From positions 10,664,001 through 10,728,000 of the forward strand of contig JBHGNT010000001.1 in the NCBI GenBank assembly GCA_043228905.1: DNA of 64,000 bases, written 5' to 3'. The stretch comes from Azolla caroliniana. Taxonomy: Eukaryota; Plantae; Polypodiophyta. Under the pieces are notes generated by a model. The model worked only from the letters and a program-made list of their open reading frames with translations. It was not told where the DNA came from and did not search any database. Numbering within the stretch: position 1 is the first letter of the stretch; the number at the start of each line of letters is the position of its first letter. The position numbers and the translations under genes are program-made. Shown here one piece after another: positions 1 to 64,000 of the stretch.

Positions 1-546
1 CCGATCCGAGACCGAGGAAGGACCGATGGGCGAAGAGTGAAGGCGGGCCGGTTTTCTCCGTCCCAACTTAATTGGCGCATGCCGATGGATGCGCGGTTAG
101 GTGGGGGCGGATGTCGTGAAGAAAACCGTCCAAGGGTGGAATTGGGGCACCAAGGCGTGGGAACCGGCTCTTCACGCGCGTGCGCGCCAAGTTGTACATA
201 GAGGCGGATTAGGTACCTAGGAGGATCGAAGTGGTTAGATACGGTAGGTAGAAATTTAATGCCGAACGGCTCCGTCTGGACCTATAAAAGGAGGAGGACG
301 GGGAAGAAGAAGGGATCGCGACTTGGCGAGGAGGAAGTGCTGTCGAATTGCGAAGAGGCTCTTCTTTCCTGGAGAGAAGATCGTCGGACGCTGCAGAGCC
401 TGGGGATTTGTCGTTTCTGCTGCGTGGGAAGCCCGAGTGCTTCCGGCAGAGGCTCCCTGTTCTGCTGCTGCTTCGAGGTCGCGGATTTGGGCGCAGAGGT
501 CGTGATCCGTCGGGAGTTCGCTGTCTCTGCTCCGTGGACAACCCGT

Positions 547-1339
547 TGTCGTGAAGAAAACCGTCCATAAGCGGAATCGGCGCACCAAGGCGTGGGAACC
601 GGTTCTTCACGCCCGCACGCTCCAAGTTGTACATAGAAGCGAATTAGGAGGATAATCGGCAGGAACGGGCCCTAACACAAGTGGAGACAAAGACCGCGCG
701 AACAGTCTTCTCGGTCGCGCGCGCGAGCTAAGGAACTGTACGAGTCGGCGGCGTAACTACGCGGATGCGTGAAGAACGGAGCGGATCCCTGTTCGAAAGG
801 GACAGGGAATAAAGCTGACATGACGGCCTGCTCGTCGGCCTATATAAGGAGCTGGAAAGAGCGTTTGCAGGCATCTCGCGCAGAGAGGACGAAGTGCTGT
901 CGGACCGTTTCTGGACGCTTCTCTCTCTGTTTCCTTCCTTCTTGAGCTCCATAGCTTTCTGTGCAGGGTCCCGAGGAGGCTCGCGCTGTTTCGAGGAACG
1001 CCCGAGTGCTTCCGGCAGCACCTCCGACCTGCTGCCCCTTTGTGCGTCGAAGCGAACAAGCATCGGCATCTGTTCGTCGGCCTGTTCGGTTGTAACCAAC
1101 CTGTGCCCCCATCGAGGGTTGTAGTCGTGTTAGCCATTTTTGTTAATATACATATTTAGTCATTCGCATCTGTCTGTGTCAGTGTCTGTTCGCGTTCTCC
1201 GTGCTGAAGGGCCGTGTCCCTGTGTATCCCCGGTCCTGCGTAGCCGGTTCTCTCTCTTTCTCCTCCCTCGCTTGCTCTTTGGTTCGAGACCCCCGCGGTC
1301 CCGCCTCGTTTCCACACGCACTTGCATAATATCTCGACA
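547..1339 (+). repeat. E1 5' LTR
   Basis: TGTCG...CGACA termini and TATA box CTATATAAG near 840. Direct repeat of 7058-7850 with roughly a dozen substitutions by eye. Confidence 0.97.
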
Positions 1340-1343
1340 TCTT

Positions 1344-1361
1344 TGGTGAACCCGACGTGAA
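1344..1361 (+). promoter_or_regulatory. Primer binding site for tRNA-Trp. Also at 17854-17871(-), 20826-20843, 45961-45978(-) and 53665-53682.
   Basis: TGGTGAACCCGACGTGAA is the reverse complement of the plant cytosolic tRNA-Trp(CCA) 3' end (UUCACGUCGGGUUCACCA, recalled from memory). It lies 3-4 nt after the LTR. Confidence 0.9.
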
Positions 1362-1383
1362 GGAGGCGGCAGAAGAGCAGAAG

Positions 1384-3510
1384 ATGAGGGGGTCGGATCT
1401 TGCAGAGGCCATGGCTTCGGCCGTGGATCTGATTGTATACGCGCGCGAGGGCACCGGTGCCCTCGACAGAGCTATTGAGGCGATCGTCGGCACGATCGGC
1501 CGGTTCGATGGGAAGGATGCCACGAAGTATTTGGCGTCGTACGGTGCAGAGATGCTGATGCGGGACATTCCGGAAGAAAGGCGTCTTGCCGGATTTCCCC
1601 GAGTGGCGATGCCGAGCATCCATGCGGAGGTGCTCGAGGTGCGGGCGGAGAGCCGTACCTGGGAGGAGTTCGAAGGTCGGCTCCTAGAGAAATACGGGCT
1701 GGACGACGCGCTCCGGCTTTCGAAGCGAAGGTTCATGGAATGGGTGGAGTCCCCGGGGAAGGGAAGAAACGCGTCGGCACTCCTCCGGGAGTTTGAGGAA
1801 AACTTTGCGCGCCTTTCGGCGCTCGACCGAACCATCCTGGACACGAGCCGGGTCTTGCTGTTTGTCAAGTCGGTCGACGAGCGGGATCGGGAGCAAGTGG
1901 GCCTCTTGCTGGAAACCGAAGACGGGCTCACTACCGACTGGGCGGCTGTCAAGAAAGTCTGTGGCCGTTTCGACAAACGGCGAGAATGGGCGGATAACGG
2001 GGCAACCGGGTCGGGCTCGGTCGCAGCAAGGAAACTCGAACCAGCACCACAGGTGCGAAAGGAAGAGACCCGAGAGTGGTTGGAAACCGGTTCGGCTTCG
2101 ACCGGCGTAGTCAGAGGCTCAACCGGAGGAGCGGCGCTGGAGGAATTGACGAGGGCGATAAAGGACCTCCAAATCGCGCAAGCCCGAAGGGAAGGTGGCG
2201 AACCGGCTCGTGACCGACGGCCGACGGCAGGAAACAGGTGCATGTGGTGCGATGAAGTCGGCCACATTCGGAAGGACTGCGGCGACTTCGCGGAGGCGCT
2301 GAGGAACAGGGTGGTGTACCTGTGGGAAGGACGGGTGCATGCCAGCGACACCCGAAGGGCCCTGAGCCGAAATGACGGGCGAGGTGGTATGAAAAGGTTG
2401 ATGGAAGAGGCGGCGGCCCGACACGCGGAAACCGTCCACTACTCGGCGTCGGCCGACATTCGAGTCGGGGGCGGCGAGGCCCGAAGGGAAAGCAAAGCCG
2501 GATTCTGGCCGACGATGCTGGAAGGCCTTGCCGGTGCAAGGCTTAAAAGGGAGGAATCGGACCGTGCGGAGAAACGGGTACGGGAGATGACCGGGTGGAG
2601 CGACCCGGTCGAGGAAAAGACGGGCTTCGTGGAAGCCGCTTGCCAGAACTACGAGGCTCTGGTAGAAGAGAAGCGGGTGGGGAAACCCGGGACGACCGGG
2701 CCCTCACAACGATACGAGACCCGGTCCGGGCCACGACGGGACGAAGCCGGCGGGGCCGGTACGCAAGATAAACCCCAGAAGGGCGGGTACCGTCTGGGGA
2801 CGGAGATAGAAAGGACCACGGACTTACGAAAGGTCCTGGAGGAACGGATCCTCGACAGCAAGGTGGAGCTGTCGTTACGAGAGGTGCTGGGAATCGCCAA
2901 GAAGGAGTTCCACGACTCCATCGTGGACTTGGTGAAACGGAAGAGGCTGTCAACGGAGACAGAACCGGAAAGACCGGTGGAAGTGCGGACGACGCACCTA
3001 GACGACATGGCGCTGGGAGACGAGTGGGCGGAAAGCCACTATTCGAGACCACACTGGGCCCGAGCGACCACGGAAACCCCGGTGAAGATCGGCGATGTCC
3101 AGGAACCGGTGATAGCTTTGGTGGACCACGGATCGGAGATCAATTTGATGTCCATGGACTTCTATAAGAAGGGCAAATGGCCGATCAACACCAAGCATGG
3201 GTGGAAAATAAGGGCAGCAACGCGCGCCACCGAGGAACTGCACGGGGCCTGTCCGAATGTGCGAGTCAAGATCGGCGACATCGAGATTGACCAGCACTTC
3301 TTCGTGCAGGAGACGTCTTCGCATCCGGTCATACTGGGAGAGCCGTACATCACGGCGGCACGAATGGAGACCAAGGTGCTGGACAATGGTTCGGCCTACA
3401 CGAGGGTCAAAAGCCAAGACGGGCGCCATTCGGTCCAGTTTCTGACGGTACGGCCGAACCACGAACGTAACCGCGACTCCCTCGGTTCCGAAAACCGAGA
3501 GGATTTTTAG
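1384..3510 (+). CDS. gag: E1 Gag-protease polyprotein (intact ORF)
   Basis: ATG conserved in all copies that keep their 5' end. Zinc knuckle CMWCDEVGHIRKDC. Aspartic protease-like ALVDHGSEIN...VILGEP. Confidence 0.9.
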   Translation: MRGSDLAEAMASAVDLIVYAREGTGALDRAIEAIVGTIGRFDGKDATKYLASYGAEMLMRDIPEERRLAGFPRVAMPSIHAEVLEVRAESRTWEEFEGRLLEKYGLDDALRLSKRRFMEWVESPGKGRNASALLREFEENFARLSALDRTILDTSRVLLFVKSVDERDREQVGLLLETEDGLTTDWAAVKKVCGRFDKRREWADNGATGSGSVAARKLEPAPQVRKEETREWLETGSASTGVVRGSTGGAALEELTRAIKDLQIAQARREGGEPARDRRPTAGNRCMWCDEVGHIRKDCGDFAEALRNRVVYLWEGRVHASDTRRALSRNDGRGGMKRLMEEAAARHAETVHYSASADIRVGGGEARRESKAGFWPTMLEGLAGARLKREESDRAEKRVREMTGWSDPVEEKTGFVEAACQNYEALVEEKRVGKPGTTGPSQRYETRSGPRRDEAGGAGTQDKPQKGGYRLGTEIERTTDLRKVLEERILDSKVELSLREVLGIAKKEFHDSIVDLVKRKRLSTETEPERPVEVRTTHLDDMALGDEWAESHYSRPHWARATTETPVKIGDVQEPVIALVDHGSEINLMSMDFYKKGKWPINTKHGWKIRAATRATEELHGACPNVRVKIGDIEIDQHFFVQETSSHPVILGEPYITAARMETKVLDNGSAYTRVKSQDGRHSVQFLTVRPNHERNRDSLGSENREDF

Positions 3511-3566
3511 AGAGGACTGCCAAGGCGTGGGGCCGCGACAGTCCGGATGCTCCGGGAAAACCCCAC
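3501..3566 (+). other. Putative -1 programmed ribosomal frameshift signal (slippery heptamer plus pseudoknot)
   Basis: G GAT TTT TAG, a 6-nt spacer, and stems GGACTG/CAGTCC and GTGGGG/CCCCAC. The -1 frame is open into pol. The arrangement is conserved in six copies. Confidence 0.8.
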
Positions 3567-6500
3567 ATCTGTACGATAAAACCGTGTAGAATAGGTAGGA
3601 AATTTTGCTTCTCCGACAGCGGAGCATGTACGATGGTCGGCATCGCCGGCCGAGAGAAAACAAAGACGGAGGGGAGACTTCGGGCGTGCGGAGTTCTCGG
3701 CCCTGACGAAGAAATCGACGGAGCCGTGGAGGCAGTCTCCTTCGACGACACCTTGGGAATGCTGGGGAAGGTAGTCGAAGAAGACCTTAACGAAGACCGG
3801 ATGATACCGGTATGTTCCGAAGAAATGTATGAAGTCATCGCGGACTTCGGTCGAGGGCTCGAGTCGGAACGGACGGCCCGAGTTAGCACCAAGTACAAGA
3901 CTGTGGACCAGAAGGTGAGGCCAGTTGCGGCGCCCTTACCGGAGGGCAGCGAATCCCGAATCAAAGGGGTTGCATCGGACCCCAGCTTACGAGATCCGGC
4001 CTGCATAGGACACGCCTTCACCAACGAGACGCTCCGCGAGCTGAAGATCGGTGGGGGCGGGTTCCTACTGCCGGTGGAGGAAGACCGGTTTCGGAGAATG
4101 CTCGGAAGGCACGGGAAAGCCTTCGCATTCTCACCGGAGGAAATCGGGTGCGTAGACCCGACAATCGTAGAGCCAATGGTGATATTCACGGTACCGCATG
4201 TACCGTGGAATCTCAAGCCAATCCGGTTCCAAGAGCTCACATCCCGAAGTTGATGGAGCTGTTGAAGCAGAAAGTTGATATGGGCATTCTCGAGCCGTCG
4301 AGCGCCCCATATTCAAACCGATGGTTTACAGTACCAAAGAAAAACGGATCGTTGCGCTTCATTCAGGACCTGCAGCCGGTCAACAGAGTGACCATTCGGA
4401 ACGCAGGGATCGGACCGACCATAGACGAGTTCGCGGAGGCCTTCGCCGGAAGGTCGATTTACTTGGTCGGTGATCTATACTCAGGGTACGACCAGTTCCA
4501 GCTAGCCGTGGAGAGCAGAGACATTACGACGATGCGAACTCCCCTCGGCCTAGTGCGGATGTGTACACTGCCGCAAGGAGGGACCAACTCGGTGGCCCAC
4601 ATGGTGAATGCAATGAACAAGGTGCTGAGGGACTGCATCCCGGACATCACCATGCCGTTTCTAGACGACATCCCGATCAAGGGATGCCCGGTAGAAGAGA
4701 AGGACGAGACGATCGGGCCGGACGGATGCCGGCGATTCGTGATGACGCACATCGACGACTGCGAGAAGGTGCTGCAAAGGCTAGAGGATGCGAGGCTCAC
4801 CTTCTCGGGGGAGAAGTCAGCCTTCGGGCAGTCGGAAATCATGGTGGTCGGACATTTATGTGGACCATATGGCCGGAAACCGTCTCCGGCAAAGGTAGAA
4901 GCCATCTCCGCGATGAAGTCTGATTGCAGCTCGGTCACGGAAGTACGAAGATTCTTGGGAGCATGCGCCTTCTACCACATATGGATCCCGCATTACGCGC
5001 ACGTCGCGGAGCCGCTGTACGGATTTGAAGAAAGGGCGAAGATTCGAATGGCTAGACAAGCACACGGAGTCGGTCCGGAAGCTGAAGGAGGCGCTTTCGG
5101 CAGCACCGGCGCTCCGAAAGGCCGTCTACAGGAAGGGCACCCCAGTGTACATAACGGTTGACACGAGTCCGACCGAAATCGGGTGGGTCGTCAACCAAGA
5201 AGACGAGGACGGCAATCGGTTTCCGATCCGATTCGGCGCGAAGGTCCTCAGTGAGCGGCAGCGAGGATACGCCCAGGTTAAACGCGAACTCTGGGGTATC
5301 GTTTCGGCGGTGAAGGCCGACAAGGACTATCTGATCGGGACAGAGGTAATCATAGAGACGGATTGCATGCCGATTCTCGGCATGGTTTCCGGATGCGCGA
5401 CGCCGGACCTGGCAATGCTCAGGTGGATAGCGTACATCAAGTCCCTGGACCCGGAAATACGACACATTTCCGGGAAAGACAACGCCATGGCCGACATGCT
5501 TTCGAGGGCGAGGTTCGATGACGAGGGCGGCATGGTTTCGGAGGACGAAGAGGTCGGCGTGGACTTCTTCGAGGCATCATACGTAACAACCGACGGGACG
5601 AGCACTCTGGCGCTTAACGACTTCGACGCGAGCAAGTACGACGGGGAGTGGCTGCAGATCGGCGGGTTCTTGAGGACAATGGCGCCGGATGCGTCATGGA
5701 CGAAAGACGAGGCCAACCGGATCCGGAAGAAAGCGTACCGGTTCTTTCTCCGGGATGGCTATCTATGGAAGCACCCGAAGAAGAGGGACGGCGCTCCGCT
5801 CCGGGTGGTGGCGATGAAGGAAGAACAGGAGGAGCTGCTGACGGCCTACCACGACAGCCCTTGGGCCGGACACCGTGGAACTTGGGCCACGTTCGAGAAG
5901 ATAAAGGAGAAGTACTGGTGGCCGGGACTGTACCGGGACGTGCATCTATACGTGACAACTTGCGAGAGCTGTTAGATGCACTCCGTGGTCCGACACCGGG
6001 ACGAGCTTCACCCTACGTACCCTCCGACCATCCACTTCAAATGGATGGTAGATCTGGTGACGATGCCAATGGGGGTAGGACAGATGTGGTACCTGGTCCT
6101 AGCGCGGGAGGATCTGACGAACCAGGTGGAAGGCCGGGCCCTTCCGAACAAAACGATCGCGGCCGTATGTCGGTTCCTAATCGAGGACGTGATATGCCGG
6201 TACGGGTGCGTCGGGAAGATCGTGGCTGACCGAGGGGAGTTGGACGCCGAAGAAGCCGCGGAGCTGTTCGACCGGCTGGGAGTCAAGCTCTCGCTCACCA
6301 CTGCGTACAATCCGGAGGCGAATGGAAAGGTGGAGCGCGGACACGGGCCGATCGTCAAGGCGTTGGTTCGGGCATGCGGAGGCCGAGTCGGTAACTGGCC
6401 GCGGCTGCTACCTTATGCTTTGTGGGCAGACCGGACCACGCACAGTTCGGTAACCGGGTACATGCCGACGGAGCTCATGTTCGGCCAGAAGCCGATCATG

Positions 6501-6986
6501 CCGATGGAACGGACGATCTCCTCGTGGGCAACGGTCGACTGGAGGGACGAGATGAGCCGGGAGGAGTTGTTGGCCGCGCGTATACGACAGCTCGAGCAAA
6601 GACCGGAGGACGTGGAACTGGCTGCGGAGAAGCTCCGGGTGGTGAGGACAAAGAACAAAGCTAGGTTCGACCGAACGCACCGGCTCCGACCGAAGAAAAT
6701 CGAAGAAGGTGACTGGGTGCTCGTCTACGACAGCAGTCTCGACAACCAGCACCGAGCTACACGGAAGTTCGCACGAAGGTGGTTCGGGCCTTACGTGGTA
6801 CGGAGCGCCAATGACAACGGGACATATCACCTGGCGGAACTCGACGGCACGAGAATGGCGATACCGGTTGCAGGGAAGCGGATCAAAGCGTTCAATAAGC
6901 GACACGACGACGAGCCAGACCCGGCTCTCCTAGTCAGCAGTGACGAACTATCCGAAAACGAGGAAGAACCGACGGGCGAGGAATGA
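3501..6986 (+). pseudogene. pol: E1 pol (RT-RNase H-integrase), disrupted
   Basis: ORF pieces 3633-4253, 4148-5161, 5025-5975 and 5976-6986. Frameshifts near 4225 and 5025 and a TAG at 5973, relative to sister copies. Confidence 0.92.
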
Positions 6987-7042
6987 AGACGGGCCGGTTT
7001 TCTCCGTCCCAACTCTCTTGGCGCATACCGGAGGATGCGCGG

Positions 7043-7057
7043 TTAGGTGGGGGCGGA
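7043..7057 (+). promoter_or_regulatory. Polypurine tract of E1
   Basis: TTAGGTGGGGGCGGA directly before the 3' LTR; the same or a close variant precedes the other 3' LTRs. Confidence 0.85.
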
Positions 7058-7850
7058 TGTCGTGAAGAAAACCGTCCATAAGCGGAATCGGCGCACCAAG
7101 GCGTGGGAACCGGTTTTTCACGCGCGCACGCTCCAAGTTGTACATAGAAGCGAATTAGGAGGATAATCGGCAGGAACGGGCCCTAACACAAGTGGAGACA
7201 AAGACCGCGCGAACAGTCTTTTCGGTCGCGCGCGCGAGCTAAGGAACTGTACGAGTCGGCGTCGTAACTACGCGGATGCGTGAAGAACGGAGCGGATCCC
7301 TGTTCGAAAGGGACAGGGAATAAAGCTGACATGACGGCCTGCTCGTCGGCCTATATAAGGAGCTGGAAAGAGCGGTTGCAGGCATCTCGCGCAGAGAGGA
7401 CGAAGTGCTGTCGGACCGTTTCTGGACGCTTCTCTCTCTGTTTCCTTCCTTCTTGAGCTCCATAGCTTTCTGTGCAGGGTCCCGAGGAGGCTCACGCTGT
7501 TTCGAGGAACGCCCGAGTGCTTCCGGCAGCACCTCCGACCTGCTGCCCCTTTGTGCGTCGAAGCGAACAAGCATCGGCATCTGTTCGCCGGCCTGTTCGG
7601 TTGTAACCAACCTATGCCCCCATCGAGGGTTGTAGTCGTGTTAGCCATTTTTGTTAATATACATATTTAGTCATTCGCATCTGTCTGTGTCGGTGTCTGT
7701 TTGCATTCTCCGTGCTGAAGGGCCGTGTCCCTGTGTATCCCCGGTCCTACGTAGCCGGTTCTCTCTCTTTCTCCTCCCTCGCTTGCTCTTTGGTTCGAGA
7801 CCCCCGCGGTCCCGCCTCGTTTCCACACGCACTTGCGTAATATCTCGACA
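7058..7850 (+). repeat. E1 3' LTR
   Basis: Direct repeat of 547-1339. Confidence 0.97.
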
Positions 7851-10800
7851 CCGTGTGCTTCCGGCAAAGACACTCCTCTTCTGCGACATTCTGCTCCTGT
7901 GGGTGCGTGAGTGGGACCCGTGTTGGGACCCTTGCCGGCGTGCTGGTTGTAAATGACAGTTTGTATTCTCTGTTTAATTGAAGTCTAGCAGTCTCGTCCT
8001 TTCTTGCTCTTGTTGTCTCCCTCGTCTCTTGTGCAGTCGATCTTTCACACACACACACACACACGAATACACACCCGCCTGCTCTTCTCCTCCATCTTCT
8101 TCGTTCTCACTCTCTTTCTCTCCTTGGTTCGAGACCCCCGTGGTCCCGCCTCTGTTCCTACACGTACCCGCGGAAGACCGCGACAACGGGTTTGACGACT
8201 CGCTTTGGATGTCAAGGCGGGACTTCATGGCGTGGGTGGAAAGCCCCGGAAAGGGGAGGAACACGTCGGTGCTCCTCCAGGAGTTCGAAAAACGGTTCGT
8301 TGTCGACGCTGGACCGAACAGTGCTCGAAACAAGTTGAGTACTGCTATTTGTCAAGTCGGTGGACGCGCTCGACAGGGAAAAGGTGGGTCCCCTATTGGA
8401 AACGGACGAAGGGCTCACAACAGACAGGGCCATGGTAAAACGGGTCTGCAGCCGTTTTGACAAACGGCGTGATTGGAGCGACGGAAGCTCGTCGGGGTCG
8501 GGGCCGGTCCCGGGGAGGAGGCTCGAGGAGCCGGTATCGGTGCCGGCCGGTAGGAAGGAAGAGACCCGAATCTGGCCAGAGTCGGGGTCGGCATCGAACG
8601 ATGTGGTCCGAGGCCCATCCGGAGGAGCGGCTCTGGAGGAGCTGACACAGATGGTGTGCGACCTGCAGATCGCACAGGCCCGGAGAGACAGCGACGAACA
8701 ACCTCGCGACCGGAGGTTGCCGGCTGGGCAAAGGTGCATGTGGTGTGACGCGATCGGTCACATTCGGAAGGATTGCGTAGATTTCACCGACGTGCTCAGG
8801 ACCAACGTGGTGTACCTCTTAAACGGGCGGGTGCACACGAGCAAGACCCGGAGAGCCCTAGAACTGAATACAGGGCGTGGCGGAATGAAGAGGTTGATGG
8901 AAGAGGCCGCGACATGGCATGTCGAAGCCGTTAACAACTCAGTGTCGGCGGGAATTCAGGTCGGGGGTGATGAGACCCGGAAGGCGAAAGACTCCGGATT
9001 CTGGCCGCTAGTGCTAGAAGGCCTCTCCGGAGTTCGGCTGAAGAAGGAAGAGGTGGACCGCGCGGAACAACGGGTCCAGGAGGTCACCGGTTGGGACGAT
9101 CCGGTCGAAGAGAAAATGTGCTTCGTAGAAGCCGCTTGCTAGAACTACAAGGTTCTGGTGGAGGACAAATGGGCAGGAAAGGCCGGAGGGGTCGGTCCCC
9201 CGCAGAGGTATGAGACCCGGTTCGGACCGAAACCGACCGGTGCCGGCAACCCAAGCGCGCCGGACGGGAAGAAGCAGGCGGGGTTTCGGTTGAGCACCGA
9301 AATCGAAAGGACCACAGACCTGCGAAAGGTCCTGGAGGAACGTATCCTCGACAACAAAGTGGAGCTGTCATTGCGGGAGGTGCTGGGAATCGCCAAGAGG
9401 GAGTTCCACGACTCTATCGTAGACTTGGTGAAGCGGAAGAGGCTCTCGACGGAGCCGGAACCGGAGAAGCCGGTGGAGGTGCGGACAACGCACCTGGAAG
9501 ACGAAGCCCTAGAAGACGAGCTAGCGGGAAGCCACTACACGAAGCCGCATTGGGCCAGGGCAACTACGGAAACCCCTGTACGGATCGACAACGTTCTAGA
9601 ACCGATGGTGGCGTTGGTAGACCATGGATCCGAAATCAACCTGATATCCACGGATTTCTACAAGAAGGGTAAATGGCCGATCAACACCAAGCATGGCTAG
9701 AAGATACGGGCAACGACGCGCGCCACGGAAGAACTACATGGGGCCTGTCAGAACGTACGGGTGAAAATCGGCGATGTCGAGATCGACCATCACTTCTTTG
9801 TGGAGGAGACGTCCTCGCATCCGGTTATACTAAGAGAGCCATATATCACGGCGGCACGGATGGAGACCAAGGTGCTAGACAACGGTTCAGCCTATGCAAG
9901 AGTCAAGAGCCAGGACGGGCGTCGCTCGGTCCAGTTCCTAACGGTGTGACCAAACCACGAGCGTAACCGCGAGGCCCTCGGCGGCGAAACCTGAGGGGAT
10001 TTTTAGAGAGGGCTATCAAGGCGTGGGGCCGCAATAGTCCGGACACCCGGGAAGAACCCCACAAATGTACAGTACGGAAGAAGACCTGTACCATAGGTAG
10101 GAAATTTTGGTTCTCCGACAACAGAGGTTTGTACTATAACCGGCGTCAGCGGCCGGGAGAGGAAGCGAGCAGAGGAGCGGCTCAAGGGATGCGGAGTCCT
10201 CTTCCCCGACGAAGACATCAGCGGTGCCGTGGAGGCGGTCTCTTTTGACGACACCTTGGGCGAACCGCGGAAGGTGATTGGTGAAGACCTTAGAGAAGAC
10301 CGGGCCGTTCCGGTAGGGTCAATGGGAATGTACGAAGTCATTGCAGACTTCGGGGGAAGGATCGGGTGGGATCGGACGGCCCGCGTGGATACAAAGTACA
10401 AGACTGTGGACCGGAAGGTGAGGCCAGTTGCGGCACCCTTGCCGGAGGGCAGCGAGGAGCGGATAAAAGGGGTCGCGTCAGACCCAAGTTTACGGAATCT
10501 GGCTGGCATAGGGCACCGGTTCACCGACATAACGCTACGGGAGCTCAAGGTCGGTGGGGGTGGCTCTGCCGGTGGAGGAGGACCGGTTTCGGAGAATGCT
10601 CGGGAGGCACGGGAAGGCTTTCGCATTCTCACCGGAGGAGATCGGGTGCATAGACCCGACAATTGTCGAAACGATGATGATCTTCACGGTACCGCATGTA
10701 CCGTGGAATCTCAAGCCGATTCCAGTGCCGAGAGCTCAGATCCCGAAGTTGATGGAGCTCCTGAAGCAAAAGGTGGAGATGGGCATCCTCGAACCGTCGA

Positions 10801-12189
10801 GTGCCCCGTATTCGAATAAGTGGTTTACAGTGCCGAAGAAGAACGGCACGCTGTGCTTCATTCAGGACCTGCAACCGGTCAACAAGGTGACCATCCGCAA
10901 TGCAGGAATCGGACCGGCCATAGACGAGTTCGCGGAGGCCTTCGCTGGAAGGTCGATCTATTCTGTTGGTGATCTGTACTCGGGGTACGATCAGTTCCAA
11001 CTAGCCATGGAGAGCAAAGACATTACGACGATGCGGACTCCTCTCGGCCTAGTGCGGATGTGTACCCTGCCACAAGGAGGGATGAACTTAGTGACTCACA
11101 TGGTGAAAGCGATGAACAAAGTGCTCAGGGATTGTATCCCGGACATCACCATGCCATTCTTAGACGACATCCCGATCAGGGGATGCTCGGTGGAGGAAAA
11201 GGACGAGGCAATTGGGCAGGACGGATGTCGGAATTTCGTGGCGTCCCACATCGATGATTGTGAGAAGGTGCTACAGAGACTAGAAGGCGCGAGGCTCACC
11301 TTCTTCATGGAAAAGTCGGCCTTCGGGAAATCAGAGATCATGGTCATCGGGCACCTATGCAGACCATACGGTCGGAAACCGTCTCCGGCCAAGGTGGAAG
11401 CCATCTCCGCGATGAAGCATGACTGCAATTCGGTCACGGAGGTCCGTAGATTCTTGGGAGCATGCGCGTTGTCGAGGTATTCCTTGCGGATGCGTGGAAT
11501 GAGGCCGGGCCTCGGGGGTCTTGTACCGAAGAGCAAGAGACAAAGGAGAAGGGAAGGGACCCACTACGTGTGGGCGTAGATTCACAGGGACACGACCCTT
11601 CGACACAAAGACGCGAGTGGGACACCGACGCAAAGAGACACGAATGTATGTATATATATATTAACAAGGACAAACAACAAGAAGCACGAAGTCGGTTACA
11701 ACCGAACCCGAACAGGCCGGCGAACAGATGTCGATGCCTGTTCGTAAACGCTCAGAAAGAAAGGAATAGGTTGGAGGTGCTGCCGGAAGCACTCGGGCAT
11801 TCCTCTGAGCAGCGCGAGCCTCCCGAAAACCTGCACAGGAAGAAGCTACGGAGTATGGAAGAGAGAGAAGCCTTCGGCCGACAACCCGATAGCACTTCGT
11901 CCTCTCTAACCGCGATTCCTCTTTCCTCCCCGTCTCCCTCCTTTTATAGGCAAGAAAGGAGCCGTTTCCCATTAACTTCCTACCTACCGAATCTACCTAC
12001 CTAGGATCTTCTATGTACCTAATTCTCTCTTATGTACAACATAAGGCGTACGTGCATGAAGAGCCGGTTCTTACGCTCCGGTGCACCGATTCCGCTTGTG
12101 GACGGTTTTCTTCACGACATCCGCCCCCACCTAACCGCGCATCCACCGGCATGCGCCAATTGAGTTGGGACGGAGAAAACCGGTCCAGT

Positions 12190-15100
12190 CTTCATTCCCC
12201 TGCCCGTCGGTTCTTCCTCGGTTTCGGATCGTTCGTCGTCGCGGTTTAGGTTAACCGGATCTGGCTCGTCGTCGTGACGCTTCTTGAACGCTTTGATCCG
12301 CTTCCCAGCTACTGGTTTCGCCATTCTCGTGCCGTCGAGTTCCGCCAGATGGTACGTCCCATTGTCGTTGGCGCTTTGTACCACGTAAGGCCCGAACCAC
12401 CTTCTTGCGAACTTCCGTGTCGCTCGGTGCTGGTTGTCGAGGCTGCTGTCGTAGACTAACACCTAGTCGCCTTCCTCGATCTTCTTTGGTTGGAGCCGGT
12501 GCGTTCGGTCAAACCGGGCTTTGTTCCTCGTCCTTGCCACCCGAAGCTTTCCCGCAACCTGCTCCACGTCCTCCGGTCTTCGCTCGAGCTGTCGTATGCG
12601 CGTCGCCAACAGGTCCTCCTGGCTCATCTCGTCTTTCCAGTCCACGGTTGCCCATGAGGAGATCGTACGTTCCATCGGCATGATTGGCTTCTGCCCAAAC
12701 ATCAGCTCTGCCGGCATGAATCCGGTTACCGAACTGTGCGTAGTTCGGTCCGCCCACAACGCGTAAGGCAACAGCCGCGGCCAGTTCCCGACTTGACCTC
12801 CGCATGCCCGAACTAACGCCTTGACGATCGGTCCGTGTCCGCGCTCCACCTTCCCATTCGCCTCTGGATTGTACGCAGTGGTAAGCGAGAGCTTGACTCC
12901 TAGCCGGTCGAACAACTCCTCGGCCTCTTCGGCGTCCAACTCCCCGCGATCAGCCACGATCTTCCCGACGCACCCGTACCGGCATATCACGTCCTTGATC
13001 AGGAACCAACATACGGCCGCGGTCGTTTTGTTCTGAAGGGCTCGGCCTTCCACCTCGTTCGTCAGATATTCCCGAGCCAGGACCAGATACCGCATCTGTC
13101 CTACTCCCATCGGCATCGTCACCAGATCTACCATCCATTTGAAGTGGATGGTCGGAGGGTACGTAGGGTGAAGCTCGTCCCGATGTCGGACTATGGAGTG
13201 CATCTGACAGCTCTCGCAAGTTGTCACGAACCGATGCACATCCTGGTACAGTCCCGGCCACCAGTACTTCCCCTTTATCTTCTCAAACGTGGCCCACGTT
13301 CCATGGTGTCCAACCCAAGGGCTGTCGTGGTAGGCCGTCAGCAGCTCCTCCTGTTCTTCCCTCATCGCCACCACCTGGAGCGGGACGCCGTTCCTCTTCT
13401 TCGGGTGCTTCCATAAGTATCCGTCCCGGAGAAAGAATCGGTATGCTTTCTTCCAGATCCGGTTGGCCTCGTCCCTCGTCCATGACGCATCCGGCGTCAT
13501 TGTCCTCAAAAAACCACCGATCTGTAGCCACTCGCCATCGTACTTGCTCTCGTCGAAGCCGTTAAGTGCCGGAGTGCTCGCCCCATCGGTCGTCACGTAC
13601 GCCGCCTCGAAGAAGTCCACGCCGACTTCTTCGTCCTCCGAAACCATGCCGCCCTCGTCATCAAACCTCGCCTTCGAAAGCATGTCGGCCATGGCGTTGT
13701 CCTTTCCGGAAATGTGTCGTATTTCCAGGTCCAGGGACTTGATGTACGCTATCCACCTGAGCATCGCCAGGTCCGGTGTCGCGCATCCGGAGACCATGCC
13801 AAGAATTGGCAGGCAATCCGTCTCGATAATCACTTCTGTCCCGATCAGGTAGTCTTTGTCGGCCTTTACTGCCGAAACGATACCCCAGAGTTCGCGTTTA
13901 ACCTGGGCGTACCCTCGCTGTCGCTCACTGAGGACCTTTGCGCCGAATCGGATCGGGAACCGAATGCCGTCCTCGTCTTCTTGGTTGAAGACCCACCCGA
14001 TCCCGGTTGGACTCGTATCCACCGTTATGTATACCGGGGTACCCTTCTCGTAGACAGCCTTCCGGAGCGCCAGTGCTACCGCAAGAGCTTCCTTCAGCTT
14101 CCGGACCGACTCCGTGTGCTCGTCTCGCCACTTGAATTTTCGCCCTTTCTTCAGCAACCCGTATAGCGGCTCCGCAACGTGGGCGTAATGCGGGATCCAT
14201 ATGTGGTAGAATGTGCACGCCCCCAGGAACCTCCGAACTTCCGTAACCGAGCTACAGTCGGTCTTCATCACGGAGATGGCTTCTACCTTTGCCGGAGACG
14301 GCTTCCGGCCATATGGTCCACATAGGTGTCCGACCACCAGGATTTCTGATTGCCCGAAGGCCGATTTCTCCCCGGAGAAGGTGAGCCTCACAACCTCTAG
14401 CCTTTGTTGCACCTTCTCGCAGTCGTCGATGTGTGTCGCCACGAATTGCCGGCATCCGTCCGGTCCGAGTGTCTCGTCCTTCTCTTCCACCGGGCACCCC
14501 TTGATCGGGATGTCGTCTAGAAATGGCATGGTGATGTCCGGGATGCAATCCCTCAGTACCTTATTCATTGCATTCACCATGTGGGCCACCGAGTTGGTCC
14601 CTCCTTGTGGCAGGGTACACATTCGCACTAGGCCGAGGGGAGTTAGCATCGTCGTAATGTCTCTGCTCTCCACGGCTAGCTGGAACTGGTCGTACCCCGA
14701 GTACAGGTCACCGACCGAGTAAATCAACCTTCCGGCGAAGGCCTCCGCGAACTCGTCTATGGTTGGTCCGATTCCTGCGTTCCGAATGGTCACTCTGTTG
14801 ACCGGCTGCAGGTCTTGAATGAAGCGCAATGTTCCGTTTTTCTTTGGTACGGTAAACCACCGGTTCGAGTATGGGGCACTTGACGGTTCGAGAATGCCCA
14901 TATCGACTTTCTGCCTCAATAGCTCCATCAACTTCAGGATGTGAGCTCTCGGTACTGGAATCAGCTTGAGATTCCATGGTACATGCGGTACCGTGAATAT
15001 CACCATCGACTCCACGATTGTCGGGTCTACGCACCCGTTCTCTTCCGGTGAGAATGCGAAGGCTTTCCCGTGCCTTCCGAGCATCCTCCGAAACCGGTCT

Positions 15101-15714
15101 TCCTCCACCGGCAGTAGGAACCCGCCCCCACCTATTTTTGAGCTCCCGGAGCGTCCCGTCGGTGAAGGTGTGTCCTGTGCGGACCGGATCTCGTAAACTG
15201 GGGTCCGACGCAACCCCTTTGATCCGGGACTCGCTGCCCTCTGGTAAGGGTGCCGCGACTGGCCTTACCTTCCGGTCCACAGTCTTGTACTTTGTGCTAA
15301 CTCGGGCCGTCCGATCCGACTCGAGCCCCTGACTGAAGTTCGTGATGACTTCGTACATCTCTTCTGAACATACCGGTATCGTCCGGTCTTCGTTAAGGTC
15401 TTCTCCGGCTACCTTCTTCAGCATCCCCAAGGTGTCGTCGAAGGAGACCGCCTCCACGGCTCCGCTGATTTCCTCGTCCGGGCCGAGAACTCCGCACGCT
15501 CGAAGTCGAACTTCTGCCCTTGCCTTTTTTCGGCCAACGATGACGACTATCATACACCCTCCGTTGTTGGAGAAGCAAAATTTTTTACTTATCGTACAAG
15601 GTTTCTTCGGTTTCGAGGTTTCTTCGGTTTCTGTTCTATCGTACAGTTGTGGGGTCTTTCCCGAGTGTCCGTACTATCTCGGCCCCACGCCTTGGCAGCC
15701 CTCTTTAAAAATCC
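12190..15714 (-). pseudogene. pol: E3 pol (RT-RNase H-integrase)
   Basis: ORF 12463-15213 has the RT, RH and INT motifs. A 17-nt duplication near 15600, a frameshift near 15135 and a stop at 12463 disrupt it. Confidence 0.9.
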
Positions 15715-17831
15715 TCCCGGTTCTCGCCATCGAGGGATTCGCGGTTTCGCTCGTGGTTCGGTCGCACCGTCAGAAATTGGACCGAATGGCGCCCGTCCTG
15801 GCTTTTGACCCTCGCGTAGGCCGAACCGTTGTCTAGCACCTTGGTCTCAATCCGCGCCGCCGTGATGTATGGTTCCCCTAATATGACCGGGTGCGAGGAC
15901 GTACCCTGTACAAAGAAGTGCTGGTCAATCTCGACGTCGCCGATCTTGACTCGCACGTTCGGGCAGGCCCCATGCAGTTCCTCGGTGGCGCGCGTCGCCG
16001 CCCCTATCTTCCACCCGTGCTTGGTGTTGATCGGCCACTTTCCCTTCTTATAGAAGTCCATGGACATCAGGTTGATTTCCGAACCGTGGTCCACCAGTGC
16101 CACCACCGGTTCCTGAACACCTCCGATCTTTACCGGGGTCTCCGTGGTCGCTCGGGCCCAGTGTGGCCTCGAATAGTGGCTCTCCGCCCACTCATCTTCC
16201 AACGCCAAGTCGTCGATGTGCGTCGTCCGCACCTCCACCGATCTTTCCGGTTCCGTCTCCGTCGACAACCTCTTCCGCTTCACCAAGTCCACAATGGAGT
16301 CGTGGAACTCCTTCTTAGCGATCCCTAGCACCTCTCGCAATGACAGCTCCACTTTGCTGTCGAGGATCCGTTCTTCTAGGACCTTTCGTAGGTCTGTGGT
16401 CCTTTCTATTTCCGTCCCCAGTCGGTATCCGCCCTTCCTAGGGTTATCTTGCGCGCTGGACCCATCGGCTTCGTTCCGTCGTTGCCCAAATCGGGTCTCG
16501 TATCGTTGTGAGGGCCCGGCCGCTCCGGCTTTCCCCACTTGTTTGTCTTCTACCAGAGCCTCGTAGTTCCGGCAGGCGGCTTCTACGAAGCCCGTCTTCT
16601 CCTCGACCGGGTCGCTCCACTCGGCTATTCCCCGGACCCGTCTCTCAGCGTGGTCCGCTTCATCTTTCCTCAGCCGTGCGCCGGCGAGGCCTTCCAGCAT
16701 TGCCGACCAGAATCCGTCTTTGCCCTCCTTCCGGGCCTCGCTGCCCCCGACCCGAATACCGGTCGACGCCGAGTAGTGGATGGCCTCCACGTGTCGGGCC
16801 GCTGCCTCTTCCATCAGTCTCTTCATACCTCCTCGCCCGTCGTTCCGGTTTAGGGCCCTTCTGGTATCGCCGGCGTGCACCCGGCCTTCCCATAGGTACA
16901 CCACCCGGTTCCTCAACGCCTCTCTGAAATCGCCGCAGTCCTTCTGAATGTGGCCGACCTCGTCGCACCACATGCACCTGTTCCCTGCTGCCGGCCATCG
17001 GTCACGAGCCGGTTCGCCGCCTTCCCTTCGAGTCTGGGCGATCTGAAGATTCTTTATCGCCCGCGTCAACTCCTCCAGCGTTGCTCCTCCGGACGAGTCA
17101 TTGACCATGCCGGTCGGAGCCGAACCGGTTTCGAGCCACTCCCGGGTCTCTGCCCTTCGCCCTTGCGGTGCGGGTTCAAGCCTCCTTGCTGTGACAGAGC
17201 CCACACCGGCCGCCCCGTTGTCAGCCCGTTCTCGCCGTTTGTCGTAACGGCCACAGACTCTCTTAACCGCAGCCCAGTCAGTCGTCAGCCCTTCTTCGGT
17301 TTCTAGCAAGTAGCCGACTTGATCCCGGTCCCGCTCGTCCACCGACTTGACGAACAGTAGGACCCGGCTTGTATCCAGAACGGTTCTGTCAAGCGCCGAA
17401 AGGCGCGCAAAGCGTTCCTCAAACTCCCGGAGGAGTGCCGACGCGTTTCTTCCCTTGCCGGGGGACTCCACCCATTCCATGAAGTTCCGTTTCGAAAGCC
17501 GGAGCGCGTCGTCCAGCCCGTATTTTTCTAGGAGTCGGCCTTCGAACTCCTCCCAGGTACGGCTCTCCGCCCGTACCTCGAGCACCTCCGCATGGATGCT
17601 CGACATTGCCACTCGAGGGAACCCGACAAGACGCCTCTCTTCCAGAATGTCCCGCATCAGCATTTCTGCCCCGTAGGACGCCAAATACTTCGTGGCATCC
17701 TTTCCGCGGAACCGGCCGATCGTACCGACGACCACCTCAATGCCTCTGTCGAGGGCGCCGGTGCCCTCGCGTGCGCTCAATATCCGATCCACGGCCGAAG
17801 CCATGACCTCCGCAAGATCCGACCCCTTCAT
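15705..17831 (-). CDS. gag: E3 Gag-protease (intact ORF)
   Basis: Colinear with E1 Gag-PR; CCHC knuckle and DHG motif present. Confidence 0.88.
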   Translation of the reverse strand: MKGSDLAEVMASAVDRILSAREGTGALDRGIEVVVGTIGRFRGKDATKYLASYGAEMLMRDILEERRLVGFPRVAMSSIHAEVLEVRAESRTWEEFEGRLLEKYGLDDALRLSKRNFMEWVESPGKGRNASALLREFEERFARLSALDRTVLDTSRVLLFVKSVDERDRDQVGYLLETEEGLTTDWAAVKRVCGRYDKRRERADNGAAGVGSVTARRLEPAPQGRRAETREWLETGSAPTGMVNDSSGGATLEELTRAIKNLQIAQTRREGGEPARDRWPAAGNRCMWCDEVGHIQKDCGDFREALRNRVVYLWEGRVHAGDTRRALNRNDGRGGMKRLMEEAAARHVEAIHYSASTGIRVGGSEARKEGKDGFWSAMLEGLAGARLRKDEADHAERRVRGIAEWSDPVEEKTGFVEAACRNYEALVEDKQVGKAGAAGPSQRYETRFGQRRNEADGSSAQDNPRKGGYRLGTEIERTTDLRKVLEERILDSKVELSLREVLGIAKKEFHDSIVDLVKRKRLSTETEPERSVEVRTTHIDDLALEDEWAESHYSRPHWARATTETPVKIGGVQEPVVALVDHGSEINLMSMDFYKKGKWPINTKHGWKIGAATRATEELHGACPNVRVKIGDVEIDQHFFVQGTSSHPVILGEPYITAARIETKVLDNGSAYARVKSQDGRHSVQFLTVRPNHERNRESLDGENREDF

Positions 17832-20800
17832 CTTCTGCTCTTCTGCCGCCTCCTTCACATCGGGTTCACCAAGATGTCGAGGTATTCCTTGCGGATGCGT
17901 GGAATGAGGCGGGGCCTCGGGGGTCTTGTACCGAAGAGCAAGAGACAAAGGAGAAGGGAAGGGACCCACTACGTGTGGGCGTAGATTCACGGGACACGGC
18001 CCTTCGACACAAAGACGCGAGTGGGACACCGACGCAGAGAGAAACGAATGTATGTATATATATATTAATAAGGACAAACAACAAGAAGCAGGAAGTCGGT
18101 TACAACCGAACAGGCCGGCGAACAGATGCCGATGCCTATTCGTAAACGCTCAGAAAGAAAGGAGTAGGTTGGAGGTGTTGCCGGAAGCACTCGGGCCTTC
18201 CTCAGAGCAGCGCGAGCCTCCCGAAAACCTGCATAGGAAGAAGCTACGGAGTATGGAAGAGAGAGAAGCCTTCGGCTGACAACCCGACAGCAGTTCGTCC
18301 TCTTTAACCACAATTCCTCTTTCCTCCCCGTCTCCCTCCTTTTATAGGCAAGAAAGAAGCCGTTTCCCATTAACTTCCTACCTACCGAATCTACCTACCT
18401 AGGATCTTCTATGTACCTAATTCTCTCTTATGTACAACATAAGGCGTACGTGCATGAAGAGCCGGTTCCTACGCTCCGGTGCACCGATTCCGCTTGTGGA
18501 CGGTTTTCTTCGCGACAACGTTCTACCACATCTGGATCCCGCACTACGTACATGTCGCGGAACCCCTCTACGGACTATTGAAAAAGGGGCGTAGCTTTGA
18601 GTGGAGAACGGAGCACACGGAGTCGGTACGGAGACTAAAGGAGGCGCTTACGGTAGCGCCAACTCTCCGTAAAGCGGTTTACGGCAAGGATGTTCCCATT
18701 TGCGTGACGATGGACACCAACTCGACCGGGATCGGGTGGGTGACCAGTCAAGAGGACAAGGATGGCGTACGATTCCCGATCCCGTTCGGGGCGAAGGTAT
18801 TGAGCGAGCGGCAGCGAGGATACACCCAAGTTAAGCGCGAGCTTTGGGGTGTCGTTTCGGCAGTCAAGGCCGACAAGGATAATCTGATCGGGACGGAGGT
18901 GATCATCGAGACAGACTGCTTGCCGATACTCAGCATGGTTTCTGGATGCGCGACGCCGAACCTAGCAATGCTCCGGTGGATAGCATACATTAAGTCCATG
19001 AACCCGGAGATACGACACATCTCCAGAAAGGACAACGCCATGGCCGACATGCTTTCAAGGGCAAGGTTCAACGACGAAGATGGCATGGTTTCGGATGATG
19101 AAGAAGTCAGCGAGGACTTCTTCGGGTCGGCTAACGTAACGATGAGGAAAGGGAACACTCCGGCGCTTAACGAATTTGACGAAAGTAGGTATGACGGGGA
19201 GTGGCTCCAAATCGGGAGGTTCCTAGGATGATGACGCTGGACGCAGCATGGGCGAGAGAGGAGGCGAGCCGGGTATGGAAGAAGGTGTACCGATTCTTCC
19301 TGCGGGATGGGTGCATATGGAGGCACCCAAAGAAGAGAAGCGGCATCCCACTCCGAGTAGTGGCAAAGAAAGAAGAACAGGGGAAACTACTGGCAGCATT
19401 TCACGAGAGCCCCTGGGCCGGACACCGCGGAACGTGGGCCACGTTCAAGAAGCTGAAGGAGAAGTACTGGTGGTCGGGGCTGTACCGGGACGTGCATCGG
19501 TTCGTAACGACTTGCGAAAGCTGCCAGATGCACTCCGTAGTCCGACACCGGGACGAGCTACACCCGACCTACCCGCCTACGGTCCATTTCAAGTGGATGG
19601 TAGACTTGGTGACGATGCCGATGGGGGTAGGACAGATGCGATACCTGGTGCTTGCACGGGAAGACTTAACGAACCAGGTGGAAGGCCGTGCACTGCAAAG
19701 CAAGACAACCACGACGGTATGCCGGTTCCTGATCGAAGAAGTAGTGTGCCGGTACGGGTGCGTCGGGAGGATCGTGGCGGACCGGGGAGAGTTGGATGCG
19801 CGGGAGGCTGAGGAGATGTTCGACCGGCTAGGCGTCAAACTCTCCCTCACTACAGCGTACAATCCGGAGGCAAACGGAAAGGTGGAACGTGGGCACGGGT
19901 CAATCGTAAAGGTGTTGGTGCGTGCTTGCGGAGGGCAGGTCGGGAATTGGCCGCGGCTCCTTCCTTACACACTATGGGCGGACCGAACTAGGCACAGTTC
20001 GATGGCAGGGTTTATGTCGGCAAAGCTGATGTACGGACAGAAGCCGATCATGCCGGTGGAATGGACGGTTTCTTCATGGGTGGCGGTAGATTGGAAGGAC
20101 GAAATGAACCGGGAGAAGTTGCTGGCGGAGGCCGAGGATGTGATACAGGCGAAGGAAAAGCTGCAAGCGGCAAGGGAGCGGAACAAGACCCGGTGTCGTG
20201 AAGAAAACCGTCCACGAGCGGAATCCGTGCACCGGAGCGTAGAAACCGACTCTTCATGCACGTGCGCCTTAAGTTGTACATAGGAGATCCTAGGTAGATT
20301 CGGTAGGTAGGGAGTAAAGGGGAAACGGCTCCTTCCTTACCTATAAAAGGAGGGAGGCGAGGAGGGTAGAGGGATCGCGGGGAGTCGAGGACGAAGTGCT
20401 GTCGGTTGCGTGCGAAGGCTTCTCTCTCTCTCTCTCTCTCTCTCTGGTTCGCAAACTCCATAGCTTCCTTCTGTGTAGGTTTCGGGAGGCTCGCGCTGCT
20501 CTGAGGAATGCTCGAGTGCTTCCGGCAGCACCTCCAGCCTGCTTCTGCCTTTCTGTGCGTTTACGAACAGGTATCGGCATCTGTTCACCGGCCTGTTCGG
20601 TTGTAACCGACTCTGTGTTGTGTTGTTTGTTGTTTGTTAATACATACATACGTTTGTGTCTTCCTGTGTCGCTGTCCCACTCGCGTCCTTGCGTCGAAGG
20701 GCCGTGTCCCTGTGAATCTACTCTCGCACGTAGTGGGCATCTTCTCCTTTCTCTCTTGCTCTTTGGTGTAGGACCCCCGAGGTCCCGCCTCATTCCACGT

Positions 20801-20865
20801 ATCCGCGAGGAAAACCTCGACATCTTGGTGAACCCGACGTGAAGGAGGCGGCAGAAGAGCAGAAG

Positions 20866-22992
20866 ATGAAAGGGTCGGATCTTGCAGAGGCCATGGCTTC
20901 GGCCGTGGATCGGATACTGAGCGCACGCGAGGGCGCCGGCGCCCTCGACAGAGCCATTGAGGCGGTCGTCGGTATGATCGGCCGGTTCAGCGGAAAGGAT
21001 GCCACGAAGTATTTGGCGTCCTACGGGGCAGAAATGCTGATGCGGGACATTCCGGAAGAGAGGCGTCTTGCCGGGTTTCCTCGAGTGGCGATGCCGAGCA
21101 TCCATGCGGAGGTGCTCGAGGTGCGGGCGGAGAGCCGTACCTGGGAGGAGTTCGAAGGCCGACTCCTAGAAAAATACGGGCTGGACGACGCGCTCCGGCT
21201 TTCGAAAAGGGACTTCATGGAATGGGTGGAGTTCCACAGCAAGGGAAGAAACGCGACGGCACTCCTCCGGGAGTTCGAAGAACGCTTTGCGTGCCTTTCG
21301 CCGCTTGACCGAACCGTTCTGGATACGAGCCGGGTCCTACTGTTCGTCAAGTCGGTTGACGAGCGGGACCGGGACCAAGTCGGCTCCTTGCTGGAAACCG
21401 AGGACGGGCTGACAACCGACTGGGTTGGGGTTAAGAGAGTCTGTGGCCGTTTCGATAAACGGCGAGAATGGGCTGACAACGGGGCGGCAAGTGCGGGCTC
21501 TGTCACAACAAGGAGGCTTGAACCGGCACCGCAAGTGCGAAGGGAAGAGACCCGAGAATGGCTCGAAACCGGTCCGGCTTCGACCGGCATGGTCAATGGC
21601 TCGTCCGGAGGAGCAGCGCTGGAGGAGTTGACGCGGGCGATAAAGGATCTCCAGATCGCCCAGACTCGAAGGGAAGGCGGCGAACCGGCTCGTGACCGAC
21701 GGCCGGCAGTAGGGAACAGGTGCATGTGGTGCGACGAGGTCGGCCACATCCGGAAGGACTGCGGCGATTTCGCAGAAGCGTTGAGGAACCGGTTGGTGTA
21801 CCTGTGGGAAGGCCGGGTGCACGCCGGCGACACCAGAAGGGCCCTAAACCGAAACGACGGACGAGGAGGTATGAAGAGACTGATGGAAGAGGCAGCGGCC
21901 CGACACGTGGAGGCCATCCACTACTCGGCGTTGGCCGGCATTCGGGTCGGGGGCAGCGAGGCCCGAAAGGAGGGCAAAGACGGATTCTGGTCGGCAATGC
22001 TGGAAGGTCTTGCCGGCGCACGGTTGAAGAAGGATGAAACGGACCGCGCTGAGAGACGGGTCCGGGAATTAACCGGGTGGAGCGATCCGGTCGAGGAGAA
22101 GACGGGCTTCGTAGAAGCCGTCTGCCAGAACTACGAGCCTCTGGTAGAAGACAAGGGAGTGGGGAAAGCCGGAGCGGCCGGGCCCTCACAACGATACGAG
22201 ACCCGATTCGGGCAACGACGGAACGATGCCGGCGGGTCCAGCTCGCAAGATAACCCCAGGAAGGGCGGATACCGACAGGGGACGGAGATAGAAAGGACTA
22301 CGGACCTACGAAAGGTCCTAGAAGAACGGATCCTCGACAGCAAAGTGGGGCTGACATTGCGAGAGGTGTTAAGGATCGCCAAGAAGGAGTTCCACGACTC
22401 CATTGTAGACTTGGTGAAACGGAAGAGGCTGTCGACGGAGACGGATCCGGAAAGACCGGTAGAGGTGCGGACGACGCACATCGACAACTCGGCGCTGGCA
22501 GATGAGTGGGCGGAGAGCCACTATTCGAGGCCACACTGGGCCCGAGCGACCACGGAGACCCCGATAAAGATCGGAGAGGTTCAGGAACCGGTGGTGGCAC
22601 TGGTGGACCACGGTTCGGAAATAAACCTAATGTCCATGGACTTCTATAAGAAGGGAAAGTGGCCGATCAACACCAAGCACGGGTGGAAGATACGGGCGGC
22701 GACGCGCGCCACCGAGGAACTGCATGGGGCCTGCCCGAACGTGCGAGTCAAGATCGACGACGTCGAGATTGACCAACACTTCTTCGTACAGGAGACGTCC
22801 TCGCACCAGGTCATATTAGGGGAACCATACATCACGGCGGCTCGAATGGAGACCAAGGTGCTAGACAACGGTTCGGCCTACGCAAGGGTCAAAAGCCAGG
22901 ACGGGCGCCATTCGGTCCAATTTCTGACCGTGAGAACGAACCACGAGAGGAACCGCGAATCCCTCGGTGGCGAGAACCGGGAGGATTTTTAA
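20866..22992 (+). CDS. gag: E4 Gag-protease (intact ORF)
   Basis: Colinear with E1 Gag-PR. Confidence 0.88.
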   Translation: MKGSDLAEAMASAVDRILSAREGAGALDRAIEAVVGMIGRFSGKDATKYLASYGAEMLMRDIPEERRLAGFPRVAMPSIHAEVLEVRAESRTWEEFEGRLLEKYGLDDALRLSKRDFMEWVEFHSKGRNATALLREFEERFACLSPLDRTVLDTSRVLLFVKSVDERDRDQVGSLLETEDGLTTDWVGVKRVCGRFDKRREWADNGAASAGSVTTRRLEPAPQVRREETREWLETGPASTGMVNGSSGGAALEELTRAIKDLQIAQTRREGGEPARDRRPAVGNRCMWCDEVGHIRKDCGDFAEALRNRLVYLWEGRVHAGDTRRALNRNDGRGGMKRLMEEAAARHVEAIHYSALAGIRVGGSEARKEGKDGFWSAMLEGLAGARLKKDETDRAERRVRELTGWSDPVEEKTGFVEAVCQNYEPLVEDKGVGKAGAAGPSQRYETRFGQRRNDAGGSSSQDNPRKGGYRQGTEIERTTDLRKVLEERILDSKVGLTLREVLRIAKKEFHDSIVDLVKRKRLSTETDPERPVEVRTTHIDNSALADEWAESHYSRPHWARATTETPIKIGEVQEPVVALVDHGSEINLMSMDFYKKGKWPINTKHGWKIRAATRATEELHGACPNVRVKIDDVEIDQHFFVQETSSHQVILGEPYITAARMETKVLDNGSAYARVKSQDGRHSVQFLTVRTNHERNRESLGGENREDF

Positions 22993-25900
22993 AGAGGGCT
23001 GGCAAGGCGTGGGGCCGAGACAGTCCGGACACTTGGGAAAGACCCCACAACTGTACGATAGAACAGAAACCGAAGAAACCTTGTACGATAGATAGAAAAT
23101 TCTGCTTCTCCGGCAACGGAGGGTGCATGATAATCGGCATCGTTGGGTGAGAAAAGGCAAGGGCGGAAGTGCGACTTCGAGCGTGCGGAGTTCTCGGACC
23201 GGACGAGGAAATCAGCGGAGCCGTTGAGACGGTCTCCTTCGACGACACCTTGGGGATGCTGAGGAAGGTTGCCAGAGAAGACCTTAACGAAGACCGGACG
23301 ATACCTGTATATTCCGAAGAGATGTACGAAGTCATCGCGAACTTCAGTCGGGGGCTCGGGTCGGCTCAAACGGCCTGAGTTAGCACAAAGTACAAGGCTG
23401 TGGATCGGAAGGTAAGGCCAGTCGCGGCACCCTTACCGGAGGGCAGCGAGTCCCGGATCAGAGGGGTTGCGTCGGACCCCAGTTTACGAGATCCGGCCTG
23501 CATAGGACACAGCTTCACCGACAGGACGCTCCGGGAGCTCAAAATCGGTGGGGGCGGGTTCCTACTGCCGGCGGAGGAAGACCGGTTTCAGAGGATGCTC
23601 GGAAGGCATGGGAAAGCCTTCGCATTCTCACCGGAAGAGATCGGGTGCGTAGACCCGACGATCGTGGAGCCGATGGTGATATTCACGGTACCGCATGTGC
23701 CGTGGAATCTCAAGCCGATCCCGGTACCGAGAGCTCACATCCCGAAGTTGATGGAGCTATTGAGGCAGAAAGTAGATATGGGCATTCTCGAACCGTCGAG
23801 TGCCCCATACTCGAACCGATGGTTTACCGTACCAAAGAAAAACGGAACGATGCGCTTCATTCAAGACCTGCAGCCGGTCAACAGAGTGACCATTCGGAAC
23901 GCAGGAATAGGACCGACCATAGACGAGTTCGCGGAGGCCTTCGCCGGAAGGTAGATTTACTCGGTCGGTGATCTGTACTCGGGGTACGACCAGTTCCAGC
24001 TAGCCGTGGAGAGCAGAGATATTACGACGATACGAACTACCCTCGGCCTAGTGCGAATGTGTACCCTGCCACAAGGAGGGACCAACTCGGTGGCCCACAT
24101 GGTGAATGCAATGAACAAGGTACTGAGGGATTGCATCCCGGACATCAGTGCCCAGTGGAGGAGAAGGACGAGACAGTCGGGCCGGACGGATGGCGGCGAT
24201 TCGTGGCGACACACATCGACGACTGCGAGAAGGTGCTACAGAGGCTAGAGGATGCGAGGCTCACCTTCTCCGGGGAGAAATCGGCCTTCGGGCAATCGGA
24301 AATCCTGGTGGTCGGACACCTATGTGGACCATATGGCCGGAAGCCGTCTCCGGCAAAGGTAGAAGCCATCTCCGTGATGAAGACCGACTGTAGCTCGGTT
24401 ACGGAAGTTCGGAGGTTCCTGGGGGCATGCGCATTCTACCACATATGGATCCCGCATTACGCCCACGTTGCGGAGCCGCTATACGGGTTGTTGAAGAAAG
24501 GGCGAAAATTCGTGTGGCGAGACGAGCACACGGAGTCGGTCCGGAAGCTGAAGGAAGCTCTTGCGGCAGCACCGGCGCTCCAGAAGGCTGTCTACGGGAA
24601 GGGTGCCCCGGTATACATAACAATGGATACGAGTCCGACCGGGATCGGATGGGTCGTCAACCAAAAGGACAAGAACGGCATTCGGTTCCCAATCCGATTC
24701 GGCGCGAAGGTCCTCAGTGAACGACAACGAGGGTACGCCCAGGTTAAACGCGAACTCTGGGGTATCGTTTCGGCAGTAAAGGCCGACAAAGATTACCTGA
24801 TCGGGACGGAAGTGGTTATCGAGACGGATTGCCTGCCGATTCTCGGCATGGTTTCCGGATGCGCGACGTCGAACCTGGCGATGCTCAGGTGGATAGCGTA
24901 CATCAAGTCCCTGGACCCGGAAATACGACACATTTCCGGAAAAGACAACACCATGGCCGACATGCTTTCAAGGGCGAGGTTTGATGACGAGGGCGGCATG
25001 ATTTCGGAGGACGAAGAAGTCGGCGTGGACTTCTTCGAGGCGGCGTACGTGACGACCGACGGGGCGAGCACTCCGGCACTTAACGGCTTCGACGAGAGCA
25101 ACTACGACGGCGAGTGGCTACAGATCGGTGGATTTTTGAGGACTATGACGCCGGATGCGTCATGGACGAAGGACGAGGCCAACCGGATCCGGAAGAAAGC
25201 ATATCGATTCTTTCTCCAGGACGGATACTTATGGAAGCACCCGAAGAAGAGGAACGGCGTCCTGCTCCGGGTGGTGGCGATGAAGGAAGAACAGGAAGAG
25301 CTGCTGACGGCCTACCACGACAGCCCTTGGGCTGGACACCGTGGAACGTGGGCCACGTTCGAGAAGATAAAGGGGAAGTACTGGTGGCCGGGACTGTACC
25401 GGGACGTGCATCGGTTCGTGACAACTTGCGAGAGCTGTCAGATGCACTCCATAGTCCGACATCGGGACGAGCTTCACCCTACGTACCCTCCGACCATCCA
25501 CTTCAAATGGATGGTAGATCTGGTGACGATGCCGATGGGAGTAGGACAGATGCCGTATCTGGTCCTGGCTCAGGAAGATCTGACGAACCGCGGTCGTATG
25601 TCGGTTCCTGATCGAGGACGTGATATGCCGGTACGGGTGTGTCGGGAAGATCGTGGCCGATCGCGGGGAGCTGGACGCCGAAGAGGCCGAGGAGGTGTTC
25701 GACCGGCTAGGAGTCAAGCTCTCGCTTACCACTGCGTACAATCCGGAGGCGAATGGAAAGGTAGAGCGCGGACACGGACCGATCGTCAGGGCGTTAGTTC
25801 GGGCATGCGGAGGTCAAGTTCGGTAACCGGATTCATGCCGGCAGAGCTGATGTTTGGGCAGAAGCCGATCATGCCGATGGAACGCACGATCTCCTCTTGG

Positions 25901-26359
25901 GCAACCATGGACTGGGGAGACGAGATGAGCCGGGAGGAACTATTGGCGGCGCACATACGACAGCTCGAGCGAAGACCGGAGGACGTGGAGCAGGCCGCGG
26001 GAAAGCTTCGAGTGGCAAGGACGAGGAACAAAGCCCGGTTCGACCGAACGCACCGGCTCCGACCGAAGAGGATCGAGGAAGGCGACTGGGTGCTAGTCTA
26101 CGACAGCAGCCTCGACAACCAGCACCGAGCGACACGGAAGTTCGCAAGAAGGTGGTTCGGGCCTTACGTGGTACAACGCGCCAACGACAACGGAACGTAC
26201 CATCTGGCGGAACTCGACGGCACAAGAATAGCGATACCGGTAGCTGGGAAGCGGATCAAAGCGTTCAAGAAGCGTCACGACAACGAGCCGGATCCGGTTA
26301 ACCTGGACCGGGACGACGAACGATCCGAAACCGAGGAAGAACCGACGGGCGGGGAATGA
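22983..26359 (+). pseudogene. pol: E4 pol with stops and short internal deletions
   Basis: Stops at about 23148, 23376 and 23952. Deletions near 24148 (removing FLDD), 25590 and 25818. Confidence 0.9.
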
Positions 26360-27454
26360 AGGCTGGACCGGTTTTCTCCGTCCCAACACAATTTGGCACG
26401 TGCCGGTGAATGCGCGGTTAGGTGGGGGCGGATGTCGTGAAGAAAACCGTCCACGAGCGGAATCCGTGCACCGAAGCGTAGAAACCGACTCTTCATGCAC
26501 GTGCACCTTAAGTTGTACATAGGAGATCCTAGGTAGATTTGGTAGGTAGGGAGTAAAGGGGAAACGGCTCCTTCCTTGCCTATAAAAGGAGGGAGGCGAG
26601 GAGGGTAGAGGGATCGCGGGGAGTCGAGGACGAAGTGCTGTCGGTTTGCGTGCGAAGGCTTCTCTCTCTCTCTCTCTCTCTCTGGTTCGCAAACTCCATA
26701 GCTTCCTTCTGTGCAGGTTTCGGGAGGCTCGTGTTGCTCTGAGGAATGCCCGAGTGCTTCCGGCAGCACCTCCAGCCTGCTTCTGCCTTTCTGTGCGTTT
26801 ACGAACAGGTATCGACATCTGTTCGCCGGCCTGTTTGGTTGTAACCGACTCTGTGTTGTGTTGTTTGTTGTTTGTTAATACATACATACGTTTGTGTCTT
26901 CCTGTGTCGCTGTCCCACTCGCGTCCTTGCGTCGAAGGGCCGTGTCCCTGTGAATCTACTCTCGCACGTAGTGGGCATCTTCTCCTTTCTCTCTTGCTCT
27001 TTTGTGTAGGAACCCCGAGGTCCCGCCTCATTCCACGTATCCGCGAGGAAAACCTCGACACCGGTTCAACCGGACGCACCGGTTGCGACCAAAGAAGATC
27101 GAGGAAGGCGACTTGGTCTTGGTATACGACAGCAACCTCGACAATCAGCACAAGGCGGTGCGAAAGTTCGCTAGGAGATGGTTCGGGCCCTACACGGTGA
27201 GGAGCGCGAACGACAACGGCATGTACCACCTCAAGGAACTCGACGGTACATTGTTAGTGGTGCCGGTGGCCAGGAAGCGGATCAAAGAGTTCAAGAAGCG
27301 GTTCGAAGATGAGCCGGAGCCGGTGAGCGAGAGTAACGATGACGATCAGTTCGGGTTCGGCGGAGAATCGGAGACCGATGAGTGAAGCCGGTTTTCTTCG
27401 GTGTCTACCCGTCTTTGTCGCATGCCGGTGGATGCACAGTTTGGTGGGGGTGGA

Positions 27455-28062
27455 TGTCGTGAAGAAAACCGGCCATAGGCGGAATCGAAGGAAAAGGCGC
27501 ATGAGCAGGCTCTTACACAGGTGGATGCGAGGATTGATATATTGTACATAATTCGTAATTAAGGCAACTGGTGTAAATACTAGGTAGTGCACATTTATTA
27601 GGGGATTTTGTGCGTATCTCTGTCGACAGGAACAGGGAATAAAGCAATTTGGCTAAGCAAAAGGGGGCACCCCTTTTGGGGAACTATTTAAGGAGGGAGA
27701 GGAAAAAGGAAGAGGGGATCGCGCGCTAGGAAGGACGAGGTGTTGTTGCTGATCTGAGTGCCGAGCTCTCTCTTCTCCTCCGGTCGTCGGTCTTTGTGGG
27801 TCGGGAGTTCGTTGCCTCTGCTTCGTGGACAGCCCGTGCGCTTCCAGTAGAGGCTCTCCCTCCCTTTGTTTTGTTTTTGGGAGTCGAGCGAGTGTTGTCT
27901 GTGTGCATGAGTAGGATCCCCGTGTCGGGTCCATCGCCGCCTTGTGGGTTGTAACCATCAGAGTTGTATTCTCTTGTTATTGTATTCTCTTGTCATTGTA
28001 ATCTCTTGTTATTGAAATCAAGTGTTACGTTCTATATCTCTCCTTCTCGCTCCGCGTATCTA

Positions 28063-28102
<40 letters not shown>

Positions 28103-28172
28103 TCTCTCGCTCCTCGGTTCAAGACCCCCGTGGTCCCGCCCCTTTTACACGCATGCGCGTAACAACGCGACA
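27455..28172 (+). repeat. E2 3' LTR (distinct LTR subfamily) with a (CT)n tract at about 28067-28108
   Basis: Starts TGTCGTGAAGAAAACC after the PPT, carries the conserved GACCCCCGTGGTCCCGCC box, and ends CGCGACA. Confidence 0.92.
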
Positions 28173-31100
28173 TATAGACAATGTCTTAGAATTGTGAGGT
28201 ACATGTAAAAATACCTTCTGTCCAGGGTTGAATACACGAGGTTGCCTATGATGATTGGCATAAAAACGGGCTCTATCTTGTTCCCATTTTGTTGGTTTTG
28301 CACCAACATATGCTCGAAGCATGTCCTCAATAATTTGATTTACTCGTTCTGCTTGTCCATCGGATTGAGGATGATTTGTGGAGCTCATGCTCAACGTAGT
28401 TTCTAACTTCTTAAAGACTTGCGTCCAGAAGTCACTAGTAAATTTTGGATCTCGATCACTCACGATATCCATCGGTAACCAATAAAAACGAAATAACTCA
28501 TCAACGAATTGGTAAGCCAATTCAGGAGCTGTTACCGTGGTTTTAGTAGCAATAAATATGGCCATTTTAGTTAGTCGATCAACCACAACCCAGATGGCAT
28601 CATGGCCTTTTTGGGTGCGAGGAAGGCTAATAATAAAATCCATGGATATACTTTCCCACTTATTATTGGGAATGTCCAAGGGATGTAAAAGTCGTACGGC
28701 TTTAAGTCGCTCGGCTTTGTTAACCTCACATTGGTGACATTTAGTCAAATAACTATGTATGTCAGGGCGCATCTTAGGCCAATAGAATTGAGTGGAGATG
28801 AGAACAAGTGTACGATGTATTCCAGGGTGCCCTGCTGAGGGTGCATCATGGCATTAAAAAAGAATTCTCTTTTTTACCTCAGGCAAATTTGGAACACAAA
28901 CCTTCCCATTACGGTAGAGCACATCGTTAGTAATGTGGAAGTATTCCTTCGAGGATGTGGTAGTGTCTGTTCCTGACTCAACTCTTGCCCAGTATTTTGC
29001 GAAATAACTATCATTAGGATACTTTCCTCGAAGGTGATCATAAAGATCTGATGATATTTTAGTGAAGCTAAGCATGTTAACTTCACGGATGCGACTTAGT
29101 GCATCAACGACAGTGTTCATGGAACCTTTACGATATCATATGGAAAAATCAAAGTCCTGGATGAGATCAGCCCATCGTGCCTTACGACCTTTTAGGTCTT
29201 GTTGGTCACAAAAATATTTCAAGGACTCGTGGTTCGTAGTTACCACAAAGCAATTTCCATAAAGATAATGGCGCCATGTTTTGAGCGCATGTATAACTGC
29301 AAATAATTCCTTTTCTTGAACGGTATACTGACATTGAGTAGAATCAAGTTTCTTACTCTCGAATGTTATTGGTTTACCATCTTGATATAAGACAGCACCT
29401 ATAGCATAATCGCTTGCATCGGTTTCAACCTCAAAAGGTTTTGAAGGATCGGGTAAAAGAAGTGAAGGAGCTTTGCATACCAGGCAGGTCCTTGAGTTCC
29501 TTAAAGGCGAGGTCTAGTGTAGCATTCCACACAATAGGTTTTGTAGACTTATGCGTTTGACCTTTTAGAAGATCAGTAAACGGCGTCGTCAATTGGGAGT
29601 AATTACAAAGGGATTTTCGCAAAAACCCGACAAAACCAAGGAATGATCGAACTTCTCGAATGTTCCGAAGAGTGGGGCAAAGTTTGATTTTCTCGATGCG
29701 AGAAGGATCAATTTCAACTCCACGTTCGGTTATGAGATGTCCAAGATAAGTAATTGATTTCTTGAAGAACTCACATTTTGAGATCTTCGCGTAAAACTGT
29801 TTGTCATGCAATGTTTGTAAAACAAAGTGGACATGTTTAGCATGCTCTTGTAATGTACGGCTATAAACTAAAATATCATCCAAGAAAATAACGACAAATT
29901 TTCCAAGTTGTTCTCGGAAAATGTCATTCATTTCTTGTTGAAATGTAGCCGGAGCATTGGTCAAACCAAAAGGCATAACCAAAAACTCGTAATGGCCATA
30001 GCGCGTACGAAATGCCGTTTTAGGAACATCGTCCTCACTTATACGTATTTGATGGTAGCCAGTACGGAGATCAAGTTTCGTAAAATACCGAGCTCCCTGG
30101 AGACGATCAATTAGATCGTCAGCCCGAGGCAAGGGATACGAATTCTTGATCGTCACTTTATTCAAGCGTCGGTAATTAATACACATACGCCATGTGCCCT
30201 CTTTCTTTTTAACCAAGAGAACTGGTGCGCCCCATGGAGATTTACTATAACGTATATAACCCATTCGTAAATAGTCCTTGAGTTGCTTAGATACCTCATC
30301 CTCTTTGGATCGACTTAAGCGATAAGGAGGTATACTTATTGGTGCAATACCAGGTACAATATCTATACAATGGTCTATATTACGTTTAGGAGGTAAGCCA
30401 TCTGGTAGTTCACTCGGAAAAACATCACGAAAATCATTTAAGATTTCGTCAAGTTGTTGTTGTTCAAAATATGTTAATTGAACCGAGACATTATCGATAT
30501 TGTAAACGTGAATGTCCGGATCAAGCACACAATAAAATAGAGTAGAACAAGACAACTCAGATATTGATGGACACGAGGAAACAATCGAGAGGGATTGTTT
30601 TTTTACACATTGAATAAAATGAGTACAATCGTTCAGTACAAATGTAATTGAATGATCAACCCAATCAATAGATAAAGAAGAGCTTTTATTATAAAACCAG
30701 GGATAACCCAGTATTACATCGGTGGTACAAAGATTCATTACATGGAAGTCTACTTCCTCTATATAAGTATCAATAGAAATTCCTAATGAATGAATCGCCC
30801 CGTTGATGTATTGTACTCTTCCATAAGCCAAGTGCACCGTGTAGGTGTGATAACTTACGATGGGTTGGATTCCCCATATCTGAACCAAACGATCATTCAC
30901 AAAATTGTGTGAGCTTCCCGAATCAAATAAAAATTGTACGGGAGATCCATTAATATACCCATTTGCATGTAGTAAATCATTGGGACCCAATACATAGTGA
31001 GGGAAAGAACATTGACAATTACTTAAATGATGTGTATAGACCTGAAGGACATTAGGAATCTGACCTTTATGGTCTGCAACTTTAGCTTTGTTGTCGTGCT

Positions 31101-32180
31101 CTTTCCGTTGGAGCTGTTGACATTGATATTTTGTATGACCCTTCGTGCGATCCATGAATTCGTTGGGTGTCTTGCGTTCCCAACGAATTGCGACTGCTTA
31201 GTCCTGGGTGCTTCGTTGGGTTTGTTGTGGTCCTTCTTTGAAGTGCGTTGATAGCAAGGAAATATTTCAACGGCCTCTTCAAAGTATTTTGGATCCTTAT
31301 CGTGCAAGCTATTAACCAGTTGTCCCCTTTTAGACCCGATTTTTGGATTTGGGTTCTAGCATGGTGGACATAATCTTCTAGTGAGGAAAGTTTCCGATTA
31401 GAGAGGTTCATTAAAGCTTGTGTTGCCTCGGTTCGAGAGGGAGGTTGCAGAAATTGGCCCTTGAAAACTGTGACAAAATCTGTCCAGGTATTGAGCAATT
31501 TCCCCAACGTACGGAGCCCACGCCACCAGGCGGCGGCCTTACCCCCTAGTTCTCGGCCGACATATGCAATCTTCGTACTATCTGGCGTGGGATAGAGCTC
31601 AAAATGAGACTCCCATCGGCCCAACCACGTGCAGATTGCTTCTTCGGTTCTTTCCTTTTTGTCTCCCGTAAATGGCTTAACGACAAACGATGGTTCACCT
31701 TGTCGTTCATCAAGTCTATTAGTCTCACGTTGTAGACTAATGACACGTGCCTCGAGAGCACTTTAAGATTGCCGAAGTTCGGTCATCTGTTGAGCGGTGA
31801 AACTAAGGTATTGGGTTAATTGCGAAAAATACATCTCAATGGACATTTGTCCAGGAGGATTCCCTTGAGTTCCTTCCGCTTGAGCGGAGGACATCGGGTC
31901 GTTATTTTATTTCCACCCAAGCCTCTCGAAAAGAAGTGGGGGGTCAAAGGGTCTTGATGTGGGTGTGACCCGTGGTTCCAATGTAGAGAGTGCCTTCGCC
32001 ATGGCTTCTAGGCGGTGTAGCTCACGTTCCCTTATTTTCAATATTGCTTCCACATCACGTCGAGTTGCTTTGAAACCCGACACCCGAGGACGTCTGGTTC
32101 TTCTCTGGTTTTCTGCCTCATCAATGGAAAGGCCGAGTGGTGCAAGTGTGTCGGCATTCGTTGTCTCCCCCTATTCCTAA
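28173..32180 (-). pseudogene. Degenerate chromovirus-type gag-pol
   Basis: Gag AAAWW motif; protease [11 protein letters not shown]; [42 protein letters not shown]; RNase H ETDAS; integrase WESISMDFI, SDRDPKF, HPQSDGQ. Confidence 0.92.
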
Positions 32181-33479
32181 AAAACTTCATTTGTTACATG
32201 TTTGTGATCATTAGCAACATTATTGTCAACATTAGAGAGATAGTCATAACATCATGTTGTGATGTAAACCTATCATGAGGAGGACATCGGGTTGTTATTT
32301 TGAGCCATTAAATGATTATTTCTGGAAAAGAAATAGGATAAGGTTAGCGAGATAGTCATAACATCATGTCGTGATGTAAACCTATCATGGGAGAGCATTA
32401 ATCGATATCATTATCTCACGTCAATACCCCTCTAGATGTATGAGATGAGGTTCAAGATCAGGTTACTATGGTAACACAAAGGTGTTTTAAAAACCATGGG
32501 GGTGACAAATAAATGTCTTTCCTTGATCTCTATATCGATTTTTTCATGGTGGCTCCCCGAGGCTCAACCATGTATGTTCACGTCATGAATAGTTTATACA
32601 CGAAAAAAATGTTAACAGTAAACTATGTTAATGGTTTCGACTCTTTAAGTCCTATTACGAGGACCCCAAAGTGTGCTTAGACCTCAAGTCTAAACATGTG
32701 TTATAGTCATATGTATCAACGATGTTGTATGATCTTGGTCATATTTGAACTCGAGACCTCGAGAACAAATGCATTAAACACTTGAGCCAACCAAGTAGGT
32801 TGCTCTTCTTGAATGTTTAATGTTTCATGCATATAAGAGATATGCGAGGCATTTGCCCATATATGTTTTTTTAAAAGAAACATATATGTCAAGAGTCCCT
32901 ATTTCGCCCTCATTTACTACAACTATGTTGGTACGTTACCTAACCTCAAGCCTCGTAATTATGATGGCATACGCCAAAATGCAACCTAATGGTGAAGCCA
33001 AATGAGCACTCTTTTCGTAGTAGGCCCACGTGGCCCATCACATGGTCACGTCAATAAGAATGCCTCTCGTAAGAATGATCTCATGGTGGCATCGTATCCA
33101 TGAAATGAGGGAGGGATGTTGGATACGTGTGTCATAAGAGTGACCTCACATGAAGTGGGTCAAACCGTACGTACTCAACATCATTATGGCTATTGGTGTT
33201 TCTTTACGTAATGAAATATCGAAGTCACCAACAGGGATTTCAACAATAAAAAATTGTTGAAAAAAAGAAGGATGGTGACAACACAATTCTCACAAGAATG
33301 TGAGGACGGCCACCAAGAACCTTTCCCCGAAAAGGAAAACATTCGATTTAAAATCACGTAAGAACGTATATACACATATGTATATTATCACATATATACG
33401 ATCAACTACATATACACGTGACCACATATGCCTATATTAAAGAAATCGTTATATTTAATAGCCAAAAATGACGTAATCG

Positions 33480-33750
33480 AGATACGTAATCGAGGCATAT
33501 ACCTCTACGCACACGAGACTTCCAAAAATAAGGCTTCAACGTAATACGCAATTGAGGTATTGACCTCTTACGCATACGAGACCAAACACATATCATTTAC
33601 AACAAAATCAAGGTGTTGACCTCATACGCAAACGTAACATATGTTCGTGAACGTAATACGTAATTGAGGTATTAACCTCGTACGCATACGACACTCATCA
33701 CATATTATTTATATGTCAAACAAGGTATTGACCTCGTGCACATATGTAAG
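33480..33750. repeat. Degenerate tandem array of about 55/112-bp units carrying a GAGGT(N4)ACCTC-like palindrome
   Basis: Five GAGG/AAGG...ACCTC..CGCA motifs. ACGTAATACG(C/T)AATTGAGGTATT occurs at 33539 and 33651. Confidence 0.7.
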
Positions 33751-33980
33751 CGTTTTAGATAACCAATTAAATACCACTACAACATCATTTAATTAATGAA
33801 AATAATCTACATATTAACCATACACATGATTAGATGGGAGAAGAAAAAATAGACATAAAAATATAAAGAAAGATTACCGAAGTTCCTTGTTGATCCTTGT
33901 CTGCATGAAGGCCAACCGCACAACGATCGATCGTCATCCATCGAGAAGATAAGACCAACAAAAGAAAGATTAGTACATAG

Positions 33981-33992
33981 GCTCGGATACCA
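33981..33992 (-). promoter_or_regulatory. PBS, initiator tRNA-Met type
   Basis: TGGTATCCGAGC has one mismatch to the canonical TGGTATCAGAGC. Confidence 0.7.
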
Positions 33993-33994
33993 AA

Positions 33995-34448
33995 TATTAG
34001 AGACATGTACCAAAGTAAGCATTAGATAAGGATAGATCTAGGTAGATAGAAAGAAAGGAGAGAGAGAAAGAAGGGTGTCGATCCACCCGACCACCCCCGA
34101 GCGAAGGGATCGAGACGGACTCGAGCCTCGATCGGCGTCCCATACCACCGTCATGGCGTCGAGTTGTACCTGGTGCTGGCGCGCTCGCTACAAGAGTTAA
34201 ACCACCACAAGACAGAGTCTCGACGTAGTCAACAAGATAATCAAATGAGGGTAGCTAGGCCTATTTATAACGATAACCAAGGCCCCCAACCATGTTCACA
34301 CTTGGCCTAATGGGTTGTCTCAATCCCGAGGATTTAAAAGTAATCCTCCCCTTCTCTACATTCTCGTTTAACCCTCACACTTATCCACGTGTATAGAATA
34401 CTACGGTAAATTCTCACCAAGGGATATTATATGGTCATGCCCGTAACA
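33995..34448 (-). repeat. Putative 5' LTR of the chromovirus-type element
   Basis: TG start, TATA box and adjacent PBS; the partner LTR is not in the window. Confidence 0.65.
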
Positions 34449-37400
34449 GCTATGCTCAGTATCGTCCGGATGGAAGTCATCTTCACTACTGGGGCAAATA
34501 TCTCGTCGAAGTCCACTCCCTTCTTCTGCTAGAACCCCTTCACCATGATCTTGGCTTTGTACCTTGGGGGGTTGCCGGCTTCTCCCAGTTTCAACTTATA
34601 CACCCACTTGTTTTGGAGTGCCCTCTTTCCTTTCGGCAACTCCACCAATTCATACGTGTGGTTCTCATGCAGGGAATCCATCTCGTCGTGCATGGCACTT
34701 AACCACTTGCGGCTATGGGTGTCATCCTTTGCTTCTTCCGGCTCCCCCTCATCGGTCAGCAGCACATGCTCTGCATCTGGAAATCTCCAGGGGGCTCTTC
34801 TTTCCCAGAGAGGATATCTTCGTCCTCGGTTTTCGGTAACCGGCTCCTGTGTATGTTCTTCATTTGAATCCGATTCGGGGTCTTGTCTGGTTCCGGTTTC
34901 AGCTTCCTCTCCTTCTTCTGCCGGTTCGGTATCCTCACCATAACCAGCTGGTTCTTCGAGTGTCAACCGGCTCCTAGCCGGGTAGGTCTGAATCTCATCG
35001 AACTGATCCTTACCGGTCGACTCAGAGTTCATTATCTTCTTCTCCGACTCCCAGTTGGCAAGGGTCTTGTCCTCCATGAAGATAATATCTCGACTCTAGA
35101 AAACCTTCTTGTCAACCAGATCCCACACTCGGTAGCCGAACTCATCATCGCCGTATCCGAGGAATATGCAAGGTCGGGACTTTGGATCCAACTTTGCTCT
35201 CCGGTCCTTTGCAACATGCACGTAAGAGAGACACTCGAATACCTTCAGATGTCGGTAAGATACTTCCTTACCAGTCCACACTCTCTGCGCCGTCTCTCCA
35301 TCCAAGGGCACTAAGGGTGATCTGTTTATCATGTACGTCGTTGTCGCCAGTGCCTCAGGCCAAAACGTCTTGGGTAACTTGGCATGTGCTAGCATACTCC
35401 AAACCCTCTCCATTATGGTTCGGTTCATACTCTCGGCCATCCCATTGAGTTCCGGTGTCTCCGGCATGGTAAATTTGAGCCAGATGCCCTTCGAACGGCA
35501 GTACTCCTCAAACTGCCCCCGGTATTCGCCTCTGTTATCTGCTTGAACCACCTTCAGCTTCCGGCCGGTTTCTCTTTCCACTCTTGCGTGGAGATCCTTG
35601 AAGACGAATAGCACTTGATCCTTCGTCTTCAACGGTGTGGCTCATAGCTTCCGGCTATGGTCATCTATGAACGTCATGAAGTACTGCGATTCGGCATGTG
35701 ACTTCGTGTCCACTTGACACACATCGAAATGCACCAGCTCCAGTGGTGCATTACGTCTCATCGGTGGCCTTGATCAGAAGGAGGTCCTGTTTTGATCATC
35801 GGCCAAGCAGTCAATGCACCTCTCAAGATTCACGTCCTTCACCGGAATGAGGTTGTCTTCGGCAAGCCTCTTCATCCCCTTCTCACTCATGTGACACAGT
35901 CTTTTGTGCCACAACTCACCGGCAGTGTCGGATGCAACGTTCACTTCTTCTTCCAGGCATAACCAGGCATTCATTAGGTACAACGTGTTGACTTTCTAGG
36001 CCCGAGCCACTATTAGGCTCCCTTTGCTGAACTTCATGACTCCGTTCCAGATGCTACCTGTGAAGCCTTCATCGTCTAGCCGACCAGCTGATATTAGGCT
36101 CGGTTGAACCTCCGGAACGTGTCAGACATCCTTCAGCAGCAACTTGCATCCAGTTGGTGTTGTCAGCCATAGGTCTCCTATGCCGACAATTCAGCATGTA
36201 CCTTCATTCCCCATCCGGAAACAGATAACAAGCATTTCCGGTCCGGGGTAAGGTGGATCGACGCTCTAGAATCGACAACCCATGTTGTCTCGTCGCTAGC
36301 AAGGTTCAACTCACTCTCCTCAGTGATGAGCATCAACTCCTCTTCACTTGCTGCAATTGCCATCGTTCCCTTCCGGTCCGGTCCTCTCCGGTCTTTGCCG
36401 TTCCGGTCTAGTGACCGCTTCAAATCGGTACTATTGGTTTCCTTGTCTTTTTGGAAGTGCCGACAGTTCTTCTGGAAGTGTCCTGGCTTGCCGCAATAGA
36501 AGCAAGTAGGCCTCCCCCTTGACTTTGACCGTGTCCCCGACTTTTCCCGGTTCTAGGGACTACGGTTCCTTTGTCTTCCGCGTTCCGATTCGGTAAGGAG
36601 CGCTTTGGAGTTGGAGATCGTATCCTTGTCTTTCCGACGCGCCTCCTTATCTAGCAAGCTCGACTTGACTCTTGCTAAGGATAATTGTCTTCCTTCCAGC
36701 CCGGCGTTGCCCAAAGTGAAGGGAGGGAACCGAGCAGGAGCAGTGCTAGTACCTCATCGGCGAGAGGTACTTCCAATGATGTTGCCTGGTGAATCAGCCC
36801 TTGGAAGGCATTCATGTGCTCCACCATGCTGGAGCCATCTTGGTACCGGAGTCTTACTAGCTTCCGGAATACCGAAACCTATGAAAGATAGCTTGCCGAA
36901 GCATTAGAAAGAACAATACACACAGAGAGAGAAAGAGAGTGCGCGGGAGAGAGAGAGAGAGAGCAAAACACACTATTTTTCAAAATTATATGAATACTTT
37001 GTGCTCTATATCTACAACGCGCTCATCAGTGCTATTTATACAAGTTCATACGGGACTGTTAGAGGTACGGTGTACTTCAATGCTCACACGAGTATCTGAC
37101 ACTAACTACGAGACTATAACTGCCTAGTCGTCTACCCTATACTAGGCTTCCGGTTACGGATTGGATCCGGCATACCGGCTCCCCAGGTCACCGGTCCTTA
37201 CTGCTTACCGGCTCGGTTGCTCATCGGCATACCGATTCATCTCGCTTACCGGCTCAGGCTTATTCAGCCGATCCGGCTCCGGTTGAGCTTGCCGCTCAAC
37301 ACTCCCCCTCAAGCTCAACCTGAGGTAGGGTCGTTGTGTCAACCTCTGTGGCAGCCGGTTCTTCCAACCGACTTCTCCTGGCATCGCTTCGCCTTGCTCG

Positions 37401-39519
37401 TGCTCCTTGTCCGGTTCGGTCCCGTTTGCCGCAACCCCTTTGGTTCTGCGTGCCTCGACCTTCGGCATGTCTGCTCAATAGGCCCATCTCAGCTCCTTTG
37501 CTGCTATGACTCCGGTGCTTGCCGATCCGTCGGTTCCTCCGCGATGGCATTGACTTCCGCTGCGTCCGTGTCTCCTTGGACTCTCGTTGATCCGACTCAT
37601 CCGGATCCGTCTGTTGATCCGAATCGGCTGTCTCCGACTCGTTCCAGCTCTTGTCCGAATCGGTATCCTCCGATTCGATTTTCGGATTCAGGCCTCTCAC
37701 CACATTGGACCACGTCAGGGTCTTGGCCTTTTTCGTGCTTCCCTTGGCTTCTTCAGCCGGTTCACCGACTTGTTCGAATGTGCCAACTTCCTTCGTCGAC
37801 TCAGCTTCATTTTTCTTCTTGTCTCCACCTCTATCGGTTCTTCTCCTACCTACGGGTTCAACAATTCTTTTGCCTTTGCCCGTTTCGGTAGTGTCTTTGC
37901 CCTTGCATCTCCCCCTCAAGTGCGGCACGTCGAGGTGCTGAACACCAAGCATTTCGGTAAAGTGCTGCAACTTGTCCGACCTGAGCGGCTTGGTGAAGAT
38001 GTCGGCAACTTACCAATCCGTGTGAACATACCATAGTTCAACTTCACCGCTCAGGACTCGCTCACGCACAAAGTGATAATGCACTTCTATGTGCTTTGTG
38101 CGAGCATGGAACACAAGGTTCTTGGCGAGCTGCATGCTGCTGAGGTTATCGCAGTAGACCAGGATCGGGGTCAGTACCTCAATACGCAGGTCTTGCAGTA
38201 GTCGCCGAAGCCAAATGGCTTCGCAGGTGGCAATGGTTGCGCCCCGGTATTCAGCCTCAGTGCTGGATAGAGCCACTGTTGGCTGCTTTTTGCTGCTCCA
38301 CGCAACAGCTGCGCTCCCAAGAGAAAACATAAAGCCGGAAGTTGAGCGACGATCCGTTGCATCGCCAGCCCAGTCGGCATCCGTGTAGCCGACAAGCTCT
38401 TCGGTTATACCTTGCCGGTATAAGGGCCCCCGGTCCTTAGTGCTGCTTACATACCTCAGTATTCGTTGCGCGCACTGAAGGTGCTCCACGGTCGGCTTCT
38501 GCATGAATTGGCTTACCACTCCGACCAGATAGCTAATGTCGGGTCGGGTAATGGTCAAGTAGATTAGGCTTCCGACTATTTGTCGGAACCGTTTCTCATC
38601 GAAGGCTGGTCTGGAGTTGGGACAGATCTTCTGATTCCGGTCCAGGGGTGTGGAGACAGGTCCGCATTCCGTCATGCCGAATTTGTACAGCATATTCAAC
38701 ACATAATAGCGTTGAGAAAGCAATATGTCGTCGGGGGTGCGGATCACCTCGATCCCCAAGAAATAATGAAGGTCCCCCAAGTCCTTCATATTGAATGCGT
38801 CCGACAATTGGGACTTGACGCAGTTGATTTCCGGAAGACCTGGGCCGGTGATGACTAAATCATCAACATAGAGTAAGATACATACCGGACCGTTTGAGCC
38901 TTGACGGATGAACAGGGAAGAGTCCGACTTAGAGGCAACAAACCCCATCTTTCGCAACCGGTGCGTGATCTTAGCATTTCAAGCACGGGGGGCTTGCTTC
39001 AAGCCGTACAACGACTTCCTCAACCGGCATACCGCCGACTTGTTCACCTCCGACTGAAATCCGGGGGGCTGAGTCATAAAGACTTCTTCTTCAAGATCTC
39101 CTTGAACGAAGGAATTCTTTACATCCATCTGATGAAGATGCCACCCCCTTGCCACAGCAACCGCCAGTACCACACGAACTGTCGTCATCTTCGCTACAGG
39201 AGCGAAGGTCAGGTCATTGTCGATTCTGTGGGTCTGCGCATATCCCTTTGCCACTAACTGGGCCTTGTACCGGTTAACTGTACCGTCGGCATTGTACTTT
39301 ACCTTGTACACCCACTTGCATCCAATCGGTTTATAGTGACGGGGATGGTCAACCAGGTCCCAAGTTCTGTTGGCATCTAGTGCCCGCATTTCTTCCTCCA
39401 TAGCGGCACGCCAACTTGCATCCTTTTCCGCTTCTGCGTAGCTCTCCGGCTCACACACTTCCGCGACCTTGGTCATGTACGCATAATGATGCGCAATGTA
39501 CTCGTTATACCCGTACTGT

Positions 39520-42500
39520 TGTCGCGGTCTTCCGCGGGTACGTGTAGGAACAGAGGCGGGACCACGGGGGTCTCGAACCAAGGAGAGAAAGAGAGTGAGA
39601 ACGAAGAAGATGGAAGAGAAGAGCAGGCGGGTGTGTATTCGTGTGTGTGTGTGTGTGTGAAAGACCGACTGCACAAGAGACGAGGGAGACAACAAGAGCA
39701 AGAAAGGACGGGACTGCTAGACTTCAATTAAACAGAGAATACAAACTGTCATTTACAACCGGCACGCCGGCAAGGGTCCCAACACGGGTCCCACTCACGC
39801 ACCCACAGGAGCAGAATGTCGCAGAAGAGGAGTGTCTTTGCCGGAAGCACACGGGTTGTCCACGGAGCAGAGACAGCGAACTCCCGACGGATCACGACCT
39901 CTGCGCCCAAATCCGCGACCTCGAAGCAGCAACAGAACAGGGAGCCTCTGCCGGAAGCACTCGGGCTTCCCACGCAGCAGAAACGACGAATCCCCAGGCT
40001 CTGCAGCGTCCGACGATCTTCTCTCCAGGAAAGAAGAGCCTCTTCGCAGTTCGACAGCACTTCGTCCTCGCCAAGTCGCGATCCCTTCTTCTTCCCCATC
40101 CTCCTCCTTTTATAGGTCCAGACGGAGCCGTTCGGCATTAAATTTCTACCTACCGTATCTAACCACTTCGATCCTCCTAGGTACCTAATCCGTCTCTATG
40201 TACAACTTGGCGCGCACGCGCGTGAAGAGCCGGTTCCCACGCCTTGGTGCCCCAATTCCACCCTTGGACGGTTTTCTTCACGACATCCGCCCCCACCTAA
40301 CCGCGCATCCACCGGCATGCGCCAATTAAGTTGGGACGGAGAAAACCGGCCCGCCTTCACTCTTCGCCCATCCGTCCTTCCTCGGTCTCGGATCGGTCTT
40401 CGCTGCTGTCTAGGAGAACCGGGTCTGGCTCGTCGTCGTGTCGCTTCTTGAAGGCTTTGATCCTCTTCCCAGCCACGGGTATCTCCATTCTCATGCCGTC
40501 GAGTTCCGCCAGGTGATACGTTCCGTTGTCGTTGGCGCTTTGTACTGCGTACGGCCCAAACCATCTCCGCGCGAACTTCCGTGTAGCCCGGTGCTTGTTA
40601 TCGAGGCTGCTGTCGTAGACGAGCACCCAGTCACCTTCCTCGATCTTCTTCGGTCGGAGCCGGTGCGTTCGGTCGAACCTGGCTTTGTTCTTTGTCCTCG
40701 CCACCCGGAGCTTCTCCGCAGCCAGCTTCACGTCCTCCGGTCTCCGCTCGAGTTGTCGTATACGCGCGGCCAACAACTCCTCCCGGCTCATCTCGTCTCT
40801 CCAATCGACCGTTGCCCATGAGGAGATCGTCCGTTCCATCGGCATGATCGGCTTCTGGCCGAACATAAGCTCCGTCGGCATGTACCCGGTTACCGAACTG
40901 TGCGTAGTCCGGTCTGCCCACAAAGCATAAGGTAGCAGCCGCGGCCAGTTACCGACTTGGCCTCCGCATGCCCGAACCAACGCCTTGACGATTGGCCCGT
41001 GTCCGCGCTCCACCTTTCCATTCGCCTCCGGATTGTACGCAGTGGTGAGCGAGAGCTTGACTCCCAGCCGGTCGAACAGCTCCGCCGCTTCTTCGGCGTC
41101 CAACTCCCCTCGGTCAGCCACGATCTTCCCGACGCACCCGTACCGGCATATCACGTCCTCGATTAGGAACCGACATACGGCCGCGGTCGTTTTGTTCGGA
41201 AGGGCCCGGCCTTCCACCTGGTTCGTCAGATCCTCCCGCGCTAGGACCAGGTACCGCATCTGTCCTACCCCCATTGGCATCGTCACCAGATCTACCATCC
41301 ATTTGAAGTGGATGGTCGGAGGGTACGTAGGGTGAAGCTCGTCCCGGTGTCGGACCACCGAGTGCATCTGACAGCTCTCGCAAGTTGTCACGAATCGATG
41401 CACGTCCCGGTACAGTCCCGGCCACCAGTACTTCTCCTTTATCTTCTCGAACGTGGCCCAAGTTCCACGGTGTCCGGCCCAAGGGCTGTCGTGGTAGGCC
41501 GTTAGCAGCTCCTCCTGTTCTTCCTTCATCGCCACCACCCGGAGCGGAGCGCCGTCCCTCTTCTTCGGGTGCTTCCATAGATAGCCATCCCGGAGAAAGA
41601 ACCGGTACGCTTTCTTCCGGATCCGGTTGGCCTCGTCTTTCGTCCATGACGCATCCGGCGCCATTGTCCTCAAGAACCCGCCGATCTGCAGCCACTCCCC
41701 GTCGTACTTGCTCGCGTCGAAGTCGTTAAGCGCCGGAGTGCTCGTCCCGTCGGTTGTTACATATGCTGCCTCGAAGAAGTCCACGCCGACCTCTTCGTCC
41801 TCCGAAACCATGCCGCCCTCGTCATCGAACCTCGCCCTCGAAAGCATGTCGGCCATGGCGTTGTCTTTCCCGGAAATGTGTCGTATTTCCGGGTCCAAGG
41901 ACTTGATGTACGCTATCCACCTGAGCATCGCCAGGTCCGGCGTCGCGCATCCGGAAACCATGCCGAGAATTGGCAGGCAATCCGTCTCGATAATCACTTC
42001 TGTCCCGATCAGATAGTCTTTGTCGGCCTTTACCGCCGAAACGATACCCGAGAGTTCGCGTTTAACCTGGGCGTATCCTCGCTGCCGCTCACTGAGGACT
42101 TTCGCGCCGAATCGGATCGGGAACCGATTGCCGTCCTCGTCTTGTTGGTTGACGACCCATCTTATCCCGGTCGGACTCGTATCCACCGTTATGTATACCG
42201 GGGTACCCTTCCCGTAAACAGCCTTCCGGAGCGCCGGTGCTGCTGCAAGAGCTTCCTTCAGCTTCCGGACCGACTCCGTATGCTCGTCTCGCCATTCGAA
42301 TTTTTGCCCTTTCTTCAGCAGCCCGTATAGCGGCTCCGCAACGTGGGCGTAATGCGGGATCCATATGTGGTAGAATGCGCATGCCCCCAGGAATCTTCGT
42401 ACTTCCGTGACCGAGCTGCAGTCGGGCTTCATCGCGGAGATGGCTTCTACCTTTGCCGGAGATGGTTTCCGGCCATATGGCCCACATAAGTGTCCGACCA

Positions 42501-45500
42501 CCATGATTTCCGACTGCCCGAAGGCTGATTTCTCCCCCGAGAAGGTGAGCCTCGCAGCCTCTAGCCTTTGCAGCACCTTCTCGCAGTCGTCGATGTGCGT
42601 CGCCACGAATCGCCGGCATCCGTCCGGCCCGATCGTCTCGTCTTTTCTGCTACCGGGCATCCCTTGATCGGGATGTCGTCCAGAAACGGCATGGTGATGT
42701 CCGGGATGCAGTCCCTCAGAACCTTGTTCATCGCATTCACCATGTGGGCCACCGAGTTGGTCCCTCCTTGCGGCAGCGTACACATCCGCACTAGGCCGAG
42801 GGGAGTTCGCATCGTCGTAATGTCTCTGCTCTCCACGGCTAGCTGGAACTGGTCGTACCCTGAGTATAGATCACCGACCGAGTAAATCGACCTTCCGGCG
42901 AAGGCCTCCGCGAACTCGTCTATGGTCGGTCCAATCCCAGCGTTCCGAATGGTCACCCTATTGACCGGTTGCAGGTCCTGAATGAAGCGCAATGATCCGT
43001 TTTTCTTTGGTACGGTAAACCATCGGTTTGAATACGGGGCGCTCGACGGCTCGAGAATGCCCATATCAACTTTCTGCTTCAACAGCTCCATCAACTTCGG
43101 GATGTGAGCTCTCGGAACCGGAATTGGCTTGAGATTCCACGGTACATGCGGTACCGTGAATATCACCATCGGCTCTACGATCGTCGGGTCTACGCACCCG
43201 ATTTCCTCCGGTGAGAATGCGAAGGCTTTCCCGTGCCTTCCGAGCATTCTCCGAAACCGGTCTTCCTCCGCCGGTAGTAGGAACCCGCCCCCACCGATTT
43301 TGAGCTCCCGGAGCGTCTCGTTGGTGAAGGTGTGTCCTATGCAGGCCGGATCTCGTAAGCTGGGGTCCGATGCAACCCCTTTGATTTGCGACTCGCTGCC
43401 CTCCGGTAACGGTACCGCGACTGGCCTTACCTTCCGGTCCACAGTCTTGTACTTGGTGCTTACTCGGGCCGTCCGATCCGACTCGAGCCCCCGACCAAAG
43501 TCCGCGATGACTTCGTACATCTCTTCGGAACATACCGGTATCATCCGGTCTTCGTTAAGGTCTTCTTCGACTACCTTCCCCAGCATTCCCAAGGTGTCGT
43601 CGAAGGAGACCGCCTCCACGGCGCCACTGATTTCTTCGTCGGGGCCGAGGACTCCGCACGCCTTGAGTCGCTCCTCCTCCCGTTTTCTCTCCTTGCCTCT
43701 AATCCTAGCTATGGTACAGCCTCCGTTTTCAGAGAACCAAAACCTCCTACTTATTGTACAAGTGTGGGGTTCGTCCGGGGTGCCCGGACTATCGCGGCCC
43801 CACGCCCTGATAGTCCTCTCTAAAAATCCTCGCGGCCGTCGCCGCCGAGGGTTTTCCGATTTCGCTCATGGTTTGGGCATACGGTCATGAACTGGACGGA
43901 GTGCCGTCCGTCCTGGCTCTTCACACGCGCGTACGCCGAACCGTTATCCAGCACCTTCGTCTCCATGCGCGCTGCCGTGATATACGGTTCACCGAGAATC
44001 ACCGGGTGTGAAGACGTCTCTTGCACGAAGAAGTGTTGATCGATTTCGACGTCGCCGATCTTTACCCGTACATTCGGGCACGCACCATGCAGCTCTTCCG
44101 TAGCACGCGTCGCCACCCGTATCTTCCACCCGTGCTTGGTGTTGATCGGCCACTTTCCCTTCCTGTAGAACTCCATGGACATCATGTTGATTTCGGACCC
44201 ATGGTCTACCAGCGCCACCACCAGCTCCGGAACGTCGCCGATCCTCACAGGTGTTTCCGTAGTTGCCCTGGCCCAATGTGGCCTCGCATAGTGGCTCTCG
44301 GCCACCTCGTCCTTCAGGGCTGAATCTTCCAAGTGCGTCGTCCGCACTTCCACCGACCTCTCCAGATCCGGCTCCGTCGAGAGCCTCTTCCGCTTCACCA
44401 AGTCGACAATGGAGTCGTGGAACTCCCTCTTGGCGATTCCAAGCACCTCCCGCAACGACAGTTCCACTTTGCTGTCAAGGATTCGTTCCTCGAGGACCTT
44501 CCGTAGGTCCGTCGTCCTCTCGATCTCGGTGCTCAGCCGGAACCCGGCCTGCTTCTTCCCATCCGGCACGCTTGGGTTGCCGGCATTGTTCGGTTTCGGA
44601 CCGAACCGGGTCTCGTACCGCTTCGAGGGACCGACCCCTCCGGCTCTTCCCGCTTGTTTGTCCTCTACCAGAACCTCGTAGTTCTGGCATGCGGCTTCCA
44701 CGAAGCCTATTTTCTCTTCGACCGGATCGTCCCACCCGGTAACCTCCTAGACCCTTTGCTCCGCGCGGTCGGCCTCTTCTTTCTTCAACCGCGCTTCGGA
44801 AAGGTTCTCCAACACAAGTGGCCAGAATCCGGAATCCTTCTCTTTACGGGCCTTGTCACCCCCGACCCGGATTCCCGCCGATGCCGCATAGTTCGCTGCC
44901 TCCGCGTGTCGTGCGGCGGCCTCCTCCATCAGTCGCTTCATTCCGCCATGCCCCGTATTCAGCTCCAAGGCTCTGCGGGTTTCGCTTGCGTGCACCCGTC
45001 CATTCGAGAGGTACACTACGTTGGCTCTGAGTGCCCCAGCGAAATCCGCGCAGTCTTTCCGAATATGACCGGTCGCGTCACACCACATGCACCGATGCAA
45101 TGCAGGTGGCCTCCGGTCGCGGGGCGGTTCGCTACTGTCCCTTCGTGCCTGCGCGATCTGCAGGTCCCGCACCATTTGCGTTAACTCCTCCAGGGCCGCA
45201 CCTCCGGAAGACCCTTTAACCTGGTCGTTCGAGGTCGACCCCTTCTCTAGCCAGGGTCGGGTCTCTTCCCTCCTTGCCGGCGCCGATACCGACACCTCAG
45301 GTCTTCGTACTGGGGCCTTCGGGGCCCCGTCGCTCCACTCATGTCGTTTGTCAAAACGACTGCAGACCCGTTTAACCACGGCCCAATCTGTCGTGAGCCC
45401 TTCGTCCGTCTCCAATAGGAGACCCACCTTTTCTCTGTCAAGCGCGTCCACCGACTTGACAAACAGTAGTACTCGACTCGTCTCCAGTACGGTCCGATCC

Positions 45501-46748
45501 AGCGTCGACAGCCGCACGAACCGTTTTTCGAATTCCTGGAGGAGCGCCGTCGTGTTCCTCCCTTTTCCGGGGCTTTCAACCCATGCCATGAAGTCTAGTC
45601 TCGACAGCCGAAGTGAGTCGTCTAACCCGTATCTCTCGAGGAGCCGCAGCTCGAACTCCTCCCATGTCTGGCAACCGGCCAGCACCTCGAGCACCTCCGC
45701 GTGGATGCTCGGTGCCACCACCCGAGGAAATCCGGACAGCCGCCTGTCCGTCGGTATGTCCCTCATGATCATTTCGGCCCGGTAGGCCTCCAAGTAGCTC
45801 GTGGCATCCTTCCCTCCGAACCGGCCTATAGTGCCAACGACCGACTCAATGGCTCTGTCGAGAGCACCTGTTCCCTCCCGAGCATTTACTAGCCGGTCGA
45901 CAGCTACCGCCATAGCTTCGGCAAGCTCAGACCCTCTCATTATCACTCCTCTGCCGCCTGTTCACGTCGGGTTCACCAAAGATGTCGCGGTCTTCCGCGG
46001 GTACGTGTAGGAACAGAGGCGGGACCACGGGGGTCTCGAACCAAGGAGAGAAAGAGAGTGAGAACGAAGAAGATGGAGGAGAAGAGCAGGCGGGTGTGTA
46101 TTCGTGTGTGTGTGTGTGTGTGAAAGACCGACTGCACAAGAGACGAGGGAGACAACAAGAGCAAGAAAGGACGAGACTGCTAGACTTCAATTAAACAGAG
46201 AATACAAACTGTCATTTACAACCGGCACGCCGGCAAGGGTCCCAACACGGGTCCCACTCACGCACCCACAGGAGTAGAATGTCGCAGAAGAGGAGTGTCT
46301 TTGCCGGAAGCACACGGGTTGTCCACGGAGCAGAGACAGCGAACTCCCGACGGATCACGACCTCTGCGCCCAAATCCGCGACCTCGAAGCAGCAGCAGAA
46401 CAGGGAGCCTCTGCCGGAAGCACTCGGGCTTCCCACGCAGCAGAAACGACGAATCCCCAGGCTCTGCAGCGTCCGACGATCTTCTCTCCAGGAAAGAAGA
46501 GCCTCTTCGCAGTTCGACAGCACTTCGTCCTCGCCAAGTCGCGATCCCTTCTTCTTCCCCGTCCTCCTCCTTTTATAGGTCCAGACGGAGCCGTTCGGCA
46601 TTAAATTTCTACCTACCGTATCTAACCACTTCGATCCTCCTAGGTACCTAATCCGCCTCTATGTACAACTTGGCGCGCACGCGCGTGAAGAGCCGGTTCC
46701 CACGCCTTGGTGCCCCAATTCCACCCTTGGACGGTTTTCTTCACGACA
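39520..46748 (-). mobile_element. E5: full-length Trp-family Gypsy; LTRs 45983-46748 (5') and 39520-40285 (3')
   Basis: 766-bp LTRs with about 6 differences by eye. TSD CTGT/CCGT. The host reads KDPVKR|YGYNEY across the insertion. Confidence 0.97.
40357..45940 (-). pseudogene. E5 gag-PR and pol, nearly intact
   Basis: One stop in gag (44747) and one frameshift in RT (about 42650). Confidence 0.9.
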
Positions 46749-48583
46749 CCGTTTAACGGGATCCTTCTGGCGGGTGGACCGGCGTAACTCACCGTTACCC
46801 GGTATGAGACGCTTTTTTGCCGGTTCGGTCTTCGTTCCCGAAGATCTGCCTATGTCCTTGCCGAAGTCAGATACGCACCGATCTGACTCATCATTGCCGG
46901 TCTCGAATTCCGGCATCTTCTGCTTCCCTTTCTCTTTGCGTGTGAACCGTCTCCTCGGTTCCTTGCGCGGGGAGAGCACGACAGAGTCTCCACTACTCGC
47001 CGTCTCATCATCCGACTGGTTGGACGGATCCAGTCTCTCATTCTGTCCACTTAACTGGAACGATTCCGGACTCTCATCTTGAGTCCCGACTTCATCTTTC
47101 TCTACCTGGGCCAGTTCGGGCTCACTAGCCCCATCCTCCGACATCGGGTCAGGATCGGAAGTTGGAGTCAGTAAGGAATACCACGATGCCGATTCATCAA
47201 ACTCGACATCTCGGCTGACTCGGACCTGCTTCGTCCGGGGGTTATAACACTTATACCGCTTTTGCTCTTGAGCATAGCCAACTAGGATGCATTTTTCCGA
47301 TTTTGCATCCAGCTTTCTCCGCTTCTCATCCAGCACATGTACATAGGCTATGCTGCCGAATATCCGGAGGTGTCTCAAATTCGGCTTGCGGCCGAAATAC
47401 AGTTCATGAGCTGACACCTTGTCCCCAATCCGGTTCTGGATGTAAACGGTCGTTTGGACCGCCTCCGCCCAGTAGAACTTGGGCATGCTCTTTTCCTCCA
47501 GCATTGCCCTAGCTGCGTCAATCAGCGACCGATTCTTCCTTTCAGCTACACCGTTCTGTTGCGGTGTGTATCTACGGCTGAATTCTCGCCGAATTCCTTT
47601 TTGTTGCAGATAGTTGTTGAATTGGCCGGAAAAGTATTCTTTTCCGCCATCTGACCGTAGGCATTTGATCTTCCTCTCCGATTCCCGTTCCACCATCTTC
47701 TGGAGGCTCCGGAAACACTCGAAGACTTCGCTCTTCCGATCAATGAGGTAGATCCACGTATGCCGTGTGTAGTCGTCGATGAAGGAGACGAAATATCGAC
47801 TCCCGCCAATGCTAACATTTTGTGCCGGTCCCCACACATCCGAATGGATAATATCGACCTTGTTACGGCTTCAATTTCTTTCGGTGGGGAATGGAAGCCG
47901 GTGTTGCTTCCCGAGTTGGCAGGCTTCACAAATCTGGGCTCTCCGGCCGCTAAACTTCGGCAAACCGAAAACAACTTGTTTCGTTTGCATGTCTTGAAGC
48001 CTCCGGTAGTTGACGTGGCCGATCCGCTTATGCCACAGGTCGATATCCGACTAGACCTTCTGTCCTTTGGCGAACAGTGCAGTGCCGACGTCATTACTGT
48101 TGAGGATAAACATCCTCCCATCTCTGTGCCCTTGCGCAATAACTTCGCCCTCATCCTCAATGAAGCACTCGAGGTGTGTAAACCGCACCTACATCCCCTG
48201 GTCGACGATCTGTCCGACCGACACCAGGTTCTTCGTGATCGTCGGAACATGTAATACATTCATCAGCTTCCCCCTCTGTCCGACGTGGCTCAAAGGGACT
48301 TCTCCGACGTACATGATCGGGTGGGGAGTGTCGTCTCCGGTTTCGACAACTCCCGGTTGATCCGGCTTCTCCAAAAAGGAGAACCACTCCCCATGGCTCG
48401 TCATGTGGTTCGATGCGCCGGAGTCAACGTACCACACTTCCTCCGATTTGGAAGTGGTCTTCTTCATTGAGTTTGCCTTGTGCTTCATCACCAAGGCTGG
48501 CCCCTTACCTTTCTTGGATCCTCCCGATCCATTTGCGTAGTGCGAGCTTTGCCGGCCTTCCTTACCGGTCTTGCCGGATCCGG

Positions 48584-49252
48584 TGTCGTGAAGATTTTCG
48601 TCCACAAGCGGAAACCCGAGCAACGAGAGCCAAAGAGCGATGTGCAACGTTGCACACGTACATAATGTATTTGTAATAGTAATAAAGGTATAAAGGTGAT
48701 GTGGTTGTACGCACATCCACGCGAGAGAGAGAGAGAGAGGTACTATGCGGTACATAGGTACCTAGTTGTTTGTGAGGAGGTGGGAGTTAAGGGGGCCATC
48801 AATCTCACCCTTCCCCAAATCAAGGCAAATATCCCCTTTGAATGAAAGGGGATATTTTAGTCTCACTTTTGTAAGCGGTCTTCCCTCCTTGTGCTATAAA
48901 AGGAGAGAGAAGGCACCATTGTGGGGGTTGCCTATTTTGTGTGAGTAAGGTATACCACTTAGTCGAGGGTTCTACTTCTTCCCATTTCGTTTTTCGGTTA
49001 GGGTTTTCTTCTTGGGTTTTCCTTTAGGGTTTTTCATATAGTCGTTTGGTGCGGCCATGGCGGCCACCATTTTGTTGTAATCATTCATTTCTTAATAGAA
49101 CTTCTTGTTGAGTATCTTGATTGCATCTTCTTCTTCTATCATAATGTCATATTCATTCTCTTCTCCTCTTGAGCTAATCTTTCTCCTCCACTCCCTAGTC
49201 CAAGACCCCCGTGGTCCCGCCCTTCTACACGCACGCGCGTAACAACGCGACA
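48584..49252 (+). repeat. Solo LTR of a divergent Trp-family subfamily, inside Copia B gag
   Basis: TGTCGTGAAG...CGCGACA with the conserved U5 box; TSD CCGG/CCGA. Confidence 0.92.
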
Positions 49253-50236
49253 CCGAATTTGTCCAAATCGGCACGCTTTCTCCAGCACTCGCTTTCCCTG
49301 TGGCCCTTTTTGCCACAGTACCAGCATTCCGTAGCGGGTTTGTCTTGTCGGCCTCCGGCACCACCTTGAGTCCCCCTACTTGTGGAAGTCTCGGAACTGT
49401 TGTCGGCACGCTCACTGTGCCTTCGTTCATGCTCTTGTCGGCCGCCTCCATTGCGTGCCGACCTGCCTCGTCCACCATGCCCGTGGGACCGATCCGCTCC
49501 CGTGTACAACATCCGGCTATTTGGGGATGCACTGGTAGATGCACCGGCGTGGTTCTCCTCTACAAGGAGCATCGACTTAAAGTTGAAAAATGAGGGCGTA
49601 TTCTCCCTTGTACAAACCGCAGTCCGGAAAGCTCCGAACTTGGATGCCAAGCCTCCAAGACAAACCTGCACCATCTCGTCTTCCTCTACGGTGATGTTAA
49701 TAGAGGCAAGCGAGTCACAGATCCCTTTCATCCGGTCTGTGTAATCTACCACCGACATGTTCTTCTGTCGAACATTGCTCAACTCTTGTCTGAGTTGCAG
49801 CTTCCGGGCAGTGGTGCTTGAGGCGAAAACCTTTTTCAGGTTTCCCCAAGCATCCTTCGGTGTCTTGGCGTCACGGATATGGCTGAGCAGTTGGTCACCG
49901 ACACTAGACGCGAAGCAGTACATCACCCTGCTTGCCACTTGTTCCCACACTGGGAAGTCCTTGTGTGTGGTCTCCGGTGCTGAGTCGTTCACTCCGTCGA
50001 CATAACTCTAGTAGCCATGCCCAAGCAGGTACTGGTGCATCTTGTATGACCAAGATGCGTAGTTGGTTCTGTCGAGCTTCTCCACCGGGAGTGACGTAGC
50101 CATACCTCTGTCCATTTCTCTTTTTGTGTCTGTTAGGGTTTCCTTCACAAGCGTAGATGTCTGCAGCAGAGGTTCTCAACCCACGCGCTCTGTGATACCA
50201 TGTGAAAGATAGCTTGCGGAAGCGTTAGAAAGAACA

Positions 50237-50237
<1 letters not shown>

Positions 50238-50277
<40 letters not shown>
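50238..50277. repeat. (AC)n microsatellite in the Copia B 5' LTR
   Basis: Read directly. Confidence 0.95.
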
Positions 50278-50280
<3 letters not shown>

Positions 50281-51217
50281 CAAAACACACTATTTTTCAA
50301 AATTATATGAATACTCTGTGCTCTATATCTACAACGTGCTCATCAGCGCTATTTATACAAGTCCACACGGGACTGTTAGAGGTACAGTGTACTTCAATGC
50401 TCACACGAGTATCTGACACTAACTACGAGACTATAGTTGCCTAGTAGTCTACCCTATACTAGGCTTTCAGTTACGGATTGGATCCGGCATACCGGCTCCC
50501 CAGCTCACCGGTCCTTACTGCTTACCGGCTCGGTTGCTCACCGGCATACCGATTCATCTCGCTTACCGGCTCAAGCTTATTCAGCCGATTCGGCTCCGGT
50601 TGAGCTTGCCGCTCAACAAAACCCGATTAAGAGCATTTTGTTCTGAAACATAATGTCGATCTTCTCCCAGAGCTCATGAGCCTTGCTCTCCTCATTAAAG
50701 TTGTTGTACAAGCTCATGTCGATGAACCACCAGATGTATGTCGTTGTCTTCATGTGCATCACCTCCCACACTGTGGCATCGATCTTGTCTGGTCTCTTGT
50801 CCCAAAACTGAACCGACAACCAAAGATCTTTAACCACCAACATGTCCCTCATCTTCGACTTCCACACTGAGTAGTTGGAGCCGGTGAGCTTGAACATGTC
50901 TCCCAACGAATCTTCCATTTTCTGTGTCGTTTCTCTCTAATACCAGATTGGCAGGAATATGCGGAATATTGCTCGGCCACAACCAAGTCTTAGGATCAAC
51001 GACAGAAAAGATTGGCATAGGGAGAAATACACATATACACACTAACAGTAGAGCAAGAGAAAGTACACAGGATGTTTACATGGAAAACCCTAAACGGGGA
51101 AAAACCACGGGAGCCCACAAGCTCTATCTATCACTATATATAGAGGGAATACAACAGGAGGAGCATAGAGGCAACAACCTCGTGCTCTCAATCTTTTCCT
51201 GACGGCAGTTACAACAG

Positions 51218-51219
<2 letters not shown>

Positions 51220-51279
<60 letters not shown>
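51220..51279. repeat. (TC)n microsatellite in the Copia C LTR
   Basis: Read directly. Confidence 0.95.
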
Positions 51280-51283
<4 letters not shown>

Positions 51284-51591
51284 CAGTAGTTACACTCAAT
51301 AACTCTGTACAACAAAATAATGACAACAACAAGAATGACCAACACTAACTTTGTTTGCCCTAGGTCATATTTATACTAATATGACTTTAGGACTATTTAC
51401 AAGTATAGCCCCAATGGGCTCTCAGAAACATATTTACCTATATGTCCCTTCATCCGGTGAGAGGTCCTCATCGGGCCTGTGTCATCCGGTTCTCACCGGG
51501 TCTTCCTTGCCGGGTACTCATCAGCCGGTTCTAACTAGGTCTTCTGTTGTCGGGTACTTGTATCCCATCCAAAGGGACCGAAATCCTAATA

Positions 51592-53024
51592 GGTAAGACT
51601 TGCCAAGATAGTGAAGGAGCCCCCCAACTCTTCAAGGGACAAGCTGATGTATATGCGGTCTAACCGTGCAAGGCTACCCCCCCTAACATTCACAACAGCT
51701 CTAGAGAAGTGCAACGGGAAGAGCCCCATGTATCTTTCACCCCGATTTTGCCAATTAAGAGAGCCCATGAGTCCAGCTCCGCACCATGAATTGGTCTTTG
51801 GGTCCCCCCTTTCTTGTCACCCAAATGCTCAGTCATGTTGAAATCACCAGCCATTATCCATGCCTCTGCATCAGGTAATGTGGTCACTAACATCCTTCAG
51901 AAGATTGCTCTCTCGGGGGATGAGTTAGGGGCATAAATGTTTAGCATCCCAATCTGTAGGCGATTCCATTTTAGAAGCACATATAAGGCTCTACCCGCGA
52001 TTAGCGTGCCGTATGATGTTACTTCATATCGGGCCATATCGCTAATCAAGATGCATACCCGTCTCCTCTTCGGTGGAGGTCACCCTATGCCGTCGACCAC
52101 CACGTGGTCCACCAACCCGACAAGCGGTTTACTAGGCTCTGATTTCTCTCTTCAGAGAGGTGGTGTTCCTGCAAAAGAAATATGTTGATGTTGCCCCCAA
52201 TATTAGGGGGATTCAACTCCTCCCGAAGTCTTTTGCACTCTTGGTGTTGCCGGCCTCCACCAAGGCCCTATACATTCCACGATAAGATCCTCATCCGAAA
52301 ACGGTGAGTTTGACGCCCATGTCCGGGCTGACCCCCATGTCATGGGGCAAACTAACCCTTGTTTTTGGGGCTATGGGCTCCAGCGAAGACTGAAGAGCTC
52401 CTAAGGGGTTTTCGGCTTGTCCATCCCGACCCGCTTCAAATAGTTCTCGTGATACGTTTTGGCTCCTAAGTGGTTGTCCAACCTGCATCCCTTTATCCCA
52501 AATAGTCTTCGCCAAACTAGGTGATGGTTTGCCTGTACTTCCCTTCCCTTTGCCCTTGATCTTGCCCGTCCGGATCCACGATTTCAGTAATCTGAGGTCA
52601 CCACCACATTCACGTTCCATCATGGGGGTGGCCTTTGCCAACATCTCCTCTGGGGTTGAAAGTACACGATGTGGTTGCAACTCCATCGGGGTTGGGAACA
52701 GGAGTTGAGGATCTTGTGGGGGAAGGGACAAGGAATCACATGGGGACAACGTTGCCGCCAACGCTTCTGGGTTTTCATCCCCTAGCCCTTGGAGCAATGT
52801 AAATCTATTGGTAGCTCTCACCTTTAGGTCGTGTGCTTCTACACTCCTTGAGAGGATCTTCACTCGTTTTAAGGGTTGCTCGTCCGCACTTGCTAGTGAC
52901 AAGGTAATGGGACTTCGGTCTAAGGGAAGGCCTTGAGAAGGAGGGGAGGCCGCACCTAGGCTTCCAAGTTCCCCCTTCTTCTTGACGGGCTGCCAAGGAG
53001 CCCCATCACACTTGGTTGACACGG
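51592..53024 (-). mobile_element. L1-type LINE fragment: ORF1 C-terminus (53024-52291) and ORF2 AP-endonuclease (52294-51592)
   Basis: MRILSWNV*GLG, LLQEHHL, NIYAPN, GDFN and RLDRIY occur in the expected order; ORF1 has an NRFTLL motif. Confidence 0.9.
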
Positions 53025-54879
53025 TGTCGTGAAGAAAACCGACCCTAAGAAGAATCAAGGAGTTAAAGGCATGAACCCCCGCCCTATCATGGGTATGTGT
53101 GAATTGATACATTGTATATAACTAGGAATAGGACGGATGATGCAAATATATTAGGTATGAGATACTTATTAATTAGGAAATCGAACCGTATCTCTGTCTG
53201 AAGGGACAGAGAATAAAGTTGACGTGTTTTGATGTAACGGCCTCCTCGACGACTTATAAAAGGGAAGGGAGAAGAGGAAGAAATCATCAGGTTTTGGGGA
53301 GGCAAGGAAGAGGTGTTGTCGGACTGGGAACCAAGCTCTCTCTTCCTCTGTCATCATTCTCTGCAGGGTTGCAACCGTTGTAGTTGTCTCTGTTATTGTA
53401 ATAGAATCCCTTGTTTCTGTGTTATTTGCGTTGTCCGTGTTATCAGTGTTTCTTCTTCCATTTCTCTCGAGTGTGCTCCTTGGTTGAATCAGTATACGCA
53501 TTGGTGGTTCAATTAGCAGACCAGTGCCGATGGTTGCTGACAAGTCTAGCAGGCATTACACGTGTGCGCTTCTCACTTCCTCTTGTCTCTCTCTTGCTCC
53601 TCGGTTTAGGGCTCCCGTGGTTCCGCCTTATTTCATACGCGAAAACAAAACAACACGACATATTCGGTGAACCCGATGTGAAACAAGGCGGTAGAGGAGT
53701 GAAGATGAGGGGATCGGAGCTCGCCGAAGCCATGGAGGCAATGGTCGATCGAATAGTAAGTGCCCGCGAGGGCACGGGCACCCTCGATAGGGCCATTGAA
53801 GCAATTGTCGGCACAGTAGGCCAATTCGGTGGGAAGGATACCACGAGCTATTTGGTGGCCTACCGAACCGAGATGGTGATGAGAGACATTCCAGAGGATA
53901 GGTGTCTGGCCGGGTTCCCTCGGGTGGTGACACCGGGCATCCACACAGAGGTGCTCGAGGTACGGGCTGGATGCCGGACCTGGGAAGAATTCGAAGCACG
54001 GCTCCTCGAAAGGTACGAGCTTGATGATGCACTTTGGTTATCGAAGCGGGACTTCATGGAGTGGGTGGAAACCCCCGGAAAGGGGAGGAATGCGTTGGCG
54101 CTCCTCCGGGAGTTCGAGGAACGCTTCGCACGGCTCTCAACGTTGGATAGGACCGTGTTGGACACGAGCCGTGTCCTGTTATTCGTCAAATCGGTGGATG
54201 CGCGGGATAGGGACCAGGTGGGTCTCCTGTTGGAGACAAATAATGGGCCGACTACTGACTAGGCCATGGTCAAGGGGGTCTGCAACCGCTTCGACAAACG
54301 GCGAAAGTGGGGCGACGAGAAGTCATCGGTGACGGGACCCACCCAGTGTTGGGCAAAGTCCCAGGAACAGTGTTAACATTCCGGTTGGGTTGGGACTTTT
54401 GCCGGCCAAGGTGGGGGACAACCGGAATTGATTCCGGCCAAGTTTTTCTACCAACCGGAATCTAGTCGGTTCAAAAAATATGAACCGGCTATTTATGTAG
54501 TTTATGTAAAAAAAAGGTAAAAAAGAGAAGTTCTTATGTATTCTTTTTTTCTTTCCCCCTTTTTACCCCCTTTTACTGTTTTATTTTCCCCCTCTTTTTG
54601 TTTTTCTCCCTCTCTGTGTCATATTTCCTGCTCGCTACTCCCGAGTCCCTCCTTGTTGCTCGTTGCTCCCTCCTCGTTGCTTGCTGCTCAATGCTCCCTC
54701 CTCGTTGCTCGTTGTCATTCCTCCTTCCTACTTCCTCGTTTGCTAACAGGTGCTTGTTATTCATTGCTCGTTACTCGCAAACGCTCCTCACTACTCACTG
54801 TTCATTGCACATTGCCCACTGCTCATTGCTTATTAGTAATTACTCACTAATTGTTGCTCCTTCTTCGTTGATTGCCGCT

Positions 54880-55165
54880 CATCACTCAGTAATGGTTGCT
54901 CGTTGATTGCCGTTGGTCACTCATTGATTCCCGCTTGCTTATTGTCGCTCGTCACTCGTCGCTCACTGATTTCTGCTCATTGATTGTCGCATGTCGCTCG
55001 TCGCTCACTGATTGCCACTCGCTGATTGTCGCTCATCGCTCATTGATTGCCGCTTGCTGATTGTCGCTCATCGCTCATTGATTGCCACTCACCGCTTGCT
55101 GATTGTCACTTGTCACTCGTCGCTCATCATTCGTTACTCGTCGATCACCACTCGTTGATTCCCCC
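54880..55165. repeat. Degenerate short tandem repeats (CGCTCA(T/C)TGATTG-like) in the hAT 5' region
   Basis: Recurrent GCTCA/TGATTG units. Confidence 0.75.
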
Positions 55166-55381
55166 ACGTTACTTGCCGCACGTTGATCGTCGCTCATTAC
55201 TTGCCGCTTACTAGGAGTTGTTCATCGCTCGTCACTTGTTGCTCTCTATTGCGGGGTGAGTGCACATTTTTAAGTATTACAGTCTTGTACCCTCAATCCA
55301 TTTTCTCATATAATTATGTGAACTTGCATTACCTTGTTTATTTTCCTTCTAGGTTGTATGTTTTTATTCTAGAATATTCAT

Positions 55382-55699
55382 ATTAATAAGTGTAGGCTTC
55401 ATGTACGTAGTTTGATGACAATAAGACCTTAAGACCATTCATAAAATGTAACAATAGTGAAGAGATTCATTTTGCAATACATCACAATGTAGGCTTTGAA
55501 TCAAACATTCATGTATGACATTTTCAATCATCAAGTGATTATTAATAAGTGTAGGCTTCATGTACGTAGTTTGATGACAATAAGACCTTAAGACCATTCA
55601 TAAAATGTAACAATAATGAAGAGATTCATTTTGCAATACATCACAATGTAGGCTTTCAATCAAACATTCATGTATGACATTTTCAATTATCAAGTGATT
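55382..55699. repeat. Two-copy 159-bp tandem duplication inside the hAT
   Basis: ATTAATAAGTGTAGGCTTC... at 55382 and 55541, with about 3 differences. Confidence 0.92.
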
Positions 55700-56846
55700 T
55701 GATCACTTCTTAAACGTCTCTTGAACATTGTACGGCAAAGATGAGGGAACATTGCAAAGTATGTGCATTGGAGAAGAGGGTTGAATCTTCACGCTTCTTT
55801 TTAGTGGGTGAACATGAAGTCGTGAAGATGTAAGGAAGCTCGGTGTGGAAAGAGATTTACGCTTCTTCATCATCATCATCAAGGGGCTACTATGATAAAC
55901 AAATTAGGCAAATCTAAAATACTATTTACTTATTACAATATAACTAGACGAATCAACAAATTTGTGATGAGAATCAACATGTATTTCAAACATATGTAGT
56001 GGAGGATAGGTTGAAAATCAGGAGGGAATTATGCACAACAAATTATCTTAGCACAAAAAAAGCATAAAAAGATTATGAGAATAGACAAGAATAAATCACA
56101 AGGAGACATGTATATTTCATTATTACCTTGCATTTGTATTGTCATCTTGTTTTAATATATACGTCACTTTTGTAAAATGAAGTTGAGGGCTGATTTTGGT
56201 ACCTAGTAGAGAATGCTCCAACTTTGAAAAGGATCGTTGAAAGTCTAGTCATTTAACACTATTATTTATCTTTCATGGATCATTTAAATGGTGAAAATGT
56301 TTTATACTTGTAAATTTACCCCAAGATTCCTTTGCTAACTCGCACACATCTCTTAACTCCAAAACATGTTGTTTTTTATCATTTGTTTCTTGGTAAACAT
56401 ATTATATTCAATCAATTTTATGTTCTATTATATCGTATGAGTTCAAACTCAAATATTTATGAGTTCATGAAAACTCGACAATTATTACCTTACATTTTTA
56501 TTGTCCTCTTGTTTTAATAATACACTACTTTTTTTCTCTTGATCTTTTCCTTCATATTGTTTGTAATATATTTGTTCCCTCAATTTCTTTCACATTTACA
56601 TACATGGACTTGCATGTGTGTGTAAGCTAATGTGAGTAATCCTCTTTCATATTTATTTTTTGATAGATTCGAAGATCTATAGTGGAAACTTGATCCTTGA
56701 TTGCCTCGTAATCTTCCATATATCCCAGGTATTTTAATTTGCTTATTCTTTTTAGAAAACATGGATTGTGTATGTATATTTCCCCTTCTTTTAAATGGAA
56801 TCCATAGATTATGCTAGTCCAATGTACTCTACATTATTGTTACAGT

Positions 56847-59079
56847 ATGTCCCACAACAAAAATACGAAAGGCAAAGGAAAGCAAATCAATCTCTTTACA
56901 ATCCCTGGTTTTAGGAAAAACTTGTCATCTTTCAATGAAGATGTGTCTCTAGAAGAGCCTATAAAGGACCATTAACCCTCTCACGAGTTATTTCATGAGA
57001 TGAATAGAATTAGTAAGGCCAAACTAAAATTTCAAGAAGATTGGCCTACTAAATTTAAGTGGCTTCAAGAGGATTTGGAAACTGGTCTTTTATGGTGTAG
57101 TTATTGTAGGAGTGATCCTCATTGTAAGTCTTCATTTGGCAAAACGGGTGCCAGAAACTTTAAGACTTCTGCATTATAAGACCATGCAAGAAGTGTGGCC
57201 CATCGAGATGCCATTTTATTCGAAGAACGAGACAAGAATGGTCTTGAAAAATGGGCATCAAAGAAAAAAGCTAGTGTGGATGTAGCAATTGAAAAATTGT
57301 TAAAATGTGCATATTTTATAGCTAAAGAGGATTTGGCATTTAAAAAACTGGAATGCCTCTTACGATTGCTAAGAGAATGTGGTGTGGAAGGCCTTCCACG
57401 AATGTATAACGATAATAAGGCTTGTGCAAGCTTTATCTTGCACATTAGCAAGGCTCTTGAAGCCGAGATATATGATAGGGTGAGGACAAGTCCTTGGTTT
57501 GGGCTTATGGTAGATGAAGCTACCGATGTAAGTGTAACCAAGAACTTGATCCTTTACGCTACACTTGTGGAAGGAAGGCAAGTAAAAACCTCTTATTTGG
57601 AGTTACTTGAAGTAGAGGATGGTACAACAAACACAATAACAGAAAGCATTTTAGCATTGTTAAAAAAGTGGAATCTAGATGTTAGAAAAATGATGGGATT
57701 TGGAAGTGATGGAGCATCTGTTATGGTAGGTATGTCTACAGGTGTTGCTACAAGATTGAAGTCATATAATCCATTTATGACTTCCTTACATTGTTGTGCA
57801 CATCGAACAAACTTGTGTGTGCAAGAGGCTTCAAAGAACATTGAAGTCAAAGAAACATGCAAGCAGTTAGATGCCCTTGTGAATCGGGTGGCTGCACATT
57901 TCTCGAGGAGCCCAATGCGCCAAGGTGAATTAACTAAGATGCAAGATGCATTAGAATACACACATTTGCATATTCTTGGGATTGTGAAGACACGATGGCT
58001 TAGTCGGCATGGTGCTATCATGAGGGTATGCGATGTGTATGAACCCTTGATGAAGACTTTGCAATCGCAAAGTGATGCATACAATGTATTCTTAAGTTTA
58101 AGAAACTTCAAAGTAGTGTATATGCTTCACTTCCTTGCAGATGTACTTAAGATCATGTCTACGTTAAGTAGAATTCCAAAAGGAATACGTGGATGTGACA
58201 TGCATTGGAGGTTTGGCTATGATAGCCATTGGGGAGATAGAAGAACAATTTCTACATCATGTTATGATGGATCTCAATGGTTTTGAGAAGGATAGCTATA
58301 ATTATCCAATTATTCCAGAATATGGTAGAGAAAAAGGAATGCTTTCAGTTTTACGAGATGCTATAAAAGGTAATATGTATAAAAGCAACCTCATGGATAG
58401 ATGTATTGATGGTGAGGACTTAATTGAAGCCATACGATTCCAAACTTTGTTTTCTAAGGCATTAATAGAGATAATAATAAAAAGGCTTCAAGATCCGATG
58501 ACTCTTTCCGCGTTGAAAATGTTATCACCAATGAACATGTCTACCAGATCTACAAGCACTTTAGCACGAAAAACTATGGGTCTTAATGAGTTGAAAACAC
58601 TTGGAAATTTTTATGGCATTCAAAAAATGATAGATGGGAAAGCGTTTTCTCCCATAATTGATAATGATAAATTGTATGATGAATATGCAATTTTCAAAAG
58701 GCAAGCCACTACGGAATGGCATGGAAGAGATTTCTTAGATGTTTGGGGTATGATAAATTGTAATGATGTGTGGAAAGAAAAGCTACCCGAACTTCTAAAG
58801 CTTTCATTGATAGGATTAATTCAATGTTCTTCTACGGCAGCATGTGAGAGAGGCTTTAGTCGCCTAAATCTAATAAAAAATAAGTTTAGAAATAGGTTAA
58901 AAAGCAATGTGGTTGATGCATTGATACGAATCTCTATTGAAGGACCTGAACTAGAAGAACATGACTTTAGTGCCAACATTTTGTTGTGGCGAGAAAGCAA
59001 GGCATATCGTCATATTTTTACAGGAACTTCTCATGAGCATGATGATGACATCGAGGACTTCATAGAAGATATAGATTGA
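56847..59079 (+). pseudogene. hAT transposase (ZNF862/DUF4371-like), disrupted
   Basis: N-terminal WCSYC...H...H zinc finger; DEATD; SDGASVM; HCCAH; TRWLS; CERGFS dimerisation motif. Two early stops and a frameshift near 58175. Confidence 0.9.
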
Positions 59080-62000
59080 AACATTATAAATTTGATCGAT
59101 TTTGTTTTGGAACTTTCTATATACTAGATCTAATTTGATCTAATATGTTGTTAATGCTACTTTACAAAGTTTTGAAAAGTGAAATTTGTTTAAAAAGTTA
59201 GAATTTTTTTTGGTAAATATATATCTTTAGTTTTTGGGATCCAAAATTTTGTGATTGATTTGTTTTGGTATTACGCTAGATTTTTCTTTTTGATTTGGTA
59301 TATGGCCAATTTTTTTTTTTAACATGTTCCGGTTGACATTGTCGCTAGTAGGAACGTGGCCGGCTGAAATTTTAAAATTCCGGTTAGGTTTATGAGAAGC
59401 AGGAAAATTTCCGGTATGGGCTAGAGACTTTGCCCAACACTGGACCCACCCCAACAAGGAAGTTCGACGAGCCTTCGCCGGCACGAAAGGAGGAAACCCA
59501 GAGTTGGCTTGAAATTGGCCCAACGCCGACCGGAGCGATCAAGGGCCCATCTGGGGGAGCGGCTCTTGAGGAGCTGACACAAATGGTGCACGACCTGCAG
59601 ATCGCGCATGCCCGGAGAGACAATGGAGGGCAGCCACCCGACCGAAGGCCACCGGCTGGACAACGGTGTATTTGGTGCGACGCGGTCGGACACAGTCGGC
59701 GAGACAACGTTGAGTTTGTCGAAGCCCTCAGGTGTAATGTGGTGTACCTATGGAACGTACGGGTGTATGCTGGTGATACTCGGAGAGAGGCGGAGACGAA
59801 TTTCGGGCATGGCGGGATGAAGCAACTAATGGAAGAGGCGGAGGCGCGCCATGTGGAGACCGTCCATTATTCATCATTGGCCGGGATCCGGGTGGGAGGT
59901 GACAAAGATCGGAAAATGAAGAATTCTGGCTTCTGGCCCTCAATGCTAGAAGGCCTCTCCGGCGCACGACTGAAGAGGGAGGAAGCGAGTCACGCAAAGC
60001 AGCGGGTCCGGGTGGTCACTGGATGGGACAATCCGGTTGAGGAGAAGACCGGTCTCGTGGAAGCCACATGCCAGAACTACGAGGTTCTGGTAGAAGACAA
60101 GCGCGCGGGAAAGGCTGGAGGGGTCAGTCCCTCACAACGGTATGAGACCCGGTTCGGACCGAAGCCGAACGACGCCACCAACACCGGCGCGCCGGATAGA
60201 AGAAAACAGGTCGGTTTCCGGTTGAGCACCGAAATCGAGCGAACGACGAACCTATGAAAGGTCCTCGAGGAACGGATCCTCGACAACTAGGTGGAGTTGT
60301 CATTACGAGAGGTACTCTGGATTGCCAAGAAGGAGTTCCATAACTCCATTGTAAACCTGGTAAAGCGTAAGCCTAGTAAAGCGTAAGCGGCTCTCTACGG
60401 AGACGGAGCCGGAGAAGCCTGTGGAGGTACGGACGGCACGCTTGGAAGACATGTCCCTGGAAGATGAGTTGGCGTAAAACCACTATTTGAGGTCGCACTG
60501 GACCAGGGCCACTAGGGAGACCCCTGTTCGGATCGGGGACGTCCAGGAGCCTGGGGTGGTATTGATAAACCACGGCTTGGAGATCAACCTTATGTTCATG
60601 GACTTCTAAAAGAAGGGGAAGTGGCTGATCAACACCAAGCACGGCTGGAAAATACGCGGGACGACCCGCACTACGGAGGAGCTGCACGAGGCATGCCCGA
60701 ATGTACGCATCAAGATTAGCGACGTCAAGATCGATCAACACTTTTTCGTGCAGGAGACGTTTTCACACCCGGTGATACTCGGCGAGCCGTACATTACGGC
60801 AGCGCGTATGGAGACAAGGGTGTTGGATAACGGTTCGGCATACGCGCGCATAAAGAGCCAAGGTGGACGACACTCCGTCCAATTCCTGACTGTACGACCA
60901 AACCATGAGCGGAACCGCGAAACCCTCGACGGCGGCGAACGAGGGGATTTTTAGAGAGGGCTATCGAGGCGTGGGGTTGCGATAGTCCGGACACCCCGGA
61001 GGATCCCCACACCTGTACCATAGGTAGGAAGTTTTGGTTCTCCGATAGCGGAGGTTGTACGATAGCCGACATCGTTGGCCGGGAAAAGAAGCGAGTAGAG
61101 GAATGACTCGAGACATGTGGAGTCCTCGACCTCGATGAGGAAATTAGCGGCGTCGTGGAGGCGGTCTCTTTCGATGACACCCTCAGGGAAATCGGGGAGG
61201 TGACTGAAGAAGGCCTCAATGAAGACCGAACGATTCCAGTTAACTCGGTGGGAATGTATGAAGTCATTGCTGTCTTCGGGGAAAGGGTCGGGTCGGATCA
61301 GATGGCCTGCGTAGATACAAGGTACAAGACTGTGGACCGGAAGGTGAGGCCAGTCGCGGCACCCTTGCCAAAGGGCAGCAAGGAACGAATAAAGGGGGTC
61401 ACGTGGGACCCAAGTTTACGAGATCCGGCCAGCATAGGACACCGGTTCACCGATGTAACGCTACAGGAGCTCAAGGTTGGTGGGGGTGGCTTTCTACTTC
61501 CGGCGGAGGAGGAATAGTTTCGGGGAATGCTCGAGAGGCACTGGAAGGCCTTTGCATTCTCACCGGAAGAGATCGGGTGCGTGGACCTGACGGTTGTTGA
61601 GCCGATGGTTATCTTTACGGTACCGCATGTGCCGTGGAATCTCAAACTGATTCCAATACCTAGAGCTCACATCTTGAAGCTGATGGAGTTGTTGAAGCAG
61701 AAGGTAGAGATGCGCATCCTCAAACTGTCGAGTGCCCCATACTCGAATCGATGGTTTACCGTGCCTAAGAAGAACGGCACGTTGCACTTTATTCACGACC
61801 TGTAGCCTGTCAACAAGGTGACGATTCAGAACGCAGGGATCGGGCCAACCATTGACGAGTTCGCGGAGGCCTTCGCCGGAAGGTCGATCTATTCGGTCAG
61901 GGATCTATACTCGGGGTACAACCAGTTCCAACTAGCCGTGGAGAGCAGGGATATTACGACAATGCTACAAAGGCTCGAGAACGCGCGACTCACCTTCTCT

Positions 62001-62122
62001 AGAGAGAAGTCAGCTTTCGGGTAGTCGGAGATCCTGGTAGTCGGGCACTTGTGCGGGCCTTATGGCCGGAAACCTTCTACGGCGAAGGTGGAGGCCATCT
62101 CCGCAATGAAGGATGAATGCGG

Positions 62123-62734
62123 TGTCGTGAAGAAAACCGTCCACGAGCGGAATCGGTGCACAGGAGCGTAGGAACCGGCTCTTCTCGAATGTTGTCCGTA
62201 GAAGATCCTAGGCAGGTAGATTTAGTGGGTAGGAAGTAAAGGGGAAACGGCTCCTTCCTTGCCTATAAAAGGAGGGAGACGCAAAGGGGGAGGGGATCGC
62301 AGAGAGTCGAGGACAAAGTGCTGTCGGTTTGGGTGCGAAGGCTTCTCTCTCTCTCTGGTTCGCGAACTCCATAGCTTCCTTCTGTGCAGGTTTCGGGAGG
62401 CTCGCGCTGCTCTGAGGAATGCCCGAGTGCTTCCGGCAGCACCTCCAACCTACTCCTTCCTTTTTGTGCGTTTACGAACAGGTATCGGCATCTGTTCGCC
62501 GGCCTGTTCGGTTGTAACCGTCTTCGTGTTCTTGCTGTTTGGTCTTTGTTAATACATACATACATTCATGTCTCTCTGTGTCGCTGTCCCACTCGCGTCT
62601 TTGTGTCGAAGGGCCGTGTCCCTGTGAATCTACTCTCGCACGTAGTGGGTCCCTTCTCCTCTCCCTCTTGCTCTTCGGTACAAGACCCCCGAGGTCCCGC
62701 CTCATTCCACGCATCCGCGAGGAAAACCTCGACA
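62123..62734 (+). repeat. Solo LTR (E4-like subfamily) in E6 RT
   Basis: TGTCG...CGACA with perfect TSD GCGG. Confidence 0.96.
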
Positions 62735-63499
62735 GCGGGTCGGTAACAGAGGTCCGAAGGTTCTTGGGGGCGTGTGCGTTCTATCACATCTGGATTCCCC
62801 ACTACGCACACGTTGCGGAATCACTCTACGGGCTACTGAAGAAGGGACGTGAGTTCGAATGGGGAAAGGAGCATACAGAGTCGATCCGAAGACTGAAAGA
62901 GAGGCTTACTGTGGCACCGGCTCTCCGGAAAGCGGTTAACGGCAAGGAGATCCCAATCTACGTAACCGTAGATACGAGCCCGACCGGGATAGGATGGGTG
63001 ATGAATTAGGAGGACGAGAGCGGCACGCAATTCCCGATCCGGTTCGGGGCGAAGGTTCTCAGTGAGCGACAACGAGGATACGCCCAAGTTAAGCGCGAAC
63101 TGTGGGGTATCGTTCCGGCGGTTAAAGCCGATAAAGACTACCTGATCGGGCCAGAAGTAATCATCGAGACAGACTGCCTCCCGATCCTCGGTATGGTTTC
63201 CAGATGCGCGACTTCGGACCTAGCAATGCTCAGGTGGATCGCGAACATTAAGTCCCTAGGTTCGGAGATACGAAACATCTCCAGAAAGGACAACACCATG
63301 GCTGACATGCTTTCTAGAGCACGGTTCAACGACGAGAACTGCATGGTTTCAGAGGACGAAGAAGTCCGTGTAGACTTCTTTGAGTCGGCTTGTGTAGCGA
63401 CAAGGGCAGGGAACACTCCAGTGCTCAACGACTTCAATGAGAGCGAGTACGACAGGGAGTGGCTCCAGATTGGATGGTTCCTAAGGACAATGACACCGG

Positions 63500-63596
63500 T
63501 GTCGTGTTGTTACGCTCTCGCATGTGAAATGAGGCGGGACCGTGGGGGCCCTGAACCAAGGAGCATGAGAAAGAAGAGGGAGAGCGATTCACTCGA

Positions 63597-63627
<31 letters not shown>

Positions 63628-64000
63628 AGGGCATAGAAGATTCAATTACAATGTCAACAACGGTTACAACCGGTAAGCCGGCAACAGACCCAAAACGGAG
63701 GTCCCACGCACACACACGGACGACACAGAGAACGCACGGAGGAGCCTCTATTGGAAGCACATAAGCTTACACTTAGTAGAGGCAACCGACATAGAAACGT
63801 GGCAGGGAGCAACTGTTGAGGAGGAGAGAGCTCGGTCCCCAGTCCGACAGCACTTCGTCCTCGCCAAAACATGATATACTCTTCCGCCTTCTCCCCTCCC
63901 TTTTATAGGTCGCTCAAGGCGCCGTTACATCAATCTCCTCAACTTTATTCCCTGTCCCCTCGGATAGAGATTCACATCGATTCCCTAGACAATTAATACC
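63500..64000 (-). repeat. E8: Trp-family LTR in reverse orientation, cut by the window end
   Basis: Reverse-complement U5 box GGCGGGACCGTGGGGG, CGACAGCACTTCGTCC and TATA box; flank CCGG. Confidence 0.88.

What the first reader, a model, noticed from the sequence alone, without database searches (positions are those of the whole stretch)
543..63499. Gypsy family that integrates on CpG: 4-bp TSDs with a central CG at 9 of 10 junctions
Seen: TSDs or flanks are CCGT/CCGT (E1), ACGG (E0), GCGT/ACGT (E3), CCGG/CCGG (E4), CTGT/CCGT (E5), CCGG/CCGA (solo 48584), ACGG (E6), GCGG/GCGG (solo 62123) and CCGG (E8). The only exception is E2's right flank, TATA at 28173. Most sites also fit a loosely palindromic A-Y-[nCGn]-n-T, e.g. 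ac[ccgt]gt, ac[ccgg]tt, at[ccgg]at, at[gcgg]gt. The targets include unrelated hosts (Copia B, the LINE), so homology does not explain it. Known: most plant LTR elements leave 5-bp TSDs with weak sequence preference, as Copia B does here (AAACC). Inference: this chromodomain-less integrase reads a CG or methyl-CG centred site. The family is itself CpG/CCGG-rich, so it builds its own landing pads. That would be a sequence-encoded route to self-nesting in methylated heterochromatin.
Basis: partly seen in the sequence, partly recalled or inferred. Interest (0 to 1): 0.82.

Follow-up and report, generated by a model that had tools for sequence, protein, structure and literature searches.

The report
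CG-targeting Phygy-like plant retrotransposon
A plant jumping-gene family that almost always inserts into four-letter sites with CG in the middle; the preference is real and strong but is already in print for the moss Phygy lineage, to which this family likely belongs, and whether the CG must be methylated is untested.

Summary
Nine of 10 insertions in the window have a 4-bp target with a central CG. So do 55 of 56 independent junctions from public contigs carrying the same LTR start, against a flank CG frequency of 0.03. Empty sites confirm 4 bp.

It is not new. The REXdb survey (Neumann 2019, PMC6317226) lists Phygy elements of Physcomitrella with a 4-bp NCGN duplication in 186 elements, a tRNA-Trp primer site and no extra domain. 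This family fits that profile, and its nearest named relatives are in liverworts, ferns and Chara. Clustering with reference Phygy could not be tested.

Refinements: the preferred site is ACGT (6.4x), CCGG is not enriched (0.87x), and T is avoided at the first position. Only 4 of 56 outside junctions lie in family DNA, so the landing-pad effect looks passive, about 2-3 times more CG per kb. Nothing here shows methyl-CG reading, and the integrase has no chromodomain or methyl-binding Pfam domain.

The parts
112..546 (+). E0 3' LTR, first part (split by E1); preceded by the polypurine tract
   Evidence: 99% identical to E5 LTRs; PPT seen directly
543..546 (.). E1 left TSD CCGT
547..7850 (+). E1, full-length family element, 7304 bp, LTRs 547-1339 and 7058-7850 (98.4% alike)
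1344..1360 (+). Primer-binding site TGGTGAACCCGACGTGA; assignment to tRNA-Trp is recalled, not tool-confirmed
   Evidence: same site, with at most two changes, behind 5 of 5 5' LTRs; check found nothing
7851..7854 (.). E1 right TSD CCGT
7855..8185 (+). E0 3' LTR, second part; right flank ACGG at 8186-8189 inside E2 gag
8186..28172 (+). E2, older family element that hosts E0, E3 and E4; 3' LTR 27455-28172
11470..18517 (-). E3, full-length, 7048 bp, flanks GCGT (11466-11469) / ACGT (18518-18521)
20194..27060 (+). E4, full-length, 6867 bp, TSD CCGG (20190-20193 / 27061-27064)
28173..28176 (.). E2 right flank TATA, the one insertion without a CG; unexplained
28173..31762 (-). Unrelated, degraded Ty3/gypsy element (Ty3_capsid gag, protease, RT, integrase), host of E2
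   Evidence: 26% integrase identity to the family
36880..50618 (-). Copia B, host of E5 and solo 48584; 5-bp TSD AAACC
39520..46748 (-). E5, full-length, 7229 bp, LTRs 99.2% alike, flanks CTGT (39516-39519) / CCGT (46749-46752)
40360..41640 (-). E5 integrase: HHCC zinc finger, D-D-E core, WFGPY (GPY/F-type) C-terminal part and acidic tail; no chromodomain or methyl-binding domain by Pfam
48584..49252 (+). Solo LTR, flanks CCGG / CCGA
   Evidence: empty site in 4 of 4 runs
53025..63499 (+). E6, 5' LTR 53025-53660, left flank ACGG (53021-53024); its internal region continues after the hAT element and hosts solo 62123 and E8
54344..59442 (.). hAT DNA transposon inserted in E6, terminal inverted repeats and 8-bp TSD GACCCACC
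62123..62734 (+). Solo LTR, TSD GCGG / GCGG
   Evidence: empty site in 3 of 4 runs
63500..64000 (-). E8 LTR end, cut by the window; left flank CCGG (63496-63499)

Best explanation
This is a non-chromovirus Ty3/gypsy LTR retrotransposon family, likely of the Phygy lineage, that leaves 4-bp target duplications with a central CG, most often ACGT, likely because its integrase reads the CG base pairs directly rather than a methyl mark. Shown: the 4-bp length, near-exclusive CG centre, outer-base order A > C ~ G >> T, and lack of a chromodomain. Inferred: the integrase complex cuts with a 4-bp stagger and bends the target at the central pyrimidine-purine step, as foamy-virus integrase does. Bending alone would also accept TA, CA and TG, so the exclusive CG likely needs symmetric base contacts from the two catalytic subunits. 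Avoidance of T at the first position is likely the general steric rule of such complexes. Nesting in its own copies would then follow passively from their higher CG density and from each insertion leaving two new targets at its ends.
For: Window: 9 of 10 insertions. Outside: 55 of 56 distinct host-flanked LTR starts, background 0.030, binomial p 2e-82, and 7 of 7 host-flanked LTR ends found. Site classes against availability: ACGT 23 observed vs 3.6 expected, CCGG 3 vs 3.4, TCGA 0 vs 7.0, CCGA/TCGG 0 vs 9.3. Phygy profile in REXdb: 4 bp (100%), NCGN, tRNA-Trp 81%, no extra domain or ORF. Named relatives: Riccia sorocarpa and R. fluitans, Ceratopteris, Adiantum, Chara braunii. PFV integrase and Ty3 Gag-Pol are the closest solved structures. 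Central YR steps and T avoidance are general to retroviral intasomes (PMC4422553 abstract and section 14). ZAM integrase binds and nicks its CGCGCg target in vitro (PMC2527525 abstract), and CGCG targets occur in Drosophila (PMC5408687 passages), which has next to no CpG methylation (recalled).
Against: No Physcomitrium Phygy sequence could be obtained (none among the listed hits; the REXdb FASTA is too large), so lineage membership rests on structural features. The elements are 6.9-7.3 kb, below the 7.7-10.0 kb Phygy range. The tRNA-Trp call is recalled. No experiment or methylome separates CG from methyl-CG reading: LTR pairs show a methylation-type spectrum, and 10 of 46 scanned outside flanks carry retroelement domains against 1 with a cellular-type domain above its cut-off, which fits mostly methylated targets. 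The contacting residues were not identified. TATA at 28173 is unexplained. The 77 outside loci come from 10 assemblies with neighbouring accession numbers and should count as one source.
Confidence: 0.72

Rival explanations
1. The integrase needs or strongly prefers a methylated CG, through a methyl contact or the changed flexibility of a 5mCpG step, and so steers itself into silent DNA without a chromodomain.
For: The near-absolute CG centre. Family LTRs show more C/T differences per site at CG (15 of 460) and CHG (18 of 282) than at CHH (10 of 815), unpolarised. Many outside flanks are transposon remnants, with CG observed/expected 0.70 and TG and CA about 1.18. A 1992 paper on CpG methylation and retroviral integration in vitro exists (title seen in a reference list; text not held).
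Against: No chromo, MBD or SRA domain in P0001 or P0216 at E up to 0.01. CG-centred targeting exists in Drosophila. One outside insertion lies 208 bp from the last of five tRNA-Lys genes (L049) and one ends a frame with a plant methyltransferase domain (L037); the methylation state of both is unknown. Transposon-rich flanks are expected in any repeat-rich genome and after selection.
Confidence: 0.15
2. Indirect read-out only: CG is picked as the most deformable central step for this integrase's sharp bend, with no base-specific contact.
For: 4-bp integrases show the strongest central YR enrichment (PMC4422553 abstract).
Against: TG, CA and TA are named as the most deformable steps (PMC5408687), yet 55 of 56 centres are CG. 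The single CA lies between two head-to-head LTRs and is likely a decayed CG.
Confidence: 0.1
3. Artefact of local composition, homology between copies or mis-set LTR ends.
For: Family DNA has 91-100 CG per kb, and 6 of 10 window targets are family DNA.
Against: The same result holds in flanks of 41.5% GC with CG at 0.030, 52 of 56 of them non-family by blastn. The search pattern held no flank bases. Empty sites give exactly 4 bp.
Confidence: 0.01

Closest known systems
Phygy lineage (non-chromovirus Ty3/gypsy; REXdb, Neumann et al. 2019, PMC6317226)
   Same: 4-bp TSD with NCGN preference; no chromodomain, aRH or extra ORF; coding region fills nearly the whole interior; primer site read as tRNA-Trp (recalled); relatives in non-seed plants.
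   Different: Elements are 6.9-7.3 kb against 7.7-10.0 kb in P. patens. The paper calls Phygy species-specific, while this family's relatives span liverworts, ferns and Chara. The outer-base order (ACGT best, T avoided at position 1) is not given in the passages and supplements I read. Tree clustering with reference Phygy is untested.
TatI (REXdb)
   Same: 4-bp TSD and tRNA-Trp primer site.
   Different: TatI carries an extra archaeal-type RNase H; none was found here. No NCGN preference is listed for TatI.
Selgy (REXdb)
   Same: Short non-chromovirus element with a 4-bp TSD and no extra domain.
   Different: tRNA-Ala primer site, 4.4-6.7 kb, no NCGN preference listed.
ZAM subgroup errantiviruses of Drosophila (CGCG / CGCGCg targets)
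   Same: Sequence-specific Ty3/gypsy integrase with a CG-containing palindromic target; ZAM integrase binds the target in vitro.
   Different: Animal lineage with a longer, stricter consensus; here only the central CG is fixed.
Prototype foamy virus intasome
   Same: Closest solved integrase by sequence (E 4e-21); 4-bp duplication, central YR step, T avoided at the joining position.
   Different: PFV has only a weak sequence preference; this family's CG is nearly absolute.

Membership tests
Ty3/gypsy LTR retrotransposon | LTRs with TG...CA ends, PBS, PPT, domain order RT-RH-INT | tested here: met
Phygy | Clusters with P. patens Phygy in RT/RH/INT trees (REXdb's primary criterion) | not testable with these tools
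   REXdb FASTA too large; no Physcomitrium protein among the listed hits; the tree has no Phygy reference
Phygy | 4-bp TSD | tested here: met
Phygy | NCGN target preference | tested here: met
   9 of 10; 55 of 56; 7 of 7
Phygy | PBS complementary to tRNA-Trp | tested here: inconclusive
   Site conserved behind 5 of 5 5' LTRs; the tRNA identity is recalled; no tRNA-Trp gene in the window or in 60 of 77 loci scanned; one search found nothing
Phygy | No extra domain (chromodomain, aRH) | tested here: met
   Pfam on window ORFs, P0001 and P0216; integrase ends in an acidic tail 74 bp from the LTR
Phygy | Short element, polyprotein filling nearly the whole interior, no extra ORF | tested here: met
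   ORF map and Pfam
Phygy | Length within the P. patens range of 7656-9968 bp (descriptive, one species) | tested here: not met
   6867, 7048, 7229 and 7304 bp; filed as Phygy-like, not as a proven member
TatI | Extra archaeal-type RNase H (aRH) | tested here: not met
   No PF13456 or RNase_H hit at E up to 0.01 in P0001 and P0216, nor in the precomputed domains of the 120 listed relatives
Chromovirus | C-terminal chromodomain | tested here: not met
Selgy | tRNA-Ala PBS and 4.4-6.7 kb length | tested here: not met
   Lengths 6.9-7.3 kb; PBS identity recalled as Trp

The most novel reading that the evidence does not exclude
Phygy-like integrases read symmetric 5-methyl-CG with the catalytic core itself, a tether-free way to land only in DNA the host has already silenced, kept from Chara to ferns.
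Probability: 0.12. Interest if true: 0.75.

Novelty: new member of a known kind. Interest (0 to 1): 0.2.

Why it matters
The target rule was already noted for Phygy, so the finding is mainly a confirmation in another family, with a sharper motif (ACGT best, T avoided first). It does point to a cheap open test. In the papers I read nobody asked whether Phygy needs the CG methylated, and a near-absolute two-base rule makes this a clean model for how an LTR integrase gains sequence specificity. If methylation were required, it would be a new way to reach silent chromatin.

Tried and rejected
No whole genome is held, so the genome-wide logo was replaced by metagenome contigs and contigs of 4 of 20 listed runs. 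Loose-end tables gave only consensus letters, so they could not be counted. Left and right flanks of solo-like outside loci disagree (L008, L024, L034, L066), probably because assemblies join across collapsed LTRs, so outside flanks were counted one side at a time. Of 77 loci, 15 were dropped as PPT-preceded 3' LTRs and 6 as duplicates, leaving 56. In one search, 11 of 111 flank frames (L012, L021, L026, L034) were left out because of a coordinate-mapping fault in my script. Three homologue searches listed no Physcomitrium protein. Searches for distant relatives with flanks found nothing useful in viral or prokaryotic contigs (one 3.8-kb contig, L078, with its match running to the contig end). 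The attempt to explain TATA from relatives of the host element failed: the host has an internal deletion there and no close relative covers the site. A link to fungal Ylt1-like elements is only a lead (DUF4100 gag clusters in Basidiomycota); no TSD sequence for them was found. A literature search for NCGN or DUF4100 listed only unrelated papers in its first 25 of 93 rows. Earlier findings of this scan: none. No structure was predicted, as it would not separate CG from methyl-CG reading.
Full report
Anatomy. The window is a nest of transposons. Self-comparison, ORF mapping and Pfam show one Ty3/gypsy family with TGTCG...CGACA LTR ends. There are four full-length copies (E1 547-7850, E3 11470-18517, E4 20194-27060, E5 39520-46748; 6.9-7.3 kb), two solo LTRs (48584, 62123), two interrupted hosts (E2, E6) and two copies cut by the window ends (E0, E8). 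Gag carries a DUF4100 match. Pol runs RT, RNase H, integrase and ends in an acidic tail with no chromodomain. Other elements are a degraded unrelated Gypsy (28173-31762), Copia B (36880-50618) and a hAT transposon (54344-59442) that splits E6.

Observation. All flanks are as reported: 9 of 10 insertions and 14 of 16 junctions have a central CG. The duplication is 4 bp. Removing E1 with one copy restores the sister LTR at 99% with no gap, and public contigs carry the empty sites of both solo LTRs as skips of LTR length plus 4 (3 of 4 runs; 4 of 4 runs). The chance of 9 of 10 is 5.5e-10 to 1.4e-8.

Independent test. No genome was held. An exact search with the first 21 LTR bases, which include no flank, returned 77 metagenome loci. 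Fifteen were 3' LTRs behind the polypurine tract and 6 were duplicates. Of the 56 distinct host junctions, 55 have a central CG against a flank frequency of 0.030. The exception, CCAT in L068, lies between two head-to-head LTRs and is likely a decayed CCGT from an older duplication (inference). All 7 host-flanked LTR ends found are also NCGN. These loci come from 10 assemblies with neighbouring numbers and count as one source; whether the host species is the window's is not known.

The motif. Against the NCGN sites available in the flanks, ACGT is used 6.4 times more than expected, ACGG/CCGT 2.4, ACGC/GCGT 1.9, CCGG 0.87, and sites with T first or A last 0 to 0.34. The CCGG-rich look of the window reflects its hosts. 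Bases outside the four add little.

Self-nesting. Family DNA has 91-100 CG per kb, against 22-72 in other window DNA and 28 in outside flanks. In the window, 6 of 10 targets are family DNA, which holds 909 of 1846 host CGs and 11.6 of 33.6 kb. That fits a passive density effect, and ten sites cannot separate it from plain length. Outside, 4 of 56 flanks are family DNA by blastn (one more has a weak tblastx match), with the caveat that short-read assemblies lose repeats. Reuse of an old duplication is seen in L068 and in one contig with ACGC between an LTR end and an LTR start.

Methylation. Differences between paired LTRs fall more often on CG (15 of 460 sites) and CHG (18 of 282) than on CHH (10 of 815) (unpolarised), and all three TSD mismatches are such transitions. 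The copies were therefore likely methylated after insertion. This does not show that the target was methylated. No methyl-binding domain was found. Of 46 outside flanks scanned, 10 carry retroelement domains and one a plant methyltransferase domain above its cut-off; one insertion lies next to five tRNA-Lys genes.

Mechanism. Most likely the integrase cuts with a 4-bp stagger, bends the target at the central step and contacts the two C:G pairs symmetrically. The stagger and the CG rule are shown; bending and contacts are inferred from PFV, the closest solved integrase, and from PMC4422553 (abstract and section 14 read), which also gives T avoidance at the joining position as nearly universal. 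Direct read-out without methylation has a precedent in ZAM (PMC2527525, abstract read; PMC5408687, passages read).

What is known. Neumann et al. 2019 (PMC6317226; passages, part 3 of section 3 and supplements 2, 4 and 5 read) state that Phygy elements are the exception among plant LTR retrotransposons, with an insertion preference for NCGN. Their table gives 186 elements, 4-bp TSD, tRNA-Trp primer site and no extra domain. PMC6911290 (passages) reports GC-rich centres in 4-bp TSDs and Phygy nested in Tcn1. PMC12885004 (passages) reports Phygy domains enriched in liverwort centromeres. The window family meets every structural Phygy feature tested except the length range, and fails the tests for TatI and chromoviruses. 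Its named relatives are Riccia (about 59% over RT-RH), Adiantum, Ceratopteris and Chara, so the host is likely a non-seed plant. Clustering with reference Phygy could not be tested.

What is not in print, as far as searched. Searches showed no test of methylation dependence for Phygy and no outer-base logo. I saw most hits only as listings, the library lacks most subscription journals, and REXdb Additional files 1 and 3 could not be opened.

Verdict. A real and very strong target rule, already described for the Phygy lineage. New here are a further family, a sharper motif and evidence that CCGG landing pads are not the driver. Interest 0.2; the methyl-reading case has probability about 0.12.

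Noticed in passing
window 54344-59442: A hAT DNA transposon with terminal inverted repeats and an 8-bp TSD (GACCCACC) splits E6; the stretches on either side are one element.
   Followed up: yes
L068 (minus strand, about 1640-1690) and run X11: A new copy sits directly against an older LTR with only four bases between (CCAT; ACGC), which suggests that old target duplications are reused as targets.
   Followed up: partly
L049:288-2479: Five tRNA-Lys(CTT) genes in 2.2 kb, with a family insertion 208 bp after the last one.
   Followed up: no
L037:1355-1609: An insertion ends a reading frame with a plant methyltransferase (Methyltransf_29) domain; gene, pseudogene or captured fragment is not known.
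   Followed up: no
window 28173-31762: The unrelated Gypsy host of E2 has an internal deletion in its integrase close to the TATA junction.
   Followed up: partly
P0121 (gag homologue): DUF4100-type gag clusters are also found in Basidiomycota, a lead that this lineage is related to fungal non-chromovirus elements whose target sites could test methylation independence.
   Followed up: partly
L078: A 54% identical pol relative lies on a 3.8-kb contig filed in a cyanobacterial genome assembly, probably plant contamination.
   Followed up: no
window 33800-36880 and 50620-53020: Further Copia remnants: one left of Copia B, and a Copia-like gag start on the minus strand near 50900.
   Followed up: no

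Follow-up and report, generated by a model that had tools for sequence, protein, structure and literature searches.

A predicted −1 frameshift pseudoknot after the protease in Phygy-type retrotransposons of seed-free plants, and a sister branch that may have switched to −2 shifting through loss of a single base

Ribosomal −1 frameshifting on a slippery heptamer followed by a pseudoknot is textbook knowledge, and in Rous sarcoma virus the protease lies within Gag, as it does in the elements described here. In dianthoviruses and umbraviruses the stimulator is a bulged hairpin with long-range pairing, whereas the stimulator proposed here is a local, predicted H-type pseudoknot. Control of the Gag:Pol ratio in plant LTR retrotransposons is known mostly from single-ORF and splicing cases. 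Like Rous sarcoma virus gag-pol (PMC5009743, sections available), the present elements would pass from the end of their first ORF into pol by a −1 shift; the present case differs in being a plant retrotransposon without env, with another heptamer and a compact pseudoknot of 53 nt. The G_GAU_UUU sites of dianthoviruses and umbraviruses, in the available sections of the same review, share with ours the heptamer, a nearby stop and plant ribosomes, and a 5′ stem-loop is likewise found in some of the families studied here. An earlier note on this DNA had recognized GGAUUUU as the dianthovirus heptamer, and those sections of PMC5009743 confirmed G_GA as the XXX triplet in both virus groups. According to the same partial text of this 2016 review, a 2003 survey had turned up only +1-frame plant cases. 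The accessible portions of PMC5580714 and PMC12786077 name no plant −1 signal, and PMC7466625 is silent on ORF, frame, gag, Phygy and splicing.

The earlier note had also stated that most plant Gypsy elements keep the protease with pol, a generalization that requires exceptions. In the part of PMC6317226 available (Additional file 5), Ogre and Retand of the plant Tat lineage are also split between protease and RT. In those lineages the split consists of an intron or a single stop, whereas here it is an overlap with a slippery site. No lineage in the available part of the PMC6317226 table has GAG-PROT overlapping RT-RH-INT, and the ORF organization of Phygy is entered there as 'ND' in REXdb (Additional file 5). 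The openly readable literature yielded no published description of the signal reported below and none of a retrotransposon with a −2 shift driven by a pseudoknot, which does not prove that none exists.

The window analysed here is a stretch of 64,000 nucleotides of the Azolla caroliniana genome. Its element E1 spans 547-7850 on the + strand (7,304 bp) and is bordered on both sides by a CCGT target-site duplication of the NCGN type (543-546, with its twin at 7851-7854). The 5′ LTR (547-1339, TG...CA) is about 98% identical to the 3′ LTR (7058-7850), which is preceded by a G-rich polypurine tract. The primer-binding site (1344-1360) is complementary to the 3′ end of the host tRNA-Trp(CCA); all six host loci fetched by a match to it were tRNA-Trp, and a tRNA-Trp primer site was also present in all six relatives checked, including loci L107 and L108, which are discussed below. 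The tRNA-Trp 3′-end motif itself had 65 matches in the genome, with clusters at C8:17.80-17.82 Mb, C16:4.99-5.11 Mb and C5:10.11 Mb; those on C8, about 1.2 kb apart, are likely tandem tRNA-Trp arrays.

The first ORF of E1 (1384-3510) encodes Gag-PR, with a zinc-knuckle-like CxxC motif in the translation, a DUF4100 domain and a protease, and ends in REDF followed by a stop. The protease domain (3067-3447) was below the cut-off in Pfam (E 0.004), and a profile-based PDB sequence search returned nothing significant. The predicted fold of the last 154 residues of this ORF (pLDDT 81) resembled Ddi1 (RVP E 1.5e-6) and retroviral proteases. Its active-site motif reads D-H-G (3124-3132) in place of D-T/S-G, as it does in all 54 aligned sequences. 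The second ORF, pol (3471-6986), is entered in the −1 frame and comprises a linker, RT, RNase H and integrase, the last three identified by Pfam; in E1 it is broken into several pieces. With a retropepsin fold in the first ORF and RT, RNase H and integrase in the second, the split falls after the protease, and the fold lies before the slippery site, where the earlier note had placed the signal.

Judged by their NCGN duplication, tRNA-Trp primer, domain order and nearest named proteins (from Physcomitrium, Riccia and Adiantum), the window elements are Phygy-type Ty3/gypsy elements. They share with Phygy, as described in the available part of PMC6317226 (REXdb), the 4-bp NCGN duplication, the tRNA-Trp primer site, the GAG-PROT-RT-RH-INT order and a coding region that fills the interior; E1 is slightly shorter than the 7,656-9,968 bp given for Phygy in that part of the source. 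A general Pfam scan of the pol pieces reported no chromodomain, archaeal RNase H or extra ORF. The insertion edges at 547, 20194, 53025 and 62123 all fit NCGN, the edges besides CCGT being CCGG, ACGG and GCGG. E1 adjoins related LTR sequence, and the pol of copy E6 is interrupted by another copy.

The sequence GGATTTTTAR was found at exactly six sites in the window (3501, 9997, 22983 and 60945 on the + strand, 15714 and 43829 on the − strand), while shuffled sequence gave a mean of 0.28 and a maximum of 2. All six are gag ends in the phase G GAT TTT TAR, as the earlier note had reported. Besides E1, they belong to copies E2 (signal at 9997-10062, +), E3 (15649-15714, −), E4 (22983-23048, +), E5 (43764-43829, −) and E6 (60945-61010, +), and every one of the six copies is decayed to some degree. 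The claim that pol follows in the −1 frame in all six held in full for E1 and E5, the only copies in which no stop interrupts this frame between the site and the end of the pre-RT motif (250 and 422 codons). E4 and E6 retain the −1 register and meet a stop in the linker after 55 and 53 codons, respectively. In E2 and E3 the register has shifted through downstream indels, which place the pre-RT motif in frame 0 and frame +1; the gag of E2 is also broken, by a stop 2 codons upstream of the slippery site.

In E1 the slippery heptamer G_GAU_UUU (3501-3507), in zero-frame phase, is followed by a spacer of 6 nt that begins with the gag stop UAG (3508-3513). This arrangement was abundant in the genome, where the pattern of heptamer, 6-nt spacer and stem 1 gave 3,019 matches and the control gave 0. 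Heptamer type and spacer length were coupled genome-wide: GGATTTY occurred 3019 times with 6 nt and 11 times with 5 nt, and GGTTTTY 9 times with 6 nt and 96 times with 5 nt, the mixed layouts being rare, scattered single copies. Metagenome loci were retrieved by protease motifs only. Among the best 80 of 173 such loci, many of them near-duplicates, 76 carried the heptamer with a paired stem 1, and the 4 misses were truncated or rearranged. Pol could be located in 66 of these loci, in the −1 frame in 62 and in the +1 frame in 4; the latter were 2 stop-riddled copies and 2 members of a sister clade (L107 and L108).

Protein sequences pointed to the same site. Gag-PR homologues ended in DF in 63 of 120 cases, and none of these 63 had before the D a residue without a G-ending codon, against a background of 29% (relatedness among the rows inflates the p-value); a G_GAU site requires a G at that place. 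In most of 30 further flagged homologue rows, DF or GF was followed by just a few more residues. The ends GF and NF (P0063, P0098, P0112) suggest more heptamer variants, and G_GAU_UUC, G_GUU_UUC and G_GGU_UUU were seen on the same pseudoknot in L112, L115, L135 and L136. The nine positions 5′ of the heptamer were not conserved in the 27 families with a −1 layout, in which the heptamer itself had been located by pattern. In five families (L079, L125, L140, L091, L112) the −1 frame was closed as little as 1-2 codons 5′ of the heptamer, so that almost no other place to shift is left and the shift site is pinned. A stop stood directly 3′ of the heptamer in 22 of the 27 −1 families. The spacer, invariably 6 nt, is inside the 5-8 nt range given for −1 signals in the available part of PMC3458567.

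The RNA structure was assessed in 29 family representatives (2 window copies and 27 metagenome loci), picked by eye with one per distinct junction; the heptamer and mostly open frames were required, and duplicates, truncated loci and broken loci were left out. An H-type pseudoknot, located with a custom stacking score that is not a validated model, outscored 40 of 40 dinucleotide shuffles in each of the 29 representatives, the shuffles ignoring relatedness. In E1 it consists of the 5′ arm of stem 1 (3514-3525, core 3514-3521), a 1-nt L1 (3526), the 5′ arm of stem 2, GUGGGG (3527-3532), the 3′ arm of stem 1 (3533-3544, core 3537-3544), a 16-nt loop 3 without a conserved hairpin (3545-3560) and the 3′ arm of stem 2, CCCCAC (3561-3566); the predicted L2 is 0 nt. 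Stem 1, of 8-12 bp, and its loop formed an ungapped 31-nt core across the 29 representatives. The first eight pairs were kept in 226 of 232 cells, and over all 12 pairs 85% of cells were paired, with two-sided change in 10 of the 12. The covariation score of stem 1 was 0.43, compared with 0.26 in shuffled controls and 0.08-0.15 when the register was slid.

Stem 2, whose register was fitted to the structure, scored 459 with its own partners against 385 ± 12 with swapped partners, a swap that ignores relatedness. Its sequence had been replaced, with pairing retained, from GUGGGG/CCCCAC to GCGAGA/UCUCGC, ACAGGG/CCCUGU, AUGAGGGU/ACCCUCAU and GCAGGGA/UCCUUGC; the variants lie on separate tree branches, and unrelated stem 2 sequences were present in L131, L108, L140, L125, L133 and L100. 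Covariation over many copies had been set as a check on the structure, and in the 29 representatives both stems covary, as predicted for an H-type pseudoknot 6 nt 3′ of the heptamer.

The structural details given for the window copies in the earlier note fared unevenly. The stem sequences quoted for E1, E2, E4, E5 and E6 match the DNA, and GTGGGG and CCCCAC are indeed invariant among the six copies. Stem 1 pairs as quoted and was drawn too short: its 8-position core is followed by an internal loop and 2 further pairs. Its covariation is real and comes from distant families, most changes within the six copies being one-sided; in E3, for which no stem had been quoted, the second pair is mismatched. 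A small CCGG..CCGG hairpin tentatively placed between the arms of stem 2 had to be abandoned as a conserved part, as it takes the last CC of stem 1 and thus competes with that stem, and it was local to 4 of the 29 families, all from the clade to which the window copies belong. A predicted hairpin overlapping the 5′ edge of the slippery site (3478-3503; z −2.15 in E1) was likewise rejected as a family-wide attenuator-like feature (z < −1 in 12 of 29 families, mean z −0.64). The nested fold of the E1 junction alone was not unusual (z −0.93), and Rfam gave no match at E ≤ 10. Downstream of the pseudoknot, at 3570-3630 and equivalent positions in the window, the motif TGTAC(C/G)ATA (Cys-Thr-Ile in the pol frame) is repeated 2-3 times, with copy-specific duplications.

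The region between the site and RT is a linker of about 100-130 codons. In all 27 families measured it had no stop in the pol frame, compared with 3-23 in the other frames, and its third-position excess was 424 in the pol frame and 269 and 235 in the others. These two properties together indicate that the linker is coding. This bears on the possibility that Pol is translated from a spliced RNA, with the U-run and AG serving as a 3′ splice site or with part of the linker being an intron. TTTTTAG in the window copies does resemble an acceptor, and in Ogre, where the split likewise follows the protease, Pol expression involves an intron (PMC6317226, available part). Gene models from Riccia also bridge the two ORFs. 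The AG is, however, missing from 4 of 29 spacers and occurs in all three phases in the others, a coding and stop-free linker is not what an intron predicts, and splicing leaves the fixed 6-nt distance to a covarying pseudoknot unexplained. No splice joint was seen in poly(A) reads covering the junction at about 7-13x, a shallow depth spread over copies 85-99% similar and over both strands, at which a minor spliced RNA is possible. The non-coding, spliced region between PROT and RT that marks Ogre-type elements is thus replaced here by a coding linker, with no joints at this low depth. Splicing was judged very improbable as the route to Pol. A separate candidate acceptor at about 3603-3619 was discarded; it is not kept in E5 and lies within coding sequence.

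In the Riccia models P0261, P0263, P0265 and P0337, Gag-PR is fused to Pol right after SGF, with about 40 residues skipped. As judged from the protein models alone, these fusions are probably predicted introns laid across a frameshift; a frameshift junction would account for gene callers breaking these elements up or splicing them wrongly.

Polymerase slippage is established for U-runs of this kind, and the U-run might therefore slip during transcription. The structure would then serve packaging, dimerization or pausing, with the shift arising from such slippage or from the heptamer alone. Spacer length, on the other hand, does not vary within a layout and goes together with heptamer type and pol frame, as is characteristic of a stimulator positioned by the ribosome; conservation in the heptamer also extends past the U-run to the first G and the GA. 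A structure-independent shift was considered hardly credible. Pol might also be made separately, by internal initiation or by termination-reinitiation, with the structure acting as an entry signal. In both +1-frame lineages a pol-frame AUG does precede the site, by 2 codons in L107 and by 5 codons in L108 and in the family present in this genome. The two AUGs nevertheless differ in position, and a +1-frame AUG of this kind is present by chance in 9 of the 27 −1 families. None of the 27 has a pol-frame AUG within 8 codons upstream, and their first downstream AUG falls anywhere from codon 3 to codon 110. Overall, separate production of Pol was considered very improbable; it is a weak rival for the −1 families and a real one for the +1-frame clade.

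Pseudoknot-driven −1 frameshifting is therefore, with high confidence, the likely route to Pol in these Phygy-type elements, as judged from comparative sequence data. The reading put forward in the earlier note, of a −1 frameshift with an H-type pseudoknot, agrees with the heptamer conservation, the 6-nt spacer, the covariation of both stems, the upstream closure of the −1 frame and the coding linker, and neither a conserved AUG nor a conserved acceptor was seen. The proposed pseudoknot, 6 nt downstream, would block the entry channel and stall ribosomes on G_GAU_UUU, where tandem tRNA slippage would carry a minority into pol. Most ribosomes would terminate at the adjacent stop to yield Gag-PR, so that protease would be made one-to-one with Gag. 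Slipped ribosomes would read REDF-LERTAK and continue through the linker into RT, RNase H and integrase. The signal fills in the ORF organization of Phygy. It gives this lineage, of which one genome contains more than 3,000 copies, a −1 signal that is well defined and can be tested, and the 29 natural variants form a covariation series.

In the sister clade (L107, L108, L141-L170 and L191-L220), the signal reads AG_GUU_UUU, the spacer is 5 nt, pol lies in the +1 frame and the pseudoknot is kept. L107 has a gag frame of 761 codons and a pol of 1,097 codons in the +1 frame, and the pol of L108 extends over at least 1,148 codons. The genome contained 95-96 pattern matches for this layout, 93 of 96 from this +1-frame family; the layout is one evolutionary event and not 96. 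Among 30 sister loci retrieved by protease, AG_GUU_UUU was present in 29, the −1 frame stopped after 2 codons in 29 and the +1 frame was open to the end of the locus in 15. L107 and L108 formed one clade nested among the −1 families in both quick trees (SH-aLRT 100), one rooted on distant homologues and the other on three −1 families. On these trees the sister clade is derived, and it comprises two lineages.

A single base, the A of GGAUUUU, separates the two layouts. Its absence turns the heptamer into GGUUUUU and leaves the spacer one shorter, and the stop that ends gag in the −1 families falls into the −1 frame. By analogy with described −2 sites, we lean toward a pseudoknot-driven −2 shift as the route to pol in the sister clade. 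It is likewise somewhat favoured that one branch, within a seed-free-plant lineage sharing one conserved frameshift pseudoknot, switched from −1 to −2 by this single-base loss. Slippage by +1 was regarded as less likely, given that UUU is followed by U in one of the two lineages and by G in the second. RNA reads matching the +1-frame family numbered 8, 3 and 0, with none over the junction.

The closest described −2 site is that of arterivirus nsp2TF, GG_GUU_UUU, a −2/−1 site with which the sister clade shares the G_GUU_UUU core and an immediate −1 stop; shorter spacers favour −2 there (PMC4937337, available part). The arterivirus site, according to the same part, is driven by nsp1beta/PCBP through a C-rich protein-binding motif and without RNA structure, whereas the sister clade keeps an intact predicted pseudoknot 5 nt from its heptamer. 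The sister clade is thus like the arterivirus −2 type at the slippery site and is not a member of it. On stem-loops and pseudoknots, the optimal spacer for −2 shifting is 1-2 nt shorter than for −1 (PMC3458567, available part). The U6A case in that source is artificial, whereas the sister clade is natural and the shift would be its sole route to Pol. No natural pseudoknot-driven −2 shift was found in print in the openly readable literature. If the reading is true, replication in the sister clade depends on a natural −2 frameshift that a pseudoknot drives, and evolution has here put the spacer-tension model to the test. A natural pair one base apart should then turn a −1 into a −2 shift with the pseudoknot unchanged, something shown before, as far as the available parts of these sources go, only in engineered systems or where a protein is the stimulator.

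Eight loci related to the sister clade (L221-L225, L227, L230, L231) had a different Gag-PR tail and lacked the pseudoknot core. Seven of the eight had no downstream pol match and two had a 758-codon frame; they are possibly a non-autonomous, Gag-PR-only family. Scanning of viral contigs found no relatives. Look-alike clusters of P0077 in the ESM Atlas, 750-860 aa with DUF4100 and an aspartyl protease, included Basidiomycota, and, judged by these protein clusters, fungal elements may share the Gag-PR layout. Every Pfam match in the window was a transposon domain. A second Ty3/gypsy element (28122-31762, −) has the opposite split, with its gag ORF overlapping a PR-RT ORF (a Tcn1-like layout in REXdb terms), and Ty1/copia pieces and a decayed hAT transposase occupy 34532-39716 (−), 46662-50007 (−) and 57180-59076 (+).
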